A DNA stretch of 64,000 bases from Gammaproteobacteria bacterium. Its GTDB lineage: Bacteria; Pseudomonadota; Gammaproteobacteria; JAJDYQ01. The notes beneath the pieces are model-generated. The model did no database searches, was not told the origin of the DNA, and saw nothing but the letters and a program-made list of their open reading frames with translations. The translations under genes were made by a program, and so were the position numbers. The stretch covers positions 1,424,565 through 1,488,564 of the forward strand of contig OY759969.1 of NCBI GenBank assembly GCA_963662865.1, in the 5' to 3' direction. Shown one piece after another: positions 1 through 64,000 of the stretch (position 1 is the first letter of the stretch; each line of letters starts with the position of its first letter).

Positions 1-557
1 GGGAGCGGCAGGTCAGCGTAGATTTCGCCCAGAAAAAACCAGGAACCTGCCTGTTTATTGAGCAGGTTGGTGTGCTTGCCTATCCAGCCAAGGCCGGCTT
101 TTTCGGCCAGCGGCTTTTCCATGACCGGGGCGCTATCGGCAAATACCCGGTAACCAAAAGCACCGATCCGTTTTTCTATGAATTTCGCAAGCTTCTGTAG
201 TCGGCGGCGCATCAGCTTATGATAATCACGACCCAGGGCATAACGAGAGATATAGGCTTTGTCATGCTGGGAGAGTATGGATTCCATGTCCTGGCAATCT
301 GCGGGCAGGTAATCAAGGCGGACGCTGATAATACGGATCGTATTTTCGATCAGTTTATCCGGTTGAATGCGTTTATCCACGTATCGCGCCATCCAGTCCA
401 TATCGCCATGATGGCCATCTTCGAGCCACTGCATCAGGTGGGCATCACTTTCCGTCAGATCGATATCCGTGATGCCGACCTGCTGAAAGCCAAGCACCCT
501 CCCGAACTGTTTGATTTGCTTTGCGAGCCGTTCCCAATGATGTGGCGCAGAAGACAT
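1..557 (-). CDS. queG: Epoxyqueuosine reductase QueG, N-terminal part (gene continues beyond the window start)
   Basis: Reverse-strand translation starting at the ATG at 555-557 gives MSSAPHHWERLAKQIKQFGRVLGFQQVGITDIDL...YALGRDYHKL...GWIGKHTNLLN, which is a typical QueG N-terminus. It sits divergent from nnr/yjeF, as in E. coli. The plus-strand ORF 219..572 is its antisense shadow. Confidence 0.8.
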   Translation of the reverse strand, partial: MSSAPHHWERLAKQIKQFGRVLGFQQVGITDIDLTESDAHLMQWLEDGHHGDMDWMARYVDKRIQPDKLIENTIRIISVRLDYLPADCQDMESILSQHDKAYISRYALGRDYHKLMRRRLQKLAKFIEKRIGAFGYRVFADSAPVMEKPLAEKAGLGWIGKHTNLLNKQAGSWFFLGEIYADLPL

Positions 558-587
558 AACCCGGGATTGTAACGCTATAATGAGCCA

Positions 588-2060
588 ATGAGCGTAAATC
601 AGAATGTCCTGTATTCAGTTGATCAGGTCAGAGAGCTTGACCGTCTGGCGATAGAAGACACCGGGATTTCCGGATATGAACTAATGTGTCGCGCCGGCCA
701 GGCCGCTTTCGACCAGATACGGCAACGATGGCCGGAAGCCAGGCGGCTTACCGTTTTTTGCGGCGCCGGGAATAATGCCGGTGACGGCTATGTCATTGCC
801 AGACTGGCGCATGAAAATAATATGTCAGTACACGTTTATTATCTTTCCGCCCCTGCGGGGCTGGCAAACGATGCGCAACGAGCCTGGCAGAATGTAGACG
901 AGTCGGGCGTATCCATTGAACAGTTTATCTCCGGCATACGCCTTGATGCCGGCGTGATTGTTGATGCCTTACTGGGCACAGGTATCCGGCACGATCTCAA
1001 AGGGGACTGGCTGACCGCGATCAATTGTATGAATGCCAGCCCCCAGCCAGTGGTTTCAATTGATATACCCTCAGGTATTCACGCGGATACCGGGCAGGTA
1101 ATGGGTGCCGCAGTTCATGCCCGGATGACCATATCGTTCATTGGCATGAAAAAAGGGCTTTTCACAGCCGATGCCCCGGACTATTGCGGCAACGTAGTAT
1201 TCGACGATCTGGGTGTACCGGACAATGTTTACCGGCAGGTTGCCAGTGAGGGGCGTTTACTTTGCGATACGGTTCGGTGCGCCCTGAATCCCCGTCCTAG
1301 AACGGCGCACAAAGGCGACAACGGTCATGTTCTCATCATAGGTGGGAACAGCGGGATGGCCGGTTCCGTCATTCTCGCTGGCCGGGCCGCCCTAAGCTCT
1401 GGTGCCGGGCTGGTCAGCATCGCCACTCGCCCGGAACACATCATTGCCGCAGTAGCCGCCTGCCCCGAGCTAATGGTTCATGGCGTGAATGGAAAGTCGG
1501 ATCTAAAACCACTCCTTGAGAAAGCAACCACCGTGATCATAGGTCCTGGCCTGGGTCAGGATGAATGGGCGTTGTCGCTACTGGGTGCCGTACTGGAAAG
1601 GCATATGCCTACCGTAGTTGATGCGGATGCGTTAAACCTGCTGGCGCGGGAACCCTGTCGTTGCGAAAACCGAGTTTTGACGCCTCACCCGGCGGAAGCG
1701 GGCCGTTTGCTTGGCATATCGACAAAAGAGATAACGGCAGATAGATACGAGGCAGTTAAATTACTCCAGAAAAAGTATGCCGGAATCGTTTTGCTGAAAG
1801 GGGCAGGAACGTTAATTGCTGAACCGGAAATCAGGGTATGTGCCGGCGGCAATCCGGGCATGGCTACCGCCGGTATGGGTGACGTATTGTCGGGAGTTAT
1901 CGCGGCACTGATAGCTCAGGGGCTCACAATGGCTCATGCCGTCGAACTGGGTGTCTGGGTCCACGCCAGCGCGGCCGATATGCAGGCGCGTGCAAGAGGC
2001 GAACGTGGTATGTTGGCTGGCGACTTACTGCCCTCTATACGTCAACTGGTCAATGTCTGA
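588..2060 (+). CDS. nnr: Bifunctional NAD(P)H-hydrate repair enzyme Nnr (YjeF N-terminal epimerase plus C-terminal ADP-dependent dehydratase)
   Basis: The 490-aa product has a YjeF_N motif (FCGAGNNAGDGYV) and a carbohydrate-kinase-like C-terminal domain (GDNGHVLIIGG...GMATAGMGDVLSG). The nnr-tsaE-amiB synteny is conserved. Confidence 0.85.
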   Translation: MSVNQNVLYSVDQVRELDRLAIEDTGISGYELMCRAGQAAFDQIRQRWPEARRLTVFCGAGNNAGDGYVIARLAHENNMSVHVYYLSAPAGLANDAQRAWQNVDESGVSIEQFISGIRLDAGVIVDALLGTGIRHDLKGDWLTAINCMNASPQPVVSIDIPSGIHADTGQVMGAAVHARMTISFIGMKKGLFTADAPDYCGNVVFDDLGVPDNVYRQVASEGRLLCDTVRCALNPRPRTAHKGDNGHVLIIGGNSGMAGSVILAGRAALSSGAGLVSIATRPEHIIAAVAACPELMVHGVNGKSDLKPLLEKATTVIIGPGLGQDEWALSLLGAVLERHMPTVVDADALNLLAREPCRCENRVLTPHPAEAGRLLGISTKEITADRYEAVKLLQKKYAGIVLLKGAGTLIAEPEIRVCAGGNPGMATAGMGDVLSGVIAALIAQGLTMAHAVELGVWVHASAADMQARARGERGMLAGDLLPSIRQLVNV

Positions 2061-2514
2061 AGAATTTATCCGGTATTTACCGGACGAACAGTCAACGGTA
2101 ACATTTGGAGGGCGGTTGTCCCCGCTTGATGGCCTGATCTTCCTGCACGGAGAATTGGGGTCAGGAAAAACAACATTGGTCAGAGGGTTCCTGCGCGCCC
2201 TGGGATATCAGGGGGTCGTTCGAAGCCCGACATATACGCTGGTTGAACCTTATGAACTTTCCAGTCGCCGGATATTTCATCTGGACATTTACCGCCTGAG
2301 CGATCCGATTGAACTCGACTATCTCGGTATCAGAGACGAACAATCGGGAGACAGCACGCTACTGGTGGAGTGGCCTGACCGTGCCTGCAACGCGCTTGGC
2401 ACCCCCAGCGCAGAGATATTCATGGAGTACGACGGCGCGGCACGCAAAGCGACTGTCAGGGGCCTGTCCGAACCGGCAATCTTGATAGTTAAAGCATTTT
2501 CTGTACAAAAATAG
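2053..2514 (+). CDS. tsaE: tRNA threonylcarbamoyladenosine biosynthesis protein TsaE (YjeE)
   Basis: Start MSEEFIRY overlaps the nnr stop (ATGTCTGA). It has a P-loop (GELGSGKTTLVRG) and a YTLVEPYEL...HLDIYRL motif typical of TsaE. Confidence 0.8.
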   Translation: MSEEFIRYLPDEQSTVTFGGRLSPLDGLIFLHGELGSGKTTLVRGFLRALGYQGVVRSPTYTLVEPYELSSRRIFHLDIYRLSDPIELDYLGIRDEQSGDSTLLVEWPDRACNALGTPSAEIFMEYDGAARKATVRGLSEPAILIVKAFSVQK

Positions 2515-2673
2515 TCAGTATTATTAAGTGGTTATCTAATAAATCATATGACCTGTATAACAATATCTTGTATCTATACGTTTTATAAGATTATTTTTAT
2601 TGAAAAAACCCGTTGAAAGCCTTGCATCTCCCGCAAAGTATTGTATATAGACAGATAGCAGGGCAAATTAATA

Positions 2674-3978
2674 ATGAAGAAACTACTTAATTTTCTGTTT
2701 TTTATGTCGCTGATTCATGCCCCCCTTCAGGCATTCGCTGAAAAGGCGGAGGTCAATGGCGTACGTTTGTGGGTCGCCCCCGACAATACCAGAGTCGTCT
2801 TCGATCTAACCCAGCCCGTTGATTACCACCTCTTTACCCTGCAGGACCCAAACCGGATCGTTATCGACCTCAAGAATGCCAACTGGGATGACAAGGCCGG
2901 TCGCCAACTCAGCACCAAAGGTTATGTCCAAGGGTTACGCAGCGCAAACAAGGGACAAGGCTTGCGCCTTGTTCTGGATGCTGATCGCGGGGTAAAACCG
3001 AAAAGCTTTCTGCTCAAACCCAATGATCACTATGGGCATCGGCTGGTCGTTGATTTATACGAAGAATCGCCGGGGCCTGCAAAAGCAGTCAAAACCATAA
3101 AACTTAACAATCATGGGTACCGGGACGTTGTTGTGGCCATTGATGCCGGTCATGGTGGCGAGGACCCGGGCGCAATCGGACGCAAAGGAACTCGGGAAAA
3201 ATATATTACCCTGCAGGTCGCACGTAAATTAGCGGCGGAAATCAATAAGCAACCCGGAATGAAGGCCGTAATGGTACGTGATGGAGATTATTATCTGAAA
3301 TTACGGCAACGGATCAAAAAAGCACGTGAACACCGTGCGGACCTGTTTATTTCATTACATGCGGATGCCTTTCACAGCCCAAACGTAAAGGGTTCTTCCG
3401 TTTACATCCTGTCCGAGCGCGGCGCATCTTCCGAAGCCGCCAAATGGCTGGCAAAGAAAGAAAACCTGTCGGATGAGCTAATGGGTGGCGTTACCCTGGA
3501 TGATAAGGACGATGTGCTGGCGTCCGTGCTGCTTGATCTTTCACAGGCGGCAACTATTGAGGCCAGTGCGGGTATTGCACAGAGTACGCTTAAGGAACTG
3601 AAAACGGTGGGTAAGGTTCACAAGCGACACGTTGAACGGGCGGGCTTTGCGGTTCTCAAGTCACCTGACATTCCCTCCATTCTCGTGGAACTGGCATTTA
3701 TATCCAATCCGACGGAAGAGAAAAAGCTCGGTAGTCGGGACCACCAGCGTAAGATCGCCAGGGCAATTACACGCGGATTAAAACGATACTTTGAACGTCG
3801 GCCGCCGGGTGGTTCCCTGTTTGCCGGAAAGACACACATAATCAAGCGTGGCGATACACTCTCGGTGCTGGCGCAGAAGTACCGGACAACTTCGCAACGG
3901 TTAATGGCGGTGAATGACCTTAAATCAGATAACCTGAAGGTAGGTCAGGTTATCCGTATCCCATATAAAGGCGGTTAG
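2674..3978 (+). CDS. amiB: N-acetylmuramoyl-L-alanine amidase (AmiB/AmiC type) with a C-terminal LysM domain
   Basis: It has a signal peptide, an AMIN-like N-terminus, an Amidase_3 core (VAIDAGHGGEDPGAIG...HADA) and a C-terminal LysM (IIKRGDTLSVLAQKY...GQVIRIP). It lies downstream of nnr-tsaE, as in E. coli yjeF-yjeE-amiB. Confidence 0.8.
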   Translation: MKKLLNFLFFMSLIHAPLQAFAEKAEVNGVRLWVAPDNTRVVFDLTQPVDYHLFTLQDPNRIVIDLKNANWDDKAGRQLSTKGYVQGLRSANKGQGLRLVLDADRGVKPKSFLLKPNDHYGHRLVVDLYEESPGPAKAVKTIKLNNHGYRDVVVAIDAGHGGEDPGAIGRKGTREKYITLQVARKLAAEINKQPGMKAVMVRDGDYYLKLRQRIKKAREHRADLFISLHADAFHSPNVKGSSVYILSERGASSEAAKWLAKKENLSDELMGGVTLDDKDDVLASVLLDLSQAATIEASAGIAQSTLKELKTVGKVHKRHVERAGFAVLKSPDIPSILVELAFISNPTEEKKLGSRDHQRKIARAITRGLKRYFERRPPGGSLFAGKTHIIKRGDTLSVLAQKYRTTSQRLMAVNDLKSDNLKVGQVIRIPYKGG

Positions 3979-4120
3979 GGGTTCAATATGCTTTCTTCAG
4001 CAAGGGGCGGAGAAGAAGAACCTGGCCAGAAAAAAATGGAGTTGGGCATTGCAGAATCAAAATCGAAGTACAAAGCGAGAGATAGCAGCTAACAAGGCAC
4101 TGCATCGAATATCAATTCCG

Positions 4121-4951
4121 CTACGCTTCATTGTCGCCAGTAAGCTTGGTTAATCTGCCTGCCAGTATCTCCATCAGCAATGGATGCTCGCTGGCCAATG
4201 GCGATATTTCAACCTGAAAACCAGAATTATCATCCATGGCTTTCTGACAGATGTCTGCCACATCACCGCCCGGCCCGGCATGGCGACCCGGCAGCAAAAA
4301 CTGCATTATTACGATGGCGCTCGCGGCTCTCGAATCCGCCATTTCCTGCAATCGGTCACTCAGCAATGGTCCGTTGAAATCGTATTTCTTACCCGGGCGA
4401 CGCTCCATAACCGCTTCAGATAACAGCACGTCATCATCCAGCCTTGCCCTGAGCTGTTCTGCCAGATGGTTTCTGACCCTGGTAACGCGCTCCTCCGGTG
4501 AACCATGATCAACCAGCACCAGATTTTGTAACGGCAAGCCCTGCGCCTCAGCGGTCCACACGGCATGCTCATGGAGGATTTGTATCAGGCACGGATCGCC
4601 ATCAGGCAAAGGATAAAGCACATCGCTCATTGAGATTTCAAAGCCGCCATATTCTAGTTGCAATTTTCCAGCCACCTCAGGTACAAAAGATGTAAGCGCC
4701 CGGCTGCACGCAAAAAACAGCGGCAATATTTTGAAATCACGCACACCCGCTTCGAGTTGCCTTTTCAGAAAGTCCGGGAACACATCGGCAGGTATGCCCT
4801 GCAGTTCAGCCGGGTCAATCCGGTCTGCATGCTGTAGGGAAACCGGATAAACTGCTCCACCAACACGGGTTGTCAACTGTTCGGCAAGCGCCCTGAGCCG
4901 CAATGTCGCCGCAGCCCTTTTTGAGCCGTTATCAATCAGTAATATCGCCAA
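4121..4951 (-). CDS. CbiX-family (sirohydrochlorin) chelatase-like protein
   Basis: 276 aa with two CbiX-like halves (MAILLIDNGS...; LVLVDHGSPEE...). The assignment is by motif only. Confidence 0.5.
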   Translation of the reverse strand: MAILLIDNGSKRAAATLRLRALAEQLTTRVGGAVYPVSLQHADRIDPAELQGIPADVFPDFLKRQLEAGVRDFKILPLFFACSRALTSFVPEVAGKLQLEYGGFEISMSDVLYPLPDGDPCLIQILHEHAVWTAEAQGLPLQNLVLVDHGSPEERVTRVRNHLAEQLRARLDDDVLLSEAVMERRPGKKYDFNGPLLSDRLQEMADSRAASAIVIMQFLLPGRHAGPGGDVADICQKAMDDNSGFQVEISPLASEHPLLMEILAGRLTKLTGDNEA

Positions 4952-5123
4952 GCCGATAACCTTTCATGAAATCAATTCCGACATACAATAACGGATATAG
5001 GACCCGTCACCCAAATATCCCGGGCAGATACTCTCAATATCGGATGAAAAACAAAATCGGTAATGGCTTATACTGCCGACCCCGCTTGATGCAGACCACA
5101 AAGAAAGCCGTATTTATTCCCAT

Positions 5124-6230
5124 ATGCTCACCAGGAATCGTTTACTTTATAACCGACCGGGATTTATGCCAGGCCTGCTGGTTTCCCTGCTTGTCGTATT
5201 CTCACCGGTTACGAATGCCAGACAGAAAGGCACGCCGCTTATTGTTGCCGACGCAGTAAAAACCGCGACCATCATCGAGGAAATACCGTTGTCTGGCACC
5301 GTCTCTTCCCCTCGACTTGCCAATATCTCCAGTGAGGTCAGCGGCCTGATCAAGCGGGTTCTTGTCGATGTCGGCAGCCAGGTCAATGGCGGAGATACCC
5401 TGGTAACCCTGAGCACTGACTTGAAAGAGCTTGATCTCAAGGCCGCCCGCGCAGCCACGGCGCAAGCCAGAGAAGAACTTACTGACGCAGAACGTCGGCT
5501 GGCCGACGCCAGACGACTGGCAGAAAAACAAACCATTTCTGACAATGAACGGCAATCACTGGAAACCGAAGTCAAAATCGCCAGGGCATCCGTGCAGCGA
5601 TACAGCGCCGAACAGGCCCTGCAGGAAGCACGCCTGCGGCGTCACAGCATCAAGGCTCCATTTACGGGCCTGATCAGCAAGAAATATGTCGCCAGCGGTG
5701 AATGGGTACAACCTGGCACCCATATCGTACAACTGGTCGCTATCGATAATTTGCGAATTGACTTCCAGATGCCGCAACACATTTATCCGCGCATTAATGA
5801 ATCATCGGAAATCTACATTCATTTCGATGCCTTTCCCGACCGGGAATTGAAAGCCGACATCGAAACGATTGTCCCCTTCAGCGATGACAGTGCGCGAACA
5901 ATGTTGATTCGCGTTACATTAAAAGACAGCGACGTGAAAATAGTCCCGGGCATGTCAGCCAGCGCCGCTCTGCGCATTACCAAAAATACAAGCGGCACCG
6001 TTGTACCACGCGACGCAATACTGAGGTACCCGGACGGCCGCATAACGGCCTGGGTCATCGACAGGAAAGAAGATAAAACCATCGTTACCGAGCGCCATAT
6101 CAAAACCGGCCTGACCTTCAATGGCCAGATCGAAATCCTTGATGGCCTGCAACCCGGAGAACAGGTCGTGATTGAAGGGAACGAGTCGCTGAAAAACAAT
6201 CAGTCAGTACGCATTTCCACAAACCGATAG
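5124..6230 (+). CDS. RND efflux periplasmic adaptor subunit (HlyD/membrane-fusion-protein family)
   Basis: Signal/TM N-terminus, coiled-coil segment and beta-barrel/lipoyl motifs typical of membrane-fusion proteins, immediately upstream of the RND pump. The true start may be the internal Met at about 5166. Confidence 0.8.
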   Translation: MLTRNRLLYNRPGFMPGLLVSLLVVFSPVTNARQKGTPLIVADAVKTATIIEEIPLSGTVSSPRLANISSEVSGLIKRVLVDVGSQVNGGDTLVTLSTDLKELDLKAARAATAQAREELTDAERRLADARRLAEKQTISDNERQSLETEVKIARASVQRYSAEQALQEARLRRHSIKAPFTGLISKKYVASGEWVQPGTHIVQLVAIDNLRIDFQMPQHIYPRINESSEIYIHFDAFPDRELKADIETIVPFSDDSARTMLIRVTLKDSDVKIVPGMSASAALRITKNTSGTVVPRDAILRYPDGRITAWVIDRKEDKTIVTERHIKTGLTFNGQIEILDGLQPGEQVVIEGNESLKNNQSVRISTNR

Positions 6231-6243
6231 CCACTATTCGACG

Positions 6244-9200
6244 ATGCTGGAAACGATTATCAAGCGAGGCATCCTGACAACCGTAGCGACGTCAATACTG
6301 TGCGTCCTTGGCATAGTCGCCGCAACAAAAATACCGGTGCAGATGATCCCTGATCTTGAGGTAAGAACCATATCAATACGAACTAACTGGCCCGGGGCGA
6401 CACCCCAGGATATTGAAAAAGAAATCATCATTGAACAAGAGGAACACCTCCGCAATGTTCCCTCCCTGTCAAGAATGATCTCCACTACGTCTTTTGGTTC
6501 CGCCCGAATACAACTTGAATTCCCATTTGGCATCGATATCAACGATGTGCTGATTGATGTCGGTAATGCGCTGAACCGCGTACCTTCGTATCCTGACAAC
6601 GTAAGGGAGCCCAGGATATTCACCACGTCATTCTCAGACAATGCCTTTATGTTCCTCAGGGTCATGCCCCTGCCGGGCAATCCCCGCAATATTAATATGG
6701 TACCTCTGCAAGAATATGTTAAAGACAATGTGGCATCCAGACTCGAAACCATATCCGGCGTATCCGAAGTTCGGGTTTATGGTGGCGCCGAGCGCCAGAT
6801 CCAGATCCAGATAAACCCGCAACGTCTCGCAGAGCGGCAACTTACCGTTGCCCGTGTTCGTGCCGCGATACGCGCCCGTAACCGGGATATTTCCGGTGGG
6901 GAAATCGAGTCCGGAAAACGCCGCTATCTGCTGCGGACAATTGGACGCTTTCGGGATATTGAAGGCCTGAAACAGCTCATTCTGCAAAGAGAAGGAGATT
7001 CCGTCACCCGGCTTGGCGAAGTGGCCGATATCCGAATAGGCCACTTCACACAAAACCGACTGTCCTACACCGACGGTCAGGCCGTCATCGGCATGTCCGT
7101 CAGGCGTGAAGCCGGATCCAATGTTATAGACATCAAAGAAAACATGTTGTCCCGAATGGGAGACATCAACAAGAACCTGTTAAACCCTGCGGGCATGGTC
7201 ATGCGGCTTGTCGCCGATGATGTCGGCTATGTGCAAGCCTCAATCTTTAATGTCTGGAAAAATCTGGCCATAGGCGCGGTACTGGCCAGCATCATCATGT
7301 TCCTGTTCTTACGTTCAGGCCGGGCAACCCTGGTTGGCGTCATGGGCATACCCATTTGCACGATTGCCGCCTTTCTGGGGCTGATGCTCGCCGGGCGAAC
7401 CATCAATGTCATATCACTGGCCGGCATTGCCTTTGCCATCGGCATGACCCTGGATAACAGCATAGTCGTGCTGGAAAGTATCGAGCTGGCGAGGCGCAAA
7501 GGGGTCAGTCGCATACGCGCAGCGATTGACGGGGTTATGAAAGTCTGGCCCGCCGTGCTGGCATCAACCCTGACCACTATCCTGGTATTTTTCCCGATCA
7601 TATTTATTTCACAAAAGGCCGGCCAGCTATATTCTGACATCGCTATCGCGATTGCGGCATCCATTACCGCCTCTATGCTGGTAGCCATTACCATACTTCC
7701 GGCAGCGACTACGCGCCTGGCACTTGGTACGGACAGTAGAAATTTTGTTTCAAAACCGAATTGGCGGGACAGGATTGTCGGCGCGGTCGAATGGATAATC
7801 AGCGGCAAAGCCAGGCAGATTGGCGTCATCTCAATCGTTATTGCAATCAGCAGTGCCACCATTCTCTTCCTGACCCCTCCCGCAGAATATCTGCCGGAAG
7901 GCGAAGAACCGAAGGCATTTGCAAATCTGAACTCGCCGCCGGGATATAACCTGAAGACCATGGCTGGAATTGGCCTGGAACTACAGAAATATTTCGCGCC
8001 CTACCTCAATGATGACCCCGAAATGTTTGAGCGGGGAGAAACCAAAGTGCCCGCCATGGCCTATTTCAACCTCAGTATTGACGCATCAAAAATCCGCATC
8101 ATTACCCAACCCAAAGACCCCCGTTATATCAAGCCACTGATGGACGCCATCAGAAAGCAGTACGGGCATTATCCGGCCATGCGCAGCTTTGTGTCACGAG
8201 GATCAATCATTACCAGTAACAGTGGCGGTACGCGCAGCATTAACCTGGACATCTCAGGCTCATCGCTGGAAAAAATATTCGATGTAACACAAGCCCTGGA
8301 CAATCAGGCAAAAGAAATATTTGACAATCCCAGGGTTCGAGCGCGCCCCTCCACCCTCACCCTGACACAGCCCATGATTGAAATATACCCGCAATGGGGC
8401 CGGTTAGCAGAGACCGGAATGTCCGGAGGCGATCTTGGCTTTATGGTCTCGGCAATGACAGACGGGGCATTCGTTGACGAATTTTTTCTGGACGACGAGA
8501 AAGTGGACATATACCTATACAACGATAATCAAAATCGTGCCGAGGTCGATCATCTCCGACAGCTATCCGTATATACCCCAACAGGCTCTGTAATACCATT
8601 GTCCTCAATCGCAGAAATTGAGGAAAAGGTTGACACAAACAGTATTCGCAGAGTTGACGGCAGACGAACCGTAACGCTTAATATCATCCCCCCGGACGAT
8701 ATTGCACTGGAAACGGGAGTAAAAATTGTCAGGGAACAGATTGTAAACCACCTTAAAGATGGCGGCGCCATACCCCAGGACATTGATATTAAAATTTCCG
8801 GCGCCGGTAATGAGCTTGACGAAACACGTAAGGCACTGTCTGCTAATTACATTGTCGCGCTGATCATTATCTATCTTCTGCTGGTTGCCATATTTACCCA
8901 TTGGATTTATCCATTGCTGATCATGACCACGATCCCGCTTGGAGTAGCCGGTGGCATCGTCGGTCTGTGGCTGTTTAATTTGATTGGCAGCAACGTCAAT
9001 ATCAGTCAGGCCTTCGATATGATTACCATGCTGGGATTTTTAATTCTCATGGGCACGGTCGTAAACAATCCTATCCTTATCGTTCATCAATCCATGATAA
9101 ATATCCGCGAAGGACTGCCACCCAGGCTTGCAGTACGCAATGCAGTTGAAACCCGGTTACGGCCCATCGCCATGTCAACACTGACAACCATATTTGGCCT

Positions 9201-9378
9201 GGCGCCACTGGTTTTTCTCTCCGGTGAAGGCACTGAGCTGTATCGAGGTGTAGGCATTGTTGTACTGACCGGATTATTAGGCACCGCAATCGTTAGTCTC
9301 ACCTACCTTCCCGCCCTGACACTGCTTTTTTTGGACAGAGCCAATACAAAAAACACGGAATCCGAAAAATTCGAATGA
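6244..9378 (+). CDS. RND family efflux transporter permease (AcrB/AcrD/AcrF-like)
   Basis: 1044 aa with 12 predicted TM segments and two large periplasmic loops. The AcrB-family signature is conserved throughout. It pairs with the upstream adaptor. Confidence 0.9.
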   Translation: MLETIIKRGILTTVATSILCVLGIVAATKIPVQMIPDLEVRTISIRTNWPGATPQDIEKEIIIEQEEHLRNVPSLSRMISTTSFGSARIQLEFPFGIDINDVLIDVGNALNRVPSYPDNVREPRIFTTSFSDNAFMFLRVMPLPGNPRNINMVPLQEYVKDNVASRLETISGVSEVRVYGGAERQIQIQINPQRLAERQLTVARVRAAIRARNRDISGGEIESGKRRYLLRTIGRFRDIEGLKQLILQREGDSVTRLGEVADIRIGHFTQNRLSYTDGQAVIGMSVRREAGSNVIDIKENMLSRMGDINKNLLNPAGMVMRLVADDVGYVQASIFNVWKNLAIGAVLASIIMFLFLRSGRATLVGVMGIPICTIAAFLGLMLAGRTINVISLAGIAFAIGMTLDNSIVVLESIELARRKGVSRIRAAIDGVMKVWPAVLASTLTTILVFFPIIFISQKAGQLYSDIAIAIAASITASMLVAITILPAATTRLALGTDSRNFVSKPNWRDRIVGAVEWIISGKARQIGVISIVIAISSATILFLTPPAEYLPEGEEPKAFANLNSPPGYNLKTMAGIGLELQKYFAPYLNDDPEMFERGETKVPAMAYFNLSIDASKIRIITQPKDPRYIKPLMDAIRKQYGHYPAMRSFVSRGSIITSNSGGTRSINLDISGSSLEKIFDVTQALDNQAKEIFDNPRVRARPSTLTLTQPMIEIYPQWGRLAETGMSGGDLGFMVSAMTDGAFVDEFFLDDEKVDIYLYNDNQNRAEVDHLRQLSVYTPTGSVIPLSSIAEIEEKVDTNSIRRVDGRRTVTLNIIPPDDIALETGVKIVREQIVNHLKDGGAIPQDIDIKISGAGNELDETRKALSANYIVALIIIYLLLVAIFTHWIYPLLIMTTIPLGVAGGIVGLWLFNLIGSNVNISQAFDMITMLGFLILMGTVVNNPILIVHQSMINIREGLPPRLAVRNAVETRLRPIAMSTLTTIFGLAPLVFLSGEGTELYRGVGIVVLTGLLGTAIVSLTYLPALTLLFLDRANTKNTESEKFE

Positions 9379-9400
9379 ACACCAATCAGCGTTATCATAG

Positions 9401-10066
9401 TTGGTTATCGTGTCGTGGCCGTCGCCTCGGTTGAATCAGATGAACAATCATACTGATCGACAAATCACAAACTACATTCTGATTGACTATGAGAATGTGC
9501 AGCCGAAAAGGCTGACCGTACTGCAAAGCTCTCCGAATCAGATGTTCCGAATCATGTTGTTTGTCGGTTCCAGCCAGTCAAAGATTCCGACCGAACTGGC
9601 GTTGTCGATGCAGAGCTTCGGGGACAAAGCCAAATATATCCGGGTCACCGACAGTGGAAAGAACGCCCTCGACTTCTACATTGCCTATTATCTCGGAACT
9701 CTGGTCGAGCGCGACCACGAGGCGTACTTTCACGTCATTTCCAAGGACACCGGCTACGATCCGTTAATCAAATACCTGAAAAGCGAGAAAATTAATGTGG
9801 TGAGACGGAGAGATCTGTTCGACATTCCCTGGCTGTCGTCGATCATTAAAGAGTCGGTGAATGAAAAGATTGATGCAATCGTGAAGAACCTGTCTGGGCG
9901 CGTTTCCTCGCGCCCCCGCAAGGTAAAGACGCTGAAGAACGCCATCAACTCCATGTTCGGCAACAAGATCGATCAAGAAGAGATCGACACTCTCGTAAAG
10001 GGCCTGGAAAAACGGGGATATGTCGTCATCAATAAGGAGAAAAAGGTCACCTACCAGAAAACGTAG
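9401..10066 (+). CDS. NYN (LabA-like PIN-related) domain protein with a ~80-aa C-terminal extension
   Basis: Motifs ILIDYENV, GKNALDFYIAYYLG and VISKDTGYDPLIKYLKSEKINVV match the NYN ribonuclease-like fold (D/N metal site and the SGDsDF-like segment). The start may be the Met at about 9440. Confidence 0.5.
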   Translation: MVIVSWPSPRLNQMNNHTDRQITNYILIDYENVQPKRLTVLQSSPNQMFRIMLFVGSSQSKIPTELALSMQSFGDKAKYIRVTDSGKNALDFYIAYYLGTLVERDHEAYFHVISKDTGYDPLIKYLKSEKINVVRRRDLFDIPWLSSIIKESVNEKIDAIVKNLSGRVSSRPRKVKTLKNAINSMFGNKIDQEEIDTLVKGLEKRGYVVINKEKKVTYQKT

Positions 10067-10194
10067 AAGAACATGACGATCACATCATCCAGATTGAAAC
10101 GGACAACTCCCAAGGGACAGTTCTCCGGCCAAAAGAGCACTCACCATTTATCGCTCAATGAGACATCCATTGCTTCCTGCTAAAATCCCACTCC

Positions 10195-11313
10195 ATGAAA
10201 TTCGACGATCTCCCGCAACTGGATGATTATGCTTGGCTGCTCCTGAACGATACACCCATGCTGGATGTGCGTGCACCTGTGGAATTTCGGCAGGGGGCAT
10301 TTCCTAACACCGAGAACATACCACTCATGGATGACGGGGACCGTCATGAAATCGGTATTAAATACAGCCAACAAGGTCAGGATGCGGCCATTGCACTTGG
10401 CTATGAGCGCGTGAGCGGTGCGGTAAAAGAAGTGCGCATAAACGACTGGGCCGATTTCATGTCCAGGCACTCCGATGGCGCACTGTACTGCTTTCGTGGT
10501 GGTATGCGTTCAAAAATCTCACAACAATGGATTTATGAAAAAACGGGAATCGCCTATCCCCGAGTCAAGGGTGGTTATAAGGCATTGCGTCGATTTCTGA
10601 TTGATCAACTCGAAGAAACGGTAAATCGGATACACCCTGTTATTCTCGGTGGTCGTACCGGTACGGGCAAAACAATCCTGCTGCAAAAAATCAAATATAT
10701 GATTGACCTTGAGGGCATATACAACCATCGTGGTTCAGTATTTGGTGCTCATGCCACGCCTCAACCCAGCCAGATTGACGCCGAAAATCGTCTGTCTATT
10801 GACCTCCTGAAACTCCGCCATCAGGGCGTAAAAAGTATCGTGTTTGAAGATGAATCAGCCAACATCGGTTCCCGCCGTATCCCGCAAAATCTCTACGTTC
10901 TAATGAAACAGTCGCCTATTGTGTTACTGGATGCCACAGATGAGGAACGAGTCGATATAACCTTCGATGAATACATTACCAATGCACTCAGTGAGTACCG
11001 GCAACTGTATGGAAACGAAAAAGGCTCTGACCGCTGGGCCAATTATCTAGTGATATCAATTGACAGAATCCGAAGCCGTCTCGGCGACGTACGTCACAAG
11101 GAACTGCGACAACTGATGGCAACCGCCATTAAACAGCATCGTGAACATGATGACTTATCCGCTCACAGGCAATGGATTTACAGACTGCTGGTCGACTACT
11201 ACGACCCCATGTACGACTACCAGCTCAGTAAAAAACGGGATCGTATTGCATTTAAGGGTAACAGTGAGCAGGTCCTGTCATATCTCCGGGCATCATATCG
11301 CCAGGCCGAGTAA
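10195..11313 (+). CDS. mnmH: tRNA 2-selenouridine synthase MnmH (SelU/YbbB): rhodanese domain plus P-loop domain
   Basis: It has an N-terminal rhodanese fold (LLDVRAPVEF...CFRGGMRSK) and a P-loop (GGRTGTGKT). The length, 372 aa, is typical. Confidence 0.8.
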   Translation: MKFDDLPQLDDYAWLLLNDTPMLDVRAPVEFRQGAFPNTENIPLMDDGDRHEIGIKYSQQGQDAAIALGYERVSGAVKEVRINDWADFMSRHSDGALYCFRGGMRSKISQQWIYEKTGIAYPRVKGGYKALRRFLIDQLEETVNRIHPVILGGRTGTGKTILLQKIKYMIDLEGIYNHRGSVFGAHATPQPSQIDAENRLSIDLLKLRHQGVKSIVFEDESANIGSRRIPQNLYVLMKQSPIVLLDATDEERVDITFDEYITNALSEYRQLYGNEKGSDRWANYLVISIDRIRSRLGDVRHKELRQLMATAIKQHREHDDLSAHRQWIYRLLVDYYDPMYDYQLSKKRDRIAFKGNSEQVLSYLRASYRQAE

Positions 11314-11827
11314 ATCCAATGCTGCGTTCTATTACCAGTATCACGACATGATCGGGAATAGATAAGGTTTAGGGACTATCTCGGATAGCCGGCCCATTTC
11401 ACCCTTAGCCCATTGAGTTAAGGAAACTCTGATCAAGTCCATCCTTGAGTTTGTTTGGAGCTTCTCCGGATAAAATCCAGCTATCCAAGACAGTCTCCAT
11501 CATAATTCACGCCTCACAGGCATGAAAATATGTTCTTGCTCGAAGCGAGATAGGCCATAGAATCGTGCAAAAAAATCAACGCTGACAAAAACATGGCAAT
11601 AAATCCTGTTCAGTCATACTATTTAGCTATTGTGATGGCACGATTCACTTTAGCCTCTGATTGTCAATAATCATTTTTTAATATGAATCAATAGTTAAAA
11701 TATCCTAAATGAGGGGTAACACTATTTTTTGAGGGCTGATATGGTTTATAGTAGCTATTGTGTACTCAAGAACTGAATAAATGTTTGCGGACGGAATCCG
11801 CCCGTCTGAATGTAGGGGCATACTATT

Positions 11828-11962
11828 ATGCGTAAGTTTTTTTTGATTCTAATGACTCTGTTTCTCACTGCCGGTATCCCTGCGGTTCACGCAGAAAACA
11901 GCGAAGACACCCCCCGCGATGAAGCCGAGCCTGAAGATGAAGACGAGCCTGAATGCGATTAA
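11828..11962 (+). CDS. Small secreted acidic peptide (44 aa), hypothetical
   Basis: MRKFFLILMTLFLTAGIPAVHA|ENSEDTPRDEAEPEDEDEPECD. It has a clear signal peptide with AXA-like cleavage, then a 22-residue D/E-rich tail ending in Cys-Asp. A GGGG SD-like element lies about 8 nt upstream. It sits in an AT-rich 0.8-kb gap and is not in the ORF track because it is shorter than 60 aa. Confidence 0.3.
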   Translation: MRKFFLILMTLFLTAGIPAVHAENSEDTPRDEAEPEDEDEPECD

Positions 11963-12100
11963 ACATTGAAACACGAACTTAAAGAATTCTTATGCCGGGC
12001 TGCGACTAGCAGGTCGGTGAGAATGTAATAATCCGGTAGATTATTTAATGACCTGATGTAACGAAATGTAACCGAGAAAATCCTAAGGAGGAGTAAGTCG

Positions 12101-12757
12101 ATGAAATTCACTAAAGTACTGGCGTCTGGTGCCGTTGTTATCAGTCTGGTTCTGTCTGGCGCTGCTTCAGCCCAAAAGCTGAGAGTAGGCATCACACCGA
12201 CCGAAGATTCTTACACTGTTAGGCACAATGGTAAGAATCACAAAATCATTCGTGACCAAAACGAGAAAGCAACTGTTATTCCGGCTTTCGCTAAAACTTC
12301 ACGCAAATGTCCCCCCTTCTGCATCCAACCTTCAACTCTGGCTCCCGGCGTGGAAACGATCGGCGAAGTTGAAGTCATCAACTACGCAGTCAAAATGTCT
12401 AATGGCGACGACAGCATCATCGTAGTTGACTCCCGTACGCCTGACTGGGTTGCTAAAGGGACGATCCCTTCGGCTAAAAACCTGCCTTGGACCAAGCTGA
12501 ACCCTGCTAAAGGTGCCGACCCTATCTCCATCGGTGAGATCATGGAAGACGAGTTTGGCGCAACTCAGCAGGAAGGTCTGTGGGACTTTTCTAACGCCAA
12601 AACCGCTGTAATGTTCTGCAACGGCATGTGGTGCGGCCAATCTCCAAACAACATCAAGAACCTGCTGAGATTTGGCTACCCGGCTCACAAGATCAAGTGG
12701 TACCGTGGCGGGATGCAGGACTGGGCTATTCTGGGTCTGACTACCACCAAGCCTTAA
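12101..12757 (+). CDS. Periplasmic rhodanese-like domain protein (sulfurtransferase family)
   Basis: Strong RBS AAGGAGG at 12085-12091, signal peptide (ASGAVVISLVLSGAASA), and a rhodanese-like fold with a Cys-containing loop (FCNGMWCGQS). Confidence 0.65.
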   Translation: MKFTKVLASGAVVISLVLSGAASAQKLRVGITPTEDSYTVRHNGKNHKIIRDQNEKATVIPAFAKTSRKCPPFCIQPSTLAPGVETIGEVEVINYAVKMSNGDDSIIVVDSRTPDWVAKGTIPSAKNLPWTKLNPAKGADPISIGEIMEDEFGATQQEGLWDFSNAKTAVMFCNGMWCGQSPNNIKNLLRFGYPAHKIKWYRGGMQDWAILGLTTTKP

Positions 12758-12828
12758 TTCACTGCAAGGTCTGAAAGAAAATCAGAGCATAGCGATTCCA
12801 CTCTCCCCGGTTATCCGGGATTTACTTA

Positions 12829-12858
12829 CGGCGGTGATGATGCACCGCCTTTTTTTGT
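12829..12858 (+). terminator. Rho-independent terminator after the rhodanese gene
   Basis: GGCGGTGATGATGCACCGCC hairpin followed by a TTTTTTT run. Confidence 0.6.
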
Positions 12859-13039
12859 CCGAAGGTCTGTCAGCATGAATGATTGGCCATTATCTGGCAG
12901 GCCTCATACACCGATCAATTCCCGACAAGGCAGTAGTTTAGTTGCTGCTATCTGTGTCATTTCCTCCCACTCCTATTGATGCACGGTTAATTACAAATCA
13001 GGTAATATTCCGCCCCCGTATTACTCCACACCAATATCA

Positions 13040-15814
13040 ATGTCGATTTATTACCCTGGCCAACGCTGGCTGAGTGAAACCGAAATAGAATATGGTATTG
13101 GTACCATTCTGGCCGTGGAAAACAGGCGCGTTACCGTACTTTATCGCACCGCTATGGAGACCCGCGTCTATGCGCAACACAACGCACCGCTTACCCGAGT
13201 CAAGTTTGAGGCGGGCGACACGATTACCACCAACAACGGCACAAGTCTCCATATCGATAAAATAATCACTAATGAACATGGCGTGATCACTTATGTGGGG
13301 CGGGGTCAGAACAATGAACCTGACAAAGTCAATGAGGTGGACATTGATCACCGCTTGCCCATTCATGGTCCCGCCAGTCGATTACTAAGTGGCCAGATTG
13401 ATGACGCCCACTGGTTTACCCTCAGACTCCAGGCCCGGCATTTTGAAGGCATGATCTGGCGATCCCCCGTCCGAGGGCTTCAGGGCGCACGTATGGCCCT
13501 GGTGCCCCATCAGCTTTACATCGCTGAGCGCATTACCCAAAAGCGAAACGCCCGCGCCCTGCTGGCTGATGAAGTAGGACTGGGGAAAACCATTGAAGCC
13601 TGCCTCGTATTACATCGCCGCATTGTTCGGGGACAATGCAAACGCGCATTAATCATCGTCCCTCCGGCACTTGTCAATCAGTGGCTGGTTGAATTACTGC
13701 GTCGCTTTAACCTGTCGTTTTCTATTTTTAATGAGGAGCGCTGCCAGGACCTGGAATCCGGCGGACAAAATCCATTTATTCAATCGCAATTCGTGTTGTG
13801 CTCATTGTCGCTATTCGATAATACCTCTCGCCTGCAACAGGCACTGGAAGCGGGTTGGGATATGCTCATAGTCGATGAAGCACACCATCTTCACTGGACA
13901 CCTGAAGGGGCAGACCGGGACTACGCCAGCACTGAACTTCTAAGTGAAAACATACCCTCTGTTTTACTGCTCACAGCAACGCCGGAACAGCTCGGCAGAC
14001 AGGGCCACTTTGCACGATTGCGGCTACTTGACCCAAAGAGGTTCCATGATCTGGGGAAACTCACTGCCGAAGAACAGGAGTTTGAACCTGTGGCCAATCT
14101 CGCTGAAGCCATACTGACTGAGGTCGGTTCGACTGACTCTTTGGCCAAGCAGCTTGCAGATTATGGGATTCAAATCACCGCTGATGAATTGCCTGTGGGC
14201 CGGGAAAGCCTGGCTCGACAGCTTGTCGATTTACATGGCACAAGCCGCCTTTTATTTCGCAATACTCGAAAAACCATCAGCGGATTCCCCCAACGGGCGG
14301 CATACACTTACCCACTGGAGCATGCGTCAACACGACCTGATCAGGCAGTATCGGCCATTTATGAAGAAATTCTCAATAACGATCCCAGGATACCCTGGTT
14401 GATCGAAACGGTACGCAAACTCCGGCCGGAGAAAAGCCTGTTAATTTGCTCCCGGGCAGATACCGCCTTGGCTCTGGAGGGATACCTGCAAAAAAAAGAG
14501 GGCATACGCTGCATCACCTTCCATGAAAGACTTAGCATTATCCGGCGTGATCGTGCGGCTGCCTGGTTTGCTGAAGAAAACGGTGCGGAGATTCTTCTGT
14601 GTTCAGAAATTGGTAGCGAGGGGCGAAACTTCCAGTTTGCCCACCATTTGCTTTTATTCGACCTTCCCATGAATCCGGATCTCCTGGAACAGCGTATTGG
14701 TCGCCTGGACAGAATTGGCCAACAAACGCAGGTCAATCTACATATCCCTTATATAAAAGACAGCGCACATCAACACTTACTGGAATGGTATCAGCGGGTA
14801 ACTCACATTTTTCAGGAACCGGATGCCGTAGCCGCATCGGTCTATGAGCAGAATTCAAATTTCAGACTGAACCTGTTTTCAGGCTCTGAAAAACGAATCG
14901 ATACATTGATAAAGGAAGACGCCACAGCCGCTAAACACATGAGAGAGGGCCTGCGTAAAGGTCGTGACCGGCTGCTGTCTCTATCCTCTTTTAATGAACT
15001 TGATGCGCTGGCTATCGTCCGGGAAATCAGAACACTGGACGCAGATAAGCGGCTTATTTCCTTCATGGAATCCATCTATGACATGTTCGGCATAGAAAGC
15101 GAACACCATTCCGAACTCAGAGAGGTGATCCGCCCGGGCGATCATATGCTGGAGGGACATTTCCCTTTTCTGGCCGATGACGGCACTTTAATCACCTATG
15201 ATCGCGATACCGCTCTAATCCATGAGGACACCCAATTCCTGACCTGGGACCATCCAATGGTGACTGGTGCCATAGATACGGTCACCAGTGGCAAGTTCGG
15301 CAACAGCGCTCTGAGTCTGGTGTACTGCGACGCCCTGCCCGCAGGCGCGTCTCTGCTGGAGTTAATATACCGGGTGGACTGCCCCAGTCCGGCCGACCTG
15401 CCCGCTCTTCGCTATATCGAGCAACCCATATTGAGACTCCTGCTTGATAACAGAGGACGCAACATGGCAAACAAGCTATCACACGAGAACCTGACCGAGA
15501 CGACATATCGAATTGACAGAGTCGTCGCCAAACAGGCTATCAAGGCTCAGGCCAGAGAGATCGGAGATCTCATCAAAAAGAGTAAGAAACTTGCTGACCG
15601 GAAGCTGGTCATGGTCATCAAACAGGCCCAAAAAACCCTGCAAAAGCATTCCAGTGAAGAGGTACAGCGGCTTGCCGTGTTAAAGAAACACAATCCGAAT
15701 ATCACGGCCGCGGACGTAAGGTCTCAGATCGAATATCGTGATGAAATACTCCGGTTACTGGAGCAGGCCACTATTAAACTTGATGCGATCAGGCTTATCG
15801 TTATCTCTGATTAG
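13040..15814 (+). CDS. rapA: RNA polymerase-associated SNF2-family ATPase RapA (HepA)
   Basis: The N-terminus MSIYYPGQRWLSETEIEYGIGTIL parallels E. coli RapA (GQRWISDTESELGLGTV). Helicase motifs are DEVGLGKTIEA and DEAHHL, with a C-terminal SNF2 helicase domain. Length is 924 aa. Confidence 0.9.
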   Translation: MSIYYPGQRWLSETEIEYGIGTILAVENRRVTVLYRTAMETRVYAQHNAPLTRVKFEAGDTITTNNGTSLHIDKIITNEHGVITYVGRGQNNEPDKVNEVDIDHRLPIHGPASRLLSGQIDDAHWFTLRLQARHFEGMIWRSPVRGLQGARMALVPHQLYIAERITQKRNARALLADEVGLGKTIEACLVLHRRIVRGQCKRALIIVPPALVNQWLVELLRRFNLSFSIFNEERCQDLESGGQNPFIQSQFVLCSLSLFDNTSRLQQALEAGWDMLIVDEAHHLHWTPEGADRDYASTELLSENIPSVLLLTATPEQLGRQGHFARLRLLDPKRFHDLGKLTAEEQEFEPVANLAEAILTEVGSTDSLAKQLADYGIQITADELPVGRESLARQLVDLHGTSRLLFRNTRKTISGFPQRAAYTYPLEHASTRPDQAVSAIYEEILNNDPRIPWLIETVRKLRPEKSLLICSRADTALALEGYLQKKEGIRCITFHERLSIIRRDRAAAWFAEENGAEILLCSEIGSEGRNFQFAHHLLLFDLPMNPDLLEQRIGRLDRIGQQTQVNLHIPYIKDSAHQHLLEWYQRVTHIFQEPDAVAASVYEQNSNFRLNLFSGSEKRIDTLIKEDATAAKHMREGLRKGRDRLLSLSSFNELDALAIVREIRTLDADKRLISFMESIYDMFGIESEHHSELREVIRPGDHMLEGHFPFLADDGTLITYDRDTALIHEDTQFLTWDHPMVTGAIDTVTSGKFGNSALSLVYCDALPAGASLLELIYRVDCPSPADLPALRYIEQPILRLLLDNRGRNMANKLSHENLTETTYRIDRVVAKQAIKAQAREIGDLIKKSKKLADRKLVMVIKQAQKTLQKHSSEEVQRLAVLKKHNPNITAADVRSQIEYRDEILRLLEQATIKLDAIRLIVISD

Positions 15815-15970
15815 ATGATCCGGGGCGACAAACCAGTTTCTATTCGGAGATTTTCCCGATTAATCCGCATTAATTTCAGCAAAAAATATGCGGAACAGTG
15901 CCCAAAATCTCTCTGGTTTAGTCTAAAATGCGCCCCCGAATTTTTGCACATACATAATATGGAGTTTTGA

Positions 15971-16702
15971 GTGGACCAAGCAAATATTGAACGACAGCTA
16001 AAGATATGGAAAGAGCTTGCGGCCAGCAAGCAGTTACTGATTCGCGCAGCGACTGATGCTCTGGACCTTGACTCTGATTGCGGAGCTGATGTCCTGAAAA
16101 GCAAGCTTGATGAAGCAATCAAACGCTCCATGGAGGCTGACGCCAGTATTGAACACGCCCGAGAGCAGGCGCGTATTGCGGTAGAAGTCATGGAGAAAAA
16201 GATGGCTGACAGCAATAAGGCTGCCGAAAAAGCGCGTGAAGCGGAAAAAGCTGCTGAAAAAGAACAAGAAAAACTCCAGCAAAACATGAAAGCCATGCGT
16301 AGCACCAATGCAGACGAAGTAAGGAAAGCCAAAGCCACCATTGCCGAAAAAGACAAGACCCTCAAGGCGATCAATAAGGCCCTGGCCGATACACCTGAGA
16401 ATGTCTTCAAAAAATTAAATTCTTTGAAAAAACAGAAAGCTGATGCCATCAAAGCGCAAAAACAAGCCGAAGCAACGACACGTACCACGCGCAAGGAAAA
16501 ACAACAGACTCAACAAAAGCTGAATAGTGTGCAGAACGCAGCGAGAACGCTGACCAAACAGTTTCGTAACCTGCACCAGGTCTGCACCGATATTCGGAAA
16601 CAACTCAAACCGTTGCTTAAAGACGATAGCAGTGTACCCGAGATCCCTGAGCCGGACGAAAAAATCCTGAAAAGCCTCGAAAAGGCCGAGAATGAGGATT
16701 GA
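15971..16702 (+). CDS. Hypothetical K/E/A-rich coiled-coil protein
   Basis: 243 aa, almost entirely low-complexity heptad-like KAxEKA repeats. No enzymatic motif. Codon usage is consistent with coding. Confidence 0.45.
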   Translation: MDQANIERQLKIWKELAASKQLLIRAATDALDLDSDCGADVLKSKLDEAIKRSMEADASIEHAREQARIAVEVMEKKMADSNKAAEKAREAEKAAEKEQEKLQQNMKAMRSTNADEVRKAKATIAEKDKTLKAINKALADTPENVFKKLNSLKKQKADAIKAQKQAEATTRTTRKEKQQTQQKLNSVQNAARTLTKQFRNLHQVCTDIRKQLKPLLKDDSSVPEIPEPDEKILKSLEKAENED

Positions 16703-17320
16703 AGACAGTGTTGGTAACATTCTTCGAACCAGCAATATGCCTATGCCGATTGCTTCATTTTGAATGAATTCACTTTGTATCGGTTTAGAAGCCTTTGCTC
16801 TCTGGAACCAAAAGGACTGCCATATACAACACAATCAGTGATCTGATGCCTTTTGGGGGCAATACATACAGCCGGATGCCCAGGTACTATACAGATTGTT
16901 TCAAATTCGTCGCGGAACTCACTACCGCCATCTACCTGGATTGAAGTCAGATCAAACGGGAGTTATTCGACAAGACAGGTCAGAGAGTCTACGGTGTGCA
17001 ACTGAGCTTGCGAATCAATTAACTCTCAATTCGCCGCTATTTGTTAAGGACCGGCTGTTGAACCGGTTCCAGATCCACACCCGGATTATGCCTGCAACTT
17101 GTACTGCTTTAGTCCCATTCGGGACGAATTACAAGCCTTTGTATGAATTTTCCACATATTACTTTTTTGTTGCTGCTTATCAATAGCAATGCACGGTGGC
17201 TCACCGCCCCGGCTCTCCGGGTGCTTTCTGTCGGATATGCCGGGTTTGGAAGTCAAGAACCAGCTAAAGCACCCCGGGAGCAACTATGGAGAGCAGTTCA
17301 AGCCTTCAGCGGGATGGTAG

Positions 17321-17668
17321 CTACATCGTGTGAGTGGAGCGATCTGATTCAAGTGCTCCGGCCAGAAAGCCTTCAATCTTGTTTTTTGTAGTGCTTTTAT
17401 CCTGTTCGCCAAACTGAACACCTATTCCTGCCTGTCGACCTCCCTGCGCACCCTCAGGTGTCACCCAGACAATTTTACCGGCAACGGGAGTTTTCTCCTT
17501 GGAATCCATTAAGGTTACCAGCATGAAAACTTCATCACCAAGCTTATAAGAGGATTTTCTGGTCGGTATGAACAGACCACCATTTTTAATAAAAGGCATA
17601 TATGCTGCGTACAGTGCCGCCTTGTCCTTGATTGATAAAGACAATAAACTTTGCAATCCGGTTGACAT
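17321..17668 (-). CDS. pilZ: Type IV pilus assembly PilZ-domain protein
   Basis: 115 aa immediately downstream of holB. This is the conserved holB-pilZ arrangement of Pseudomonas and Xanthomonas. It has a PilZ-like beta-barrel sequence. Confidence 0.65.
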   Translation of the reverse strand: MSTGLQSLLSLSIKDKAALYAAYMPFIKNGGLFIPTRKSSYKLGDEVFMLVTLMDSKEKTPVAGKIVWVTPEGAQGGRQAGIGVQFGEQDKSTTKNKIEGFLAGALESDRSTHTM

Positions 17669-17671
17669 AAT

Positions 17672-18691
17672 TTACACCTCTGTCGTTTTGCTCGACGGTC
17701 CAAGCGCGAACCAGCGAGACAGAATTTGTTCTATAAATAACTCGCGATTGAGATTTGCAGTCAAGTCAAGAGAAGCCTGATTCAAATAATCAAGATACTC
17801 GTACAGCTTAATCAAGTCTATTGTATCAGTTGATATTTTCAAGTCTCTCAGGAAATAAGAGAGTCTAATAGATGTAGAATTACCACCCATCAAGTGACGA
17901 ATAAGGTCGATCACAAGTTGTCTGAGCCATGCGATACATATACTCAAATCAAAATTTTTCCAGCGTTGCGCCACAGAAAAAACCGATAACTTACTCTGAT
18001 AAAGCAAGGCAATATCTTTCAATACTTCATCCTGCTGAGAAGCCATTCCTCGGTCATGGAACTCCCTGGCTGTAACCGGTGACCCATTCGCCAGCTCAAG
18101 ATATCGCTCGGCATTCCCCCCAATATCCTGCTGAAGCCAATCTACGGCAGTCTGATGCTGCGGAAGCCCCACAACCGTGCGATGACACCGACTCCTGATC
18201 GTCGGTGGCAATAAACCGGCGTTATGGCTGATAAGGATGATAACAGTGTCACCTACCGGTTCCTCAAGCGTTTTCAACAACGCATTTGTAGCGGCATCAT
18301 GCATGGCCTCAGCCGGTCTGATTAGAACAACCTTATGCGTTGAAAACTGCGCCATGAGGGATAATCGGGAAATGAGATCACGTACCTGATCGACAGAAAT
18401 CAGGGTCTTGTCTTCAATGGGGAGAAGCTCCACATAGTCAGGATGCGTTCCGGCTGCAAATAGCTCAAATGCCCTGTTTTCGCTAATATTTGATGAATTG
18501 ATCAGCACAGATAAGGCAAGGCTGCGCCCTAATTCATGCTTTCCAATACCCTGCGGGCCTGTAAGCAACAAGGCGTGAGGCAGGTGCCCACTTTGCTGAA
18601 CACGGACCAGGCTCTCATAACTCTGGTGCAACCAGGGATAGAGATTTGCTTTAGGGTTCACTGGTTCTTCCATTGCCTTTGCTGTTTGCAA
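17672..18691 (-). CDS. holB: DNA polymerase III delta-prime subunit HolB
   Basis: AAA+ clamp-loader fold with LLTGPQGIGKHELGRSLA and SRC-like motifs. Length is 339 aa. Confidence 0.8.
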   Translation of the reverse strand: MQTAKAMEEPVNPKANLYPWLHQSYESLVRVQQSGHLPHALLLTGPQGIGKHELGRSLALSVLINSSNISENRAFELFAAGTHPDYVELLPIEDKTLISVDQVRDLISRLSLMAQFSTHKVVLIRPAEAMHDAATNALLKTLEEPVGDTVIILISHNAGLLPPTIRSRCHRTVVGLPQHQTAVDWLQQDIGGNAERYLELANGSPVTAREFHDRGMASQQDEVLKDIALLYQSKLSVFSVAQRWKNFDLSICIAWLRQLVIDLIRHLMGGNSTSIRLSYFLRDLKISTDTIDLIKLYEYLDYLNQASLDLTANLNRELFIEQILSRWFALGPSSKTTEV

Positions 18692-19089
18692 ATATACATG
18701 GGTCCTTCATTATAAAAGCCACAAACTAACTCAGGCAACCTTAGCATACGTGCCTGACTCCGGGAGCCGATTCCCTGAAAAACGCAGGAGAAGCTAAAAG
18801 TTCTCCATATTTTCAGAAGACCGGCTATTCGCAGACCTTCAGGCGCTCTATCGGGTGACTGACTGACCGATGACAATACGCACTACTGGCAGCACCCACA
18901 ATGATAGTATCAACCTGCAATCTCCGCTGCAATGGCCCGCCCTCGCCCCGAGCGCCAAGGCGACCGACTGATACAAATGCTGTAAAAGCGGTATAATTCG
19001 GTGATATACTCAAGAAGTCAATTACAGGGCTTTGTCTTCACATTGTCACACATACTTTGGAAATATATCAGTTTTAAGGAAAATGCTGC

Positions 19090-20154
19090 ATGAATTCAGC
19101 CACCGTAGATAAGCAGGTTCTTCGTACTTTAGTGCCAATTAACGGACTGAATCCAGAGCGTTTTTCTGAATTGACCGAGAAAGTTACCGTCGATACGGTA
19201 ACTCAGGGTCGATACGCTTTCAAACGAGGAGATGAGGACAAAAAATCAGTTTATGTTATTGATGGCGAGGTCGAACTGCTTAATCAAGACGGGCAGGTTC
19301 TGAAAAACATTAAAGGCGGCACCCCTAATGCCACTCACCCTCTTGCGCCTTTACAACCCCGCCAACTCAGTGCCCGTATTGTTAAGGATGCAACCTTTGT
19401 CCGCGTAGATAGCGATCTGCTTGATCTAATGCTTACCTGGGATCAGACGGGCAGCTATGACGTCGTCGAACTCAACAAAAAGCAGGATATTGAGAATGAA
19501 GACAGTGGCGACTGGATGACCAAGATATTGCGAGCAAAGGCATTTCACCGCGTCCCTCCTGCCAATATTCAAACCATGTTCATGGCGATGAAAGCAGTTG
19601 GTTTTAGTCAGGGTGACACCGTCATTAAACAGGGAGAAGAAGGAGATTATTTTTATATCATCAGCAAAGGCAAATGTCAGGTAGTCCGCGAAACTCCCAA
19701 TAAACCCGAAGGCGTACGATTGGCTATTCTGTCTGAAGGAGACAGTTTTGGTGAAGAAGCGCTAATATCCTCCGCCAGACGTAATGCAACCATCAAAATG
19801 GCTGCCGATGGAACATTAATGCGCCTTTCCAAGGACGACTTCGAGACGCTGCTCAAAGAGCCTCTTATGAAAACCGCCACCCTGAACGAAGCCAAAAAAA
19901 TGATTGCAAAGGGTGCAAAACTACTGGATGTTCGTCTTCCAAAAGAATTCGAAAAATGGAACATCAAAGGCAGCATCAATATCCCTTTGTATTTTCTGCG
20001 AGAAAAAATTGATACATTACAGGAGTCGCAACGATATATCGTTGCATGCGATACCGGAAGACGCAGCTCCTCAGCAGGCTATATTCTGAGTGAAAGAGGT
20101 TTCGATGCCTATGTCCTGAAAGGTGGTCTGCAACAGGCAATGCCTCAGACTTAA
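19090..20154 (+). CDS. Tandem cyclic-nucleotide-binding (CAP_ED x2) protein fused to a C-terminal rhodanese domain
   Basis: Two cNMP-binding signatures (GDSFGEEALISSARRNATIKMAADGTLMRLSKDDF and an upstream degenerate copy), then a rhodanese fold (LLDVRLPKEF...YIVACDTGRRSSSAGYIL). Confidence 0.75.
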   Translation: MNSATVDKQVLRTLVPINGLNPERFSELTEKVTVDTVTQGRYAFKRGDEDKKSVYVIDGEVELLNQDGQVLKNIKGGTPNATHPLAPLQPRQLSARIVKDATFVRVDSDLLDLMLTWDQTGSYDVVELNKKQDIENEDSGDWMTKILRAKAFHRVPPANIQTMFMAMKAVGFSQGDTVIKQGEEGDYFYIISKGKCQVVRETPNKPEGVRLAILSEGDSFGEEALISSARRNATIKMAADGTLMRLSKDDFETLLKEPLMKTATLNEAKKMIAKGAKLLDVRLPKEFEKWNIKGSINIPLYFLREKIDTLQESQRYIVACDTGRRSSSAGYILSERGFDAYVLKGGLQQAMPQT

Positions 20155-20298
20155 ACCAGTACAGCGTTTCAGGAATCAGTTTGCCCGAACGCCGGGGCAG
20201 AATATTACTCAGCTTCGTAATTATTGTGTTGCTTCTGCCACACAAGGTAAGCAGCAGATCATCAACTTTTCATTACTCATTACTATTGATCAAATAGA

Positions 20299-21000
20299 TC
20301 AGGCACATACTGCCTGCTTGCCGGCTACAGCCCTGATATCCGCTGCTTTTATTACTGCCGTCAATACATGAGTTGATCCTGAGCAATAAAAACCATGGTA
20401 TTGAACCACGGCATTAGTTTCGACATGGATGAATTTCAGTCCATGGTTTCCTTCCAGTCGAATTTCAATCTCAGTAAAGCCGATATATTTTTTGTTTAAT
20501 GGAAAATCACATTTGTAGAAAGATTCCTTGGCACTGAACATGATGGCAGCCTGCCGTCTTTGTTCAATCGGATCATTGATATAATTTAACCTTTCGATCT
20601 CGTGTGGAATAAACAAACGAGGCCATAGATCGGATTTCAGACGCTCGCTTTCTTCCAGATCGATACCTATGGAAGCAATGCCAGCAGTTGCACCTGCTGC
20701 GGCGATACAGTAATTGCTGGTATGACTGATACTGCCGACTATACCTTCCGGCCATTGAGGACAGCCAGCCTTATCTCGATCTATTACGGGAACATCATGC
20801 CCAAAGCTTTGCAATACTTGATGAATATAATATCGACCACAGGCAAATTCGCGCTGGCGCTTTATAACGGCCGATTCAATTAAAGCTGATTCAGCTCGAT
20901 TTACATCCAGGACCTGTTTTGAGATCACACCACCGAATATCACACAGCGTCTCGGCACGAGGGTGCCTAATGTATCAATAAGCCGAGAAATTTCTTCCAT
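20299..21000 (-). CDS. 4'-phosphopantetheinyl transferase (EntD/Sfp family)
   Basis: Motifs GSISHT, IGIDLE and FSAKESFYK are PPTase signatures. Confidence 0.7.
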   Translation of the reverse strand: MEEISRLIDTLGTLVPRRCVIFGGVISKQVLDVNRAESALIESAVIKRQREFACGRYYIHQVLQSFGHDVPVIDRDKAGCPQWPEGIVGSISHTSNYCIAAAGATAGIASIGIDLEESERLKSDLWPRLFIPHEIERLNYINDPIEQRRQAAIMFSAKESFYKCDFPLNKKYIGFTEIEIRLEGNHGLKFIHVETNAVVQYHGFYCSGSTHVLTAVIKAADIRAVAGKQAVCA

Positions 21001-21031
21001 CGATTTTAAGAAAAAGCAGTTATTATTTTAT

Positions 21032-21487
21032 TCATACATGTTGCTTGAGCTGCATGGACATCCACTTCAGCAAAGCCTGCAACACTTGTCTCTCCTTTCT
21101 CTCGCATCCCTCTCTCATTGCAACCAGCCTTTCCTGTACTTCCGCAGTGAGCACTTTATATGACTCCAGCTCTGCACGGACGTCAATCAGCTCTACCTGC
21201 AACCTGTGTATCTGGCTAGCCAGCACTGATTCATTATTAGTTTCATCAGTGTTATATTTATTCATGGCATTATTTTGTAATCGCTTCACTCTCTCCAGCA
21301 TGGCAGAGGCCTCGGGATCAACGTCCGGATAGACCTTCGCCAGGGCAGACATGCGGACATGGCCTTCAAAAGACTCAAGATAACCGTCCTGGATTTTTTC
21401 CTGGATAGTGCGACGGCTAACCCCAGCGAGCTTGGCGGCTTTCGATAGATTCAGTAAGTGGTCCATTCGTTCTCTACGCACATTCAT
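21032..21487 (-). CDS. Helix-turn-helix DNA-binding protein with a C-terminal coiled coil
   Basis: N-terminal HTH (LSKAAKLAGVSRRTIQEKIQDGYL) followed by a heptad-rich tail. It lies downstream of purF in the same orientation. Confidence 0.45.
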   Translation of the reverse strand: MNVRRERMDHLLNLSKAAKLAGVSRRTIQEKIQDGYLESFEGHVRMSALAKVYPDVDPEASAMLERVKRLQNNAMNKYNTDETNNESVLASQIHRLQVELIDVRAELESYKVLTAEVQERLVAMREGCERKERQVLQALLKWMSMQLKQHV

Positions 21488-21564
21488 TTACAGGGTAACA
21501 GCCATATATCTCTACCAGGCATGTTACGTTGAAATCAGCGAAGGTCAATAATGCGGAGTAAACA

Positions 21565-23067
21565 CTACGAAACATTATGAATTTCAATGGGTTCACCGAG
21601 CTGATCAGTGCGCCTGCCCGTTTCACAGCGCTGCCTGGCGACCTCATCAAGATACTCGGAGGTTACTTCGCCGGTCAGATATTTCCCGGTAAAGACAGAA
21701 TCTTCCAATTCGGTAATGTCTGAATTCCCCTTAAATACAGCCTGCCTCAGATCTTCAAGATTTTGATAAAACAAACGATCCGCACCTATGTATTTGCCAA
21801 CTTCGTCATCAGTGCGTCCATGTGCCACCAGCTCATCAACCGTTGGCATGTCAATTCCATAAACATTCGGATATCTGACCGCCGGCGCGGCAGAGGCAAA
21901 GTAAACGCTCCTGGCACCTGCCTGTCGTGCCATATCAATAATCTGTCTTGAGGTTGTTCCACGAACTATGGAATCGTCCACCAGTAAAATATTCTTGCCT
22001 TTGAATTCAAGGCCAATTGCATTGAGCTTTTGCCGTACCGACTTTGAGCGCTGTTCCCCGGACATAATGAATGTACGACCTATGTATCGGTTTTTGATAA
22101 ACCCCTCTCGGTATTTTATACCTAATTTGTATGCCAGAGGTAACGCCGCCGTGCGTGACGTATCTGGGATAGGTATAACAACGTCAATATCATGATTGGG
22201 CCATTCCCGCAGAATATTTTCAGCCAATGCCTCCCCCATTCTCAGACGGGCTTTATACACTGCCACCTTATCAATAATTGTGTCAGGGCGGGCAAGATAA
22301 ACATATTCAAAAAGACAGGGACATAGCTGTGGATTGTCATGGCACTGCTGCCGAAATGTCACACCCGTATTTTCGATAAAGACGGCTTCACCGGGATGAA
22401 TATCATCAATCAACTCGTATTCCAATGATTGAAGGGCAACATTTTCAGACGCTATCATACATTCAGGGCCAGCATTCGTATCCCGTTTGCCGTAACAAAG
22501 CGGACGTATGCCATAGGGATCGCGAAAACCGAGCACGCCATACCCCATAATCATCGCCACAACGGCGTACCCACCTTTACAGCGTTTATGCACGCCTTTC
22601 ACTGCTTTGAATATGTCGGCGGGTGTGATTTTCAATTTACCTATACGCTGCAGTTCCTGTGCTAACACATTAAGGAGGATCTCTGAATCGGAATCCGTAT
22701 TGATATGTCTCATCTCATCAATAAATAATTCACGCTTTAACTCACTGGTATTCGTCAGGTTACCGTTATGAGCGAGTGTTATGCCATAAGGGGAATTTAC
22801 ATAAAACGGCTGTGCCTCGGCTGAACTGTCACAGCCTGCGGTGGGGTAACGGACGTGTCCAATGCCCATGTTTCCAGGCAGCTTCAACATGTGGCGCGCA
22901 TGAAACACGTCTCGAACCAGACCGTTATCTTTACGCAAATACATACGGTCATTATCCGCCGTAACGATACCAGCCGCATCCTGACCACGATGCTGAAGCA
23001 CGGTCAAAGCATCATATAAGCTCTGGTTAACCGCCGAACGGCTGACAATACCCGTAATTCCACACAT
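21565..23067 (-). CDS. purF: Amidophosphoribosyltransferase PurF
   Basis: The mature N-terminus MCGITGIV gives the catalytic Cys1 after Met removal, so the ORF-track start MSGNM is probably too long. It has a Ntn glutaminase domain and a PRTase domain ([11 protein letters not shown]). Confidence 0.9.
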
Positions 23068-23088
23068 ATTGCCTGACAACCCCTGCTG

Positions 23089-23670
23089 CTAGATGTTATT
23101 TAAAGGATAGGTGTTCATTGCCGGTTCCGCAGGCCGGGCCGGGCTATCTTCACTCTGAGTTGATTCAGCGCCACGAGTAAAATCAAAATTCTCTGCAACC
23201 TCCTCAGGAAGATATGCCTTGTAGGCAGTAATTTTTTCCTGGAAAACCGGCAATAATGTGGATTCCTTCCACCAGGGGTCCTGTGGTATGGGCGTCAGAC
23301 TGGCCAGCATCACGATTAAAGCAACAACCAGAACTCCCCTGAGGATACCGAAAACGGCCCCCAGAGTCCTATCCGTACCTGAAAAACCGGTCTTTTCAAC
23401 AAGTTGGCTCACAATATAGTTCGCGAGGGCACCTACTATCAAGGTAGCAACAAACAGTACCAGCGCTGCAATTCCTATTCTGACGGAGGGAATATCTATC
23501 GTCTCTGTTAGCATACCGGCGACAAAGGGGGTGTATTTCAGCGCCACCCAAACGGCTAACACCCAGGTCGCCAAGGATACTGCTTCCTTGATAAAGCCGC
23601 GGATCAGGCTGACGAGCGTGGAGAGTAGTACAATGCCGATGACGGCAAAGTCAGCCCAGTTAAGTTCCAT
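23089..23670 (-). CDS. cvpA: Colicin V production membrane protein CvpA
   Basis: 193-aa polytopic membrane protein immediately upstream of purF. This is the conserved cvpA-purF operon. Confidence 0.8.
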   Translation of the reverse strand: MELNWADFAVIGIVLLSTLVSLIRGFIKEAVSLATWVLAVWVALKYTPFVAGMLTETIDIPSVRIGIAALVLFVATLIVGALANYIVSQLVEKTGFSGTDRTLGAVFGILRGVLVVALIVMLASLTPIPQDPWWKESTLLPVFQEKITAYKAYLPEEVAENFDFTRGAESTQSEDSPARPAEPAMNTYPLNNI

Positions 23671-23850
23671 GGTTCTCTGTACCGGTGGTGTACTGGTTGA
23701 TCCAGAATCGGGATTCTAGCAAATCAATCTCGTAGTGTCTCACATGTGTATCAATCCAATACCTGTTGTGGTCAAATCTATCCGGACACATTGATTTTTA
23801 TTTTAACGAAGGTGATTACCTGAATCAAAAAATTCAGTCATCGCAGCAGA

Positions 23851-24678
23851 TTAACGTCTAACCGGCAATAACCTCTCTACATTACCATTAGCGATCATCC
23901 TGGCCGCTTGCGGGCTTAATTGTGCCAACCATTCCTGGATATACCGGGCATGTTCACGAACCTCACCCCAGCGGGCTTCCTTATAGGTGTCAATCGCCAC
24001 CATAAACCGGTCGGGGTATTCTTCCATCAAGGCCTTCCATTCCGGCGTCAGGTTATCGTCTTCATCCACCAGTTTTTCATACAGCGACATATCACAGTGT
24101 GCGGTTGGGTACTGCTTAACCAGGGCGCGAATTTCATGCGCCTCGTAGGAGAAGCCGCAGTGCGCCCAGACAATGGGCACCGTCGGCTGCATCTTAATCA
24201 ACGCCTCGATGGTTTCAATATCGGTATGTGCGCTGACAACCCAGTTCTGTTCGGCTGATATCCGCATCAATTCCGGCACTATCGACTTGCCATCCAGATG
24301 CTTGAACCACATATGAAATTCTCCAAAGCCACGATAAATGCCCTTGGCCGCCTGCTCGCGAATATAGTCCAGAATTTCCGGGTCATGGTGCCAGACCAAT
24401 ACGTCATCATATGATCGGTAGGGTCGGATAAAAGGAATAACAAGATCAGGAGCTATCTCATAGAGCATCTCGGTACCCCTCTCCGGCGTACTGGAAAACA
24501 CGGCTCGCCGGATGTTGTTCTCTATCAGAAACTTTATAGCCTGTTCGGGCGGCAGACGTTTCCAGACATTCTGATTGTAATGCAGGTGCATATCATAGAG
24601 TTCATAGCCCTGTACCGGACTGAATGCACATACCAGAATAAAACACAGTCGGGAAAGGTTTGAAGTGGACTTGCTCAT
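23851..24678 (-). CDS. Secreted amidohydrolase-family (TIM-barrel metal-dependent hydrolase) protein
   Basis: Signal peptide, HLHY...H...H...D metal-ligand pattern (amidohydrolase_2-like). 275 aa. Confidence 0.55.
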   Translation of the reverse strand: MSKSTSNLSRLCFILVCAFSPVQGYELYDMHLHYNQNVWKRLPPEQAIKFLIENNIRRAVFSSTPERGTEMLYEIAPDLVIPFIRPYRSYDDVLVWHHDPEILDYIREQAAKGIYRGFGEFHMWFKHLDGKSIVPELMRISAEQNWVVSAHTDIETIEALIKMQPTVPIVWAHCGFSYEAHEIRALVKQYPTAHCDMSLYEKLVDEDDNLTPEWKALMEEYPDRFMVAIDTYKEARWGEVREHARYIQEWLAQLSPQAARMIANGNVERLLPVRR

Positions 24679-24944
24679 GTCACTATTTTAGCACCCGATA
24701 TATGTTCATGTGACACTTTCACTCGCACCGGGCACGAAGTGGTGTGGCTCTCGAATACAACAAGGAACGGGACCATGGCAGCCTTGGAGGCTGGCTATCC
24801 TTCGAGGCCCCTGAGAACGCCGGATCTTCTACTTTTGAGCTGTCCTCTTGACAGGGTAGCTTACGCATCGGGATTACAAACCCAGTGCAGTATATGATCA
24901 ACTACAATAATAAAGTGCAATATGTGGCGAACTCATACAATACG

Positions 24945-24973
24945 TTGACAATTCCGGTTTGCGCCGGTAGATT
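24945..24973 (+). promoter_or_regulatory. Sigma70-type promoter for the tRNA-Leu locus
   Basis: TTGACA (24945-24950), a 17-nt spacer, TAGATT (24968-24973), then a GC-rich discriminator GCGCGGCC. It sits about 20 nt upstream of the tRNA-like fragment. Confidence 0.5.
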
Positions 24974-24993
24974 GCGCGGCCTTCGCACTTCGA

Positions 24994-25040
24994 GCCGAGG
25001 TGGTGAAATTGGTAGACACGCTAGCTTCAGGTGCTACCAG
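24994..25040 (+). pseudogene. 5' fragment of a tRNA-Leu (acceptor 5' strand, D-arm and anticodon arm only, no T-arm or 3' acceptor)
   Basis: GCCGAGGTGGTGAAATTGGTAGACACGCTAGCTTCAGGTGCTAC parallels the first ~45 nt of the downstream tRNA-Leu (GCCCAGGTGGCGGAATTGGTAGACGCGCCAGCTTCAGGTGCTGG). It then diverges. No TTCAAGT T-loop and no complementary 3' acceptor strand follow. Confidence 0.4.
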
Positions 25041-25180
25041 GGCTAAGTGGGTAGGTGCAGGAATTAAGCGTATAATCACGCGGTTACATACGGTGGGTGA
25101 CCTGAGGTTTGTTAACCCCCATCGTTTTTGTAGTAATTGCGGGTACGCATCAGTTATCCAGAACGATGCGTGTAAGGAAT

Positions 25181-25267
25181 GCCCAGGTGGCGGAATTGGT
25201 AGACGCGCCAGCTTCAGGTGCTGGTCTACGTAAGTAGGTGGAGGTTCAAGTCCTCTCCTGGGCACCA
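25181..25267 (+). tRNA. tRNA-Leu (anticodon CAG), 87 nt including CCA
   Basis: Full cloverleaf: acceptor GCCCAGG/CCTGGGC, D-loop AATTGGTAG, anticodon stem CCAGC/GCTGG with loop TTCAGGT (CAG), long variable arm, T-arm GGAGG-TTCAAGT-CCTCC, and 3' CACCA. Confidence 0.85.
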
Positions 25268-25294
25268 TTTTGAAAAACGTCGAAAGACGACGAG

Positions 25295-25331
25295 AAACCG
25301 CTTAAGACTATGATTTTAAGCGGTTTTTTGC
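25295..25331 (+). terminator. Rho-independent terminator after tRNA-Leu
   Basis: AAACCGCTTAA...TTAAGCGGTTT hairpin followed by TTTT. Confidence 0.5.
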
Positions 25332-25724
25332 CTATTGTTTTGCATCGTAGCCCCTCATAGTTTCCGTTAGCCTCAAAAATGGAGCGCGTATGGAGCGTGA
25401 GTGGAGCGCGTTTTACCATCTACAACCACTCACATAACAGGCTATCTAACGCTCCACACTGATTTTAAGTATCCGACTGTATGGCCCCACTTAGGGGTTC
25501 CAGGTTGGGCAATGGAATACTGATTACCAAATAGCCTCACTCGATTATCTATCTTTCAGAGGCAGTTGAAGCATATGAGATGTCAGGGAAACGATGATTC
25601 CATTTTATCGATAAACTTCTGGACATTATTCACCTCCCAATTCCTAGCGATATAATAACCAGCACCATCGAAGCTAATTTCAGATTCTTTATTGAAGCGA
25701 TATTTAGAATACCTTTTCTCAGTT

Positions 25725-28700
25725 TCAGTCATCTAACCCAGATAATTTCTTCCACACTGTTTGGTAATCCCCCCCAGACATAGTTGCGGATTGTGGCTTC
25801 ATTCTCTCCCAGTCGGATGCCTGCAAAGACTTCAGATACTCATTAGCAGTAGCGGGAGTAAAATTATCTGAATGAACCCTCTTAAACTCGGCTCCAGTTG
25901 CTTCGGCAATACTTCGAGGAACAGAACTCATCCTCATTAATACTGCTTCTTCGGTTTTTACGCCGTGATAAATCATCGCTGGGAGATTGTTCAGGCTTCT
26001 TTTTTCCTCATCCGACATCTCTTCAAAATTAAGACCTGAAGTAGGCATTTTACTTAAAGCGGACAAACCCCAAGCGGCATTATTTGCGAGGTCTCGGTAT
26101 ACCGCTTTACATGCCTTTGAAATCCTGGTTGTAAAGTCACCACTGTCGAAAAATGAATCTGCAATATCAGCCAAACTCTTTCCAGATACCCACGCTTGAG
26201 TAATATCAGCTAGTTTTCGATAACCTACGCCATCTTTTGTTAATTCCTCTAAACTAGATTTGAGCTGAGGAATTTTCATCATGATTCCCATTAAGTCTGG
26301 TAAAGTTTTGCTATTACTATCACCAAACAGACTAGACGGCTCCCAGCTCTCAATTGACAAATTATTTTCTAATTGCCCCATTCCCAATAATGCAGAACGA
26401 ACCCCTTCAGGAGAAAAACCAGTTGCATCTGCTAGCGTTGCATTTTCAGGATACTCAGCTAAAACTTTTACATAACTTCGAGTGGCCTTTAAAAGTGCTT
26501 CGGCTTTTTGAAAAGATGAGTCGTCACTTTTTGCGCGCAGCGCACTAAATCCTAAAGTATTACGTAGCGTTTGCTCTGCCTCTCCGATAACAATATCTAA
26601 ATTGCGTTTTTCATTCCATAGGTGAGCGATATAACTACGAAAATCCACCCACTGATCTTCCTTTATTAACGTGGAAAGATTGTTTAACTCACCAGCCTTA
26701 TACAATTCATCAAGTAATGACTCCATTCTAGAAATTAACTCTTCAATCGCTTCATTAACATAGTCTCGCACTGCTTTTTGATCCTTACCTGCTGCAATAC
26801 CTACAACTCCAACACTATTTTGACCTATTCGTCCAGTGCGCCCAGCTAAATTCCAGAAAGCGCGGTGAGACATTTGGATACCGTAAGGGTATTTCGTGGT
26901 CGCCAAAAACACGGATGAAACTGGAAAGTTCAGACCTTGCGCAATCGTTGTAGTCGCGCACATCACACGTATATGGCCAGCTTCAGTTAGCCATTCTATT
27001 AAGGCTAAGACTTCTGCTGGCAGCCCCGCATGATGAACTACAACACCTTTGGACAGCATATTAATAAGTTCGAACTTCTCACTAACTTCTGTTGCCAAGA
27101 ATCGTTGAACAAGTGCCACTTCACTTGGTACTTGTTCAAAAGCCGGAAGCTCTGCGGCTACCTTTCTGGCGATACTCCATACATCAGGTATTGTTTGAGC
27201 AATTGCTATACTCGTGCCGCGATCCGAAAATGATTTCGCCATGGCGACAGCTTGTGCAGAGAGGCTTCCTTGAACCTTTGAGTAATTAAGCTTTTTGAGT
27301 GGTCTAACGCCGTTGATCTCATGTATCCCATGTAAATGAATAGTTCTTTGAGTTGTTGTCAGTGTTTCGAAATTAAGATGCCAGTCGCCTTGCCTTTCAC
27401 CTCTATCAGAATCAAAAGGTGTGACATTAAACATACCAACCAATCTCTCGTTAGGCTGCCATGCTGTGGTCCCCAGGCTTATTGTTCTGCCTCTATCAGC
27501 GGCTAACCACTGCGCCAAATCTTCTGTATTAGGAACAAAAGGCATCATTAACAGGAAATTTGCACTTGGAGATTCCTGTTTGATCGTTGCAAGAAGCAGC
27601 TCTATTCTTAGACCGCGCTCTTTATCCTCTATGTTATGGGCTTCATCCATGACGACTAATGCCAGAGGTCGAGCAATTTTCTTGTTGCGCATTACAAGTT
27701 GTAATTTTTCAGGAGTCGCGACCAATACTTGAAATGCTTGCCGTTCTCTCAAAAGAGTTTCCTCAAATGCATCAACCTCAATAGCTCCCGACAATTGTTC
27801 TACATGAATATTTAGAGGCTCAAAATCTGAACGCAGCCTTCTAGTGATCTGCGAAACCAGAGCGCGAGTAGGCGCAACATAGGCTACCCAGCCATTATCT
27901 TGATCAAACTGGTTCAGGGCTTGCAACATCCTAAATTGAGACAGCTGTGTTTTCCCACTGGATGTAGGCAGATCTACAACAACCGCTCTACTTGCCTGAT
28001 CTAGTAATCCTTGCTCCTGTAAAGCTGCTCTTTGCGGAGGAAAAAGCTCAAACATTCCTCGATGCTTTGTTACGTGATTAACAAATTTCTTCACTCTTGA
28101 ATTCACAGTATGAGCAACCCACCATAAAGAACCTTCAGCCATTTTCCGACTAGCTAAATGAAGCCAATTCAGTACCATTTCTAACTGTACATCACGGCTA
28201 CTTTTAGCAGCTTTTACTGCTGCCTCAAAATGTTGATCAAGTTCTGAATCAATGGCTGCTGGCTCACCTTGCAGCATATAAACAGCAAGTCTTTCAGTGG
28301 CTTTGGCAAAATGGTATAGGGCAATCAATTGTAAAGCGGTAGCTTTACCCGCTGCTCCAGACTGCTCTTCGACCAGGAGAGATTCAAAGCGGGATTGATC
28401 ATTACGTAAACCAAGAACTATTTCTGATACTTTGCCTAAATCATCCCAGTCACTCTTCCGAAGCAGTCGAATCCAGCAGTCAAACAGTCTGTACAGCAAT
28501 CGTTTATCCCATTGAACATCGTCCACAGGAGGAATTGCAATTGCTTTTGGGAAATCAGAAAACCAGCGTTTTAAATCCGTCCAGCGTTCACCACAATATG
28601 CTAGCCCTGCTAAATGAAGCACATTAAATATTCGATAATCTGTATCGGTTGGAATTGGCAGAACGCGATATAAACCAAATGCCCTATAAGCGCCAGCTTG

Positions 28701-28976
28701 AGCTTGGTTTTTTAGCTTGACATTCTCTTCGCCTGTTGACGAGCGCAATACTGCTGATAAACCCTCTATGGCGGCCATCTCATAGGCTGTTGCAACATTT
28801 TCTATCTCTTTATCTGTTACCTCTGACAGATAAGTATTGTGCAGAACCTGATCTAATGCTGCTCTAATCAATCGTTCATCCGCGGCTTCAAATACTCTGT
28901 CTTGTATTTCACTAGGTATAGCTTGTACAGCCCAGTGCTGATCTATATTTTTGAGATCATGCAAGGTAAGTGTCAT
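25725..28976 (-). CDS. Ski2/Hel308-like SF2 DEAD/DEAH-box helicase, 1083 aa (HamB-like candidate defense helicase)
   Basis: Walker A (VVVDLPTSSGKTQLS), DEAH (VVMDEAHNIED), and HHAGL...ATTTIAQGLNFP motif V/VI typical of Ski2/Hel308-type helicases. The helicase core is flanked by ~320-aa N-terminal and ~350-aa C-terminal regions of unknown function. Its start overlaps the stop of the upstream 277-aa gene by 4 nt. The region is AT-rich. Confidence 0.6.
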   Translation of the reverse strand: MTLTLHDLKNIDQHWAVQAIPSEIQDRVFEAADERLIRAALDQVLHNTYLSEVTDKEIENVATAYEMAAIEGLSAVLRSSTGEENVKLKNQAQAGAYRAFGLYRVLPIPTDTDYRIFNVLHLAGLAYCGERWTDLKRWFSDFPKAIAIPPVDDVQWDKRLLYRLFDCWIRLLRKSDWDDLGKVSEIVLGLRNDQSRFESLLVEEQSGAAGKATALQLIALYHFAKATERLAVYMLQGEPAAIDSELDQHFEAAVKAAKSSRDVQLEMVLNWLHLASRKMAEGSLWWVAHTVNSRVKKFVNHVTKHRGMFELFPPQRAALQEQGLLDQASRAVVVDLPTSSGKTQLSQFRMLQALNQFDQDNGWVAYVAPTRALVSQITRRLRSDFEPLNIHVEQLSGAIEVDAFEETLLRERQAFQVLVATPEKLQLVMRNKKIARPLALVVMDEAHNIEDKERGLRIELLLATIKQESPSANFLLMMPFVPNTEDLAQWLAADRGRTISLGTTAWQPNERLVGMFNVTPFDSDRGERQGDWHLNFETLTTTQRTIHLHGIHEINGVRPLKKLNYSKVQGSLSAQAVAMAKSFSDRGTSIAIAQTIPDVWSIARKVAAELPAFEQVPSEVALVQRFLATEVSEKFELINMLSKGVVVHHAGLPAEVLALIEWLTEAGHIRVMCATTTIAQGLNFPVSSVFLATTKYPYGIQMSHRAFWNLAGRTGRIGQNSVGVVGIAAGKDQKAVRDYVNEAIEELISRMESLLDELYKAGELNNLSTLIKEDQWVDFRSYIAHLWNEKRNLDIVIGEAEQTLRNTLGFSALRAKSDDSSFQKAEALLKATRSYVKVLAEYPENATLADATGFSPEGVRSALLGMGQLENNLSIESWEPSSLFGDSNSKTLPDLMGIMMKIPQLKSSLEELTKDGVGYRKLADITQAWVSGKSLADIADSFFDSGDFTTRISKACKAVYRDLANNAAWGLSALSKMPTSGLNFEEMSDEEKRSLNNLPAMIYHGVKTEEAVLMRMSSVPRSIAEATGAEFKRVHSDNFTPATANEYLKSLQASDWERMKPQSATMSGGDYQTVWKKLSGLDD

Positions 28977-29806
28977 TGCTCATCCCCACGCAAAGCCTCT
29001 TGTGCTTTGTCTTTCAATAGAGAAATAGCGTTCTCGGGAAAATATAACGCATAAAGCGAGATACTAGTTAAGTCAGGGCAACCATTCGCTAGAGATTTCG
29101 CACAACATGAAAGGTCTGATTCATTAGGTTCTATATCACGAATGAGAACTCCGAATATCGCAACATCTCTAAGCGCAGAGCTTAAATACCGCTTTGTAGC
29201 GCTTTTAAACATATACCACCATGATGCGTTTATGGCGTGATGCCCTAGGTACCGAATCAGGCTTTTCTTTGTCCGATGAGAGTCTCTCAACCCTTCAAGC
29301 TGGTTTTTTAACCCTGTTCGACTGTACATAACACGAGGCGGAGAATGTTCATCACTCGATGTTTTTACTTCACCAAAGGCAAATCTGTAGGGATTTTCAG
29401 TATCGTCTGTCTCTTGAAAGCCTGTCAAATCTGCCCCAGCAGGGCTAGCTTCTGGATTTTTCAGGTCTCTGCCCGTTGGCCAAGGAAAAGTACAATTATT
29501 ATGATCGGCTACATAAGCTTCGGCTAGGGCTTCACCTACCAGCCAATTTTTGGGTTCTTGCTCTGCCTGCAACAGCTGACTGATTTGTGCTGGTTCAAAT
29601 TCAGTGGGGGCCAGACCAGCAAGCATGTCATTTAGTTCAGCAGTTCCTGTAGTATCAAGCAGCAAATCTTTAACGGCGCCATTGATTGCCCCATCTAGCT
29701 GCTCTTCATTATAGGCCAGCCCTCGTGCAATGACGGGCGTGCTGTCCACACTATAACTAGGCGTTGCTTCAGGTATGAGCATGTGAATAAGTCCTTTTAG
29801 TTTCAA
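28973..29806 (-). CDS. Hypothetical 277-aa protein translationally coupled to the downstream helicase (HamA/DUF1837-like candidate; possible PD-(D/E)xK fold)
   Basis: No catalytic motif can be assigned with certainty. A candidate acidic-x-Lys element (DD...FAFGEVKTS) could be a PD-(D/E)xK core. Gene size and order (small protein then large helicase, overlapping) match Hachiman HamA-HamB. Confidence 0.35.
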   Translation of the reverse strand: MKLKGLIHMLIPEATPSYSVDSTPVIARGLAYNEEQLDGAINGAVKDLLLDTTGTAELNDMLAGLAPTEFEPAQISQLLQAEQEPKNWLVGEALAEAYVADHNNCTFPWPTGRDLKNPEASPAGADLTGFQETDDTENPYRFAFGEVKTSSDEHSPPRVMYSRTGLKNQLEGLRDSHRTKKSLIRYLGHHAINASWWYMFKSATKRYLSSALRDVAIFGVLIRDIEPNESDLSCCAKSLANGCPDLTSISLYALYFPENAISLLKDKAQEALRGDEQ

Positions 29807-29835
29807 TGCTACTGATGGAAAAAATGTATATTATT

Positions 29836-31053
29836 TCAAGCTATTCCTTGAGCCAATACAGCTTTTTTATGGTCATATACATGATCAGTTATACTGCCAT
29901 CTTTAATCTTTTCCACCACCTCATCAATAATAAAGAGCGGCACTAAAAACCATTCTTTGGGTGAAACAGGATTTCCGAATCTATCATCAATGGTTATATC
30001 TAGCTTTGCATTTTCAAAGAACCTGTGAAGAAGATTTTCCAGCTTTACTCGATTTATATTGAATAACTCGTAGGTTGCGACCACCTCTACATCAGCCATC
30101 AAAAACGTAGGATCAACCTTTGCATTTGCAATACGCTTTTCAACTTCTCCACCCGTTACACCAATTTTATGAATAACATCCCGACTTTTGTTCACAACCG
30201 GATGGTCTAGTTTGCTCCTCAGAACATAGATTGTTCCGCTCTCAGCGTCATCTTCACCAATTACATCATCGAATAATGACCCCGCTGAAAGAGAAACAAT
30301 TCTACGGCCAGCCTCATCTTCGTAGAGCGCCTTTTGAAGCGAGCGTAAAAGTAAATCACTTTCTGTACGGTTGTCATAAATTACGCGCAGCCTGTAGTCA
30401 TTCTTATCAAAGCCGTGATTTCGCTCTTTACTGAATTCAGCGACATATGCCTTTTGCCCATTGACTATAAACCAATCACCTTGCTCGATTTTCGCCATGT
30501 AATCACGATCTTTTTGATCTTTAAGCAACTGAGCTTCCACAAGCCCATGCTTTAAATCACTTTGAACCTTATCGAATAACGGTTTGAACTTGTCAAAGTC
30601 TTCGCAAGGAGTACGGTTTGCTATTTCTTCTGCCGCTTTTTTGTCTGCTTGAGACTTCACATGTTTCAGGTAAGTGATATCACCTTCTTTAGGTGCTTCG
30701 ACACCTAGCTCTGCCAATAACTCTTCATCTGTATTGTATTCGGCAGGCGGCTCAGCTACTAGCAAACCTCCAGCTAAAAGCCCTTGATGGTCAGTTTCTT
30801 CAACAAGATTTCGACACCCTTCCTTCTTTCGAATCTGATCAAGCCTTGTGGCGTACAAGCGTTCAAAGATATCTTTGTTCTCACCATGCTCTGGAGCATG
30901 CCCATGTTCTTCTACGAACCGCTGTATTTCCTCAAACCCTGCAATAATTCGCTCTTCTTTTGGTGTTCTGGCCGTTTTTTTCTCTTGCTTGATTTCTACA
31001 CCAAGCTCAGCCAACAGCTCTTTCTTGGTTTTACTTTGCTTTGCCTCAGCCAT
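29836..31053 (-). CDS. T5orf172 (GIY-YIG-like) domain protein, 405 aa (YeeC-like)
   Basis: The C-terminal domain carries the T5orf172 signature: TIYVLRS...IHKIGVTGGEVEKRI...LENLLHRFF...SPKEWFLV. The N-terminal half has two copies of an (E/K)ELLAELGVE-containing helical repeat. Its start overlaps the upstream helicase stop by 8 nt. Confidence 0.7.
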   Translation of the reverse strand: MAEAKQSKTKKELLAELGVEIKQEKKTARTPKEERIIAGFEEIQRFVEEHGHAPEHGENKDIFERLYATRLDQIRKKEGCRNLVEETDHQGLLAGGLLVAEPPAEYNTDEELLAELGVEAPKEGDITYLKHVKSQADKKAAEEIANRTPCEDFDKFKPLFDKVQSDLKHGLVEAQLLKDQKDRDYMAKIEQGDWFIVNGQKAYVAEFSKERNHGFDKNDYRLRVIYDNRTESDLLLRSLQKALYEDEAGRRIVSLSAGSLFDDVIGEDDAESGTIYVLRSKLDHPVVNKSRDVIHKIGVTGGEVEKRIANAKVDPTFLMADVEVVATYELFNINRVKLENLLHRFFENAKLDITIDDRFGNPVSPKEWFLVPLFIIDEVVEKIKDGSITDHVYDHKKAVLAQGIA

Positions 31054-33097
31054 TACTTTCCTCCATCACTTTACGTTGAAGGAAGGCAATACCTTCTGCC
31101 ATACGCTTTTCCCAAGGATCAGCTGCGGTGATCTCCGGTAAGCGCCCACGCTCCTTTTTGAACTTCAAAGCTCGTTCTGCAAGCTCCCGTGCCTCTTCTT
31201 CGGTAAGATTGATTTTTTTTGCTGCAATAACAGCAGCCACCTGCTTTAAGCTATCTTCAGTCATTGCTTTAGCGAGAATTGCATAGGCCTCGCTGAATGG
31301 ATTGATTCGGTCAATTAAATCAATGTCCAGATCAGTCACATTCATAGCATATTTTCTTACGCCGTCGATAAAGGCAGTACTGCCCCCACGCTCAATATCA
31401 TCATCTTGGCTAGCAATTTCTTTGGCTTTTTGAGTAAGGTTAAGCGCAGCAACAGCATGCTGCCTTACAGCCTCCTGATCTTCCGCATCTAGTTCTGGGT
31501 ATTTATCTTTAACGATTTTCCCCATACGTAACTGCGTTAATTCTTCAGGCACCATCTCTTCGTCAAACAGGCCTCGCTCAAGAGCGTTTTTGTCTTGAAC
31601 GAAAGCGGTAATTACTTCGTTCAAATCTTCCTGACAGATTCGCTGTGCATCTTTGCTTTTAGGCTCGAACAAGCCATTTATCTCTATCTGGAACTGCCCT
31701 GTAGAGGGGTTAAATCCCACATTATTGCCATTCGGATCATAACCATTCTCACCGTAGTCAAAGCCTTCTGCGGGGGTTCCTTGGCTATTTTTGGGTGTGA
31801 AGTTAAATTTAGGCGCTAACACCTGTTCCATAAGGAGGCTGGCAGCAATCGCTTTTAAAGTATCGTTAACTGCATCAGTGACAGCTTCCTCTGAAGCATC
31901 TGGCTCTGCAATCAAGTTAGTAAATCGAGAATGGGTTTTACCTTCAGCATCACGGGTTGCTCGACCGATAATCTGTATAATTTCAGTAAGGCTAGAGCGG
32001 TAGCCAACGGTTAGGGCATGCTCGCACCAAATCCAGTCAAAGCCTTCCTTCGCCATACCTAGCGCGATAATAATGTCGACATGATCTCGATTGCTTTTGG
32101 CTTCAGGAAGTTTTAACGAAGCGGAAACCTGATCACGCTTTGATGAATCATCAACCAAATCCGCTATCTTGAGTATTTTGCCACTTGTTGTTTTTACTAA
32201 TTGGAATCCAGTATCTAAATCTACACCCTGCCACTCGCCAAGCTCATCAATAATATGCTCAACTTCCGTGTTTTTACCACGCTTGGTGCTCTCACGAGAA
32301 TTCACATTGGGGATATGAATGATGGTTTTTTCGTTCGGGTCTAATACGTTCAAAATATCATCTGCGTATGAGTCGGAATAAAAGTAATACCCAATATCCA
32401 AGGTTTTTAGATATTCATAACCGTTAAGCTGTTCGTAGTAGGTATACGTGACCGTATCAAAGTTAGCTTCATCCTGTGGCGAAAGAACAGCTTTTGCATC
32501 ACCTCTAAAATATGAACCTGTCATTGCGACGAGATGTACTTTGTCACGGGCGATAAATTGCCCTAAATGAGCGCCGAGCTTATTGTCTGGGTTAGCGCTA
32601 ACATGGTGAAACTCATCTACGGCGATCAGGCAATCATCAAAGGCAGGCACGCCCAGGCGATCTACCGCAAAACGAAAGGTCGCATGGGTGCAAACCAATA
32701 TTTGATCATCCCCATCAAGAAAGACTTTTACTGAGTTGACTTTACCGCCACCTTCTCCGGGGGAATTACACAAATTCCATTTCGGCTCGACACTCCAATC
32801 CCAGTAGAACCCAAAGTCCGAAAGCGGCTCATTGTTAAAGCTGGCACCAATGGATTTTTCAGGAACTACGATAATGGCTTTTTTAACGCCTTGATTATTG
32901 AGCTTATCTAAAGCCACAAACATCAAAGCACGGCTCTTACCAGAAGCAGGGGGAGACTTGATAAGTAGATATTGCTCACCACGCTTTTCGTAAACGCGCT
33001 CTTGCATCACCAGCATACCTAGTTCATTGGGTTTTTTAGAACTCCCATTGCTGGCATAATTAACAGATACTGAGGGTATAGATTTATGTTCCGTCAT
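31046..33097 (-). CDS. SF2 DEAD/DEAH helicase, type III restriction Res-like (YeeB-like), 683 aa
   Basis: Walker A (SPPASGKS), DEFH (AVDEFHHV), QIIGRATR motif VI, plus a ~230-aa C-terminal extension. It lies between the methyltransferase and the T5orf172 gene with short gaps or overlaps. Confidence 0.75.
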   Translation of the reverse strand: MTEHKSIPSVSVNYASNGSSKKPNELGMLVMQERVYEKRGEQYLLIKSPPASGKSRALMFVALDKLNNQGVKKAIIVVPEKSIGASFNNEPLSDFGFYWDWSVEPKWNLCNSPGEGGGKVNSVKVFLDGDDQILVCTHATFRFAVDRLGVPAFDDCLIAVDEFHHVSANPDNKLGAHLGQFIARDKVHLVAMTGSYFRGDAKAVLSPQDEANFDTVTYTYYEQLNGYEYLKTLDIGYYFYSDSYADDILNVLDPNEKTIIHIPNVNSRESTKRGKNTEVEHIIDELGEWQGVDLDTGFQLVKTTSGKILKIADLVDDSSKRDQVSASLKLPEAKSNRDHVDIIIALGMAKEGFDWIWCEHALTVGYRSSLTEIIQIIGRATRDAEGKTHSRFTNLIAEPDASEEAVTDAVNDTLKAIAASLLMEQVLAPKFNFTPKNSQGTPAEGFDYGENGYDPNGNNVGFNPSTGQFQIEINGLFEPKSKDAQRICQEDLNEVITAFVQDKNALERGLFDEEMVPEELTQLRMGKIVKDKYPELDAEDQEAVRQHAVAALNLTQKAKEIASQDDDIERGGSTAFIDGVRKYAMNVTDLDIDLIDRINPFSEAYAILAKAMTEDSLKQVAAVIAAKKINLTEEEARELAERALKFKKERGRLPEITAADPWEKRMAEGIAFLQRKVMEESNG

Positions 33098-33099
33098 GC

Positions 33100-35874
33100 T
33101 CAGGATACCTTTTTCTTAGAGTTGGAAGTGGATTTGGTCATTTTTGTATAGAGATCAAAAAGCTTTTCAAGGCGCTCAGTGTCATTCTTAAAACGACGAC
33201 CGATGTAAATGCGCTCTAGTACTTCATCATTACGCTCATGTGCCCTACGTAAATCGTCGAGCATTTTTTCAGGGTCATAAAGATCAGCAATTGTTGCAGG
33301 AAAATGAGCTTCGCGGGCTAAAAGAATATCTTCAGCAGATTTCGTTAAGTCTTCTTTATTTTTTACAGTCAGCTTAGGAACAGGAAAAGTGTTCCAGCCG
33401 AGGGTATTGGAATAGTTAAAACGCATTTCCAATCGCCCGCAGACCGTACCAATCCATACCCAATGAACACGTGAGGTAATAAGTGAAAAATTCCATAAAG
33501 GCGCGTCATACATCGCAAAGTTACGGTTACCAACTATTGAATCACCTTCGATATAACCTACTGGCAAAAAATTTCTGTTTTCTGAGCTAACACAAGGAAC
33601 AACTATGACACTAGAGCATTTCTGATATCGGATTTCACCGAATTTATGAGGTGTACTTGCGACTGCGACTGTTTGAGATTTGGAACTTGTAGACCGCATA
33701 TTTTTAACAATTTCAAATCTATCTTCTATTGACTTTAGACGTCTCGCTTCTGCGACATTCTGATCATCGACCCATAAGCAATATCGTTGCTTTCCGTTTA
33801 TAAGCTCCTCTGAACCGATAAATTTGCGAATAAATTTACATACAGCTTCTCGCGACTCACGCTCTATTAAGCTTACGTCCGAACTATCCAGCAACAACCC
33901 CCCACCATCAGTAGGCTTGCTTCCCCAAACCATAGCCCCCCTATCATCTCCAGCCTTCAATACTGGATAAACAATTATATTAGGTGCTGCTATCAAATAA
34001 GCATTTATGTTATTTACCTTCTTTTCTATGGACTCACCATCGTCGGAGATTGAAAATAGGCGTCGCGCCTTACCAGCTTTATTTGATATCCCGACGATCA
34101 CAACGGTAATGCCTGCATTGTGACTAGCCAAATTAGCCCACTTGAAAGAAGTATGTGCAAAAGATATCTCATACCCTGACGAAAAAATCAAAGGCCACAA
34201 TATGAATACTTGCTCTCCTTGGTTTATTGAATTTGTCGATACGAACGCTGATACGGCATCTGTTTTTGTTCCGAAGTCTGCTGCTTTCATGAACCAACCA
34301 GCTACATAATCTAATGACTTCCATTTTTTTGTACGGTGAGAGAAGATATCTTTCAAATCAGATTTTTGCTCTTTGGATTGCCGAGCTTTACCGATATATG
34401 GTGGATTACCACAAATATAAGTTTCGCTTCCTTCATTTTCGAAGTCGATTTCAGCTTGGTCTAGCGGAGAACTGAATAGGTCATCAGCTTGAAGCTTAAC
34501 GCCTAGCCCAGTAGGGGGACATATACTGAACCAATTAAGCCGAAGTGCATTACCGCAAATAATCCAATTCTTTGCATCGAGGGGCAGGAATTCTACTAAC
34601 GCCTCTTTCTGCCCCAGATAGAGAACATCGCATTGGTATTCGGCAATAATTAGAGCGAGACGCGCAATTTCTGCCGGAAAGTCTCGGAGCTCTATACCGC
34701 GATAGTTGGTCAATGGAATATCTGACTTCCTACCAGATTCACCTCTACGTTTATTTATCTCGGCTTCAATGGCTCGCATTTCTTTGTAAGAAATAACGAG
34801 GAAATTTCCCGATCCGCAGGCAGGATCAAAAACTCGGATTTTCGCCATGCGTTTGCGAAGATTGAGCAGCTTTTGAGGACTATCACCAGCCTCTTCAAGC
34901 CTTGCTCTGAGGTCATCCAGAAAGAGTGGATTTAAGACTTTGAGAATGTTTGGAACGGATGTGTAATGAAGCCCTAGCGCGCCACGCTCTTCTTCGTCAG
35001 TTACGGCTTGGATCATTGAGCCAAAGATATCTGGATTGATTTTCGTCCAGTTCAAATTCCCGATATGAATAAGATAAGACCGAGCAATCTTACTAAAGCT
35101 CGGCACATCAGTATTGCCAGAAAATAGGTCACCATTCACGTAGGGGAAGGTATCAGCCCATCCAGGTAACTTAGCGCTTGCTCTTTTTTCAATGGCGGTA
35201 TCCATTGCACGGAATATTTCACTCATAACTTCATGAGTATTTGAGGAGTCCCGCACACTCATTTGCTCAATGGTTTTGGTGAAGAGCCCTTCACCATTGA
35301 AGATATCGGTATCTTCTGCAAAGAAACAGAAAATCAGGCGCGCCATAAAGTGATTCATATCATGACGGCGCTCTGCTGTACCCCAATCAGGGTTATTTCT
35401 TAGCAGCTCAACATAGAGTTTGTTTAAGCGGCTGGTGGCGCGAATATCAAAGGAACTTTCACGGATTTGTTTAACCGTGCTTATACCAGCCAACGGCAGG
35501 AAAAAACCAAAGTGATTAGGGAAGTCACTATAGTCACAGGCAACTGTTTCGCCTGAAGCAATCTCTTCAGCTTCAAAATTTACGCCGTCTGTTGCCAGAA
35601 TGAATTGGGCTTTAGCCTTGGTAGTCGCAGAGCTATCCTTGAGTCTATTTAGGGTGGCAGAAACCTCACCCTCTTCGCACGCTAGAATATGAATATTGCT
35701 GCGCTGTAAAACCCCACCATCAATATCGGAAGCATTAGTGGAGTCACTCTTCAGGCGCTTAATAGTGGTCGCCTTGTTGCCGAATGCTTCCAAGAAGGCA
35801 TAGGGGAAGCTAGCCGCATCAAAAGCTTGCTTGGCTAAATTACTTATCGCTTCTTCTATCTCAACAGCGTTCAA
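33100..35874 (-). CDS. Gamma-class N6-adenine DNA methyltransferase of the MmeI/PglX-like (type IIG/IIL-like) family, 924 aa (YeeA-like)
   Basis: SAM motif I (FDPACGSGNFLV) and catalytic motif IV (YICGNPPYIGK). Family-typical blocks are LIFCFFAEDT, FPYVNGDLF, FVSTNSINQGEQV, KPTDGG, CLWVDD, SSENRNFLPVGY, GRLEMRFNYS, NTFP, LYDP..M..L..AHE..D. A C-terminal TRD-like region is present. The N-terminal ~150 aa lack a clear D-x-ExK nuclease motif. Confidence 0.8.
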   Translation of the reverse strand: MNAVEIEEAISNLAKQAFDAASFPYAFLEAFGNKATTIKRLKSDSTNASDIDGGVLQRSNIHILACEEGEVSATLNRLKDSSATTKAKAQFILATDGVNFEAEEIASGETVACDYSDFPNHFGFFLPLAGISTVKQIRESSFDIRATSRLNKLYVELLRNNPDWGTAERRHDMNHFMARLIFCFFAEDTDIFNGEGLFTKTIEQMSVRDSSNTHEVMSEIFRAMDTAIEKRASAKLPGWADTFPYVNGDLFSGNTDVPSFSKIARSYLIHIGNLNWTKINPDIFGSMIQAVTDEEERGALGLHYTSVPNILKVLNPLFLDDLRARLEEAGDSPQKLLNLRKRMAKIRVFDPACGSGNFLVISYKEMRAIEAEINKRRGESGRKSDIPLTNYRGIELRDFPAEIARLALIIAEYQCDVLYLGQKEALVEFLPLDAKNWIICGNALRLNWFSICPPTGLGVKLQADDLFSSPLDQAEIDFENEGSETYICGNPPYIGKARQSKEQKSDLKDIFSHRTKKWKSLDYVAGWFMKAADFGTKTDAVSAFVSTNSINQGEQVFILWPLIFSSGYEISFAHTSFKWANLASHNAGITVVIVGISNKAGKARRLFSISDDGESIEKKVNNINAYLIAAPNIIVYPVLKAGDDRGAMVWGSKPTDGGGLLLDSSDVSLIERESREAVCKFIRKFIGSEELINGKQRYCLWVDDQNVAEARRLKSIEDRFEIVKNMRSTSSKSQTVAVASTPHKFGEIRYQKCSSVIVVPCVSSENRNFLPVGYIEGDSIVGNRNFAMYDAPLWNFSLITSRVHWVWIGTVCGRLEMRFNYSNTLGWNTFPVPKLTVKNKEDLTKSAEDILLAREAHFPATIADLYDPEKMLDDLRRAHERNDEVLERIYIGRRFKNDTERLEKLFDLYTKMTKSTSNSKKKVS

Positions 35875-35880
35875 CGAAAA

Positions 35881-36183
35881 TCACCCTTTCTGCCCATTCT
35901 TACCACTACCCGTCTTCTGACTGTTTATCCAACTCTGGACATCTTCTCGCCTGAAACGCCAGCTACCACCCACCTTAGAACCGGGCAATTTACCTTCAGC
36001 AGCAAGGCGATAAGCCGTTTTTTCAGCTAATTTAAGATATTCTGCAACCTCTTTTTTGACCAGACCAACATCATAACAGCGATTTAGCGCCAGATTGACC
36101 TGGGATTTACTGATTCCTGTCTCCTGCTCCAGGGGCTGGGCGGTATAGCGCGAGGATTCCGCTTCCTCCTTTTGCAGGGCCAC
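35881..36183 (-). CDS. Excisionase/AlpA-type helix-turn-helix protein, 100 aa (candidate regulator of the downstream module)
   Basis: C-terminal motif LPGSKVGGSWRFRREDVQSWI is typical of the excisionase-family HTH. It ends 6 nt before the methyltransferase start. Its start overlaps the toxin stop. Confidence 0.5.
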   Translation of the reverse strand: MALQKEEAESSRYTAQPLEQETGISKSQVNLALNRCYDVGLVKKEVAEYLKLAEKTAYRLAAEGKLPGSKVGGSWRFRREDVQSWINSQKTGSGKNGQKG

Positions 36184-36437
36184 TAGTTAGTGACCAGAAT
36201 AATCTTCCCGTCTTGCATCTCCAGCTCCAGCACAATCCGATAACTCATATTGATCGAAACTGACGATAGATCCTTCAGGCGACCTTCCAGGCTGTGCAGC
36301 CTTAATAAGGGGTGGTAAGGGTCTAACTCCAGCAGTTCGAGTGTTTTCCTGTATTGGTTGTGTATCTCTGGATGCTTCCGCAAGAATTTCTTGGCGCGCC
36401 TGATATAGCTATACGGGTATATCAGTGTGTATGGCAT
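36183..36437 (-). CDS. Type II toxin, RelE/ParE superfamily
   Basis: 84 aa. HSLEGRLKDLSSVSINMSYRIVLEL...IILV matches the RelE/ParE core (H.L.G.L...S..I...YRI). Its start overlaps the upstream antitoxin stop by 1 nt. Confidence 0.6.
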   Translation of the reverse strand: MPYTLIYPYSYIRRAKKFLRKHPEIHNQYRKTLELLELDPYHPLLRLHSLEGRLKDLSSVSINMSYRIVLELEMQDGKIILVTN

Positions 36438-36688
36438 CAGCCCAGTACTCGCTTCATATGCTCATCTACGCTTCCGGTTTTGTAGTTACCGTTGGCTATA
36501 TCGCTACGGGCTTCCTGGAGAGCGATATCCAGCTCGTATTCGCGCAGTTTGTTGTAGGTATTGAAGTCGAGAACAACGTACTTACGTTCGCCGCGCACAG
36601 TAATGACGGCTTCCTCGTCCTGCTGGAGGGCGGATTCGACAACGGATACGCCTTTGGTCTTGAGATCGCTGGCGGTGATGCTGGTCAT
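36437..36688 (-). CDS. Type II antitoxin, Phd/YefM family
   Basis: 83 aa. The N-terminus (MTSITASDLKTK...VITVRGERKYVVLDFNTYNKL) is the Phd/YefM fold. It sits immediately upstream of the RelE/ParE gene. Confidence 0.6.
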   Translation of the reverse strand: MTSITASDLKTKGVSVVESALQQDEEAVITVRGERKYVVLDFNTYNKLREYELDIALQEARSDIANGNYKTGSVDEHMKRVLG

Positions 36689-36996
36689 GAGTTGACCCCC
36701 AATAAAGCTATCAATCGTGCTTTTAATAGTACTCTATATGGTACAGTTTGGCCAGTTTTAGAGAGTGCTAACAGTGCTGCCCCTGTTTTGTGGTGCAAGG
36801 TGTGCTCATTTTTCCCGACTATTGAGAGGGTGCGCTTTATATCTGCTCAAAAACGGTATTTTATGAGAAGGCTAAACATATCGATATAAGATGCCTAATG
36901 TGTCGATAGCATCGACATTATCATGCGTGAGTTGGGCTTGAGGTTGGCAAGGAGGGGTTGGTAAATCAAGGGGCAGATGTGCAGTTGCTTATTCTT

Positions 36997-37230
36997 CTAT
37001 ATTCCCTTATTCTCTGGTGTCGTTGACCTGAGCGAAATAAACAAATCAACGTCTGTAGATAGGTTGTTAGCTGTCTCTTTAGCGAAGGACCCGGAGAATT
37101 CCCAACTGGAGAGATAAGCTCCAGCCCATTGACAAATCGAAGGCACAACTGCATTCGCCGCAGCTTTTGCCGAGTCGTAGTTGACAGCATACTTAGCAAG
37201 TACCGATTGAACGTATTGATCTTCGGTCAC
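36997..37230 (-). pseudogene. Truncated minimal nucleotidyltransferase (pol-beta superfamily/MNT-like) remnant, 77 aa
   Basis: It has the GS-x(n)-DxD nucleotidyltransferase motif: FSGSFAKETANNLSTDVDLFISL. The ORF ends after ~30 more residues, shorter than typical 95-140-aa MNT proteins. No HEPN partner is evident. Confidence 0.3.
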
Positions 37231-37312
37231 CGCAAATCTCCGCTTGACTGCATAGACAGGCTCCTGCGAGCACTAATAAGCAGATGCGCAAACACCATAT
37301 TTACCAATTCTA

Positions 37313-40300
37313 TCAATGCACCGCTCCCGACTGAGCTGCCCACTTACTGTTATTAATAGCCAGATCAAGCGTCAGCTCGAATAGCGCGTCTCGCTTTTCC
37401 TTGAATAGCTCTTTGTCATAGCTATCCTCCGGAAGATGCTCATCGAGGACCTTGCCAACCCGATCTCTCACACGTAGACGGGTGTCACTGGTCTTATACC
37501 AATCCTGCACCAACACCTTCGGTTTCTCCTCGGTCAGGCGCTTCAGTAAAGCCTTGGCGGCCAGGCGAAGTGTTTGCTCCTCGGCCTTGGTCATCTTGTC
37601 TTTGCGGAGCAGGTCATAGATCTCGAGCTCATCTTCGGTGAGCCCTTCCCGGATGTGCCGCTCGTTTTCTTCTTTCAGGTCCTGCGCGAATTTCACCAGC
37701 TCGGCGAAGGCGGCATCGGCTGAGGTGCTGCCGGCGTTGTAGTTGTCGATGATGTCTTGCAGGCGTTCGGCAAAATCGCGGCGGGTGCGGTTCTGGTTGA
37801 GCATGTCATTAAGTTTTTTCTCAAGAAAGGCCCGGAGGTCGGCAATCTCAATGTTCTTGTAGCTAGCCTGTTTGAAGTCTTTTTTGAGCTTATCGAAATC
37901 GACTTTACTGAGATCCCAGCCCTGCCCCTTCTGCTCAATTTTGTAACCGACCTTGCCCTCTTTAACGCCCTTGAAGTCCGCATCATCAACAATCACGCTT
38001 TCATCTAGCAGTTCGTTGATCTGCTTGACGGCTGAGTCGATGTCCTGCTGCTCGATGATGCTGTCGACCACGCCGCACAGATACTGGAATACGACTACTT
38101 TACGGACCACCGGCTGGCCGAGTACCTCGGGCTTACTGGCCTCGTAGAGCGCTGAGATGGTGTTCTGATAAACCTTGAAAGACTTACGCCACTCATCTTT
38201 AGTCAACAGCTGATCAGCCCAGGTTTTGAACAGCCCTACTTTGGTGAAGATGTCACCGGTTGCCAACGCTTCATCAATATCGATGTCCCGCTCGGCACAA
38301 AAGACCGTGCCCTGTTCAATCGCTTCGTCGAGTAAGCGAAACAGTTCGTCTTTATCTTTCACCGGCGGATCGTCGGTACCTGCATCGCCCTGGCCGTAGT
38401 CCTTGATGGCCTTTTTCAGCCGCCCGATGACGCCGTAGTAGTCAACGATCTCGCCGTTCTTTTTCTCAACACCGTTAATTCGGTAGGAACACACACGGTT
38501 GGCTCGGGCGATGGTCTGCATCAGCGTGTGGTCTTTCTGCGGCTTGTCGAGGTACAGCGTTGACACGGTCGGTGCATCGAACCCGGTCAGCCACATGGCA
38601 CAGACAAACACGAGCTGCAGCGGGTGCTCGGGGTCTTTGAAGTTGTACTCGAGATCATGGCCGTGCTCATCGACGTGTTCCATGCGCTTGCGGTGCGGTC
38701 GCATGTCGAGGTCCTGCTCGTCGAACTTCTCTTCTTCGCCGTTCTCGGCACTGACGACTACGGCCATTTCGACCTTGCGCATATAGTCGATCGTCTTCTT
38801 GAGCCGGGCTTTATGAACTTCATCCTGTGACGTCTTAAGCTCGCCGCGCAGCTTCTTAATCTCCTGCTTCCATCGCAGCTTTACTTTGTCGTGCATCTTC
38901 ACCGCCGTGAACTTGTCCACGGCGATCACCATGCCTTTACCCAAATAACCCCGGCGCGGGAAGTGAAAGACGATGTCATCGGCGATGGTGTCCAGGCGGT
39001 CATCCCGCTTGATCACCTCGAGCTCGCTGGCGAACTTGCGCTCCAGCTTCTCCTGCTGGGCGTCATCGAGGTTCTCGTCCTCGAGAATCTCGCAGAACTC
39101 CTCGCTCAGGTCTTCGTTCTGGTTCAGCACCTTGGGCACACGCTTCTTATAAAAGAGTGGCACGGTGGTGCCGTCGTCCATCGACTGGCTGAAGTTGTAC
39201 TCAGAGACGTATTCGCCAAACCATTCGTTGGTCTTGCGGTCGCGGCCCAGCAATGGTGTACCGGTAAAGGCCAAATACTGGGCCTTGGGCAGAGCCGCCC
39301 GCAGGTTCTCGGCCAGTGACTTGTATTGGGTGCGATGGGCCTCGTCGACAATGACGATGATGTCGTCGCGATTGGACAGCAACGGATAGTCCTGACCTTT
39401 CGGCCAGCGAAATTTCTGAATCAGCGTAAACACCAGCCGCTTGTTCTGCCCGAGGAAGGTACGCATCTGCTCGCTGTCCTTCGGCTGTGCGGCATCGGAC
39501 TTTTTGACGGTGTTGGTGTTGAGGAAATTGCGGTAGATCTGACCGTCGAGATCGTCCCGATCGGTAATTACTACGAAACTGTAGTTACCCTGGCATTTGC
39601 GGAAGATCTTCCGCGCATAGAAAATCATCGAGAAACTTTTACCCGAGCCCTGGGTGTGCCAGAACACACCGAGCTTGCCGCCGAATTCCTCGCGGCGCAG
39701 GAATTTGTCGAAGCCCTTGTTCACACCGATGAACTGATGGTTCTGGGCGATGATCTTCTGCGTCTCTTTGTGATAGATGACGAAGTTCTCGATGTAGTCG
39801 AGCAGCTTGTCATGCGGACACAGGCCGGCGAGAAAACGCTCCGCGCTGGTGCCGTTCTCGCTGATCTGCTCGCGCTTGATCTTTTCCTTCTCGTCGTCGG
39901 GGCGGAGCCAGTGGAAGAAATGCTCCCACTCGGCCGTCAGGCTGCCGACGCGCGTTTCGATACCATTGGAGAACACACACAGCGCGTTGGCGAGGAACAG
40001 CTGCGGGATATCGGCCTTGTAGTTGGTCAGGTTGTCGTCGTAAGCCGAGCGCAGTTTGATGTTGGAGTTTTTCAGCTCGATGAACACCAGCGGCAGTCCG
40101 TTGATGTAGAGCAGAATATCCGGGCGCCGATAGCTCGCCTTGGCCGCCGCACTCGTGCTCTGAATCCACAACTGAGTGACGGCTAGAAACTGGTTGTGCG
40201 GTGAGGCGGGGTCATTGAAATCGATGACCTTGACTCGTTCCTTGCGGTTTCGGCCTTGCTCATCTTTGAACTCGACCCGCACGCCGTCGCGAATCTGGCC

Positions 40301-40588
40301 GTCCACCTCGCGATTGGCGGCAATCATGGACATCGCCTGACGCTTGTCGCACAGCTGTTTGAGTGCATCATCAATCGCGGATTCGGGGATGCCAGGATTC
40401 AACGCGATGGCCGCAGCCTTTAAGCGGTCGTGCAGGATGACATCGCGTTTGTCCTTGCGCCCGGACTTATCGTTGTTCAAGTCGGCGGGATCAGAAGTGA
40501 AGCAATTCAGCGTGTCGTAGCCATAATCATCACGCAGGCGTTGCAACATCGCCTGTTCGATATCGTCTTCCGATATGAAGTTAGGCAT
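37313..40588 (-). CDS. hsdR: Type I restriction enzyme R subunit HsdR
   Basis: 1091 aa. N-terminus MPNFISEDDIEQAMLQRL is typical of HsdR. It has a PD-(D/E)xK nuclease region, SF2 translocase motifs (TQGSGKS, DEAH-like VDEAHRTQ) and a C-terminal helical domain. Confidence 0.9.
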   Translation of the reverse strand: MPNFISEDDIEQAMLQRLRDDYGYDTLNCFTSDPADLNNDKSGRKDKRDVILHDRLKAAAIALNPGIPESAIDDALKQLCDKRQAMSMIAANREVDGQIRDGVRVEFKDEQGRNRKERVKVIDFNDPASPHNQFLAVTQLWIQSTSAAAKASYRRPDILLYINGLPLVFIELKNSNIKLRSAYDDNLTNYKADIPQLFLANALCVFSNGIETRVGSLTAEWEHFFHWLRPDDEKEKIKREQISENGTSAERFLAGLCPHDKLLDYIENFVIYHKETQKIIAQNHQFIGVNKGFDKFLRREEFGGKLGVFWHTQGSGKSFSMIFYARKIFRKCQGNYSFVVITDRDDLDGQIYRNFLNTNTVKKSDAAQPKDSEQMRTFLGQNKRLVFTLIQKFRWPKGQDYPLLSNRDDIIVIVDEAHRTQYKSLAENLRAALPKAQYLAFTGTPLLGRDRKTNEWFGEYVSEYNFSQSMDDGTTVPLFYKKRVPKVLNQNEDLSEEFCEILEDENLDDAQQEKLERKFASELEVIKRDDRLDTIADDIVFHFPRRGYLGKGMVIAVDKFTAVKMHDKVKLRWKQEIKKLRGELKTSQDEVHKARLKKTIDYMRKVEMAVVVSAENGEEEKFDEQDLDMRPHRKRMEHVDEHGHDLEYNFKDPEHPLQLVFVCAMWLTGFDAPTVSTLYLDKPQKDHTLMQTIARANRVCSYRINGVEKKNGEIVDYYGVIGRLKKAIKDYGQGDAGTDDPPVKDKDELFRLLDEAIEQGTVFCAERDIDIDEALATGDIFTKVGLFKTWADQLLTKDEWRKSFKVYQNTISALYEASKPEVLGQPVVRKVVVFQYLCGVVDSIIEQQDIDSAVKQINELLDESVIVDDADFKGVKEGKVGYKIEQKGQGWDLSKVDFDKLKKDFKQASYKNIEIADLRAFLEKKLNDMLNQNRTRRDFAERLQDIIDNYNAGSTSADAAFAELVKFAQDLKEENERHIREGLTEDELEIYDLLRKDKMTKAEEQTLRLAAKALLKRLTEEKPKVLVQDWYKTSDTRLRVRDRVGKVLDEHLPEDSYDKELFKEKRDALFELTLDLAINNSKWAAQSGAVH

Positions 40589-41921
40589 GGGCGGCCTCGG
40601 GTTCAGTGGTCTCTTCCTGCATGCTCGGCGGGAACTGTATGTCGAGGTCTTCCACCGAGAGCTTGCCGGAGATCAGGCGTGGGAGGAGAAGATCACGGGT
40701 TTGTGTTGCAACAGTATTTTCAAGTCCAATCTGATCTTTAAGATCCAGTATTGGCTTCACAGCATCTTCAAATTGCTGCTGAAGAGTAGCGGGAGGAGTC
40801 AACATCTTATGGTGTTTGAGAAAACTCTCAAACTGATAATTACTGATCCCTGTGGATTGAACTTGAAATATCCCGACGAGCCCTTGCTCATAAAACAACT
40901 TCAGATACTGCTGCATCAGATACGGCGAAACCTTTTGACGGTCGAATCGAATCAACTTACAGAAACTGGCTGGAATCACCGTTTCCGGAAGGGAGCTCAA
41001 AAGCGAACTAGATACTCGAACGTTTCGTCCAAGCAACTGATTCTTGCTACCACCAGATACTTCGAACACAAAATCATCTGGCTGCATGATGCGGGACTTG
41101 AGATTTGACGCCGTATGAAAACGAAACGGCATTGAAGACAAGTCCGCTCGCTGGACCTTTGGAATGTCTGTTCCGCGAATCACAAATGCCGACTCGCTGT
41201 ACCCAGATGTCTGATCCTCTTCACCCCAGCCCCCTCCAATGTAGTGCTCGATGAGGGCTCCCATGCTCTTCGGTTCCCAACCTTCAGGCACACCTTTGAC
41301 GAACTTGGCGGCTTGGTGGCCAGGGAAGCGCATGCGGACGAACCATTCGCGGTAGAGCTCCTCGGCCATCTTTTCGAGCAGGGCGATGCGGCGTTTGTTG
41401 GTCTCGATCAGGTCGTCATACGCCGACAGAATTGCAGCGATTCGTCGCTTCGCCTCTGGGCTGGGCGCTATTACCGGAACCTTACGTAAATCCGTTAACC
41501 CAACGAACTGCTGGCTGGTCCCAGTAAGGAAGGTGTCAAGAGCCGCCTGACCAATGGAGCTTGTAAGATAGTAGTATAACCACATACCGTCATCTCGGCT
41601 GCGGCTTTTGAATAACCCAATATTTTTGATCGCGAAATTAGGTCTATCTCGGACAAGCGCCATCTGACCGACGGTTCCGATCATTGAGAACAAGACATCC
41701 CATTGATCCACTTTGCTACGTTTATTAACCGCATCAAAATCAGCAGTGCTGATGTTGTAGGCGCCATCAAGTTTGATCTGACCTTCTTTTAAATTCTTGG
41801 ATGTAATGAGGGGATACCCATCATCTGCAGGCTTTGGCGTGTCGTGAGTCCCGTCCGCCACACGAAGACAAAAGTCGGACGACTTTTCCACAGTCCACCC
41901 AGCTGGAAGTACAGCTTTCAT
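40581..41921 (-). CDS. hsdS: Type I restriction-modification specificity subunit HsdS (two target-recognition domains)
   Basis: 446 aa. Its stop and start overlap hsdR and hsdM. It has conserved central and C-terminal coiled-coil spacer motifs (LPRLISGKLSV). Confidence 0.8.
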   Translation of the reverse strand: MKAVLPAGWTVEKSSDFCLRVADGTHDTPKPADDGYPLITSKNLKEGQIKLDGAYNISTADFDAVNKRSKVDQWDVLFSMIGTVGQMALVRDRPNFAIKNIGLFKSRSRDDGMWLYYYLTSSIGQAALDTFLTGTSQQFVGLTDLRKVPVIAPSPEAKRRIAAILSAYDDLIETNKRRIALLEKMAEELYREWFVRMRFPGHQAAKFVKGVPEGWEPKSMGALIEHYIGGGWGEEDQTSGYSESAFVIRGTDIPKVQRADLSSMPFRFHTASNLKSRIMQPDDFVFEVSGGSKNQLLGRNVRVSSSLLSSLPETVIPASFCKLIRFDRQKVSPYLMQQYLKLFYEQGLVGIFQVQSTGISNYQFESFLKHHKMLTPPATLQQQFEDAVKPILDLKDQIGLENTVATQTRDLLLPRLISGKLSVEDLDIQFPPSMQEETTEPEAAHA

Positions 41922-44002
41922 TCGTTGTTCGCCAGCTCTTGAACATTAGCGAGGATTACATCTTCCAAGCCCTTGGAAACCTGACTTATCGAGGCAAGGT
42001 CGTCACTCATTCTTACTAGGTCATCGATGAACTCCTCCTCCGTCTTACCGTCCTCCTCAATCACAACGCCGACATAGCGGCCCGGGTTGAGTGAGTAGTC
42101 CTGCTCCTTGACCTCGTCGAGATCAGCCAGTTTGCACAGGCCGGTAACGTCTTCGTATTTGGCCTCGGGGAAACGTTCCTGTAGCCAGTGGATGTGGCCG
42201 AAGAAGCTTTCGGCATTCTTAACCTCTGCATGCAGAGTTTCGAGGGCAGTCTTGAGGTATTTGGTGGCGCGATCAGACGTCTGGCGTTTGCCCGCCTCCT
42301 TGGCGTTCTCCGCAAGTGTTTTCTCGTGACGGCGCACAGACTTATCGATCTGCTTCAGACAGCCGTGCAGTTGAGTGAAGAAGGGATCGAAGGTGGTGCG
42401 CAGTGCCTGCTGGGCGGCGTTCTGCTTGTCAGCTGTCGTTTTACCACCGTTAATCTTTTGATAAGCGGCGTAAGCCTTCTGAAGCGAGTCGAGATCATCC
42501 CAAGTTTCTACCAGGCTGGCGACGGCGTCTTTACCCGTTTTGTCAGCGAGAACTTCTAAAATCTGTGCCGACACCGGCTCTACTTGAGATTTGTTCTCGG
42601 CGAGGCGTTTCATGCCCGCAGCGAAATAACCATCGATAAGGTTCAAGAACTCGTCGCGACGACCTTTGTGCAGGCGGCTGATGATGGCGATGTTCTGAAT
42701 CTGTTCCGCCGAGAACTCGCGATGGGCGCGATCGATCTGGGTGAATATGTTGCGGGCGTCGATGAACAGGATGCGATCGTCGGTCTTGCCCTTGTCGAAG
42801 AACCAGAGCGTGGCCGGCAGGGTGACGGTGTAGAACATGTTCGACGGCAGAGTAAGCATGCCGTAGATAAGACCCTTTTCTATGAGGGTCTGACGAATAT
42901 CGGCCTCTGAATGACGGGCATCGGAGGCGGAATTGGCCATGACGAGCGCGGCACGGCCAGAACCCTCTTTCAGCGAGGTGGCGAAGAGATTGATCCAGAG
43001 GTAATTGGCGTTGGGGACGGTTTCCTTGCCCTTGTCCGACTTTTTGGCCTTGGTTTTCTTGCGTGGGATACCGTATTCGTTGAAGCGCGGGTCATTCTCC
43101 ACGTCTGCAAGCGAGACCTCATCCACGTTGAACGGGGGATTGGCGAGCACGTAGTCGAACTTGCCGAGCGAATCAAAATGATCCTCGTAATAGGTGATGC
43201 CCTGCTTGATCTCGCCGCGCAGGCCGTTGACTGCGAGGTTCATACGGGCGAGCTTGACGGTTTCGCTCTCTTTCTCCTGCCCCGATACGAACACACTGGT
43301 ATCGGTGCCCTGCGCTTCCAGCTCCTTGCGGTGCTCTTCGATAAACTGCGCCGACTGCACGAACATACCGCCCGAGCCGCAAGCCGGGTCGAAGACCGTG
43401 CCGCCGTGGGGCTCGATGATCTCGACCATGAGCCGCACCACCGAGCGGGGCGTAAAGAAGGTGCCGCCGCCCTGTCCTTCGGCCAGTGCGAACTTGCCGA
43501 GGAAGTATTCGTAGATGTGACCAAAAATATCGCCGGTTGTGTGGTCCGGAATGTTGTCGAACTGCCGGAGCAAATCGAACGGCAGCGTCTTCATCTGCTC
43601 GGTGCGGGTGAGGCGGTGGTACTCGTCCTTCGGCAGGCTGCCTTCGAGCTCGGGCTTGTAGGTCTCGATGGACTCCATCGCCTCTTCCAGCGCCTTGGCG
43701 ATGTCCTGATCTTCGGGCAGATCGAGCAGGTAGCTGTAGCGGGCGTGACCCGGGAGGTAGAAACCACACTTGGCAATGGCGATTTCTTCGATCGGTTTCT
43801 CGCGACGGGTGCCTTTGAGCTTGTCGAACTCGGCCTGGATGGCTTTTTCATGCCGACGGTAGTTGATGTCGGCGAACTTGAGGAAGATCAGGCCGAGGAC
43901 AGGGGTGCCATATTCCGAGGCTTTGAGGTCGGAGTTGGCGCGGAGGTTGTCGGCGGCAGACCAGAGGTCGTCTTGAAGTTGTTTTAGTTGTTCCGGGGTC
44001 AT
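41918..44002 (-). CDS. hsdM: Type I restriction-modification N6-adenine methyltransferase HsdM (long form, 694 aa)
   Basis: HsdM_N domain, SAM motif (DPACGSGGMFV) and catalytic NPPF (VLANPPFN). Its start overlaps hsdS by 4 nt. Confidence 0.9.
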   Translation of the reverse strand: MTPEQLKQLQDDLWSAADNLRANSDLKASEYGTPVLGLIFLKFADINYRRHEKAIQAEFDKLKGTRREKPIEEIAIAKCGFYLPGHARYSYLLDLPEDQDIAKALEEAMESIETYKPELEGSLPKDEYHRLTRTEQMKTLPFDLLRQFDNIPDHTTGDIFGHIYEYFLGKFALAEGQGGGTFFTPRSVVRLMVEIIEPHGGTVFDPACGSGGMFVQSAQFIEEHRKELEAQGTDTSVFVSGQEKESETVKLARMNLAVNGLRGEIKQGITYYEDHFDSLGKFDYVLANPPFNVDEVSLADVENDPRFNEYGIPRKKTKAKKSDKGKETVPNANYLWINLFATSLKEGSGRAALVMANSASDARHSEADIRQTLIEKGLIYGMLTLPSNMFYTVTLPATLWFFDKGKTDDRILFIDARNIFTQIDRAHREFSAEQIQNIAIISRLHKGRRDEFLNLIDGYFAAGMKRLAENKSQVEPVSAQILEVLADKTGKDAVASLVETWDDLDSLQKAYAAYQKINGGKTTADKQNAAQQALRTTFDPFFTQLHGCLKQIDKSVRRHEKTLAENAKEAGKRQTSDRATKYLKTALETLHAEVKNAESFFGHIHWLQERFPEAKYEDVTGLCKLADLDEVKEQDYSLNPGRYVGVVIEEDGKTEEEFIDDLVRMSDDLASISQVSKGLEDVILANVQELANNE

Positions 44003-44037
44003 AATTTCTCTAATTCCACGGTCTTATTCATAGGCGC

Positions 44038-45876
44038 TCATACTCGCTCCGCAAGATCCCGCTCTAACCAAGCCGGATCCCAAATCTCTTCCGCGAGCTG
44101 GCGGTATAGCGCTTGGCGTGAGTCCATATCAGCTTTCTTGAAATCCTTGTGGGCCTTGAAGGGCAGCGCCGACTCCTTGATAAAGTGCTTAAAGCCCGGA
44201 TTGTGACTGTAAGCGCCTTCATGGAGGCTCCGCGCCAGCAGATTCTGACCGTTGTAGTGCTCCAGTTTTTTCATGTAGGGCAAATCGCCATAGCTGGCAT
44301 TGAAGCTCTTCGGCAACAGCAGGAGTCCGCCGATTCGATCCCGGTACTCCAAGAAATCCGCTGGATGAATAAATTCATCTGTGTGCCGTTCCGGCTGATT
44401 GGCCCAGATATGTTCGATTTCGTATCCGTTTTTGCCTTTACGCTGAATGTATTCGGGGTAGTGGGATGCTCCACCCGCTGAGGTTTCAATGAAGTCCGTC
44501 ATTCGCGCCAGCATCCTGTGAATCTGCTGCTTATTCATGCCGTGCATGCTAAATCGATCATTTGACGCGAATGTTTCCGTTTCGCTGGCCAGCCTCTTTT
44601 CAAGTAGCTCAACAAGTTCAGATGCCGATTTACTCCGAATCTCTTTGATCACCAGAAACATAGCGTACTGCAGGTTCGAGTAACTAATCGCCCGCCAATT
44701 CCACACGCGCCGCGCAATCAGGATATTCAGATATCTCGAGACGATCCGGAGCTTCTGGCGAATCTGGTCTTCCGAGTCCGCCATCTTGAGGGGCGCTAGC
44801 AAGACCGGATACTGCAGGGTGAAGTTGTTCTGCGCATTGAAGTGAATGCACTCGAGCCCTGCGGTTAACGCGTTAGCTGCCTCACGGACCTTTTTGTACC
44901 AACGGGCGTAGAACGAGAATTCATTCTGGATGAACTCCGCGAAATCCGAATCGGTCGCCAGCCCGAGGGCGTCCTCATGCGCGCGGACCCAGCGGTGAAA
45001 CTCGGTACCGATCAGATCGAAGTCCTGAGGCAGGGCGCCCCGCTTGCGCTCGCGAATGCTCTTAGCATGCTGACTGCGCAGCCAGGATTTAATCGCATCG
45101 GAGTCTTCCTCCTTGCCCAGGGTTTGCAGCTCGGCAATCATCTTGCGCCAGACCACGCTAGCCTGATTGCGTTTGTCCGGATCTGAGATATTGGCGAGCA
45201 AATAGCCCTTCAGCATATCGGTGGCCGTCAATGACAGGCCACGATCATTCATCGTCTCGAAGATCGTATAAGCGTCATCATCCGAGTACGCAGTGATCTC
45301 GACCAGATGCACGTTTTCGATCAGCCAATCCGTGAAATACGGCAAGGCCTGTTGCTCAAGCTCCTCGGGGAATTGATCCTCGATATCGCGATGGCGTGCC
45401 AGAATATTGGCGACGGATTCTGGCTGGTCCGCCTCATCGAACGGCGAACCGGTAAACAGCGCCTCCATGCAGTCGTTGCGCTCGGGGACATCAAGATTGA
45501 ACGAGCGTTTGCCGTACTTCTGCGAAAAAATCAGCTCGGCGAGCTGACCCTGCTGATTGGCGTCGTCTAACAGTTTGTGGAGATAGACGAGCAGTAAGGT
45601 CAGCGTGGTGAGGCGCTGCTGGCCGTCGATAATGAATTTCTGGCCGTCGCGGTCACTAATGATGATCGAGCCGAGAAAATAGTGGCCGTATTTTTCAACC
45701 TCTGAGCGTTTGTGGGTCGCGTCGTAGCTTTCCCGGAACTTCTCGACTAGATCATCGATCAGCTCTTGGACTTGCTTGGGCTGCCAACGGTATTCGCGCT
45801 GGTAGTAGTCGATGGCGTACTTTGAGCCACCGAGGAGTTTTCGGAGGTTTTGCGCGTCGCCGCGGATTTCTTTCAT
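44038..45876 (-). CDS. GmrSD-like type IV (modification-dependent) restriction endonuclease: DUF262 (ParB-like NTPase) N-domain plus DUF1524 (His-Me/HNH-like) C-domain
   Basis: DUF262 signature IIDGQQRLTTL near the N-terminus. C-terminal His-Me finger block GYEIEHIWANQ. 612 aa. It is first in the operon with hsdM-hsdS-hsdR (36-nt gap to hsdM). Confidence 0.75.
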   Translation of the reverse strand: MKEIRGDAQNLRKLLGGSKYAIDYYQREYRWQPKQVQELIDDLVEKFRESYDATHKRSEVEKYGHYFLGSIIISDRDGQKFIIDGQQRLTTLTLLLVYLHKLLDDANQQGQLAELIFSQKYGKRSFNLDVPERNDCMEALFTGSPFDEADQPESVANILARHRDIEDQFPEELEQQALPYFTDWLIENVHLVEITAYSDDDAYTIFETMNDRGLSLTATDMLKGYLLANISDPDKRNQASVVWRKMIAELQTLGKEEDSDAIKSWLRSQHAKSIRERKRGALPQDFDLIGTEFHRWVRAHEDALGLATDSDFAEFIQNEFSFYARWYKKVREAANALTAGLECIHFNAQNNFTLQYPVLLAPLKMADSEDQIRQKLRIVSRYLNILIARRVWNWRAISYSNLQYAMFLVIKEIRSKSASELVELLEKRLASETETFASNDRFSMHGMNKQQIHRMLARMTDFIETSAGGASHYPEYIQRKGKNGYEIEHIWANQPERHTDEFIHPADFLEYRDRIGGLLLLPKSFNASYGDLPYMKKLEHYNGQNLLARSLHEGAYSHNPGFKHFIKESALPFKAHKDFKKADMDSRQALYRQLAEEIWDPAWLERDLAERV

Positions 45877-45973
45877 TAATGCCTCTATCTTTTCAAGTGG
45901 CTTTCTGAAGATGGACTCTACTAAGTTCAGTCTGGTAAGAACATCCTGGTAAGAACATCGGTGAACAGGTCAA

Positions 45974-47350
45974 TCAGGGTAACACCCTGTCTAAGCCGTG
46001 ATAATAACGATACAGCAACCATTGCCCTATCCTGCGCAGTGGCCTTAATGGATGCTCAGGGAGCTGCGAGTTATATATAGGGAGCGTCTCTAAGCTCTTA
46101 TCAAATACTCCGGCTACTTTTTGTGCCATCCGTTTGCCGGCCTGCGCTGAAAAGGAGACACCATTACCGCCGTAACCAAGCGCATAAAAAATATTTTTTC
46201 CGTCTATCTCTGCAACTCTAGGCATCATATCGTGGCTTACGTCCACCCAGCCCCACCATGAATAATCAATCGTTGCCGACCTGAGAGCCGGGAATTTTTG
46301 ATACAGGCCATCAATCAGCAAATCGTAGTGTTTTTTGTTATCAGCATCGCTACCAACAATAGCGCTGCGCGTCCCAATTTGCATACGGCCATCCGGTAAT
46401 AAGCGATAATAAAATCTGAGGATGCGCGTATCGGTCATAACCATATTGGTTTTTATACCGGACTCTTCTAACTGGCTTGCCGTTAAAACGCTGGTCACGA
46501 CGCTGTTAGAGAGTATGGGCATATAGCGATAAGATAAATAAGGGTTGAGCGAGGCGTGGGTATAAGCACCTGTGGCAACCGCAACTCTTCTTGCTCTAAC
46601 GATGCCTTTTGGCGTTACAAGACAGTGATATCCCTGCTTTTCTTCCCAGGCAATAACGGGACTGGACGTGTAAATTTTTGCTCCATATTTTCTGGCTGCT
46701 CCGGCATAGCCGTATGCCAGTTTAGCAGGGTGCACACCAAACCCTATTGGTTCCAGCAGGGCGCCATGGCTGTGGCGCTCGTCCACATACTCAGCCTTTA
46801 GCCTATGGGGACTGATTATCTCGGTATTATAGGAAAATACCCTGTTATTTAATTCCGACTCGCTGCTTAATCTGGCGAATATGCCTGGCTTGTGGGCAAT
46901 GTACAGGTGCCCTCTATCGGTCAGGTCGCAGGCAATATCTTCATCTTTGATAATAGCCTCAAAGGTGGCAAAACCCTGGCAGATCTCCTCGTGCAGTGCT
47001 TTGGCTGTTGTCTCTCCCCATTTTCTAAGCCACTGACTGCGACCAAGCCTGCCGGCTGCCAGTTGTGCTTGTCCACCATTTCTGCTGGTGCACCCCCAAC
47101 TCAGGCAATTAGCCTCCAATACTGCTGTTTCAATATGGTGCTCTTTAGCCAGAAAAAGTGCCGTAGCAAGGCCGGTGAACCCTGAACCAATCACTGCGGT
47201 GTCAACCGTTATATCTGCCGTAACAGTACCGTCATCCTCAGGCTTTATCCCGGCAGAATCAACCCAGTAAGTTGGCGCATAATCCGTGCCACAGCCGGGC
47301 GTTTTATCAACTAAGGGGTCGTAGTGCGGATTGTATTCCTTAAGAGGCAT
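45974..47350 (-). CDS. FAD-dependent oxidoreductase (DadA/PuuB-like amine oxidase family)
   Basis: N-terminal FAD dinucleotide-binding motif VIGSGFTGLATALFLA. 458 aa. Confidence 0.7.
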   Translation of the reverse strand: MPLKEYNPHYDPLVDKTPGCGTDYAPTYWVDSAGIKPEDDGTVTADITVDTAVIGSGFTGLATALFLAKEHHIETAVLEANCLSWGCTSRNGGQAQLAAGRLGRSQWLRKWGETTAKALHEEICQGFATFEAIIKDEDIACDLTDRGHLYIAHKPGIFARLSSESELNNRVFSYNTEIISPHRLKAEYVDERHSHGALLEPIGFGVHPAKLAYGYAGAARKYGAKIYTSSPVIAWEEKQGYHCLVTPKGIVRARRVAVATGAYTHASLNPYLSYRYMPILSNSVVTSVLTASQLEESGIKTNMVMTDTRILRFYYRLLPDGRMQIGTRSAIVGSDADNKKHYDLLIDGLYQKFPALRSATIDYSWWGWVDVSHDMMPRVAEIDGKNIFYALGYGGNGVSFSAQAGKRMAQKVAGVFDKSLETLPIYNSQLPEHPLRPLRRIGQWLLYRYYHGLDRVLP

Positions 47351-47353
47351 TAT

Positions 47354-47752
47354 TCAGGTGCTAACCTGCTTTCTAAAGGCGTTTTTGACCGATATTTTGC
47401 CATCTCTAAAGGTAAAAATATCACAGCCTTGTGCCTTAATACAGTTACCATCTTTATCGGTTCCGCTAAATATCCACTCAGCCAGACCGCGATTTTCACA
47501 AACAAAGATATCACCAGCCTCCCAGCAGGCATCGGGCATTGCCTCCCAAACTGCTGTAAACGCGGATTTAATCGCATCTCTACCATGGATTTTGTTGCCA
47601 TAAACCGTTGTTCCGGCCACTGTATAAAAGCAGGCATCCTCTGTCATCATCGCCACCAGTGCATCGGCATCGTGGCGGTTAAAAGCCTGACCAAAATCAG
47701 TCAATAATTGGTAATAGTTTGTATCCATTGTATGTATTTGCCTATAAAACAA
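47354..47752 (-). CDS. NTF2/SnoaL-like (ketosteroid-isomerase-fold) small protein
   Basis: ~125-132 aa alpha+beta cone-fold pattern. It is immediately downstream of the oxidoreductase with a 3-nt gap. The start may be the internal MDTNYY. Confidence 0.45.
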   Translation of the reverse strand: MFYRQIHTMDTNYYQLLTDFGQAFNRHDADALVAMMTEDACFYTVAGTTVYGNKIHGRDAIKSAFTAVWEAMPDACWEAGDIFVCENRGLAEWIFSGTDKDGNCIKAQGCDIFTFRDGKISVKNAFRKQVST

Positions 47753-47955
47753 GAAGAGAATTAATACAGTAATCCATAGATCACTGAAAGTGAACCAGTC
47801 GCTATTTTCTGTTCTGTTTCTATCCGGCCGATTTCAGTTTCCATGTCTCGTATGGCTGATCCGGTTCCGACGAAAACATTTGCCTGAAGGGCTTGATTAT
47901 AATAATTTTCCAGGGATTATTGCGGACTATATGTATCGTTTCCAATAAGGTTATG

Positions 47956-48813
47956 CTAGTTTGACTTACCTCGCCAAGGCACCAAACGGGCCTCCATGGT
48001 GCGCATAAAAATATCAATAGCATAAGCAACCAAGCTAATTAAAATCACACCAAGAACGACAATATCTGTTGATAAAAATTTACTGGCAACCATAATCATC
48101 ATTCCAATTCCCGACTCGGCCGCAACCAGTTCCGCCGCCACCACAGTTCCCCAGCAAACACCCATTGAAACACGCATACCTGTAAAAATCTCTGGTAAGG
48201 CATTAGGCAGTATAATGCGGAGCAAAATTTGCCTTTTATTGGCGTTTAGAGTGTAGGCAGCATAAACCTTGGCGATATTGGTTGATAGCGCCCCTGAACG
48301 AGTTGCCAGTGCCATAATCCAAAGCGCTGCCAGGAACAGCAAAAATATTTTCGCGCTCTCACCAATACCCAACCACAAGATAACCAGTGGAATCAGGGCC
48401 AGCGGAGGCATTGGACGAAAAAATTCGACAATCGGATCGAAAATTCTGTTCATTATCTTGGACAGCGCCAGAGCAAAGCCGAGTGGAATACCAACCAGAC
48501 AGCCCAATAAAAACCCCATTAACACCCTGTAAACACTGATACCAACATGTTCCAGCAGAGTGGCGTTACGATAGCCTTCTGAGGCAATAACATTTAACTG
48601 GTGCCAGACATCGCCAATCGGTGGCCAGAACAATGGTTTAACCCAACCAAAAATGTCTGAAAAAATCCATAGTAATAGCAAAAAGGCAATACTGGCAAAA
48701 GTCCAAATACGCCCACCCGGTGCTTCCACCAGAGAGGAATCACCAAAACTAACCGTTTTGCGCTGGTTCTCCGCATTTTTAGCATTCAATGCCTTTAAAA
48801 TAGCCTTCATCGT
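47956..48813 (-). CDS. ABC transporter permease, NitT/TauT family (TauC/SsuC-like)
   Basis: Six TM segments. The likely start MKAILKAL overlaps the stop of the ATPase gene, so the ORF-track start at 48855 is probably too long. Confidence 0.8.
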   Translation of the reverse strand, partial: TMKAILKALNAKNAENQRKTVSFGDSSLVEAPGGRIWTFASIAFLLLLWIFSDIFGWVKPLFWPPIGDVWHQLNVIASEGYRNATLLEHVGISVYRVLMGFLLGCLVGIPLGFALALSKIMNRIFDPIVEFFRPMPPLALIPLVILWLGIGESAKIFLLFLAALWIMALATRSGALSTNIAKVYAAYTLNANKRQILLRIILPNALPEIFTGMRVSMGVCWGTVVAAELVAAESGIGMMIMVASKFLSTDIVVLGVILISLVAYAIDIFMRTMEARLVPWRGKSN

Positions 48814-49613
48814 CCCTCCTCCTGACGCCCCATAATTTCTTCCTCCATTGCCCAAATCATACCGATAATTTCTTCGCGAACCTGTACAAAATCAGATTGT
48901 GCTTTGATTTTTCTGCTATCTCCCACCACACCCTGCCCGGCGAAGGGCAGCCTGTATTCTTTTTCTATTCTTCCCGGTCTGGGCGCCATTACAAACAACC
49001 GTTCACCCAGTATGAGAGCCTCTTCAACACTGTGTGTAATCAAGATAACTGTCTTACCGGTCTCTTTCCAGAGTTCCAGCAGCAACCCTTGCATCTTTTC
49101 CCGTGTCAGGGCATCCAGCGCCCCCAGAGGCTCATCCATCAAAATCAGGCCGGGGTTATTTGCCAGACAACGAGCCAGCGCTACTCTTTGTTGCATACCT
49201 CCGGACAGCTCATAAACCGGTTTTTTACCAAAACCGGATAAGCCTACAGTTTCCAGCCAGTATTGAGTGTTTTTTCTAATTTCCGCACCAGGCTTTGGTT
49301 TATCTGCCATTCTTGGACCAAAGCTGACATTTTTCTCCACCGACATCCATTCAAACAAAGCCCCCTGTTGAAAAACCATACCGCGCTGAGGGCTGGGTCC
49401 TGAAACCAATTCATCGTCAAAGACCGCTTCACCCTGAGTTGGCTGTAGAAAACCGGCGATAATATTAAGGAGCGTAGTTTTGCCGCAACCAGAAGGCCCC
49501 AGGATGGTTAAAAACTCACCTTTTTCCAGCGTGAAAGAAACATTCAACAGAGCCGAGATTTCCTCTCCTTTAGGCGTCTGATAAACCATCGACAAATCGT
49601 TAACTTCAAGCAT
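48807..49613 (-). CDS. ABC transporter ATP-binding protein, NitT/TauT family (TauB/SsuB-like)
   Basis: Walker A GPSGCGKTT, ABC signature LSGGMQQRVALAR, Walker B ILMDEPLGALD. Confidence 0.85.
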   Translation of the reverse strand: MLEVNDLSMVYQTPKGEEISALLNVSFTLEKGEFLTILGPSGCGKTTLLNIIAGFLQPTQGEAVFDDELVSGPSPQRGMVFQQGALFEWMSVEKNVSFGPRMADKPKPGAEIRKNTQYWLETVGLSGFGKKPVYELSGGMQQRVALARCLANNPGLILMDEPLGALDALTREKMQGLLLELWKETGKTVILITHSVEEALILGERLFVMAPRPGRIEKEYRLPFAGQGVVGDSRKIKAQSDFVQVREEIIGMIWAMEEEIMGRQEEGR

Positions 49614-49699
49614 AGCGGGTTGTCAATCAAGGAAAATTATTGAACAAGTGGATTGAGTCTGCAAACATGGTCCGCCACCCATGTGGCGGACCATGTGGA

Positions 49700-50689
49700 C
49701 TATTTGACTTCAGCTAAAAAACTGGGGTCAATGGTTTTGTTGTATTGTTCCTGACTCAAAGCGCCGGATAATTGCCCCTGTTCAACAAAGAAATCAGCCA
49801 CTTCCTTGGTGAATTCCTGTATCCCTCCCAGCATCCATCTGGCAGAAAGCTGCTCCGACCTGTCAAGAAATGTAAATTTCCCCAAGGTGTCAATTGTGTC
49901 TTCCAGCTTCATACCAGAGGCCTTAGACAATGTTTGGTGAAAACGCTGGGGAGCGCGATTATAGGCAAGGTTTGCGTCTTCGGTAATCTGCATAAACTGC
50001 TTAACCATATCAGGATGTTTTCCTGCAAAATCGCCGGTTACTGAGACAATATCAAACACCTTAAGCCCGATTGCTTCTTGCTCAGCACCAGTCATAACAA
50101 GCGAACCCTCTTTTTTCATGCGATTAAGAGAACCGCCGAAACCGCAAGCCATATCAACATCGCCTCGCAAAAATGCCGCAGAAGCGTCGGCATTACTCAT
50201 ACTAAGGATACGGGTATCGTTCTTATTCACTCCCAGATAATCCAGCATCTTCAGCAACTTGTAGTGAGTCACATTGCCTGTCGGAGTGCCGATCTTCTTG
50301 CCGGCCAGTTTGGTTTTTGCATTTTTTTGGGTAATGCCTAAACTTTTATTGGCGACACAGTTATCGTTCTCAGAATAAGTCATGGCAACGCCAATCAATT
50401 TCAGGTCTGCTCCTTTGCTGACACCGACAACAAAAGGTACAAAGCCCTGCGAGTAGGCAATATCAATATCCCCTGCCAGCATCGCCGCGGTCATCGCATT
50501 GCCATTATCAAATGAGCGCCAATTAACTTTCAGCCCCATGCGTTTGTCATAAGTCTCCTCTAACTGTGCTACTTGATTAGCAGAAGGCCACTCCAGAAAA
50601 TAAGCAACATTCAACTCATCAAGTGCAAAAGACGGTAAACTGACGGCACTAAAAAGCACCGCCGCCACTATTTTGTGTATTACTCCCAT
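49700..50689 (-). CDS. ABC transporter periplasmic substrate-binding protein, NMT1/TauA-like (sulfonate/taurine/nitrate family)
   Basis: Signal peptide and SBP fold. It is first gene of the three-gene transporter operon. Confidence 0.7.
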   Translation of the reverse strand: MGVIHKIVAAVLFSAVSLPSFALDELNVAYFLEWPSANQVAQLEETYDKRMGLKVNWRSFDNGNAMTAAMLAGDIDIAYSQGFVPFVVGVSKGADLKLIGVAMTYSENDNCVANKSLGITQKNAKTKLAGKKIGTPTGNVTHYKLLKMLDYLGVNKNDTRILSMSNADASAAFLRGDVDMACGFGGSLNRMKKEGSLVMTGAEQEAIGLKVFDIVSVTGDFAGKHPDMVKQFMQITEDANLAYNRAPQRFHQTLSKASGMKLEDTIDTLGKFTFLDRSEQLSARWMLGGIQEFTKEVADFFVEQGQLSGALSQEQYNKTIDPSFLAEVK

Positions 50690-51040
50690 GCTCTATCCCC
50701 TTACTTTAAATTTAATTAACGGACTCTCATTATATCAGGCTTGAACAGAAATACAAATGTTGTATGGGTCCACCACAAACTGCACTTTTTGTTGTGGTTA
50801 ATAATGTGCTGCACTGGGCCTTGTAATCCCAGCCCTTAAATATATGGACGAAGGCCGTTGCATTTGACCAGTTTTGGTTAAACAATTTCAGCTGTGAGCA
50901 GCGCGTCCCTGTGAGCGCTCGCGCACGACATTCGTTTTAAGACCCCAGGATAAGTCCACAGGCGGAATAGAAGCACGGATAGAAGCGAACAGGGCGGTCG
51001 GTACTGCCGGGGGTGATACCCCCGACGACCATGCCGAATG

Positions 51041-54000
51041 CTACCAGCGCAGCTTCCACTGTGCGCCGATGCCGTGGTTGGTTTTGCCTTCACCGTCCCG
51101 GCGGCGCAGCGCCTTGACGTCCAGCTCGGTATCCAGGTCACCCGGTGCCGACAGCAGGCGCCAGCCCAGGGTCAGGTCGTACCCGGAATCGGACGACGAC
51201 AGGCCCGCATACGGGATGCCGGTGGCGCCGTCCTTCAGGGCCAGGCCCCACTCGCCCTCCAGGCTCCAGCGACCGGAGGCCGGGCCGGGTTGCGATGAAT
51301 CCTCCTCCAGTGCGTCCGACAGCGAATCCGACAACAGCCGATCCAGGCCGCCCGAGGCCGGAGCGGTGCCGTATTCCTGACGTAGACTCAGCGACGGCCC
51401 ATGAGCGGAACCCGGCTGCCGGTCGTAGCGCAGCGAACCGGACACGCCCCATTCACGCCGCTCGTCGGCCTCATGATCCAGCAGGCGCCGGCCACGCAGG
51501 TCAATGGTCAAGCCCTTGGAGGGCAACTGCCAACTGATACCGCCGCCCAGTTCCACGCCCAGGCCGTCGCTGGTATCGCCGCCGTCATAGCGCATCCCCA
51601 ACTCCAGTTCCGGAATCAGTCGGCCACCGTCCGCCTGCGGCAACTGCCAGGACCACTCCAGACCCATTCGGAAACGCTCCGTGTCCGCCGACATACCCGA
51701 TACACCGTCGGCATCGTCCGACTCAATACGCGCCAATGCCGCATCCGAGATCAGCGTCAGCGTCAGGCCGCCCTCTTCCATCGGGCGCTCCAGCAGTATC
51801 CCGCGCACACCGGCCGAGGCCGATCTCTGCTCGATGTCATGCTCCGTACTCATCGTGGCCGAAGTCTGCTCCAGGGTCTGCTCCAGCTCGCCACGGCCAT
51901 AACTCGCCGCCGCCCACACCTGTAATCGCTGCGTTACGTTATGCCGGATATACGGCAGCAGCGAGGTCAGTGTGCTCGACAACTCGCCCTGTGCCGAAGT
52001 GCCGCTCCAATCGCCATCGCCGTCGCTGTACGACAGCGCCAGACCCAGCAGCGTGCGGCCATTGTCACGATCCACGCCCAGCATGCCGGTGGTCACATCG
52101 CCATCCACCGTGATGCCGTCCTGGCCATCCTCGTAGCGCGAGTACGACGCCTGACCCCACACCGAAACTCCGTTCTCCCCGCCGCGGTGCACAAAGCGGC
52201 TGCCGCGCAGCATATCGCGCAGCGACAGTGTCCTGGACAGATTCAATAGCCGGTCAACCGAACCGGCGCCCAGGCCATCACCGCCGCCTCCGCCCTGGCC
52301 GAAGCCGTCCGTGCCCAAACCATATCCCGTGCCGGTTGCATTACCGCCCCCATGCAGCGCTCGACCAGCGGACAGGCCGCTCACATTGCCCGACAGCCCA
52401 GGTTGATCGGCCACCGAAAAGCGGTAATCCAGGCCGCCCAGCAGATGCTCTATCGCCGTCAGGCCGAAGCGCGGCAACCAGGCTTCCTGTGCCGCCTGCA
52501 TCGCCCCCGTACCGACCGCCACGTCGTCGGTGACCGTGACTGCCACTGTGGCTATGGCCAGACCATCCGGGTAACCCGCACCGTCGCCGTCGCCGCTGTC
52601 TATACTATGGCTGATGATCGCCGTGCGGTTACCGTTACCGCCAACGTTGTCGTTGACGCCCGTCACCGTCACCGTCTGCGCCGTACTCCAGTTGCCCGCC
52701 GTGAACGTCAGGCTCAGCGGCGCCACGGTCGCCGCACTGGTCATGTTCGATTCCACCGTAATCTCCACATCGCCGGCTGGTCGTGTGTTCAGCACCAGGG
52801 TGTAGATGTCTGTACCGTCAGGCTCAGCGACCGTTACCCTGGCATCGCTGACGATCACGCCCGGGTCGTTGTCGGCGATCGTCAGTGTGTGCACACGATC
52901 GGTGCCCACCGTGTAACCCGAACCTGCGGCCAGGGTCAGTATGACCGTCTCGCTGCCCTCTTGTGTGCTGTCATCGGTGATGGCCACGGGAATATTAACG
53001 CTGGACGCGCTCGCAGACGCCACGACCGTGCCGGTCAGCTCGGTGTAGTCGGTATCGGGTGTCGCTGTGCCGGCCACGGTGTAGGTGATCGTGGTGTTCG
53101 CGGCTGGCACCGGACTTAGATTGACCACTACGTTGTACGTGCCCGAGCCTTCGTTGGTAGTAAAACCGGGCACGGCGAACGAGGCGACCGGCACGTCGTC
53201 GTCGGTGACCGTGACTGCCACCGTGTCTATGGCCAGACCATCCGGGTAACCCGCACCGTCGCCGTCGCCGCTTTCTATACTATGGCTGATGGTCGCCGTG
53301 CGGTCACCGACAACGCTGTCGTTGACGCCCGTCACCGTCACGGTTTGCGCCGTATTCCAGTTGCCCGCCGCGAACGTCAGGCTGGCTGCGCTCACGGTCG
53401 CCGCACTGGTCGTGCCGGATTCCACCGTAATCACCACGTTACCAGCCGGCTGTGTGTTCAGCACCAGGGTGTAGGTGCCCATCGCATTCTCTGCAACCGT
53501 TAAGCTGGCCTCGCTGACGGTCACGCCCGCGGAGGCGGCGACAATGTCGAAGGCATCCAGGTTATCCGTGCCGTCCGCGCCGCCGCCCAGGCCGGTGCCG
53601 GAGTCACCGTCCAGGGTGCCCAGGTCGATGTCCACTGTGCCAGCGTTGACTGCGCTCAGGGTCAGCGTGGCGGTGGTGGCCGTCATGCCCGAAGACGGGC
53701 CGGTGAAGGTCACCATGGCGCTGGCACTGTTCAGGCCGCTGTAGGCGACGCCGGTCGCCGTGGCGCCGGTCACGGTGTAATCCGTGCCCGGTGTCGCGCT
53801 ACCGCCAAAGGTCAGCGGCACCGGCAGTATCTCACCGTCTTCCAGACCGCGCCCCAGGGTCACGGTGATTGCCCTGGTGTCGCCTTCTGTGATGTCGCCT
53901 GACGCGCCCGCCAGGGTCACGGTGGTGGCGTCGTTGTCGGTGATCGTCAGTGTGTGAACATCGGGGGAACCTGACCCGTAAACGCCAGGGCGTACTCCCA

Positions 54001-57000
54001 GAGTCAGCCCGATTGTCTCGCTGGTCTCGTCTGCGCTGTCATTGGTGATGGCCACGGGGATATTGGCGCTGGTCATGTTTGCGGCCACCACGACCATGCC
54101 GGTCAGCGCGGTGTAGTCGTCGCCGGGGGTTGCCAAATTGGCGCTGCCCGTCGCCACGGTGTACATGATCGTCGTGGCCGCGGTCGGCGCCGGGCTCAGA
54201 TTGACCACCACGTTGTGTGTGCCCGAACCCTCGTTTGCCATGGACGTGCCAGCCGCGAAGCTCGCTACCGGCAAGTCATTGTCGGTAATGGTCAGTGTGT
54301 GCACACGACCGGTGCCCACCGTGTAACCCGTGCCGGTGCCCAGAATCAGTATCACCGTCTCGCTGCCCTCTTGTGTGCTGTCATCGGTGATGATCACGGG
54401 AATCTCGACGCTGGACGCACTCGCAGACGCCATGACCGTGCCGGTCAGCGCGGTGTAGTCGGTGTTCATCGACGCCGTGCTGGTGCCGGCCACCGTGTAG
54501 GTGATCGTGGTGGCCACGGCTGGCGCCGGACTCAGATCGACCACTACGTTGTAGGTACCCGATCCTTCGTTGGTGGTGAAGCTGGCCGCGGCGAACGAGG
54601 CGACCGGTTCGTCGTCGTCGGTGACCGTGACTGCCACCGTGGCTATGGCCAGACCATCCGGGTAACCCGCACCGTCGCCGTCGCCGCTTGCTATACTATG
54701 GCTGATGGTCGCCGTGCGGTTACCGCCAACGTTGTCGTTGACGCCCGTCACCGTCACGGTTTGCACCCTGTTCCAGTTGCCCGCCGCGAACGTCAGGCTG
54801 GCTGGGCTCACGGTCGCCGCACTGGTCGTGTCGGAGGCCACCGTAATCTCCACATCGCCGGCTGGTTGTGTGTTCAGCACCACGGTGTACATGTCTTCAC
54901 CGGCAGGCTCAGCGACCGTTATCCTGGCCTCGCTGACGGTGACGCCCGCCGTGTCGTTGTCGGCGATCGTCAGTGTGTGCACACGATCGGTGCCCAGCGT
55001 GTAACCCGAACCTGCGGTCAGGTTCAGTATGACCGTCTCGCTGGTCTCGGTCATGCTGTCGTCGGTGATGGCCACGGGAATATTAACGCTGGATGCGTCC
55101 ACGGACGCCACGACTGTGCCGGTCAGCGTGGTGTAGTCGGTGCCGGGTGTCGCTGTGCCGCCCACCGTGTAGGTGATCGTGGTGGCCACGGCTGGCGCCG
55201 GAGTCAGATTGACCGCTACGTTGTAGGTGCCCGAGCCTTCGCCGGTGGTGAAGCTGGTCATGGCGAACGAGGCGACCGGCAGGTCATCGTCGTCGATCGT
55301 CACTACTACTGCACCCGTTATCCCGCTATAGGCTGTTGTGCCCGAGGCCGTGTGCGTCAGCGTCACGGTGTCGTCCGCTGCGTCGGCGTCCTCAGCCGCC
55401 GACACCATCACCGTCTGTACCGTGTCCCAGTCGGTCATTGTGAACGTCAGACTGGTTGCGTCCGGCGTCAGGTCGGTGCTGGAGTGACCGGTGACTGTCA
55501 CCGTGACAGCCCCCGTCGGGGCGGTGGCCAGGGATACCGGGTAACCGACACTGTCACCTTCAGTGACCGTCAGGGTCGGCGGCAGCACGATGGCCGGTAC
55601 CTGCGGTCCCATGATTGTAAATATGTCCAGGTTGTCCGTACCACTCGCGCCGCCGCCCAGGCCGGTGCCGGAGTTGCTGTTCAGGGTGCCCAGGCTGATG
55701 TCCACTGTCTCGCCGTCGGCCGGTCTCGTCTCTGTTGTTTGTGCGCTCAGGGTCAGGGTGGCGGTAGTGGCCGTTGTACCCGAAGACGGGCCGGTGAAGG
55801 TCACCGAACCTCTGTTTCTTTGGTCCGGGCTGCTGAAGGTAACGCCGGTCGCGTCTGCGATGGACAGACTGTAGTCCACTAATAAATTATTCGATACCCC
55901 TAGCCTTGGCCTTTCGGGTCTCGCCATGCCGCCAAAGGTCAGTTGCACCGTCAGGCTCTCGCCGGCTACCAGGCCACGGCTCAGGGTGACGGTGATTTCT
56001 TTGGTGCCGCCTTCTGTGATGTCGCCTGACGCGCCCGCCAGGGTCACTGTGGTCGGCTCGTCGTCGATCACCGTCGCCGTGACGGAGTCCGGGGTGAGGC
56101 GGTTGTAGCGGGCGTCCGTGGAGGTGGCGGCGTGGGTAATGGTGACTTCCTGGTTGGCGGCGTCGGCGTTGTTATCTTCCCCGGCGACGGTGATGGTCTG
56201 GACCGTGTTCCAGTTGGCGCTGGTGAAGGTCAGGGCGGACGGGCTGACCGTGGCGGTGGCCAACGTACCCGAGGTGGGCGTGATGGTCACTGCTGCGCTG
56301 GGTTGGGTGGCCAGCACTACGGTGTACGTGCCCTCATCGCCCTCTGTAATCGTTATCGCCGTCTCGCTGATGGTGATGGCCGCTATGTCGGGGTCGGTGA
56401 TGCTGACCCTGATAACCGCCGTCAATGCGTCGTAGTTGCCGCCGGTGGCCGTGTGCATCAGCGTCACCTCATCGGTGTCGGCGTCGTCGTCTTCACCCGC
56501 CGTGACCGTGACCATTTGCGCCGTGTCCCAGTTGCTCATCGTGAATTCCAGGCTGGCGGTATCCAGCATCAGGTCGGTGCCGGAGTCTCCCGTGACCGCT
56601 ATCGTGGTACTCATCGTCGGGGCGGTTGCCAGTACCACCGAGTAGCTGGCGCTGTCACCTTCTTCGACCGTCAGGGTCGACGGCCGCAGCGCGATGGTCG
56701 GCTGCTCCATGATGGTGAAGTCCGTCAGGCTGTCTGTGCCGTCCGCGCCGCCTTCCAGGTTGGTGCCGGAGTCTGCGTCCAGGGTGCCCAGATCGATGTC
56801 GATGGTCTCGCTGGCGTCGGACGTGGTGTCGATCTGCACGGTCAGGGTCAGGGTGGCGGTGGCCGGGGCCGGGCCGGTAAATGTCACCGTGCCCATGTTG
56901 CCGGTGTCCGGGATATTGTAGGCGATATTGTTCGCCGCGGTGCCGGTCAGGGTGTAGTCCGTGCCCCGTGTCGCGGTGCCGCCCAGGGTCAGCGGTACCG

Positions 57001-60000
57001 GCAGCACCTCGCCGCTGACCAGCTCGCGGCCCAGGGTGACGGTGATGTCTGCGCTGGCGCCCTCGTTGATGTTACCCGCCGTGCCCCCCAGGGTCACGGT
57101 GGTCGGATCGTCGTCAATGACCGTAAAGATCACGGTGCTGGGATCGCCCGGGGTGACACCGGAACCGGCGTTGATGCCGGTGGTTACTGTCCGCCCCGGC
57201 GGGTCGTCCATGTTGTTTTCGTCGGGACGGTCGAAAACTACCCGAATTGTTTGCATCGGGGTTTCGCCAGTGAGAAAGGTATTAACTGTCTCGACGAACA
57301 AGTCATCAAATAGAATAGGGGACCCGTAACTCACTAAACCGTCAATGGGGATGTCGGAGGTCACGACGATGGTGCGCTGGTCGCCATTCTCGACGAGGGT
57401 CGTGTGTCCGTCCCGCACCGATACCGTCACCACCGGCACGTCGTCGTCGGTGACGGTGGCTTCCACGTCGTCGATGTCGAGGCTGGAACCGTAATCGGTG
57501 TCTGTGGACGCCGCTGCGTGGCTGATGGTCGCTATGCGTCGGTTCATGGCGTCATCCCGGTTGTTGTCGATGCCCGTCACCGTGAAGGTCTGGGCCGCAT
57601 TCCAGTTGGCCGTGGTGAAGGTCAGGGTCGTCGGGGTCACGGTGGCCGCACTTGTTGTGTTGGAGGTCGCCGTAATCGTCACGCTGCCGGTCGGCTGCGT
57701 GCTCAACCTTATGCCGTAGTTGTCCGTGCCGCCGGCTTCGGCCACTGTGGTGCCACCCTGCGTCTCGGTGACGGTGACGCCCGGGGTGACAATGTCGAAG
57801 TCCGCCAGGTTGTCCGTGCCGTCCGCGCCGCCTTCCAGGCCGGTGCCGGAGTCGGCGTCCAGGGTGCCCAGGTCGATGTCCACTGTGACGCCGGCGTTGA
57901 CTGCGCTCAGGGTCAGGGTGGCGGTGGTGGCCGTGGTGCCCGAGGCCGGGCCGGTGAAGGTCACCGTGCCGACGGCGCCGCCCAGGCCGGTGTAGGTGAT
58001 ACCGGTCGCCGCGGCGCCGGTCACGGTGTAGTCGGTGCCCGGCGTCGCGCTACCGCCAAAGGTCAGCGGCACCGGCAGTATCTCGCCGTTCACCAGACCG
58101 CGGCCCAGGGTGACCGTGATCTGCTTGTCGTCTCCTGCGAGAATATCACTCTCTGCGCCCGCCAGGGTCACGGTGGTCGGATCGTCGTCGATCACGGTCG
58201 CTGTGACGGAGGCCGGGGTGAGGTTGTAGTCGGTGTCTGTGGAGGTGGCGGCGTGGCTAATGGTGACTGCCTGATTGACGGCGTCGTCGTCGTTATCCAC
58301 TCCGGTGACGGTGATGCTCTGCGCCATGTTCCAGTTGGTGCTGGTGAATACCAGGCTGCCGGGGTTGACCGTGGCGGTGGTCGGTGTGCCTGAGGTGGCT
58401 GTGATGGTCACGTCTGCGGTCGGTTGTGTGTCCAGCGTCATGCCGTAGTTGTCCGTGGTGCCGCCTTCGATGGGCCTGGTGTTGCCGCCCGTCTGGGTGA
58501 TGGTTACGCTCGCTGGAGGAGGGTCGTTGACCCGCAGGTCGAAGCTGTTGGCGCTGCCGCTCGGGTCGGCACCGCCGCCGACATTGGTGTTCAGGGTTGA
58601 GCGGTCAAAGCCGTTGGTGGTGGCGTCGTTCGGGCCGAGGGCGATGGCGTAGGTCTCGAAACCGTCGCCCTCGGCGGTGTCGTCGTCTGCCGGTGTCAGT
58701 GCCAGGACGGCGTTCTGGGCGCCTGCACCCGAAAAGGTCACTTGCGGGGTGGGCGTGGTCGCGGCCGACAGGGTCACTCCGGTATTGAGGCCGCCAGCGG
58801 TCCCGGCTGCCAGGCCCCAGTCGGCCGGGGTCACCCCCGTACCACCGATGGACAGCGGCACGTCAATGGTTTCGCTATCAGTCAGTGGTCGAGACAGGGA
58901 GACGAGAATGGATATTTCACCGCCTTCAGTAATGGTGGTGCCACCAATACGGCCGAGGGAGACGACCGTGGGGTCGTCGTCGATCACGGTCGCTGTGACG
59001 GGGTCCGGGGTGAGGCTGTTGTAGCGGGTGTCCGTGGAGGTGGCGGCGTGGGTAATGGTGACTGCCTGGTTGGCGGCGTCGGCGTTGTTATCCACCCCGG
59101 TGACGGTGATGCTCTGGGCCATGTTCCAGTTGGCGCTGGTGAAGGTCAGGCTGCCGCTGACCGTGGCGGTGCCCGGTGTGCCTGAGGTGGCTGTGATGGT
59201 CACGTCTGCGGTGGGTTGTGTGTCCAGCGTCATGCCGTAGTTGTCCGTGGTGCCGCCTTCGATGGGCGCGGTGGTGCCGCCCGTCTGGGTGATGATTACG
59301 TCCACCGGGTCGTTGACCCGCACGTCGAGGCTGTTGGCGCTGCTGTCCGGGTCGGCACCGCCGCCGACATTGGTGTTCAGGGTTGAGCGGTCAAAGCCGT
59401 TGGCACCGCCGCCGTCCGGGCCGAGGGCGATGGTGTAGGTCTCGAAACCGTCGCCCTCGGCGGTGTCGTCTTCTGCCGATGTCAGTATCAGGATGGCGCC
59501 CTGGACGTCCAACCCCGAAAGGCTCACCTGCGGGGTGGGCGTGGTCGCGGCCGACAGGGTCACTCCAGTATTGGGGGTAACAGTCGAGAATCCCAGGCTC
59601 CAGTCGGCCGTGGTCACCCCCGTACCGCCGATGGACAGCGGCACGTCAATGGTTTCGCCAGCAGCCAGTCGTCGAGACAGGGTGACGACAATGGTTATTT
59701 CGCCGCCTTCGCTAATGGTGCTGGCGACACTAAAACGGGTGAGGGAAACGACCGTGGGGTCGTCGTCGATCACGGTCGCTGTGAAGGGGGCCGGGGTGAG
59801 GCCGTTGTAGCGGGTGTCTGAGGAGAGGGCGAGGTGGGCAATGGTGACTTCCCGGTTGGCGGCGTCGTCGTCGTTATTGACTCCGGTGACGGTGATGGTC
59901 TGCGCCATGTTCCAGTTGGTGCTGGTGAATACCAGGCTGCCGGGGTTGACCGTGGCCCCTGTGCTTGAGATGGCTGTGATGGTCACGTCTGCGGTCGGTT

Positions 60001-61029
60001 GTGTGTCCAGCGTCATGCCGTAGCTGTCCGTGGTGCCACCTTCGATGGGCGTGGTGCCGCCGTCCGTCTCGGTGATGGTTACGCCCGGTGGGGGTGGGTC
60101 GTTGACCCGCACGTCGAAGCTGTTGGTGGTGCTGCTCGGGTCGGCACCGCCGCCGACATTGGTGCCCAGGGTTGAGCGGTCAAAGCCGTTGGCACCGTCG
60201 CCGTCCGGGCCGAGGGCGATGGTGTAGGTCTCGAAACCGTCGCCCTCGGCGGTGTCGTCGTTTGCCGGGGTCAGTGTCAGGATGGCGGTCTGGGCGCCCA
60301 ACCCCGAAAAGCTCACCTGCGGGATGGCCGTGGTCTGACCCGACAGGGTCACTCCGGTATTGAGGCCGTCGCCAATCGCGGGCTCCAGGCGCCAGTCGGC
60401 CGTGGTCACCCCCGTACCGCCGACGGACAGCGGCACGTCAATGGTTTCGCTAGCAGTCAGTGGTCGAGACAGGTTGACGAGAAAGGCCACCAAGTCGCCT
60501 TCGCTAATGGCGCCGGTGCCACCAAAACGGGTGAGGGTAACGACCGTGGGCTCGTCGTCGATCACCGTCGCCGTGACGGGGGCCGGGGTGAGGTTGTAGT
60601 TGGTGTCTGAAGAGGTAGCGGCGTGGGTAATGGTGACTGCCTGGTTGGCGGCGTCGGCGGCATTATTCACCCCGGTGACGGTAATGCTCTGCGCCATGTT
60701 CCAGTTGGCGTTGGTGAATATCAGGCTGGTGGGGTTGACCGTGGCGGTGCCCGGTGTGCCTGAGGTGGCTGTGATGGTCACATCTGAGGTCGGTTGTGTG
60801 TCCAGCACCATGCCGTAGCGGTCCGTGGTACCGCCTTCGATGGGCCTGGTGTTGCCGCCCGTCTCGGTGATGGTTACGCCTGCCTGCGCGGCGGCTTCGG
60901 TTGTCAAACCCACCGACAACGGCAAACCAAGCAACACGGCAATCAGCCCGCGGGCCAGGAGGCTATTGCGGGCAGAGGTGAATCGACGGGCTGCCGAACG
61001 CCGCCCTGTATTGAGGGTGAGGCTCATCA
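51041..61029 (-). CDS. Giant autotransporter-type adhesin (~3330 aa from the MMSLTL start): signal peptide, at least four tandem ~263-aa repeat units containing Calx-beta-like domains, further Calx-beta/Ig-like repeats, C-terminal outer-membrane beta-barrel
   Basis: N-terminus MMSLTLNTGRRSAARRF...LPLSVGLTTEAAAQA is a signal peptide. Repeating blocks are ITETGGNTRPIEGGTTD.YGMTLDTQPTADVTITATSG...VTGV.N..DAANQ.VTI.HAATS.DT.YN, followed by Calx-beta-like TVV.LTR.GG...ISEG..I...V.LSR.L...E.IDVPLS.GGTGVT. The final ~700 aa are Gly/Ser-rich alternating beta-strands ending ...GAQWKLRW-stop with an aromatic terminal residue, as in autotransporter barrels. The gene is much more GC-rich than flanking DNA. 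The ORF-track start at 61180 would read through the poly-C tract (PPPPPPPPP) and is probably an artefact. Confidence 0.8.
57700..61020 (-). repeat. Four or more tandem near-identical ~790-bp coding repeat units in the 5' part of the autotransporter gene
   Basis: The ORF track shows near-identical antisense peptides recurring at 58449, 59241, 60030 and 60825 (MSVVPPSMG.V.PPVWVM.T...). A second series recurs at 57498, 59028, 59814 and 60600. The spacing is 786-795 bp. Confidence 0.75.
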
Positions 61030-61052
61030 TAAACCCCTTAATTTTGTAGAGA

Positions 61053-61080
61053 AGGGGGGGGGGGGGGGGGGGGGGGGGGG
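61053..61080. repeat. 28-nt homopolymeric G (plus) / C (coding strand) tract 23 nt upstream of the autotransporter start codon
   Basis: Direct count in the sequence: G x28 at 61053-61080. On the coding strand this is C28-TTCTCTACAAAATTAAGGGGTTT-ATGATG, with AAGGGG as the likely SD. Confidence 0.9.
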
Positions 61081-61520
61081 TATTAAATTGTGTATGTCGC
61101 CTGTAGCGCGTTTCAGGGGCATTGTGACCACGTTTATCTCCTGTGTCTTGACGGTGTGCAACCGGCCTTGTGGGCCGCATTTATTTCCAATCTGTTTCAA
61201 CTTGCTCTACTCCGGGTTCTGTATACCGATGTTGTCTCTGTTCAGGCCCGGCCTGCGGGCCGGTTCCGAATTCAGGCCCGGATTTATGCCGGCAATTTGA
61301 GCTACTTTAGACCCATTCTTGACGAATTACAACCCCTTTTTTCTGATTTGGTTGCTGACTGAGATAAAATCAGCGGTCTGCACCGCAGCGGCAAATCCGG
61401 CGACATATTAATGGGACCGGTGGAGCGAATATATCTGGCCTGACAAAATCGGCGATGCCACGAATAGTTTTTCATTGTATTAACCGTCGCTTGTCTCTGG
61501 CTGGCCGATGCCTCTTTGTT

Positions 61521-61895
61521 TCAAAAGTGCCTGCCAAGCATGGCGCCTGCCCATGCCCCGGCGACGCATAGAACGACGCTAAGCAGGATATTCAGCGCGG
61601 CTTTTGATAATTCGCCATTTTCAATCAGGTTTAGCGTTTCCACGGAAAATGTGGAGAAGGTGGTGAACGCACCGAGCAGGCCGATCAGAATGGCTGAACG
61701 CAGTTCAGGATTGATTTGTACCCGGTCCATAAACAGGACGTAGCATAACCCCATTAGCAGGCTGCCGCTGACGTTGACGATTAATGTGCCATAGGGAAAT
61801 TCTTTACCGAGTAAAGTATGGATGCCGGTCGATACATAGAAGCGCAGCAGTGTGCCAATCGCGCCACCACCCGCTATGGCCAGCGCCTGCATCAT
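61521..61895 (-). CDS. crcB: Fluoride ion channel CrcB (FluC)
   Basis: 124 aa with four TM segments. It has the CrcB signature GAFTTFSTFS and N-terminal GGAIGTLLR. Its start overlaps the rarA stop by 4 nt. Confidence 0.85.
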   Translation of the reverse strand: MMQALAIAGGGAIGTLLRFYVSTGIHTLLGKEFPYGTLIVNVSGSLLMGLCYVLFMDRVQINPELRSAILIGLLGAFTTFSTFSVETLNLIENGELSKAALNILLSVVLCVAGAWAGAMLGRHF

Positions 61896-63256
61896 GCTTT
61901 CGTCTCCTGCTTTGCCTGCTCTGCATATAGTGTGTCCAGTTCTTTCAGGCGCTGTAATTTTTCCCTGATCCTGGTCTCCAGTCCTCGATTGACCGGCTGA
62001 TAGTATTCACGTGGTGACATATCGTCAGGGAGATACTGCTCGCCTGCCGCATAGGCTTCGGGTTCATCGTGTGCGTAGCGGTAATCCCGGCCATGGCCCA
62101 GTTCTTTCATCAGTCTGGTCGGGGCATTACATAAATGAATCGGGACCGGGGCGCTGCCACCGGCCTTTACGTCCCGCATGGCGGCTTTATATGCCATATA
62201 AACGGCATTGCTCTTTGGTGCGCAGGCCATGTAGGTAACCGCCTGTGCAATCGCCAGCTCGCCTTCCGGGCTGCCGAGCCGTTCGCAGGTCTCCCAGGCG
62301 TCCAGCGCTATTCTTAGAGCCCGAGGGTCGGCATTGCCAATGTCTTCGCTTGCCATGCGTACAACGCGGCGGGCGATGTAGAACGGGTCGCATCCTCCGT
62401 CAATCATTCGGGTAAACCAGTATAGTGAGGCATCCGGGCTGGAGCCGCGCACGGATTTATGCAGGGCTGATATCTGGTCATAAAAGGCATCACCACCTTT
62501 GTCGAATCTCCGGAGGCTGTCTGATACGACATCGGTCAGAATTTCATCGGAAATAATGTATTTTTCTTCTTCATTCAAACGACAGATATCGACAGCCAGT
62601 TCCAGCAGGTTGAGTGCTCTTCTGGCGTCTCCATCGGCAAATCCGGCCAATCGCTCAATCTGTTCTTCGGTTATCTCGATATCCAGATGCTTCAGCCCTT
62701 TTTCGTCCTTGAGGGCGCGCCGTATAACGTGCGATACGGCATTGTCATCAAGCGCTTTAAGTACGTAGGTTCGTGTACGTGATAGTAAGGCGTTGTTCAA
62801 TTGAAAGGATGGGTTTTCGGTTGTCGCTCCTATAAAGTAAATCAGGCCATTTTCTACATGCGGAAGAAATGCGTCCTGTTGCGCCTTATTAAATCGGTGA
62901 ACTTCGTCAACGAAGACTACGGTGCTTTGCAGGTGCGCCAACGCTTGTTGCGCCTGTTCCACGGCACGGCGTATTTCTTTAACGCCATCAAGTACCGCAG
63001 AGATTGATAGAAACCGGGCGTCGCTGTAATTTGCTATCAGCCGTGCCAGCGTTGTCTTGCCGGTACCGGGCGGGCCCCACAGTACCATGGAATGCAGCTT
63101 TTCCTCTTCGATGGCCTGGCGAAGGGGCTTGCCTGCATTGAGTAAATGTTCCTGCCCATACACGTGTTCCAGATATTCAGGACGCAGGCGATCTGCCAGA
63201 GGCCGCATATCCAGTCCCGATTGCTGATGCAGACCCAGTTCAGGCTTGTTAATCAC
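61892..63256 (-). CDS. rarA: Replication-associated recombination protein A (RarA/MgsA), AAA+ ATPase
   Basis: Walker A GPPGTGKTTLA, Walker B VVFVDEVHRFN, and a MgsA C-terminal helical domain. Conserved lolA-rarA synteny. Confidence 0.9.
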   Translation of the reverse strand: MINKPELGLHQQSGLDMRPLADRLRPEYLEHVYGQEHLLNAGKPLRQAIEEEKLHSMVLWGPPGTGKTTLARLIANYSDARFLSISAVLDGVKEIRRAVEQAQQALAHLQSTVVFVDEVHRFNKAQQDAFLPHVENGLIYFIGATTENPSFQLNNALLSRTRTYVLKALDDNAVSHVIRRALKDEKGLKHLDIEITEEQIERLAGFADGDARRALNLLELAVDICRLNEEEKYIISDEILTDVVSDSLRRFDKGGDAFYDQISALHKSVRGSSPDASLYWFTRMIDGGCDPFYIARRVVRMASEDIGNADPRALRIALDAWETCERLGSPEGELAIAQAVTYMACAPKSNAVYMAYKAAMRDVKAGGSAPVPIHLCNAPTRLMKELGHGRDYRYAHDEPEAYAAGEQYLPDDMSPREYYQPVNRGLETRIREKLQRLKELDTLYAEQAKQETKA

Positions 63257-63885
63257 GGCTGCTCTGTTGTGTTAATCACGTCAACACCGACAGGCGGTAC
63301 AAAGTTGAATTGGGCTTCGTCGAGATTGGAGTTCATTTCGATGTTGTGGAATGACAGGCTGTTGTGTTGGTCGAAGTTGTCGTAGAACTCTATTGCGACC
63401 GGCTTTTTGCCGGAAAAGGTCAATACCGTATATTTGAAACCGGCATTGTTGTCCTTCGGTATCAGCTTGATTTTCTGCTCTCCCGTTGCGCCGGGAAGCA
63501 GTTCGACTGCATAGAGTTCCAGGATTGAATCGGGATTATCGAGGATGGTCAGCGGGGAACGGGCCAGCCTGTCATCGGCAGGGCGTATGGTGACCTGCTC
63601 CAGATCTCTGTCAAAGACCCACAGGGTTCTTCCGTCTGAAACGATTTCCTGTTCATATGGTGTTTCATAAATCCAGCGAAACTTTCCGGGGCGCTTAAAA
63701 GCCATGTGCCCCAGTGACGGCTCCGCGGCGGCGGGTTCAGCGCTAATCAGGTGTTGCCTGAAGTCCGCTGAAAAAGAGTTCAGGCTGTCCAGATTCGTCA
63801 TTAATTCATCGATATCAGCAGAGGCATGGCTGCCGGACACAAGCAGCAAGGACACCAGCGTAAACAGATATTTATATCCGGACAT
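63253..63885 (-). CDS. lolA: Outer-membrane lipoprotein carrier protein LolA
   Basis: Signal peptide plus the LolA unclosed beta-barrel signature (FSADFRQ...[25 protein letters not shown]). It is downstream of ftsK, as in E. coli. Confidence 0.85.
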
Positions 63886-64000
63886 CTTGCTCGGGAGTCA
63901 GTATCTCCCTGGTGCCATTAGAACCGGGTGGCCCAACCAGACCAACCGCTTCCATTTGCTCAATCATACGGGCAGCGCGGTTATAGCCGACTTTCAGCTT
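63871..64000 (-). CDS. ftsK: DNA translocase FtsK, extreme C-terminus (gamma/winged-helix domain), partial at window edge
   Basis: Reverse translation gives ...[42 protein letters not shown]-stop, matching the FtsK gamma domain end. The stop overlaps the lolA start region. Confidence 0.7.

Follow-up and report, generated by a model that had tools for sequence, protein, structure and literature searches.

Defense hotspots that are flanked by tRNA genes and have no identifiable means of mobilization have been documented (PMC10121019, PMC10250203), and the described systems closest to the present locus include the dnmA-yeeB-yeeC cluster, which in B. subtilis did not protect against any of the three phages tried (PMC9973331), and Hachiman, to which we liken the pair PDC-M23A/B. 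We have analyzed a 64-kb stretch of DNA (the window) carrying a real defense island, horizontally acquired, mosaic and integrase-less, at a tRNA-Leu(CAG) locus. It is a well-documented case of an ordinary kind of defense island.

The empty site and the limits of the island

The empty-site comparison was made with one strain, represented by the metagenome contig L001, which has none of the 20.85 kb in question and whose flanks are ∼99.7-99.8% identical to those of the window. The order in L001 is amidohydrolase, tRNA-Leu(CAG), terminator and FAD oxidoreductase, with a gap of 526 bp that contains solely the tRNA-Leu and its terminator, and the oxidoreductase and CvpA proteins are identical to those of the window. 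Homology in blastn ends at 25036 and restarts at 45889, with divergence of ∼0.2% up to both junctions and no increase beside the island. The insert is therefore 25037-45888, 20,852 bp in place of 96 bp of resident DNA comprising the 3' half of the resident tRNA-Leu(CAG) and its terminator. Because the site is empty in a near-identical strain, the case for horizontal acquisition goes beyond composition alone, and the island proposed in the initial annotation is confirmed, an empty site being present in a related genome. We regard 25037-45888 as probably a strain-specific, non-self-mobile defense island. The limits, originally placed at 25268-45973, shift accordingly, the start lying inside the resident tRNA gene so that the intact tRNA is included. 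The description of the island as entirely minus-strand and running against its neighbors holds in its first part, the large ORFs all being minus and the tRNA alone plus, and fails in its second, since the genes on either side (20299-24678 and 45974-61180) have the same minus orientation. Features at the two junctions are as follows.

24945-24973, plus strand: promoter-like site of the resident tRNA-Leu, TTGACA-17-TAGATT, conserved in L001
24994-25036, plus strand: remnant of the resident tRNA-Leu(CAG), its 5' 43 nt, identical to the intact tRNA of L001
25037-25180, no strand: foreign spacer of 144 nt between the tRNA remnant and the tRNA of the insert
25181-25267, plus strand: island-borne intact tRNA-Leu(CAG), tRNA B (ARAGORN; Rfam tRNA model, 54.8 bits)
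25268-25414, plus strand: tRNA-Leu-linked non-coding unit, a pattern that recurs in 67 metagenome contigs
45932-45959, no strand: 14-bp tandem duplication, CTGGTAAGAACATC x2, in resident DNA just beyond the right junction

The 43-nt resident fragment, overlooked at first reading, extends to the 3' strand of the anticodon stem and diverges from L001 after GGTGCTA, placing the left junction at 25036/25037, and the promoter-like site is kept upstream of the cut-down gene. The remnant and the 5' part of the tRNA of the insert share 88% identity (repeat D2). Because 25037-45888 replaces the 3' half of the resident tRNA, the intact gene belongs to the insert; in blastn against L001 it is 81% identical to the resident tRNA and differs in the acceptor stem. 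The tRNA-Leu(CAG) noted at first reading is confirmed, a single gene on the plus strand, and the idea that the island is anchored at the terminator of the resident tRNA must be dropped, as the insert destroyed that terminator along with the 3' half of the gene and brought a tRNA of its own. No match to the 144-nt spacer was found in L001, 67 metagenome loci, plasmids or phages. The right junction, 45888/45889, lies 12 nt upstream of the gmrSD start codon and has no repeat; the nearby 14-bp sequence is present in two tandem copies in the window versus one in the empty-site strain.

The best explanation overall, and one that we consider probable, is an acquired island that replaced 96 bp, brought a foreign tRNA and mosaic pieces, and entered by non-site-specific recombination. 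The mosaic would comprise six pieces with separate histories: the tRNA-Leu with its unit, a six-gene block, a Phd/RelE-type pair, a nucleotidyltransferase stub, hsdRSM and a gmrSD cassette.

Gene content and the two halves

Every large ORF between 25725 and 45876 is defense or accessory, as had been noted.

25725-28976, minus strand: PDC-M23B, HamB-like SF2 (DEAD/Hel308-like) helicase, 1083 aa (PADLOC PDC-M23B, E = 0)
28973-29806, minus strand: PDC-M23A, 277-aa partner (PADLOC PDC-M23A, 6.8e-104)
29836-31053, minus strand: YeeC-like T5orf172/MUG113 (GIY-YIG-related) protein, 405 aa (Pfam)
31046-33097, minus strand: YeeB-like SF2 helicase, 683 aa (weak Pfam DEAD and ResIII)
33100-35874, minus strand: DnmA/YeeA-like MmeI-family methyltransferase, 924 aa (Pfam MmeI_Mtase, 1.5e-115)
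35881-36183, minus strand: chimeric HTH ORF, 100 aa, with an internal mosaic junction near 36055
36183-36437, minus strand: RelE/ParE-superfamily-like toxin, 84 aa, a weak assignment (HigB-like, E = 0.0027)
36437-36688, minus strand: Phd/YefM antitoxin, 83 aa (Pfam PhdYeFM_antitox, 34.1 bits against a cutoff of 29.8)
36997-37230, minus strand: nucleotidyltransferase N-terminal stub, 77 aa, GS...DVDL motif (NTP_transf_2, E = 0.036)
37313-40588, minus strand: HsdR, type I R-M restriction subunit, 1091 aa (Pfam HSDR_N, SWI2_SNF2, T1RH-like_C)
40581-41921, minus strand: HsdS, type I specificity subunit, 446 aa (Pfam Methylase_S)
41918-44002, minus strand: HsdM, type I methyltransferase, 694 aa (Pfam N6_Mtase 6e-79, HsdM_N)
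44038-45876, minus strand: GmrSD-family type IV restriction enzyme (DUF262 and DUF1524), 612 aa (Pfam GmrSD_N, GmrSD_C)

The six-gene block (HTH_17, DnmA/YeeA-like, YeeB, YeeC, PDC-M23A and PDC-M23B) travels as a unit. It is collinear with a block in Aurantivibrio plasticivorans that adjoins ArdA, a relaxase and MobC, with nucleotide identities of 82% and 72% over two stretches and protein identities of 70-91%, including 89% for PDC-M23B, 83% for the YeeB-like helicase and 91% for the YeeC-like protein, which occupies the same position. Missing from the nucleotide match is 33607-34091, which overlies the start of the target-recognition domain of the methyltransferase. All five MmeI domains are nevertheless present in that protein (Pfam), which aligns with MmeI (PDB 5HR4, 2.5e-140) from residue 89 on, and no ExK motif is visible in its N-terminal domain when the sequence is read directly. 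The YeeABC-like cluster recognized initially agrees with the published dnmA-yeeB-yeeC cluster (PMC9973331). The Hachiman-like label is upheld as well, in that the B subunit matches HamB models secondarily (8e-65), in addition to Pfam DEAD and ResIII; PDC-M23A matches no Pfam family even at E ≤ 10, and a motif D125...E145-V-K147, invariant in four homologues, suggests that it is a putative PD-(D/E)xK nuclease. In the HTH ORF residues ∼42-100, the HTH_17 part, have as their homologue the opening gene (60 aa) of the Aurantivibrio block, and the N-terminal 41 aa come from a different source. This ORF had been taken as an excisionase-type sign of mobility, a view that we do not retain, as homologues stand first in the same defense operon in Aurantivibrio and the corresponding place in V. 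cholerae is taken by an HTH_17 gene.

The toxin-antitoxin pair, originally grouped with the YeeABC module, is separate from it, being absent from the Aurantivibrio block, which is collinear in other respects, and having a GC3 of 0.64 versus 0.33-0.40 in the YeeABC block; the YafQ-family match of the toxin (TIGR00053, E = 4e-4) is under its cutoff. As for the remaining modules named at the outset, type I R-M and GmrSD stand, and the nucleotidyltransferase remnant, an internal scar, is weakly supported in its identity, its NTP_transf_2 match falling below the cutoff. GmrSD has an 89%-identical homologue at the head of a different type I R-M operon, the nucleotide homology (84.6%) being confined to the gene and stopping at its ends.

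The two halves of the island clearly differ in origin. The bimodal composition described earlier is borne out by GC (0.437 for 25037-36688 versus 0.542 for 37313-45888), by GC3 (0.33-0.40 in the AT-rich half versus 0.54-0.74 in the GC-rich half, with 0.44-0.58 in the backbone) and by tetranucleotide correlation with the backbone, which is 0.59 and 0.39 for the halves and 0.80-0.92 for backbone pieces. Long antisense ORFs do occur in the GC-rich half, as had been seen, an example being 42911-43987 (plus strand, 358 aa). Bulk GC is patchy across 36-37.3 kb, and the break, put at ∼37 kb in the initial annotation, is moved by GC3 and homology to near 36.06 kb, within the HTH ORF.

These data bear on the number of events. 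It is possible, at somewhat under even chances, that gmrSD-hsdMSR and the nucleotidyltransferase gene came first, after the resident terminator, and that the spacer, tRNA B, its unit, the six-gene block and the toxin-antitoxin pair later took the place of the tRNA 3' half, the terminator and the left end of the first island, which cut the nucleotidyltransferase gene short. Such accretion is compatible with the explanation preferred above. It would account for halves that differ in GC3 (∼0.36 versus 0.54-0.74) and correlate at 0.13 in tetranucleotides, for a nucleotidyltransferase gene cut exactly on the side facing the AT-rich half and for a further junction in the chimeric HTH ORF. However, no intermediate is seen, the one comparator lacking everything; the scars could pre-date a single en-bloc transfer, having formed in a donor hotspot; and the toxin-antitoxin pair, although its GC3 places it with the GC-rich half, is located on the AT-rich side of the stub. 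Because the sole comparator lacks all 20.85 kb, stepwise accretion at the site and en-bloc arrival of a pre-assembled mosaic fit the data equally well.

Route of acquisition

Under our preferred explanation, non-site-specific recombination, the most likely route would be transfer of a segment from the tRNA-Leu(CAG) defense hotspot of another gammaproteobacterium, an event that would have been tolerable because the segment brought a working tRNA-Leu(CAG). The foreign gene, which lies 144 nt from the junction, probably takes over from the one that was destroyed; its transcription probably starts at the promoter kept from the resident gene and ends at the terminator of the foreign gene. The GC-rich half may have come in together with this segment or through a previous insertion directly behind the resident terminator. 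At the far end gmrSD-hsdMSR appears to have lost its own upstream region; it is probably read through from the resident oxidoreductase operon. The 97-nt DAO-gmrSD spacer yielded no sigma-70-like promoter and no terminator, which leaves read-through an inference.

The left breakpoint, at tRNA position 42/43, is exactly the 3' edge of the anticodon stem, and the tRNA anticodon loop was reportedly recognized by Williams in 2002, a study cited in PMC10121019, as a sublocation of integrase crossover. This position, a known tyrosine-integrase sublocation, favors site-specific integration over the explanation that we prefer: an element with a tyrosine integrase would have recombined within the anticodon stem-loop of the resident tRNA-Leu, its own full tRNA-Leu serving as compensation, and a later deletion of the integrase, attR (the resident 3' half and terminator) and the gmrSD upstream region would have immobilized the island. 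The right junction so near the gmrSD start resembles a selection-trimmed deletion scar, and relatives of PDC-M23 lie in a V. cholerae island with a P4-type integrase. Nonetheless, we judge this route unlikely. Neither an integrase remnant nor a second att copy was found in the 64-kb window: Pfam scans of the large ORFs tested across it gave no recombinase domain, a P4-type integrase query in tblastn gave a best match of only E = 1.3, and the tRNA 3' end has no other copy with ≤3 mismatches in 17 or 25 nt, so that the reported lack of a recombinase and of att-like repeats stands. Moreover, two events are required, of which the deletion must end within 52 bp after the resident tRNA, and the tRNA-proximal sequence of the insert is homologous to apparently native chromosomal DNA of another clade rather than to an element arm.

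That the island is ancestral and was deleted in the L001 lineage is highly improbable. Island deletions are common and nothing more specific speaks for it; both halves are foreign in composition, and in four related MAG species both the island and the synteny of the locus are lacking. Because L001 has 96 bp (resident tRNA 3' half and terminator) that are missing from the window, it is not derivable from the state of the window by deletion, and ancestry with loss is effectively refuted. Least credible of all is a chimeric assembly join at a tRNA repeat, for although the contig appears to come from an uncultured organism and the left flank shows several single-base indels relative to L001, as is typical when one of two assemblies contains long-read errors, the left junction does not join tRNA to tRNA seamlessly (after a 43-nt fragment come 144 nt of unique sequence), the right junction is without a repeat and both flanks are collinear with L001, for 10 kb and 6 kb.

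The conserved anchor and predicted functions

Together, tRNA B and its downstream multi-repeat unit match a conserved anchor that borders integrase-less defense cargo in dozens of marine metagenome contigs. The unit contains a terminator hairpin (25291-25330), three degenerate repeats of ∼10-nt period, an A-run and a second set of three repeats, TGGAGCGYG with an 11-nt period, at 25380-25410. Window positions 25181-25414 are 72-76% identical to the metagenome contigs (E down to 4e-40), and the 3' end of the tRNA-Leu is exactly 116-117 nt upstream of the repeats in ∼30 of the 67, the distance in the window being 112 nt. Adjoining the anchor in these loci are ZacABC, Bil, Wadjet, a type III REase, an LmuB-like protein or a TIR-STAND protein, and an integrase fragment is present in only one.

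Judging from protein families, the island would provide layered defense, with type I R-M and DnmA-YeeBC as m6A-marking restriction-type modules, GmrSD as a type IV enzyme against modified phage DNA and PDC-M23 as a Hachiman-like helicase-nuclease pair. Elsewhere the PDC-M23 pair is found alone between housekeeping genes, in the integrase-carrying V. cholerae island and beside type I R-M, and such pairs recur directly downstream of, or within, R-M modules.

Empty site and junctions of the island

The initial annotation had placed an integrase-less defense island at window positions 25268-45973 and had proposed a comparison with related genomes in order to find the empty site. Such a site is present in L001, an ENA metagenome contig that was recovered by an exact-protein look-up of the FAD oxidoreductase and confirmed through CvpA; on this contig the oxidoreductase gene is followed, across a gap of 526 bp, by amidohydrolase, cvpA and purF, and the gap holds one tRNA-Leu(CAG) followed by its terminator. 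By blastn the window and L001 are 99.7% identical over 15208-25036 and 98.8% identical over 45889-52000, with no match between. Here 20,852 bp of the window (25037-45888) stand where L001 has 96 bp, comprising the 3' part of the resident tRNA, position 43 onward, and the terminator. An island is thus found where one had been placed, at a site that is empty in L001 and with flanks that are ∼99.7-99.8% identical, but its true bounds, taken from this comparison, are 25037 and 45888. SNP counting gives a divergence of ∼0.2% up to each junction, so that the junctions are those of the event itself and not the borders of a diverged recombination tract; higher divergence is confined to the gene of a giant repeat protein beyond 50.8 kb. 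Because L001 has 96 bp that are missing from the window it cannot be derived from the window by deletion.

Presence and absence at the locus are compared with one other strain, L001. A scan of species genomes with the flanking amidohydrolase returned only 4 MAGs, at 75-84% amino acid identity and with neither synteny nor a tRNA-Leu, and exact-protein look-ups of GmrSD, PDC-M23A, the MmeI-like protein and the amidohydrolase gave no match.

The right junction lies 12 nt upstream of the gmrSD start codon, leaving the gmrSD operon without its own upstream region, and the resident DNA that flanks it on the right is represented by the 30-mer CTTTTCAAGTGGCTTTCTGAAGATGGACTC. The spacer from the oxidoreductase stop to gmrSD is 97 nt long, and a search of it revealed neither a promoter nor a terminator for the minus strand; gmrSD-hsdMSR would probably be read through from the oxidoreductase operon. 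All large ORFs from downstream of the insert's tRNA to 45876 are on the minus strand, an orientation initially described as opposed to that of the neighboring genes; since the neighbors on either side (20299-24678 and 45974-61180) share the minus strand, the island is in fact co-directional with them.

Two features of the right flank may be recorded here. In resident DNA, 44 nt beyond the junction, there is a 14-bp tandem duplication (45932-45959, two copies of CTGGTAAGAACATC) that is single-copy in L001. Farther out a single 3379-aa ORF occupies 51041-61180 on the minus strand, with a GC content of 0.65 and a GC3 of 0.80 vs a backbone GC of ∼0.49; its L001 homologue has Calx-beta repeats. Nowhere else in the flanks is there a steep increase in divergence from L001, and the ORF may be a giant adhesin-like gene, either fast-evolving or of foreign origin.

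At the left junction the resident tRNA is represented by its first 43 nt (24994-25036), with its promoter-like site TTGACA-17-TAGATT retained at 24945-24973. The sole tRNA gene of the window, a tRNA-Leu(CAG) at 25181-25267 on the plus strand, lies inside the insert, 144 nt from the junction, and is a separate gene, 81% identical to the resident one and with a different acceptor stem. The locus has therefore exchanged 96 bp, including the 3' half of the resident tRNA, for 20.85 kb that bring a foreign, intact tRNA-Leu(CAG) and modules of mosaic origin, and no recombinase was found among the large ORFs tested in the window. Rfam matched the tRNA region of the window to tRNA and to no other family. 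Reading the remnant as a decayed hybrid tRNA (24994 to ∼25080) is unconvincing, with only 10/14 matches in the T-arm region in our own reading of the alignment. A 111-aa ORF at 24933-25268 on the minus strand, antisense to both the remnant and the insert's tRNA and with a product containing ...PRRGLEPP..., is almost certainly spurious.

With respect to mobility genes, none of the large ORFs tested over the 64 kb has a recombinase domain by Pfam, and the best tblastn match in the window to a P4-type integrase from a related island has E = 1.3, which bears out the initial view that neither a tyrosine nor a serine recombinase is present. It had also been stated that the tRNA 3' end is not repeated at the far boundary, and a search for att-like repeats agrees: there is no repeat of this 3' end in the window, hence no attL/attR-type direct repeat at the far end, and the only tRNA-derived repeat is the 5' fragment upstream of the intact tRNA. 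The one gene that had been considered mobility-like, an "excisionase" HTH at 35881-36183, does contain an HTH_17 domain; it has no integrase partner, as a Xis/AlpA-type protein would, and its HTH_17 homologue opens a defense operon in Aurantivibrio plasticivorans, so that this assignment is not retained. Megablast of the whole island against plasmids and phages gave nothing beyond the tRNA.

Integrating elements break tRNA genes at canonical sublocations, namely the anticodon loop, the T loop and the 3' end. The breakpoint in the resident tRNA, at position 42/43 and hence at the 3' edge of the anticodon stem, is compatible with, and no proof of, such a sublocation. It fits the main alternative, an integrase-mediated crossover in the anticodon stem-loop with later deletion of the integrase and attR, an explanation that calls for two events and has left no trace in the window. 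We prefer entry by non-site-specific recombination, with a tRNA-Leu hotspot of another gammaproteobacterium as the probable donor. Incoming DNA with a working tRNA-Leu(CAG) would have made the event tolerable, and the insert's tRNA would now be expressed from the resident promoter.

Gene content and mosaic origin

Table. Genes of the island, with the source of each assignment
25725-28976, minus strand: PDC-M23B, HamB-like DEAD helicase (PADLOC, Pfam)
28973-29806, minus strand: PDC-M23A (PADLOC)
29836-31053, minus strand: T5orf172/MUG113 protein (Pfam)
31046-33097, minus strand: SF2 helicase (Pfam, weak)
33100-35874, minus strand: MmeI-family methyltransferase with all five MmeI domains (Pfam)
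35881-36183, minus strand: HTH_17 protein (Pfam/PADLOC/NCBIfam)
36183-36437, minus strand: RelE/YafQ-like toxin, weak (below cutoff)
36437-36688, minus strand: Phd/YefM antitoxin (above Pfam cutoff)
36997-37230, minus strand: plausible nucleotidyltransferase stub, 77 aa (GS...DVDL motif; NTP_transf_2 weak, E = 0.036)
37313-44002, minus strand: HsdR, HsdS and HsdM, all full length (Pfam)
44038-45876, minus strand: GmrSD, with DUF262 (GmrSD_N) and DUF1524 (GmrSD_C) in one protein (Pfam)

The island is enriched in defense genes, PADLOC and Pfam recognizing PDC-M23, a MmeI-type IIG methyltransferase, type I R-M and GmrSD; as regards a type II toxin-antitoxin (TA) pair, the antitoxin scores above the Pfam cutoff and the adjacent RelE/ParE-superfamily-like toxin only below it. 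The bimodal composition noted at the outset is evident in every measure used. The GC content is 0.437 over 25037-36688 vs 0.542 over 37313-45888, and the AT-rich genes have GC3 values of 0.33-0.40, those of hsd/gmrSD being 0.54-0.74 and those of backbone genes 0.44-0.58. Tetranucleotide profiles of the two halves correlate with the backbone at 0.59 and 0.39 (0.80-0.92 for pieces of the backbone itself) and with each other at only 0.13, so that both halves are unlike the backbone. Such halves could reflect an earlier, separate insertion of the GC-rich one, later truncated at the nucleotidyltransferase gene, or a single arrival, alternatives between which one comparator does not decide.

A block of six genes (HTH, MmeI-like methyltransferase, helicase, T5orf172 protein, PDC-M23A and PDC-M23B) is collinear with one in Aurantivibrio plasticivorans (Cellvibrionaceae), with nucleotide identities of 82% (25735-33607) and 72% (34091-36055) and protein identities of 70-91%. 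In Aurantivibrio the block adjoins ArdA, a relaxase and MobC, near rimP-nusA-infB, and comes without the TA pair and without a tRNA. The TA genes, which had been taken to belong to the YeeABC module, are accordingly not its own, and their GC3 of 0.64 groups them with the GC-rich half. In the HTH ORF, residues ∼42-100 match the opening gene of the Aurantivibrio operon (60 aa) at 70% identity and the first 41 are of other origin, making this a chimeric ORF with an internal junction near 36055; V. cholerae has an HTH_17 gene at the equivalent position. Nucleotide similarity to Aurantivibrio is missing from one stretch of the block only, 33607-34091, which covers the start of the MmeI-type target-recognition domain, suggesting a switch of specificity.

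Within the block, methyltransferase, helicase and T5orf172 protein follow one another in one orientation, as in the definition of the DnmA-YeeB-YeeC cluster (PMC9973331). The dnmA(yeeA)-yeeB-yeeC genes were inactive against three phages in B. subtilis and reported to be protective in Vibrio crassostreae (PMC9973331). Gene order and orientation are shared with these clusters. In the methyltransferase, whose N-terminus cannot be aligned to MmeI, no ExK is visible at residues 40-100 (the MmeI motif being D-X9-EXK). In contrast to them, an HTH_17 gene precedes the trio here, a PDC-M23 pair follows at 29 bp, and the trio, whose activity is a prediction from sequence, was co-transferred inside the six-gene block.

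The PDC-M23 genes are adjacent, with a 4-nt overlap, and were recognized by PADLOC with E values of 6.8e-104 (A) and 0 (B). HamB models match PDC-M23B with values up to 8e-65, its best model being PDC-M23B (E = 0). PDC-M23A has an invariant D125...E145-V-K147 motif; no Pfam family was matched at E <= 10 in four homologues, and no HamA (DUF1837) model is among its PADLOC matches. The pair thus resembles Hachiman (HamA DUF1837 nuclease and HamB helicase) in being a two-gene operon of overlapping genes with a HamB-type large subunit and D...EVK in the small one, and differs in that its small subunit matches no HamA/DUF1837 model and in being listed separately by PADLOC, as the unvalidated candidate PDC-M23. 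To our knowledge, anti-phage activity has not been established for PDC-M23.

In 6 of 10 independent contexts (window 25725-29806 and the contigs L013, L019-21, L090-L092 and L096-L101) a PDC-M23A/B pair directly adjoins a methyltransferase-based restriction module and has the orientation of that module; it lies behind DnmA-YeeBC, behind hsdR-M-S or between hsdM(S) and hsdR. In one context only does the pair stand alone. This repeated abutment suggests functional coupling, in which the Hachiman-like pair may serve methyltransferase-based restriction modules as a second-layer effector.

Defense genes are known from inside type I R-M operons, examples being PrrC in EcoprrI and DUF262/GmrSD-type genes beside hsd genes. 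Similarly, gmrSD heads the hsdMSR operon here and an R-M operon in its closest relatives, and other contigs have PDC-M23 pairs within hsd operons or immediately behind them, any functional coupling being putative for both arrangements in the island. The closest gmrSD homologue (89% amino acid identity), from JGI contigs, is the first gene of a type I R-M operon of different build, and the nucleotide similarity, 84.6% over window 44050-45877 (contigs L007-L012), ends exactly at the gene ends, indicating that gmrSD is exchanged by itself, as a single-gene cassette; several phyla have homologues at ∼70% identity. The island as a whole would provide layered defense, with m6A-based discrimination by the type I and DnmA-type systems, GmrSD acting against modified DNA and a Hachiman-like helicase-nuclease in addition.

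A repeat-bearing unit beside tRNA-Leu(CAG)

The insert's tRNA is followed by a non-coding stretch (25268-25414, referred to as the unit) in which three TGGAGCGYG repeats with an 11-nt period lie at 25380-25410, 112 nt after the tRNA. A pattern scan found a similar triple repeat in 67 metagenome contigs (L022-L088). Roughly half of these are unrelated simple tandem repeats, and in ∼30 of the others the 3' end of a tRNA-Leu(CAG) lies exactly 116-117 nt upstream of the repeats. Most have the same layout, AGACCA x2-3, a terminator hairpin, TTGTC x3, an A-run and TGGAGCG(YGNN) x3-9, as for example in contigs L043 (11608-11841) and L024 (4422-4600), and the unit-bearing contigs are marine and sediment gammaproteobacterial. 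Window 25181-25414 is 72-76% identical to the unit loci, with E values down to 4e-40, and the 144 nt upstream of the insert's tRNA do not align to them. The canonical unit matched no Rfam family apart from tRNA, the resident locus of L001 has no such unit, and a Halomonas match to the island is a tandem tRNA-Leu array that lacks it.

Unit loci are of two kinds. In the first the unit follows a full tRNA that appears, judging from N-terminal sequence, to be divergent from rnr (RNase R); in the second only a 23-33-nt fragment of the tRNA 3' end precedes it, which resembles the attR side of islands that have entered a tRNA gene. Downstream, on the opposite strand, there is a 426-aa gene, intact in L024 and present in many loci as C-terminal remnants of varying length. 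Its protein is 80-99% identical in the best 120 clusters, and the named sources are sulfur-oxidizing Gammaproteobacteria (Ca. Thiodiazotropha, Sedimenticola, Thiogranum and tubeworm endosymbionts). Because the gene is conserved in this clade we read the unit as native chromosomal DNA of the clade. A mobile-element end, that is an att arm or a transposon end, was rejected as the main reading: the adjoining 426-aa gene is highly conserved and progressively truncated by cargo, the fragment loci resemble attR junctions followed by native DNA, and one of them runs into what appears from N-terminal sequence to be ppx-phoBR-pstS.

The cargo beside the unit includes ZacABC, BilD with a UvrD-like helicase, a type III restriction enzyme, a LmuB-like ATPase, a TIR-STAND protein, and JetD (Wadjet) with a neighbor read as JetC; an integrase fragment was found at one unit locus only, in contig L031. 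Such diverse defense cargo with a single integrase fragment indicates that the unit borders a widespread, mostly integrase-less defense hotspot, of whose anchor, tRNA-Leu(CAG) and unit, the island carries a diverged copy. The direct repeats of the unit, in three sets, are helically phased, and the unit might act as a functional DNA landmark, for instance a putative protein-binding platform, that would define the hotspot and perhaps aid its spread. That the island is a transplanted foreign tRNA-Leu(CAG) hotspot, the unit a functional landmark and PDC-M23 an R-M-coupled second-layer effector, all three together, we consider rather unlikely.

Relation to known islands

Genomic islands that integrate into tRNA genes by means of an integrase (P4-like satellites, ICEs/IMEs) were reportedly described by Williams in 2002. 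Insertion in a tRNA gene, foreign composition and accessory cargo are common to these and to the present island, whose breakpoint at the anticodon stem-loop is compatible with theirs, whereas here there is neither an integrase nor flanking direct repeats, a 5' and not a 3' tRNA fragment remains, and the intact tRNA is wholly foreign instead of hybrid. Defense hotspots flanked by tRNA or tmRNA genes, many without an identifiable mobile element, are documented in E. coli and P. aeruginosa, and transfer by recombination in the conserved flanks has been proposed for them (PMC10121019, PMC10250203). As in E. coli hotspot #37 (PMC10121019) and P. aeruginosa cDHS1/2 (PMC10250203), variable defense cargo lies by a tRNA between conserved genes, at a site that is empty in some strains and often with no detectable mobile element; unlike there, the resident tRNA is truncated and presumably replaced functionally by the incoming one, and the locus is compared in one other strain only.

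Since hotspots of this kind are established and every module is of a described family or a PADLOC candidate, the island belongs to a known kind and as a defense island offers little that is new, tRNA-linked, integrase-less, mosaic islands being well documented. Its value is that of a clean case, with both junctions base-exact, in which insertion at a hotspot destroyed the resident tRNA and the incoming tRNA presumably came to the rescue, and in which cassettes, namely a single gmrSD gene and a six-gene block, pass from one context to another, unrelated one. If the repeat-unit anchor holds it bears on how recombinase-less defense hotspots are targeted, and the coupling of PDC-M23 to R-M, if it holds, bears on whether Hachiman-like modules cooperate with R-M.

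Two further observations concern other loci. Outside the island, at 9401-11313 on the plus strand, a PIN7-domain protein (221 aa) and then a 372-aa protein with weak P-loop/NACHT-like matches are encoded in a local GC dip and may form a further small defense or TA-like pair. A tmRNA gene lies behind the amidohydrolase in two related MAGs, with a spacing of ∼70 bp in one (L005, 10822-11254) and ∼8.5 kb in the other (L002, 10822-19656), which suggests an island at the tmRNA locus of the latter.

Follow-up and report, generated by a model that had tools for sequence, protein, structure and literature searches.

What kind of system is encoded by two adjoining genes, one for a small protein and one for a large helicase, in the 64,000-nucleotide stretch of gammaproteobacterial DNA analysed here (the window)? 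An earlier note, made from the sequence alone, had called them a Hachiman-like or related two-gene defence candidate and had left a divergent Hachiman and a distinct system side by side. That proposal is supported by full-length matches to the PADLOC PDC-M23A and PDC-M23B profiles, by HamB profile matches and by conserved catalytic residues, and the evidence favours the divergent Hachiman: with a probability of about 0.8, the two genes form an anti-phage module of the Hachiman type (HamAB-like) that has diverged strongly. It is already catalogued as PADLOC PDC-M23, a computational candidate only, a status that the earlier note did not mention.

Both open reading frames were found where they had been placed before, and both lie on the minus strand (Table 1). 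The helicase start overlaps the small-gene stop by 4 nt, as had been described, in an ATGA in which the helicase ATG (28976–28974) runs across the small-gene TGA (28975–28973); this suggests that the nuclease and helicase genes are translationally coupled. The 277-aa open frame reported for the small gene stands, reaching a TTG at 29806 (28973–29806), but probably not as a protein length, the ATG at 29782 (269 aa) being the more likely true start. This start is favoured by an AAAGGA Shine–Dalgarno-like motif 9 nt upstream, by the PADLOC profile alignment, which begins at residue 9 of the 277-aa frame, and by an identical 269-aa protein in a public database (P0001). The DNA after the tRNA-Leu gene is indeed AT-rich, with a GC content of 0.41–0.45 over 26–36 kb against about 0.47–0.56 on either side; an att-type direct repeat of the 3′ end of tRNA-Leu was searched for across the window and not found.

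Table 1 Features of the pair and its surroundings (positions in the window)
Feature	Position	Strand	Basis or remark
tRNA-Leu(CAG), flanks the island	25181–25267	plus	ARAGORN; 457 nt from helicase stop
Strong hairpin after tRNA-Leu(CAG)	25291–25330		Terminator scan
Helicase gene PDC-M23B, HamB-like Ski2-type SF2	25725–28976	minus	1083 aa
DEAH box D444-E-A-H447, equivalent of the HamB DEGH/D431 site	27636–27647	minus	D444, E445 and A446 invariant
Walker A, P337-T-S-S-G-K-T343	27948–27968	minus	Translation; invariant in 45 homologs
All-alpha N-terminal domain, aa 1–282; candidate equivalent of HamB's HamA-binding NAH bundle	28131–28976	minus	
ATGA stop/start overlap, 4 nt	28973–28976	minus	Read from sequence and 65 of 78 related loci
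Small gene PDC-M23A, HamA-like PD-(D/E)xK nuclease	28973–29782	minus	269 aa from ATG at 29782
Predicted catalytic core of nuclease: D118 (29429–29431), E138-V-K140 (29363–29371)	29363–29431	minus	Invariant in 66 homologs; hhalign to HamA
Shine–Dalgarno-like AAAGGA	29792–29797	minus	Read from sequence
Same-strand upstream context, outside the pair	29836–36183	minus	Pfam and PADLOC matches
T5orf172/MUG113 protein	29836–31053	minus	Pfam/PADLOC
DEAD helicase	31046–33097	minus	Pfam/PADLOC
MmeI-family methyltransferase/REase-like protein	33100–35874	minus	Pfam/PADLOC
HTH_17 regulator	35881–36183	minus	Pfam/PADLOC

The two genes belong together. In 78 of 80 related loci a full-length helicase gene directly followed the small gene, and in the other two the contig stops just beyond the small gene. 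The small (A) and helicase (B) genes overlapped by exactly 4 nt in 65 of the 78, and the divergence of the two proteins was correlated across loci (Pearson 0.90). The pairing is obligate and not due to chance. In the window, the PDC-M23 A and B profiles fall on adjacent genes, the gene for the small protein immediately preceding that for a large SF2 helicase and being tightly coupled to it, as in a Hachiman two-gene operon. The pair occurs patchily across many phyla of bacteria and archaea, its carriers including Vibrio cholerae, V. parahaemolyticus, E. coli, Salmonella, Enterobacter and many environmental bacteria and archaea; the distribution is accessory or horizontally spread, in defence contexts.

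The small protein matched the PDC-M23A profile (PDLC04529) over nearly its whole length (E 6.8e-104; residues 9–272 of the 277-aa frame to profile positions 1–261 of 265). The element FAFGEVKTS, which the earlier note had regarded as a weak PD-(D/E)xK candidate, proved strongly conserved: G83, E84, G116, D118, E138 and K140 were invariant across 66 homologs, mirroring the invariant G80, E84, G116, D118, E137 and K139 of HamA. Alignment with hhalign placed D118 on D118 and E138/K140 on E137-x-K139 (E 6.9e-5, at a probability of only 63%), so that the D–E(x)K catalytic motif of HamA is present, and an E138A/K140A mutant of ECOR31 HamA loses defence (PMC12278908). The homolog alignment and a structural model further revealed a helix-loop-helix (residues 26–55), an invariant but low-confidence loop (96–117) and helices at 158–201, at the same positions as the three HamB-contacting regions of HamA (30–63, 102–117 and 159–199). 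The nuclease-like fold whose absence would have spoken against the proposal is there, a PD-(D/E)xK core with HamB-contacting insertions as in HamA, and we regard the 269-aa protein as a homolog of HamA and a predicted DNase of the PD-(D/E)xK type.

The HMM search that had been suggested for this protein gave no match, from either Pfam PF08878.16 (DUF1837) or any PADLOC HamA model, although control HamA proteins did match in the same tests; PF08878.16 was likewise missing from all 66 homologs even at E ≤ 1, and by these tests the small protein lacks the DUF1837 signature of HamA. Identity to HamA was about 9%. Pfam and NCBIfam gave no matches for the protein or the 66 homologs, single-sequence and profile searches of PDB sequences returned only noise (for example, a PRELI domain at E 0.07), and Foldseek did not recover HamA. 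A profile search of 1.84 billion representatives retrieved only the protein's own compact family (581 clusters at 50% identity), with no bridge to DUF1837 among the best 150 matches. One homolog does carry a precomputed PF08878.17 match, and a 57%-identical homolog is named HamA-domain-containing in UniRef.

The helicase matched the PDC-M23B profile (PDLC04531) with 1486 bits (residues 12–1080 to positions 3–1059 of 1060) and, in the HMM search proposed for it, more than 20 PADLOC HamB profiles (best E 7.9e-65), of which PDLC00194 spans residues 227–1022. HamB (8vx9_B) was also matched in the PDB with phmmer (E 6.3e-23) and was the best match of the structural model, the alignment covering 857 residues, compared with about 530 for Hel308-like helicases. 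The helicase motifs read earlier from the sequence were confirmed, and P337-T-S-x-G-K-T343 (Walker A), D444-E-A-H, H648-H-A-G, T677..G681-x-N683 and G712-R-x-G-R716 did not vary across 45 homologs. The 1083-aa protein accordingly has the Ski2-like SF2 character, intact ATPase/helicase motifs and profile match of a HamB, and is best read as a Ski2-like helicase homologous to HamB and presumably specific for DNA rather than RNA; a D431A mutant of HamB loses defence (PMC12278908).

Among described systems, Hachiman type I (the ECOR31 structures 8VX9 and 8VXY, and the B. cereus original) resembles the pair in its plan: a nuclease of about 260–270 aa followed by a Ski2-like helicase of 1000–1200 aa in a two-gene operon whose stop and start codons overlap, E / D / ExK catalytic residues at near-identical positions, intact ATPase motifs, an all-alpha N-terminal helicase domain and a defence-island location. 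The differences, besides those of the small protein and its separate sequence family, are that the helicase falls about 90 aa short of ECOR31 HamB in length, that its C-terminus is predicted to be all-helical, without the OB-like barrel of ECOR31 HamB, and that the pair is often embedded in or appended to restriction–modification (R–M) operons. Membership of Hachiman type II (AbpAB; 8ZUE) was rejected: AbpA fuses an N-terminal Cap4-like nuclease to a catalytically inactive HamA-like domain (PMC12278908), whereas the 269-aa protein has no extra domain and intact catalytic residues. From PDC-M23 itself the locus does not differ, and R–M embedding is the criterion that defines PDCs; in the literature searched we found neither an experimental study of PDC-M23 nor any text relating it to Hachiman.

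By analogy with E. coli HamAB, from which complex formation, trigger and outcome are transferred here, the pair would probably act by abortive infection, through a DNase that a damage-sensing helicase keeps under control. Coupled production of nuclease and helicase would yield a 1:1 complex, in which the N-terminal helical bundle of the helicase may restrain the nuclease as long as the complex is scanning DNA. Single-stranded DNA with free 3′ ends, or DNA damage, appearing during phage infection would then enter the helicase, and ATP hydrolysis with a ratcheting motion would release or activate the nuclease, which would degrade DNA indiscriminately and abort the infection.

The pair closes, at its 3′ end, a longer array of defence genes that all lie on one strand, which the earlier note, giving no minus strand, had also not described. 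The gap between array and pair is 53 nt and held no sigma-70-like promoter, regional counts being below shuffle expectation; the HTH_17, MmeI-family, DEAD helicase and T5orf172/MUG113 genes are probably co-transcribed with the pair, which would make it the tail of an HTH-led array with an MmeI-family R–M-like module. R–M, GmrSD and toxin–antitoxin genes also lie beside the pair in this genome. The six genes were rejected as one conserved system, the combination of MmeI, helicase and T5orf172 genes with the pair recurring only in the closest relative (L001). The HTH_17/MAD1-like protein at the head of the array was also considered as an RptR-type repressor with TAGCTA operators and dismissed: the sole upstream TAGCTA lies inside a small toxin-like open reading frame, and the window holds 7 copies against a chance expectation of 7.4.

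Elsewhere, in about 35 of the 78 loci, type I R–M (hsd) genes shared the strand of the pair and lay no more than about 7 kb away; at least four arrangements were seen. The pair was sandwiched as hsdM–hsdS–A–B–hsdR in at least nine loci, and many loci have an HTH regulator as the first gene of the operon; in E. coli, the stop codon of hsdS and the start of gene A overlap, within an integrase-bounded island that also carries AbiE. PDC-M23 was itself discovered through embedding in R–M, BREX or DISARM loci (Payne et al., bioRxiv 10.1101/2024.01.29.577857; cassette CAS_00096). The same hsdS–hsdR insertion point or operon tail is used by PrrC in EcoprrI and by DarTG2 in the EPEC RRDM island, though these are unrelated to the proteins of the pair and the RptR TAGCTA operator pattern is not above chance here. 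We found no published link between Hachiman and type I R–M embedding in the literature searched. These hsdS/hsdR insertions and HTH-led operon tails raise the idea, which we think doubtful, that PDC-M23 is a Hachiman lineage functionally wired to R–M systems. DNA ends or single-stranded DNA made by the partner restriction enzyme might be the signal that activates the helicase (‘restrict, then self-destruct’), or the pair might fire, as PrrC does, when phage anti-restriction proteins block the R–M enzyme. R–M embedding would then mean mechanistic coupling of innate restriction and abortive infection, beyond co-regulation.

The same arrangements, together with the short promoterless gap in this genome, would also suit a pair that is not autonomous, an accessory or effector module dependent on its R–M neighbours (the MmeI-family methyltransferase, helicase and T5orf172 protein here, type I R–M elsewhere), which would process restriction-made DNA ends or serve as a PrrC-like back-up when R–M is inhibited. 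We consider this improbable. In about 43 of the 78 loci the neighbours have no family in common, housekeeping genes being among them, which means that the pair also occurs by itself; the R–M partner is MmeI-like in some cases and from either of two unrelated lineages of type I in others, a variability that speaks against any specific protein–protein dependency; the exact arrangement of the window is confined to its closest relative; and canonical Hachiman functions as a stand-alone two-gene system (PMC12278908).

It is very unlikely that the pair is a distinct helicase–nuclease defence system with Hachiman ancestry only and another mechanism, such as sensing of a specific phage protein or RNA, or a targeted nuclease without abortive infection. 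The extreme divergence from HamA, the compact separate family and the different C-terminal architecture of the helicase would fit such a system, as would variation already present within Hachiman: a second characterised Hachiman reportedly cleaves with loose sequence preference, its nuclease being activated, not released, by HamB (PMC13064477). The catalytic residues, HamB-contact regions and candidate N-terminal helical bundle nevertheless sit at equivalent positions, of which regulatory logic conserved with HamAB is the simplest reading. Scarcely credible is the reading of the pair as a repair nuclease together with a Hel308, Lhr or Ski2-class helicase that serves housekeeping or DNA repair, the outcome that the earlier note had named as counting against immunity. 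Hachiman does respond to DNA damage (PMC12278908), and the core of the helicase is similar, by sequence and by fold, to Hel308, Hjm and the POLQ helicase domain, sharing with these and Lhr the RecA1/RecA2/ratchet core and motifs. Those helicases, however, lack the N-terminal helical bundle of about 280 aa and a coupled nuclease gene, and NCBIfam Hel308 equivalogs scored 115–134 bits, far under cut-offs of 887–1216 (115 bits against 1200 for Hel308). The pair also lacks core-gene conservation, being found in 5 of 5,426 complete E. coli genomes; its spread is patchy across domains, its GC content is low relative to its flanks and it is consistently set among defence genes.

Reading the pair as divergent Hachiman links an uncharacterised PADLOC candidate to a defence system of known mechanism, and offers a testable mechanism with specific point mutants. 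Its recurrent R–M embedding makes it a tractable system in which to ask whether defence modules embedded in this way work together mechanistically with the host R–M. The HamA/DUF1837 profiles now in use overlook entire Hachiman lineages, so the prevalence of Hachiman is probably underestimated. Two further partner proteins outside HamA profile coverage were seen on Rhizobium and Streptomyces plasmids.

The gene pair in the window, small gene A followed by helicase gene B, is best filed as a divergent lineage of Hachiman, the anti-phage system of HamA nuclease and HamB helicase, and by analogy would work as Hachiman does. Both ORFs reported in the earlier note, which had proposed a Hachiman-like or related two-gene defence system, are present with their overlap and motifs, but lie on the minus strand (see table); the 4-nt overlap is formed by the helicase ATG on the TGA of the small gene (ATGA). 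The small gene most likely starts not at the TTG but at an ATG at 29782, giving 269 aa, because an AAAGGA Shine–Dalgarno sequence lies 9 nt upstream, the PADLOC profile alignment begins at residue 9 of the 277-aa ORF and the public annotation is exactly this 269-aa protein (P0001). The AT-rich setting beside tRNA-Leu was also borne out (GC 0.41–0.45 over 26–36 kb, compared with about 0.47–0.56 in the flanks). The 457 nt that separate tRNA-Leu from the helicase stop contain TGGAGCG three times in direct orientation at short intervals (25380–25415; tggagcgcgtatggagcgtgagtggagcgcg), perhaps as a site for protein binding or a remnant of integration.

Features of the window around the gene pair and in its neighbourhood
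Feature	Position	Strand	Details
tRNA-Leu(CAG)	25181-25267	plus	
Helicase gene B	25725-28976	minus	1083 aa
Small gene A	28973-29806	minus	277 aa counted from TTG
T5orf172/MUG113 protein	29836-31053	minus	405 aa
DEAD/ResIII helicase	31046-33097	minus	683 aa
MmeI-family enzyme	33100-35874	minus	924 aa, all five MmeI domains
HTH_17, MAD1-like	35881-36183	minus	
Small toxin-like ORF	36183-36437	minus	84 aa, no Pfam match
Phd/YefM antitoxin	36437-36688	minus	83 aa, Pfam E 2.4e-8
hsdR (complete type I R-M)	37313-40588	minus	
hsdS (same system)	40581-41921	minus	
hsdM (same system)	41918-44002	minus	
GmrSD-family (DUF262/DUF1524) enzyme	44038-45876	minus	adjoins type I R-M
Repetitive ORF	51041-61180	minus	3379 aa

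The small protein matched the PADLOC phage defence candidate profile PDC-M23A over its full length (E 6.8e-104). The similarity to HamA/DUF1837 profiles that a Hachiman assignment would suggest was not found with the PADLOC HamA models, and there was no match in Pfam or NCBIfam, none of 66 homologues matching PF08878 even at E ≤ 1; as controls, genuine HamAs from an E. coli IncHI1B plasmid and a B. cereus plasmid do match PF08878 and the PADLOC HamA1 profiles. PDB sequences searched with the small-protein family profile likewise gave no match. The newest profile builds begin to reach the family, since UniRef names a 57%-identical homologue ‘Anti-bacteriophage protein A/HamA C-terminal domain-containing protein’ and one homologue carries a precomputed PF08878.17 match.

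It is structure that settles the assignment: the AlphaFold2 model of the small protein, built on the 66 homologues, is confident (pLDDT 88.1, pTM 0.87) and predicts a HamA-type nuclease fold. Aligning the window-family profile with a HamA profile in hhalign (E 6.9e-5, probability 63%, 166 columns) paired VGEALAE with LGEIYAT, AGADLTGF with RGDDVIGM and FGEVKTS with KTEAKSR. The residues invariant in the 66 window-family sequences (G83, E84, G116, D118, E138 and K140) agree nearly position for position with those invariant in an alignment of 15 diverse HamA sequences (G80, E84, G116, D118, E137 and K139). FAFGEVKTS, which the earlier note had taken for a weak PD-(D/E)xK element, is thus not weak: its E138 and K140 are invariant and align with the HamA E-x-K. 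In HamA of E. coli ECOR31, the E138A/K140A mutant lost defence (PMC12278908). The model also places a helix–loop–helix (26–55), a loop (96–117) and helices (158–201) at the positions of the three HamA regions that contact HamB (30–63, 102–117 and 159–199). The loop is almost invariant in sequence, yet low in pLDDT, as would fit an interface element ordered only upon binding.

The helicase matched PDC-M23B over its full length (1486 bits) and more than 20 PADLOC HamB profiles (best E 7.9e-65), one of which spans residues 227–1022; SngC and BrxH profiles matched more weakly. The motifs named in the earlier note are invariant in 45 homologues (Walker A PTSSGKT, 337–343; DEAH, 444–447; HHAGL, 648–652; ATTT, 674–677; GRTGR, 712–716). 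By sequence the protein is Ski2-like, the top phmmer matches being SLH1, ASCC3 and Brr2, followed by HamB of the ECOR31 HamAB structure (8VX9_B, E 6e-23) and Hel308. It is not itself a Hel308, as the NCBIfam Hel308 equivalogs scored 115–134 bits against cut-offs of 887–1216. The moderate AlphaFold2 model (pLDDT 74.7) has the RecA1/RecA2 core flanked by two all-alpha regions, an N-terminal domain (1–282) and a C-terminal one (751–1079).

The pair therefore has the fold, catalytic motifs, operon and HamB helicase of Hachiman but lacks the DUF1837 sequence signature, as judged with the profiles used here. It is not AbpAB (Hachiman type II), from which it differs in having no Cap4-like fusion and an intact active site. 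The PDC systems in PADLOC originate in a ‘guilt-by-embedding’ survey of loci for BREX, DISARM and type I R-M (bioRxiv 10.1101/2024.01.29.577857), and R-M embedding was the route by which PDC-M23 was originally found (cassette CAS_00096, count 161). As it was kept after removal of cassettes resembling known systems, its descent from Hachiman went unnoticed in that survey. PDC-M23 is absent from published experimental tests of other PDCs, and we found no mention of it in the literature searched. The locus was thus already catalogued as a candidate; what is new here is its tie to Hachiman, for which we found no earlier link.

Scanning a single genome for each species returned 139 loci with a small-protein relative, of which 80 were kept. 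These span Gammaproteobacteria, Alpha-/Deltaproteobacteria, Planctomycetota, Verrucomicrobiota, Cyanobacteria, Spirochaetota, Chlorobi and Firmicutes, and in archaea ANME-1, Methanosarcinales and Methanomicrobiales. A full-length helicase directly follows the small gene in 78 of the 80, the other two contigs stopping right behind the small gene; the genes overlap in 72 of the 78, by exactly 4 nt in 65. How far A has diverged from its window counterpart tracks how far B has (Pearson 0.90, Spearman 0.71, n = 73). The small-protein family is compact (581 clusters at 50% identity in a profile search of 1.84 billion representatives), and within E. coli the pair is rare (5/5426 complete genomes), RefSeq labelling A ‘hypothetical protein’ and B ‘DEAD/DEAH box helicase’. 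In E. coli PK-F-10132 it occupies an integrase-bounded island in the yicC–dinD interval, alongside AbiE and type I R-M. A and B form an obligate unit, and a mobile one. One database protein (P0263, 684 aa) matches the family at residues 422–679, its N-terminal ~420 aa having no Pfam match; this could reflect either fused domains or an artefact of gene calling. P0256, P0286, P0307 and P0323 carry N-terminal extensions of 70–100 aa.

Two partner proteins beside PDC-M23B/HamB-like helicases had no PADLOC match: small proteins encoded upstream of the helicase on Rhizobium etli pRetMIM1e (L084:2266–3120), where ThiF- and MPN-family genes adjoin the pair, and on a Streptomyces plasmid (L086:1915–2685). 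In alignment A4 the latter nevertheless lines up with the G-x-x-G-E, G-x-D and E-x-K motifs of HamA. These two cases therefore suggest further Hachiman lineages missed by current profiles.

Type I hsd genes accompany the pair in roughly 35 of the 78 loci, same-strand and no more than about 7 kb away. The pair is repeatedly embedded between hsdS and hsdR or joined to the tail of MAD1-HTH-led hsdR-hsdM-hsdS operons (L021, L036, L045, L047, L052, L054, L059, L064 and L065, also L070, L071 and L078; L003–L018 and L081). At least four arrangements occur: HTH-hsdR-hsdM-hsdS-A-B in an enterobacterial, Vibrio and Marinobacter-type clade; an hsdM-hsdS-A-B-hsdR sandwich in at least nine loci, several with hsdR starting 15–120 nt past the helicase stop; HTH-hsdM-hsdS-hsdR-A-B (L002); and A-B-hsdR-hsdM-hsdS (L076). 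The E. coli hsdS and A genes overlap, stop on start. The pair also stands alone, as in the remaining ~43 loci no Pfam family is common to the three ORFs closest upstream. That the lineage is mechanistically coupled with host R-M systems seems to us unlikely.

The best-supported mechanism for the pair is one modelled on HamAB (PMC12278908; PMC11914072). Both subunits are homologous to those of Hachiman, with intact catalytic sites and obligate coupling, in an accessory or defence-gene context; complex formation, trigger, substrate specificity and outcome would follow by analogy. Nuclease and helicase would form a coupled complex in which the helicase N-terminal bundle restrains the nuclease; a 3′ ssDNA end or DNA damage entering the helicase would set off ATP hydrolysis and ratcheting, and the activated nuclease would clear DNA, leading to abortive infection. 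Details may differ in the PDC-M23 lineage, since a second characterised Hachiman reportedly behaves somewhat differently, HamB activating HamA and cleavage showing a loose 5′-CNNNG-3′ preference (PMC13064477).

In the window, a same-strand array that starts with the Phd/YefM antitoxin gene ends with the pair. The 53-nt gap ahead of the pair held no sigma-70-like match, so it is likely transcribed by read-through from upstream. The HTH_17, MmeI-family, DEAD helicase and T5orf172 genes all recur in the closest relative, a Cellvibrionaceae MAG (L001); among the loci examined the last three accompany the pair only there, and we therefore regard them as a separate module. The array’s DEAD/ResIII helicase and T5orf172/MUG113 protein had no PADLOC or NCBIfam match, and the HTH–MmeI–helicase–T5orf172 set may represent a type IIL/IIG R-M variant made up of several genes and so far uncharacterised. 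Immediately ahead of the HTH gene lies what looks like a toxin–antitoxin pair, the Phd/YefM stop overlapping the start of the 84-aa ORF, whose TAG shares 1 nt with the GTG of the HTH gene. Because the type I R-M system and GmrSD-family enzyme adjoin the array, about 25.7–45.9 kb forms a defence island of at least five systems beside tRNA-Leu. No integrase or att repeat was found within the 64-kb window. Further along, the 3379-aa ORF consists of highly repetitive Thr/Ala/Gly/Asp-rich modules with an autotransporter-like C-terminus; its GC is 0.63–0.66 against 0.45–0.53 on both sides, with very sharp jumps at about 51.0 and 61.0 kb.

Follow-up and report, generated by a model that had tools for sequence, protein, structure and literature searches.

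The question raised by this locus is whether the methyltransferase, helicase, and T5orf172 genes that lie together in a 64,000-nucleotide window (the whole stretch of DNA that was analyzed) form a working defense system and, if so, how that system would act. Six minus-strand open reading frames (ORFs) span positions 36688 to 29836, and every junction between them is 8 nt or less, which bears out the layout described in an earlier sequence-only reading. They encode a Phd protein (36437-36688; 83 aa), a RelE-like protein (36183-36437; 84 aa, overlapping Phd by 1 nt), a helix-turn-helix (HTH) protein (35881-36183; 100 aa, GTG start, overlapping the RelE-like gene by 1 nt), a yeeA/dnmA-type methyltransferase (33100-35874; 924 aa, TTG start, 6 nt from the HTH gene), a yeeB-type helicase (31046-33097; 683 aa, 2 nt from the methyltransferase gene), and a yeeC-type T5orf172 protein (29836-31053; 405 aa, overlapping the helicase gene by 8 nt); all protein features given below lie on the same strand. 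Four of these ORFs were looked up in a public protein collection, and identical sequences were found for each (the T5orf172 protein, helicase, methyltransferase, and HTH protein). Domain content and gene order support the earlier assignment of the last three genes to a YeeA-YeeB-YeeC-type trio, and this copy of the DnmA/YeeA-YeeB-YeeC cluster, a family also called the "second group" of MmeI homologues, is intact.

YeeA is a gamma-class N6-adenine DNA methyltransferase of the MmeI family that carries its own target-recognition domain (TRD). Profile searches recovered the complete MmeI architecture, with all five Pfam domains matching at E-values of 1e-16 to 1e-115: a degenerate nuclease-like N-terminal domain (MmeI_N, 35398-35874; E=2.7e-33), a helical spacer (MmeI_hel, 35122-35364), a methyltransferase domain (MmeI_Mtase, 34054-34899) that carries the AdoMet motif DPACGSGNF (34801-34827) and NPPY (34396-34407), a TRD (MmeI_TRD, 33370-33987), and a C-terminal domain (MmeI_C, 33133-33363). 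The top PADLOC model was REase_MTase_IIG, at 953 bits across the full length. The phmmer alignment with MmeI (5HR4; E=2.5e-140) begins only at residue 89, and residues 1 to 80 remained unaligned to the MmeI D70/E80/K82 region both in phmmer and with a 36-sequence profile; a global profile alignment placed MmeI E80-x-K82 opposite YeeA L64-x-C66. The N-terminal domain retains a restriction-endonuclease-like fold without the catalytic E-x-K. The sequence-only reading had seen no D-x-ExK motif in this region, and the E-x-K to L-x-C change supports it; the N terminus does match the MmeI nuclease-domain family, however, and it is the catalytic residues rather than the domain that are lacking. Conservation was 0.44 to 0.54 in the TRD versus 0.85 to 0.97 in the methyltransferase core, making the TRD the sole fast-evolving part of YeeA, as would be expected for diversifying sequence specificity.

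YeeB is, judged by its motifs, a predicted SF2 DExH helicase/translocase. Its core (residues ~39 to 400; 31898-32983) contains the full SF2 motif set, comprising Walker A PASGKS (32933-32950), DEFHH (32603-32617), TGS within TGSYFR (32504-32521), and QIIGRATR (31952-31975), and an alignment of 20 sequences showed no variation in these motif residues. A conserved C-terminal extension of ~280 aa follows (31049-31897). The Pfam ResIII and DEAD matches both fell below their cutoffs, yet the SF2 motifs were all there. YeeB also matched phrog_16 ("DNA helicase"; E=2.5e-9). It had no significant relative among solved structures, and neither solved structures nor PADLOC linked it significantly to the motor subunits of type I, III, or ISP enzymes.

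YeeC is a T5orf172/GIY-YIG-type protein and a putative nuclease. Its C-terminal T5orf172/MUG113 domain, of the GIY-YIG superfamily (29905-30237), scored 46.9 bits against T5orf172 and 59.7 bits against MUG113, both above the Pfam cutoffs, in agreement with the sequence-only reading. The putative active site comprises GTIYVL (30220-30237), HKIGVT (30154-30171), R307/N310 (within 30121-30138), E339 (within 30025-30045), and PKEWF (29947-29961); the GIY, KIG, R, E, and EWF residues were invariant among 60 homologues, which NCBI labels "GIY-YIG nuclease family protein." The N-terminal 270 aa are also conserved and include a duplicated LLAELGVE motif (30994-31017 and 30697-30720). Fold searches with a full-length model (pLDDT 71, pTM 0.39) returned no significant match, to a nuclease or otherwise, so the GIY-YIG assignment derives from sequence profiles. 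T5orf172 proteins figure as nucleases under study in part of the phage ICP1/PLE literature (e.g., PMC8263062).

The trio travels as a unit. Among 80 loci, drawn from Proteobacteria, Firmicutes, Bacteroidota, Nitrospirota, Chlorobi, Verrucomicrobia, and Acidobacteria, the same-strand order yeeA-yeeB-yeeC was retained in essentially every one with enough DNA, and ~60 genomes of many phyla share it; yeeB and yeeC were conserved partners of yeeA in ~60 of 62 loci. A divergent clade on an Escherichia coli plasmid (36/46/32% identity) has the same gene order. YeeB has more than 8,000 homologues, and 266 plasmids carry such a gene, including 120 conjugative ones. The clade of the window copy is very strongly conserved, with YeeB 74 to 90% identical across phyla (YeeC homologues, 54 to 91%), and plasmids of Aeromonas, E. 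coli, Vibrio, lactobacilli, and Staphylococcus carry a second YeeB clade, at 40 to 47% identity; this comparison was made without Bacillus subtilis sequences, and the B. subtilis copy is therefore assigned to neither clade.

The genes upstream of the trio had been proposed as possible sources of regulation or addiction, and they fared differently. The HTH protein contains an excisionase/MerR-like HTH_17 domain (35917-36054; 60.5 bits, with 49.5 bits for the "excise" domain). Homologues lie immediately 5' of yeeA in seven related loci (eight counting the window), all among the closest relatives and a subset of YeeABC loci, and homologues covering residues 16 to 95 head unrelated mobile operons on plasmids. 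This protein, encoded 6 nt 5' of yeeA, is probably an operon-leader regulator that controls transcription of the operon. The Phd protein, an antitoxin of the Phd/YefM family, scored 34.1 bits against PhdYeFM_antitox (cutoff, 29.8). Family matches of its RelE/StbE/YafQ-like partner were all subthreshold; the TIGR00053 match covers profile positions 3 to 82 of 92, and the ORF stops at ...ILVTN where a 93-aa homologue ends ...IDIGSHDDVY, so the toxin appears to be truncated at its C terminus. The Phd/RelE pair was present in none of the 80 related loci. It is a neighbor rather than a conserved component of the system, plausibly a decayed hitchhiker, and its absence elsewhere, together with the shortened toxin, weakens the suggested role in addiction.

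The surroundings fit a defense location, as had been suggested: a Hachiman-like pair, a type I restriction-modification (R-M) system, and GmrSD are neighbors. The array does not end at 29836, contrary to the earlier description, but continues codirectionally after a 29-nt gap with the Hachiman-like PADLOC candidate pair PDC-M23A/B (29806-25725). The claim of an AT-rich tRNA-Leu island is a weak argument: a tRNA-Leu gene (25181-25267) is indeed adjacent, but the locus is only mildly AT-rich (43.8% GC versus 46.5 to 49% in the flanks), no integrase-sized ORF was found between the tRNA and 45.9 kb, and no repeat of the tRNA end was found.

Previous studies of homologues frame the mechanistic question. 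Morgan et al. (2009) described this cluster class and proposed that the methyltransferase provides specificity and protection, the helicase a motor, and the GIY-YIG protein the nuclease (PMC2731913); the mechanism put forward in the sequence-only reading matches that proposal for exactly this class and so is not new. We found no paper that defines the YeeABC mechanism, in line with that reading, although experiments on homologues do exist. No endonuclease activity was seen for YeeA alone or for a homologue from Moraxella, and MmeI-type enzymes lack conserved neighbors (PMC2731913). In B. subtilis, DnmA generates m6A at GACGAG (PMC7261158); deletion of dnmA left plasmid transformation unchanged, deletion of dnmA, yeeB, or yeeC left infection by three phages unchanged, and phage genomes show no depletion of the DnmA site (PMC7261158, PMC9973331). 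In Vibrio crassostreae 7F1_18, inactivation of yeeA and yeeB restored sensitivity to one phage group (bioRxiv 10.1101/2021.05.05.442762), a result that does not speak to YeeC.

The clusters of B. subtilis and V. crassostreae 7F1_18, from the "second set" of MmeI homologues that Morgan et al. (2009) distinguished, are the closest known systems: they share with the window the three genes, their order and strand, an MmeI-like methyltransferase-TRD without PD-ExK, an SF2 helicase, a T5orf172/GIY-YIG protein, and a horizontally acquired, defense-rich setting with toxin-antitoxin genes close by, whereas the HTH_17 leader gene is a feature of the window copy. MmeI and DrdV (type IIL, a type IIG subgroup) are homologous to YeeA over the helical spacer, methyltransferase, TRD, and C-terminal domains, and, like them, YeeA is likely to modify a single strand at an asymmetric site; unlike them, it lacks the catalytic E-x-K, and its two conserved partners presumably provide the nuclease and motor in trans. 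Type I and type ISP enzymes (LlaGI, LlaBIII) likewise combine an m6A methyltransferase and TRD with an SF2 ATP-driven motor and a nuclease, and type ISP enzymes have an asymmetric site modified on one strand, likenesses that we infer. In the window, however, these functions are split across three polypeptides, there is no separate HsdS, the nuclease is of the GIY-YIG superfamily rather than PD-(D/E)xK, and YeeB has no significant sequence match to the motors. A small codirectional HTH gene directly 5' of the methyltransferase gene also recalls C proteins of R-M systems and MAD1 of MADS, but no operator was identified for it, it occurs in only a subset of YeeABC loci, its NCBIfam MAD1 score (68.3 bits) is under the cutoff of 80, and other MADS genes are absent.

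Based on the domains, the loss of E-x-K, the invariant motifs, the strict gene order and wide spread, the variable TRD, the defense neighbors, and the results on homologues (m6A at an asymmetric site, inactivity of YeeA alone as an endonuclease, and phage resistance in Vibrio), we consider it probable, if by no means assured, that YeeABC is a three-subunit R-M system that operates in the manner of a type I or type ISP enzyme divided into separate polypeptides. Several observations count against this reading: the unchanged transformation and phage infection in B. subtilis mutants, the undepleted DnmA site, the failure of the YeeC model to match a nuclease structure and of YeeB to match known motors, the silence of the Vibrio experiment on YeeC, and a literature in which no family member is shown to cleave DNA, hydrolyze ATP, or form a complex. 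We regard as unlikely a methylation-guided system that does not simply cut DNA, either through BREX-like replication exclusion or through abortive infection in which unmethylated DNA would switch on YeeB and YeeC and lead to indiscriminate nucleic acid damage. Fernandez et al. took the failure of Bacillus phages to avoid the DnmA site to mean a mechanism distinct from canonical R-M (PMC9973331), published work demonstrates no cleavage by any family member, and MmeI-type methyltransferases are related to BREX PglX, with weak PglX and DrmMI matches in the window. The PglX models scored only 20 to 22 bits against cutoffs of 400 to 900, however; PglZ, BrxC, BrxL, and DISARM partners are absent from the locus and its neighbors, and the operon's conserved nuclease-family protein has active-site-type residues that do not vary.

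Quite improbable, in our judgment, is an orphan epigenetic methyltransferase that tunes gene expression beside nonfunctional relics of yeeB and yeeC, as argued for B. subtilis DnmA from its effects on expression and the lack of a restriction or phage phenotype (PMC7261158, PMC9973331); a 2026 preprint also terms the YeeA-motif methyltransferase (DnmA) of Streptococcus mutans an orphan regulator (PMC13081822). The B. subtilis YeeB and YeeC proteins, however, lack C-terminal stretches (PMC9973331), whereas none of the three ORFs in the window is shortened and their catalytic motifs are intact. The high YeeB and YeeC identity across phyla is not relic-like evolution, and carriage by conjugative plasmids, the position among defense genes, the diversifying TRD, and the Vibrio phage phenotype likewise argue against it. 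A stand-alone type IIG/IIL (MmeI-like) enzyme restricting by itself beside unrelated genes is very improbable despite the strong REase_MTase_IIG and MmeI_N matches, given the L-x-C replacement, the unaligned first 80 residues, the inactivity of YeeA and its Moraxella homologue as endonucleases, and the two conserved downstream genes.

In conclusion, a cluster of DNA methylase, helicase, and GIY-YIG-type nuclease genes, as found here, is a known and widespread one, first described in 2009, and not a new kind. For the split R-M system that we favor, we infer that the subunits form a complex, that translocation takes place, that YeeC performs the cleavage, and that the HTH protein acts as a regulator. 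YeeA would read a short asymmetric site through its own TRD and methylate one adenine (m6A) of that site on host DNA, its catalytically dead nuclease fold serving as a docking or signaling module; at an unmethylated site it would engage YeeB, a DExH SF2 ATPase translocating on DNA, and YeeC would cut the DNA.

The locus at 36688 to 29836 is a known gene cluster that was correctly recognised in the sequence-only reading, and it is no discovery as a finding of a genome scan. The ORF listing and direct reading agree on the compact six-gene array described there: six minus-strand ORFs follow one another, with every junction 8 nt or less. These encode a Phd antitoxin (36688-36437, 83 aa), a RelE-like protein (36437-36183, 84 aa; 1-nt overlap with Phd), an HTH protein (36183-35881, 100 aa, GTG start; 1-nt overlap with the RelE-like gene), the methyltransferase YeeA (35874-33100, 924 aa, TTG start; 6-nt gap after the HTH gene), the SF2 helicase YeeB (33097-31046, 683 aa; 2-nt gap after yeeA), and the T5orf172 protein YeeC (31053-29836, 405 aa; 8-nt overlap with yeeB). 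The T5orf172 protein, helicase, methyltransferase, and HTH protein were looked up in a public protein collection, and each has identical sequences there. With an MmeI-type methyltransferase, an SF2 helicase, and a T5orf172 gene in an order that is kept in related loci, the gene content is that of the Bacillus yeeA-yeeB-yeeC cluster, as had been claimed.

The methyltransferase carries much of the argument. The Pfam MmeI N, helical spacer, MTase, TRD, and C domains all match YeeA (E values of 1e-16 to 1e-115), DPACGSGNF (the AdoMet motif) and NPPY (catalytic) both occur in it, and phmmer aligned residues 89-915 with MmeI (PDB 5HR4; E=2.5e-140). YeeA resembles MmeI in its helical spacer, MTase, TRD, and C-terminal domain, that is, from about residue 100 on. 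The phmmer alignment opens at YeeA residue 89, equivalent to MmeI residue 108, and a profile built from 36 family members aligns with MmeI only from position 81 (MmeI residue 100); both therefore begin past the MmeI segment containing D70, E80, and K82. In a global hhalign comparison with the YeeA N terminus, which was of low probability, D70 paired with the invariant D50, E80 with L64, and K82 with C66. For MmeI residues 1-99 this comparison used what we take to be the correct sequence, and residues 100-173 were checked against the 36-sequence profile alignment. A model of YeeA residues 1-170, based on a 76-sequence alignment, had a pLDDT of 84.5, with values of >90 over most of residues 11-120. 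The model and the alignments indicate that the YeeA N-terminal domain has a restriction-endonuclease-like fold without E-x-K, the catalytic residues E80 and K82 of the MmeI PD-ExK motif. The earlier suggestion that this motif is missing is upheld by phmmer, the 36-sequence profile, and hhalign; the structure prediction proposed with it returned a nuclease-type fold. This N-terminal domain is in agreement with the class definition of Morgan et al. 2009 (PMC2731913).

Among 63 homologues, the TRD (residues 601-760) is the sole poorly conserved part of YeeA, with conservation of 0.44-0.54 compared with 0.85-0.97 for the MTase core, a pattern that would be expected from diversifying sequence specificity. 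The yeeA start codon is TTG (35872-35874), and many homologues in the related loci L005-L080 likewise start with TTG or GTG, as read from an initial L or V of MNAVEIEE in raw translations. Such a non-ATG start may hold translation of the methyltransferase low.

The helicase had been called ResIII-like. Its Pfam DEAD and ResIII matches both fall below the cut-offs, but the SF2 motifs PASGKS, DEFHH, TGS, and QIIGRATR are all present and are invariant in a 20-sequence alignment. We call it YeeB-like on the basis of these motifs, the related loci, and annotated plasmid trios rather than a direct alignment to B. subtilis YeeB. Homologues number more than 8000, and YeeB is more conserved than YeeA or YeeC in loci L001-L080. 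Identity is 74-90% across distant phyla, for example between Gammaproteobacteria and Cohnella and Tumebacillus (Firmicutes), and it is 74-87% to the genomes sampled from Alpha-, Beta-, and Gammaproteobacteria, Firmicutes, Bacteroidota, Nitrospirota, Chlorobi, Lentisphaerae, Verrucomicrobia, and Acidobacteria. A search of 1.84 billion 50%-identity representatives gave 508 matches at E<=1e-30, many of them fragments; the YeeB family is a compact lineage.

In YeeC, residues 273-383 exceed the Pfam cut-offs for both T5orf172 (46.9 bits) and MUG113 (59.7 bits), and the GIY-like Y276-V-L, the second-motif KIG, R307, N310, E339, and E367-W-F are invariant in 60 homologues. The proposed identity of the third gene as T5orf172/GIY-YIG type is supported. 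NCBI labels the homologues as "GIY-YIG nuclease family protein," the closest named relative being from Aurantivibrio plasticivorans (91%), and in the phage ICP1/PLE literature T5orf172 proteins are reported as nucleases. Sequence and profile searches of solved structures gave no significant relative of YeeB or YeeC. The full-length YeeC model, which was mediocre (pLDDT 71, pTM 0.39), had no significant structural neighbour in a fold search, so the putative nuclease fold is predicted from sequence profiles only. The N-terminal 270 residues are also conserved. Within them LLAELGVE occurs twice, at residues 13-20 (30994-31017) and 112-119 (30697-30720), and both copies are kept in homologues; parts of them fall in segments that the model gives with low confidence and that are probably flexible, and they may serve as a short linear motif for interaction.

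Whether the trio forms a unit was assessed in 80 related loci from species-representative genomes, retrieved with the helicase as anchor. Directly adjacent yeeB and yeeC, in that order, were found in every locus where the DNA suffices, and, with few exceptions, a same-strand yeeA precedes them; the exceptions include L003, with no visible yeeA within 8 kb, and L080, where yeeA is downstream. The yeeA and yeeB genes are also neighbours in annotated plasmid trios. A second clade, with 36, 46, and 32% identity for the three proteins, has the same order on the E. coli plasmid pEC96-32kb and two E. coli chromosomes. Homologues of YeeB are carried by 266 plasmids, of which 120 are conjugative, and are essentially absent from phages (4 weak or partial matches among 50,697 phage records); in IMG/VR, 28 contigs had a match, many at the contig end. 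About half of 62 related loci have 0.3-2.7 kb of variable same-strand genes between yeeA and yeeB, and in L026 the insert is about 7 kb (insert-bearing loci include L011, L014, L016-L020, L022, L024, L026, L029-L034, L036, L037, L039-L041, and L044-L046). Among the inserted genes are those for RhuM, a Schlafen/AlbA_2 plus HATPase_c_4 protein, GmrSD_N, and a NucS-like protein, as well as five or more recurrent families without a Pfam match. The junction resembles a slot for cargo within the operon; in the window it is empty, with only the 2-nt gap.

The genes preceding yeeA are less constant. The HTH protein has an HTH_17 domain at residues 44-89, and 7 related loci, mostly those of the closest relatives, have a homologue immediately before yeeA; elsewhere that place is taken by an XRE-type HTH gene in 10 loci or by a VapBC module in 6. 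We infer that the protein is a generic operon-leader regulator. Homologues are also found at the head of mobile operons unrelated to YeeABC: they lead a small-heat-shock-protein (hsp20)/ClpK heat-survival cluster on more than 1000 Klebsiella plasmids (locus L083), and one is the first gene of an SNF2-DNA methyltransferase-AAA ATPase operon on an Aeromonas media plasmid (locus L084). The possibility that the N-terminal extension of the HTH protein is a fusion scar was rejected, as homologues spanning residues 16-95 are common on plasmids.

The Phd/RelE pair had been suggested to provide regulation or addiction, a role that the comparative data do not support: the pair was found in none of the 80 related loci, and the toxin looks truncated. 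The Phd antitoxin exceeds its Pfam cut-off; the RelE/StbE-like toxin gave only sub-threshold matches, ending at profile position 82 of 92, and its ORF ends in ...ILVTN, where a 93-aa homologue runs on to ...IDIGSHDDVY, about 8-10 residues more. The missing end lies at the junction with the HTH gene, and the ORF at 36183-36437 is probably a truncated, inactive toxin beside an intact antitoxin. The 620-bp gap between hsdR and the Phd gene contains a 77-aa minus-strand ORF (36997-37230) with a GS...DVDLF motif and a weak NTP_transf_2 match (E=0.036), which appears to be an N-terminal fragment of a nucleotidyltransferase gene. The truncated toxin and this fragment suggest a stretch scarred by recombination, not a purpose-built regulatory module.

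The array was placed correctly at 36688-29836 as regards its genes, but it does not end there, since same-strand genes resume after 29 nt. The next two minus-strand genes (29806-25725; 277 and 1083 aa) match PDC-M23A and PDC-M23B, a candidate system in PADLOC (E=7e-104 and E=0), and the larger product is a Hachiman HamB-like DEAD-box helicase. This pair is absent beside YeeABC in related loci and therefore probably represents a defence system of its own. The opposite side has, all on the minus strand, a complete type I restriction-modification system at 37313-44002, comprising hsdR (37313-40588), hsdS (40581-41921), and hsdM (41918-44002), and a GmrSD-type (type IV) restriction gene (44038-45876). 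With these systems on its two sides, the trio lies inside a defence island of approximately 20 kb that adjoins tRNA-Leu(CAG) (25181-25267). The tRNA-Leu setting noted in the sequence-only reading stands as adjacency; no integrase-sized ORF was found within the island, and its far border showed no direct repeat of the 3' end of tRNA-Leu. The region is AT rich, as had been stated, but only mildly so: the YeeABC array has 43.8% GC (43-44% with the PDC-M23 part) and the flanking housekeeping genes 46.5-49%, whereas the type I system has ~54%, and the island is therefore a mosaic. A consensus scan for promoters and terminators over 29.5-37.4 kb gave fewer sites than shuffled sequence and none at gene boundaries; being uninformative, it neither backs nor contradicts a single transcription unit. 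At 24994-25035, 187 nt upstream of the intact tRNA-Leu(CAG), there is a 42-nt copy of the tRNA-Leu 5' half (88% identical), which neither ARAGORN nor Rfam called as a tRNA and which is probably a tRNA gene remnant. Elsewhere in the window, a single 3379-aa ORF (51041-61180, minus strand) has 65% GC in a genome region of ~47-52%.

Previous work already provides a framework for this family. Morgan et al. 2009 divided MmeI homologues into two sets, the second lacking PD-ExK and "invariably" having genes for a YeeB-like helicase and for a GIY-YIG protein of YeeC type as neighbours, and they found no endonuclease activity for YeeA or a Moraxella homologue (PMC2731913). The locus described here shares the features of that second group, namely, divergence from MmeI over the first ~100 residues, an SF2 (DEAD-like) helicase gene directly downstream of the methyltransferase gene, and a third conserved gene with GIY-YIG-family motifs. 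These authors proposed that the methyltransferase provides specificity and protection and that its partners cut DNA, in a type I-like action with single-strand modification (PMC2731913). The mechanism put forward in the sequence-only reading is this same proposal; it is retained as the best-supported reading but is not new. In line with that reading, which knew of no experimentally defined mechanism, we found no paper in the literature up to mid-2026 that defines one or names the system.

We consider it fairly probable that YeeABC is a three-subunit restriction-modification system, acting much as a type I or type ISP enzyme divided into separate proteins would. What the analysis shows directly is the gene and domain layout, the missing E-x-K, the undamaged motifs, the genetic linkage of the trio, and the variability of the TRD. 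YeeA would recognize and methylate the site, with its dead nuclease fold as an adaptor, YeeB would be the ATP-driven motor, and YeeC would be the nuclease; by inference, the complex would assemble, translocate, and cleave. Type ISP enzymes are single polypeptides with an Mrr-like nuclease, an SF2 motor, an MTase, and a TRD, whereas here there are three separate ORFs and the candidate nuclease is T5orf172/GIY-YIG. No sequence match to type ISP structures was found, and the possible analogy is a functional one. BREX combines PglX with PglZ, BrxC, and further genes; here PglX models scored about 20 bits against the methyltransferase, compared with cut-offs of 400-900, and the ten ORFs scanned (25.7-36.7 kb and 37.3-45.9 kb) had no match to PglZ or BrxC. 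MADS combines a MAD1 HTH protein with MAD2-8; here the HTH protein reached 68.3 bits against the MAD1 equivalog (cut-off, 80), mad2 gave a weak partial match on the methyltransferase, and the other mad genes are absent.

Published phenotypes conflict: the system showed no activity in B. subtilis but protected a Vibrio, and in S. mutans it has been called an orphan regulator. In V. crassostreae 7F1_18, gene inactivation showed that yeeAB mediates resistance to one phage group (Piel et al. 2021, bioRxiv 10.1101/2021.05.05.442762). A mechanism that is non-cleaving or abortive seems unlikely to us, given a third gene with invariant GIY-YIG-type residues. We regard as quite improbable an epigenetic methyltransferase with relic partners. 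In its favour, B. subtilis YeeA, renamed DnmA, makes m6A at GACGAG, and a dnmA deletion changed neither growth nor plasmid transformation (Nye et al. 2020, PMC7261158); Fernandez et al. 2023 confirmed conservation of the cluster, found three phages unaffected when yeeB or yeeC was deleted and the site not avoided, and regarded the B. subtilis system as a relic (PMC9973331). A 2026 preprint calls an S. mutans YeeA-motif methyltransferase an orphan regulator (PMC13081822). However, B. subtilis YeeB and YeeC lack C-terminal stretches, according to the same 2023 study (PMC9973331), and the copy described here is compact and undamaged and has every catalytic-type motif. An ordinary type IIG enzyme is very improbable: the PADLOC type IIG model nevertheless matches YeeA over its full length (953 bits), but type IIG/IIL enzymes such as MmeI have an active PD-ExK fused to MTase-TRD and no partners, whereas here E-x-K is absent and the partner genes are conserved.

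Beyond the three-subunit reading, we tentatively suggest, at somewhat less than even odds for the two parts jointly, that YeeABC is a distinct, so far undefined class of ATP-dependent restriction system and that its family is a modular platform. A single-strand-modifying MmeI-type MTase-TRD, with a dead nuclease fold as adaptor, could recruit a separate SF2 translocase and a GIY-YIG-superfamily nuclease. By analogy with type ISP enzymes, two unmethylated sites in inverse orientation would probably be needed for it to act, because this arrangement would be required for safety after replication. The family looks like a modular platform in that the cargo at yeeA-yeeB is of defence type and many loci have a small HTH gene or toxin-antitoxin module before yeeA.

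The YeeABC family is abundant, as judged by the number of helicase homologues, their presence on conjugative plasmids, and their spread over many phyla. None of the annotation libraries searched had a model reaching threshold for YeeB or for the whole trio: Pfam and NCBIfam hold nothing specific to YeeB, PADLOC has no model for it, and PADLOC gives type IIG as the best label for the methyltransferase and returns no match for YeeC. Genome surveys would therefore probably not tally it as a system in its own right. The value of this locus is that it represents, in clean and intact form, an abundant family that goes unlabelled as such by annotation tools, and, with relatives in many hosts, it is a reasonable start for biochemistry. 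If true, T5orf172 cleavage guided by an MmeI-type methyltransferase would be a new architecture in ATP-dependent restriction and would account for the role of the dead nuclease domain.

Follow-up and report, generated by a model that had tools for sequence, protein, structure and literature searches.

A candidate type V-like giant adhesin gene headed by a 27-nt poly-C tract, from a multigene family of an uncultured gammaproteobacterial lineage

Most contingency loci and large families of variable surface proteins have been described in host-restricted pathogens, and the tracts of proven promoter switches measure 7–16 nt. In the tpr paralogues of Treponema pallidum, which encode outer-membrane proteins, a poly-G tract just upstream of the transcription start modulates transcription, and transcription begins 4 nt past the tract (PMC7864442). 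Type Va autotransporters (AIDA-I, Ag43, NalP, EstA; PF03797) combine a signal peptide, a passenger, a helical linker and a C-terminal barrel whose last residue is aromatic in a single gene, without a partner transporter. Their translocator comprises ~250–280 aa and 12 strands (PMC9289746). Type Ve proteins (intimin, invasin) and type I-secreted (T1SS) Bap/RTX adhesins (LapA, SiiE, BapP) are long rods of Ca2+-associated Ig-like or Calx-beta/cadherin-like tandem domains that serve adhesion (PMC12153261). The gene described here resembles, and differs from, each of these systems.

The gene lies in a 64-kb window, by which we mean the whole stretch of DNA analysed, with lolA-rarA-crcB on its upstream side and an NMT1-type ABC importer on its downstream side. 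An ORF scan of the window found the minus-strand frame continuous over 51041..61180, with the ATG at 61030 as the probable start codon, which gives a gene of 3329 aa at 51041–61030 (Table 1). The sequence-only reading that preceded this analysis had placed one long gene of ~3300 aa at 51041–61029; the single gene stands, with its start one base off. Its remark that most of the antisense strand is open was also borne out, by long antisense ORFs of 168–555 aa within the gene. In the signal peptide, which like the C-terminal beta-signal was judged from inspection and hydropathy only, an Arg-rich n-region and the h-region LLARGLIAVLLGLPLSVGL (hydrophobic core aa 23–43) are followed by AQA and then G. 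Similarly long signal peptides are borne by paralogues in the related genome OZ243932.1. The Shine-Dalgarno (SD)-like site stands 3 nt ahead of the first ATG and 6 nt ahead of the second; the paralogues have GGGAGGG or GGTGGGG 8–9 nt ahead of their ATG.

Table 1. Features of the gene and its 5′ flank, in window coordinates
Feature	Position	Strand	Evidence or remark
Homopolymer C27 (G27 on + strand)	61054..61080	−	TRF and direct sequence reading
Shine-Dalgarno-like AAGGGG, G-rich	61034..61039	−	Direct sequence reading
Start codon and Sec-type signal peptide, aa 1–50	60881..61030	−	Translation, hydropathy
Passenger, aa 51–2835, ~23 tandem beta-sandwich domains	52526..60880	−	Self-comparison, iterated HMMs, alignments
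Three full tandem A+B units	58511..60880	−	DNA identity 85–86%
Unit U1	60086–60880	−	795 nt
Unit U2	59303–60085	−	783 nt
Unit U3	58511–59302	−	792 nt
Fourth unit, partial	57782..58510	−	Type A domain then B′ variant
Region with four canonical Calx-beta domains	52862..55288	−	Pfam PF03160, alignment
Canonical Calx-beta domains (type C)	54947–55288, 54281–54616, 53936–54280, 52862–53200	−	Interleaved with A and B′ domains
Predicted long alpha-helix, module residues 2–35	52415..52516	−	AF2 model m5ef423c9c8b5, pLDDT 86–95
Gly-rich low-confidence linker, module residues 49–97	52229..52375	−	AF2 pLDDT below 50
Predicted outer-membrane beta-barrel, ~385 aa, ~18 strands	51044..52198	−	Ends in beta-signal I-G-A-Q-W-K-L-R-W
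Stop codon	51041..51043	−	ORF and translation

The passenger comprises 11 domains of type A (~107 aa), seven of type B/B′ (~140–157 aa), four of type C, which are canonical Calx-beta domains, and one divergent domain X, and contains no Cys, two Lys, 326 acidic residues and 58 basic ones. At least four near-identical units of ~790 bp had been claimed; we find three full units at ~85% DNA identity and a partial fourth, whose first ~324 nt (the type A domain) are 87–90% identical to U1–U3 and which falls to ~69% over its full length, and the longest exact repeat within the gene is 61 nt. Because the units are ~85% identical rather than near-identical, collapse during assembly is not a serious risk, and the length variation by recombination that had been proposed is weakly grounded. 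The description of the repeats as Calx-beta-like holds at the level of the fold, but by sequence for only four of the ~23 domains: a Pfam scan matched PF03160 with 112 bits over four stretches, above the gathering score and in type C domains only, and hhalign comparisons of types A and B with Calx-beta were weak (E = 0.016 and 5e-4; probabilities 3% and 31%, respectively). The AF2 model of one A+B unit consists of two beta-sandwiches (pLDDT 86.8), with NCX1 and CALX CBD12 as top Foldseek matches and integrin legs and MSCRAMMs also matched. The passenger would form a strongly acidic rod of ~23 Ig-like/Calx-beta-type domains, perhaps roughly 80–100 nm long, that probably binds Ca2+ and may act in adhesion.

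Behind the passenger lies a non-repeat module of 492 aa, not the barrel of ~700 aa first suggested, but the terminus (...AQWKLRW) does end in Trp, with hydrophobic residues alternating through the beta-signal. In the AF2 model (pLDDT 83, pTM 0.80) a helix, a candidate linker or plug helix, is followed by the Gly-rich linker and then by a barrel with ~18 predicted strands. Autotransporters were the best structural matches of the C-terminus, with low Foldseek TM-scores of the module to all barrels (0.25–0.43); alignments spanned 217–224 residues of classical autotransporter barrels and 366 residues of the 22-stranded FhuA. Even at E = 10 the window protein matched neither PF03797 nor the NCBIfam autotransporter models, including TIGR01414. 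A search returned 83 homologues, and 15 of the 50 aligned passed the PF03797 gathering score of 26 bits (35–58 bits), their matches always beginning at profile position 1 and extending to ~207 of 255; TIGR01414 weakly matched three relatives. The family profile found no chain among PDB sequences and no alignment to the E. coli Ag43 beta-domain. At E ≤ 1e-3 it matched 12,301 cluster representatives, and under the stricter limit of E ≤ 1e-30 it matched 6,888. Proteins of the family measure 700–5300 aa and invariably have the domain at the C-terminal end, and Calx-beta domains preceded it in all eight of the top representatives scanned.

The proposal that the protein is a self-exporting type V autotransporter is supported in broad terms. 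On inspection and hydropathy it has both the Sec signal peptide and the C-terminal aromatic beta-signal of type Va; like that class it is encoded by a single gene without partner genes, and its homologues reach PF03797; it has no RTX array. An alpha-helical linker is also present in the AF2 model, although an atypical disordered Gly-rich stretch of ~50 aa keeps the helix from the first strand. It departs from canonical type Va in lacking a PF03797 match of its own, in its ~385-residue barrel of ~18 rather than 12 predicted strands, and in a passenger built as an array of Ig-like beta-sandwich domains instead of a beta-helix. POTRA or ShlB-type matches of the kind that types Vb and Vd would give were found neither in the protein nor in the window, and the model places helix and disordered linker where a POTRA domain would precede a 16-stranded Omp85-type barrel. 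As a long tandem Ig-like/Calx-beta rod the protein resembles type Ve and the T1SS Bap/RTX adhesins; its barrel is C-terminal, whereas that of intimin and invasin is N-terminal. Export would proceed in two steps, the Sec signal peptide delivering the protein to the periplasm and the C-terminal module, probably related to the autotransporter beta-domain but divergent and larger, inserting in the outer membrane to display or anchor the passenger.

A feature absent from the sequence-only reading is the C27 tract, which sits 23 nt ahead of the ATG and is the only homopolymer of at least 8 bases in the 64 kb. Its placement matches that of the hypermutable repeat of a contingency locus, which lies in the promoter, the leader or the 5′ coding region of a surface-protein gene. 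A simple scan found no sigma-70 consensus promoter upstream on the coding strand, and two metagenome scans for the 5′ region of the gene returned no matches. In an RNA fold the final C's of the poly-C run pair with the AAGGGG site, no better than in shuffled controls (z-score −0.15).

The gene belongs to a multigene family of an uncultured gammaproteobacterial lineage. A search of the related 2.5-Mb genome OZ243932.1, from which all multi-copy and breakpoint evidence comes rather than from the window's own genome, returned 28 paralogous loci. At 14 of these loci the reading frame is continuous and its 5′ end falls inside the fetched DNA; 13 of the 14 have a tract of C14–C29 shortly before the start (L024 has no tract). 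Two interrupted copies carry C30 and C35, so that length varies between paralogues from C14 to C35. Long-read homopolymer errors fall on exactly this element. The oriented loci, 600 kb in all, contain 18 C≥12 tracts and no G≥12 tract. When the upstream regions of the window gene and its paralogues are compared, the tract alone is conserved, and it is an exact mosaic breakpoint at which upstream and downstream sequence classes reassort. A long poly-C just ahead of a G-rich ribosome-binding site is shared by family members and marks the family.

As in tpr, Neisseria opc and porA, and Bordetella fim, a surface gene is headed by a G/C homopolymer near the promoter or transcription start, with a length that differs between copies; a transcription start 4 nt past the tract, as in tpr, would fit the tract-to-ATG distance of 15–25 nt in the window family. 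Unlike those systems, the family has tracts of 14–35 nt rather than 7–16 nt, heads genes of ~9–11 kb, uses the tract also as a mosaic breakpoint, and resides in an uncultured marine-type gammaproteobacterium that is not a known pathogen and is known here from sequence alone. With tracts of 14–35 C, far longer than in proven promoter switches, the mechanism may differ.

Several other explanations bear on the origin and export of the protein. The sequence-only reading took the gene for compositionally foreign, and the contrast itself is plain: GC is 0.649 against 0.486 in the remaining window, a rise of ~16 points limited to roughly 50.9–61.0 kb, and GC3 is 0.80 against 0.45–0.61 in flanking housekeeping genes (lolA, rarA, crcB, the ABC importer genes, the DAO oxidoreductase, AcrB, RapA, and purF), with 0.68–0.74 in the R-M/defence genes hsdR, hsdM, and GmrSD. 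Recent horizontal acquisition of a single foreign gene, its GC mirroring a high-GC donor, would also fit the 63–67% GC of genomes that hold distant family members and the lack of a positional orthologue by lolA-rarA-crcB among the fetched loci of OZ243932.1, the sister genome. We nevertheless judge it unlikely, because close relatives at 85–95% identity occur on a 2.57-Mb contig, because GC2 (0.555 vs ~0.39 in neighbours) indicates that the excess is partly amino-acid driven, and because most of the 28 sister-genome paralogues are GC-richer than their own loci (0.55–0.63 vs 0.50–0.60 for the remainder of each fetched locus, which at some loci takes in neighbouring paralogues), which marks the trait as old. 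The whole family, not this copy alone, is GC-rich. Far less credible still is that the protein is a type I-secreted RTX/Bap-like adhesin, or the substrate of another transporter, with a C-terminal module that is a mere anchor or unrelated to secretion. Although tandem Calx-beta/cadherin-like Ig arrays are typical of the T1SS adhesins LapA, SiiE, and BapP (PMC12153261) and the window protein itself fails PF03797, it differs from them in its clear N-terminal Sec-type signal peptide and in having no RTX nonapeptide array (one chance match in the Gly-rich linker) and no HemolysinCabind match; the predicted C-terminal barrel with its OMP beta-signal and autotransporters as best structural matches further argue against this route. 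There are no ABC/MFP/TolC secretion genes near the gene, and the earlier statement that no partner TpsB or type I secretion genes lie nearby proved correct for the whole 64-kb window, where the sole MFP pairs with an AcrB-type RND pump at 5–9 kb.

The tract, too, admits other readings. Were it inside the coding sequence, with the start at ATG 61180 and a poly-proline stretch, frameshifts in it would switch the protein on and off translationally, in the manner of the coding-region tracts of NalP and MspA in Neisseria. Homopolymers inside the coding region are an established switch of autotransporter genes (PMC3723659). C27 does place ATG 61180 in frame with the main ORF, and among the 17 tracts of paralogues that stand ahead of a long ORF, 10 also have some in-frame upstream ATG; gene callers may accordingly run the ORF through the tract and report 3379 aa. 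Yet the lengths of the tracts are not biased modulo 3, and one upstream sequence runs into the gene in differing frames, which makes the tract non-coding: at different tract lengths one upstream sequence would read MKSGQKW... or MPCDRQAS..., with no conserved upstream peptide. Given also that, wherever the 5′ end can be read, the copies have a properly spaced G-rich SD site and an ATG just past the tract, then the signal peptide, and that ~50 extra residues including nine prolines ahead of an already long n-region are implausible, a coding tract seems to us quite improbable. The tract might instead serve mainly as a structure-forming recombination initiator, through a G-quadruplex (G4) formed by the G27 strand or an i-motif formed by the C strand, that drives gene conversion or cassette exchange among paralogues and is no expression switch. 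We regard this as a minor but real possibility, to which several observations lend weight: similarity between paralogous loci begins or ends exactly at the tract, all tracts but one reach the at least 15 nt that suffice for an intramolecular three-tetrad G4, and a GC3 of 0.80 in a recombining family would fit GC-biased gene conversion. G4 precedents have been described for pilE and vls (PMC3547852, PMC3585125). In the G4-dependent antigenic variation of Neisseria gonorrhoeae pilin, a G-rich structure-prone element likewise lies shortly before pilE, a gene for a variable surface protein that belongs to a recombining family. Unlike pilE, however, the window family has a pure homopolymer as its element, and every copy is complete with its own tract, start, SD site, and signal peptide, which is not an expression-site-plus-silent-cassette layout; moreover, ordinary homologous or illegitimate recombination at a shared homopolymer of 20–30 nt could give the same breakpoints.

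The tract is most likely a contingency element, its length presumably changing within populations and controlling expression, and we regard C27 as a candidate for both a slipped-strand contingency element and a junction of recombination. Slippage would change the tract length and alter promoter or leader function, switching or grading the expression of each copy, and the tract would also provide the shared homology across which copies swap their 5′ flanks and coding cassettes. Overall, we consider it reasonably likely that the gene encodes a type-V-like giant surface adhesin from a contingency gene family, varied through poly-C switching or cassette exchange.

If the barrel prediction is true, thousands of protein clusters (the 6,888 representatives at E ≤ 1e-30) have an autotransporter-like translocator that has gone unannotated, half again the size of the canonical 12-strand barrel and paired, in every member checked, with Ig-like or Calx-beta passengers rather than beta-helices. 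The module family bears on how arrays of folded domains cross the outer membrane. Current models (PF03797, TIGR01414) miss much of it, and annotation would say only "Calx-beta domain protein".

A more ambitious and doubtful possibility is that this uncultured gammaproteobacterial lineage, probably a chemolithoautotrophic one, has a programmed system of surface variation not described before: dozens of 9–11-kb adhesin genes, ~8–10% of a 2.5-Mb genome, would be toggled by slippage in G4/i-motif-capable poly-C tracts of 14–35 nt, which would double as dedicated junctions for whole-cassette swaps between expression contexts, and the ~18-strand barrel would represent a new type V subclass for Ig-like passengers. 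Twenty-eight copies headed by long homopolymers, in so small a genome and in an environmental or uncultured lineage, suggest bet-hedging similar to that of host-restricted pathogens, with phages, grazers, or changing attachment substrates as possible pressures behind it.

The minus strand holds one long open frame, from 61180 to 51041, whose part 5′ of 61030 passes through 27 consecutive C's. Directly after this C27 run come a G-rich AAGGGG resembling a Shine-Dalgarno (SD) site, an ATG at 61030 and a typical signal peptide, and for this reason 61030 was taken as the start codon and the product as 3329 aa. The sequence-only reading had delimited the gene as 51041–61029, which is off by one base at the start, although the long ORF itself stands, as do the long antisense ORFs it reported (up to 555 aa). 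With 27 bases, the C run is divisible by three and keeps a further upstream ATG in frame; gene callers probably start there, yielding a 3379-aa annotation whose extra N-terminal residues, a poly-proline stretch among them, are spurious. At the other end of the gene, a GC-rich hairpin may act as a terminator or mark the 3′ edge of the GC-rich cassette; GC falls at about 50.9 kb, 3′ of it. The poly-C head, absent from the sequence-only reading, is in our judgment the most interesting element here: it is the sole homopolymer of ≥ 8 bases across 64 kb, and lies 23 nt from the ATG.

Positions of the giant adhesin gene, its associated elements and neighboring features within the window
Feature	Position	Strand	Remarks
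Giant gene	51041–61030	-	signal peptide, passenger, C-terminal module
Passenger-coding part	52526–60880	-	aa 51–2835
C27 tract	61054–61080	-	
Upstream in-frame ATG	61180	-	extension 61031–61180
Hairpin CGGGGGTATCACCCCCG	51008–51024	-	16 nt 3′ of stop; no T-run
Upstream neighbors lolA, rarA, crcB	61521–63885	-	crcB start overlaps rarA end
Downstream neighbors			NMT1-type ABC importer, SnoaL-like protein, DAO oxidoreductase, GmrSD, type I R-M system
tRNA-Leu(CAG)	25181–25267	+	
Apparent defense island (low-GC stretch, then hsdRSM and GmrSD)	25.7–45.9 kb		low-GC stretch of 41–45% GC, 3′ of tRNA-Leu(CAG)
Type I R-M system hsdRSM	37.3–44.0 kb		
GmrSD	44.0–45.9 kb		

Windowed self-comparison and iterated HMMs delimited about 23 tandem domains in the passenger, namely 11 of type A (∼107 aa each), seven of type B/B′ (∼140–157 aa each), four of type C, the canonical Calx-beta (∼113 aa each), and one divergent domain. 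The ∼790-bp units noticed earlier are A+B pairs. Their periodicity holds, but “near-identical” does not: the three full units (795, 783, and 792 nt) share 85–86% DNA identity, and the fourth has only its A domain in common with the others (87–90%). At this divergence, and with a longest exact repeat of 61 nt within the gene, the suspected proneness to assembly collapse is no serious concern. TRF, with its period limit of 500 nt, is blind to the 789-nt repeats.

On the whole protein, Pfam detects Calx-beta only (four stretches, 112 bits), and profile–profile matches to canonical type C are weak for both type A (E = 0.016) and type B (E = 5e-4). For a single A+B unit, AlphaFold2 confidently modeled two beta-sandwiches (pLDDT 86.8) from internal repeats aligned with database homologs. 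Its best Foldseek matches are the tandem Calx-beta domains of NCX1 (Na+/Ca2+ exchanger) and CALX CBD12, with integrin leg domains and the MSCRAMM adhesins of Gram-positive bacteria ranking next, so that the description “Calx-beta-like” is correct at the level of the fold, with sequence matches confined to the four Pfam stretches. The 2787 residues of the passenger include no Cys and two Lys, with 326 Asp+Glu versus 58 Lys+Arg, a composition consistent with a Ca2+-associated extracellular rod. GC content alone is insufficient to account for the extreme lysine avoidance, because Arg is scarce too.

The non-repeat C-terminal module comprises 492 aa, rather than the ∼700 aa previously assigned to a barrel. 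No autotransporter model in Pfam or NCBIfam matched the whole protein or the C-terminal 492 aa, and the isolated module had no Pfam match at a cutoff as loose as E = 10. Neither phmmer with the module nor the family profile gave a meaningful match among PDB sequences, and hhalign of that profile against the Escherichia coli Ag43 beta-domain returned a probability of 0.5%. Searching a collection of 5.8 billion proteins yielded 83 homologs of the module, and the gathering score of PF03797 (autotransporter beta-domain) was passed by 15 of 50 aligned homologs (best 58 bits, cutoff 26). These matches always start at profile position 1, end near position 207 of 255, and leave about 170 residues past their end. 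The AlphaFold2 model of the module (pLDDT 83, pTM 0.80) consists of a 34-residue helix, a Gly-rich disordered stretch, and about 18 successive beta-strands over ∼385 residues. Together, the PF03797 matches of the homologs and the modeled strands argue that the module is related, though divergently, to the autotransporter translocator, and that its predicted barrel is clearly larger than the 12 strands of the canonical one (PMC9289746); strand number and barrel closure are predictions.

When 1.84 billion cluster representatives were searched with the profile, 12,301 proved to be members of this family, 6,888 of them at E ≤ 1e-30. The family domain is invariably C-terminal, in host proteins of 700–5300 aa. 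All eight top representatives carry a Calx-beta domain N-terminal to the module, yet PF03797 reaches only one of the eight; the module is thus widespread but badly covered by existing family models.

The 64-kb window encodes neither a TpsB or POTRA protein nor a type I secretion system (T1SS), in agreement with the earlier remark that partner genes are lacking nearby; the sole membrane-fusion protein partners an AcrB-type RND pump, 45 kb from the giant gene. The protein also has no RTX array. A TPS substrate was therefore rejected, and a T1SS/RTX substrate, which the sequence-only reading had named as the competing identity, is ruled out by the same absences and by the Sec signal peptide. Taken together, these observations support a self-contained, type-V-like display. 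“Autotransporter adhesin” was right in outline, but canonical type Va was not, since that class combines a 12-strand barrel with a beta-helical passenger, whereas the giant protein has ∼18 predicted strands and a beta-sandwich array. Sec would export the protein, BAM would assist barrel insertion, and an Ig-like rod, with an estimated length of 80–100 nm, would then be displayed.

The lolA-rarA-crcB block, common in gammaproteobacteria, is here followed by the giant gene. No fluoride riboswitch was found near crcB, and the sole match in an Rfam scan of the window was a tRNA-Leu. Beyond this tRNA lies a low-GC stretch whose defense-type genes encode a DEAD/ResIII helicase, a T5orf172/MUG113 protein, and an MmeI-family enzyme; hsdRSM and GmrSD follow, and the whole looks like a defense island integrated at tRNA-Leu(CAG).

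In GTDB, JAJDYQ01 is an order-level clade of uncultured bacteria, one of whose MAGs comes from a massive sulfide deposit in the deep sea (PMC11427306). Relatives of the giant protein at 85–95% identity are located on one 2.57-Mb contig. A search of species-representative genomes returned 36 loci, 28 of them on a single 2.51-Mb chromosome of a related uncultured gammaproteobacterium (OZ243932.1), where the continuous reading frames of the paralogs add up to a minimum of 198 kb (about 8% of the chromosome).

As first noticed, the giant gene is far GC-richer than its surroundings (64.9% vs 48.6%), with a GC3 of 0.80. GC3 is 0.45–0.61 in flanking housekeeping genes (lolA, rarA, crcB, the ABC importer genes, the DAO oxidoreductase, AcrB, RapA, and purF) and 0.68–0.74 in restriction-modification/defense genes (hsdR, hsdM, and GmrSD). 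GC2 is likewise elevated (0.555 vs about 0.39) because Thr, Gly, Ala, and Asp are abundant in the protein. The GC-rich segment begins near the start codon and ends some 140 nt beyond the stop. The OZ243932.1 paralogs have a GC of 0.55–0.63 versus 0.50–0.60 in the remainder of each fetched locus, and distant family members reach 66–72% in host genomes of 63–67% GC. High GC is therefore an old trait of the whole family and, being family-wide, no evidence for the recent horizontal transfer of a single gene; the sequence-only reading had argued from the composition for horizontal origin or strong repeat-driven drift. Possible causes are a high-GC ancestral lineage, amino-acid bias, and GC-biased gene conversion. 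The fetched loci yielded no positional ortholog adjoining lolA-rarA-crcB, and the insertion site of the giant gene appears lineage-specific.

At 14 loci, the fetched DNA takes in the 5′ end of the continuous reading frame; 13 of these, all but L024, have a C14–C29 tract just 5′ of the start codon. Two interrupted-frame copies carry C30 and C35 at the equivalent relative position. A G-rich SD (GGGAGGG or GGTGGGG) stands 3′ of the tracts except at L021 and L012_19242, the latter tract heading a mere 29-codon frame. The oriented loci, 600 kb in total, contain 18 runs of C ≥ 12 but no run of G ≥ 12. Compared with these loci, the window's 490-nt upstream region shows no conservation except the tract, which has thus been kept while the surrounding sequence diverged. 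Tract lengths show no mod-3 preference, and identical upstream sequence is joined in differing frames across copies, giving differing fortuitous peptides; translation through the tract was accordingly rejected, and the tract is non-coding. An assembly artefact was also rejected as its origin. Two metagenome scans gave no matches to the 5′ region.

Clustering of the 150 nt on each side of every tract, followed by pairwise BLAST, showed that upstream and downstream sequence classes reassort across the tracts. L020 and L035 are 98% identical over 466 nt, ending within the tract, with unrelated sequence downstream; L035 matches L030 at 97.5% identity over at least 1336 nt from the tract on, with unrelated sequence upstream; and L020 and L015 share 95.7% identity over 233 nt starting at the tract. 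Because similarity begins or ends at the tract in these comparisons, recombination has repeatedly fused differing 5′ contexts with differing coding cassettes at this point.

Some OZ243932.1 paralogs are arranged head to tail (L016 and L033, about 200–2260; L006 and L008, 11.4–13.6 kb), with a conserved spacer of ∼1.25 kb from the end of the beta-domain to the next poly-C tract, near-identical over at least 260 nt in seven copies. Eight of the 28 beta-domains (L027, L029–L032, and L034–L036) have only 412–659 open codons upstream and may represent frameshifted pseudogenes or homopolymer/long-read errors; at L030 and L035, a poly-C tract is still present ∼7.3 kb 5′ of the beta-domain. Among more distant members in other genomes, L040 has no poly-C, and L041 and L042 are cut by IS elements. 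IS21/IS1595-type transposases, integrases, and conjugation (TrwC) genes border or truncate the beta-domain genes of the latter two, which places the family within mobile DNA in other lineages.

Slipped-strand changes in tract length would most likely alter promoter or leader function. In Treponema pallidum, whose tpr family offers the nearest precedent, poly-G tracts end 4 nt 5′ of the transcription start, and transcription is governed by their length (PMC7864442). Transcription starting a few nucleotides past the tract would here produce a 15–20-nt leader with the SD. Caution about a switch is warranted because a scan of the coding strand detected no sigma-70 consensus promoter upstream, a poly-C:SD hairpin is no better than in shuffled sequences, and proven homopolymer switches have tracts far shorter than the C14–C35 seen here. 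A live alternative, or addition, is that a G-quadruplex or i-motif could act in recombination, for which the G-quadruplex at pilE offers a precedent. The poly-C head is common to a large recombining gene family, and if tract length does act as a switch, the altered promoter or leader would turn on and off, or grade, the expression of each copy.
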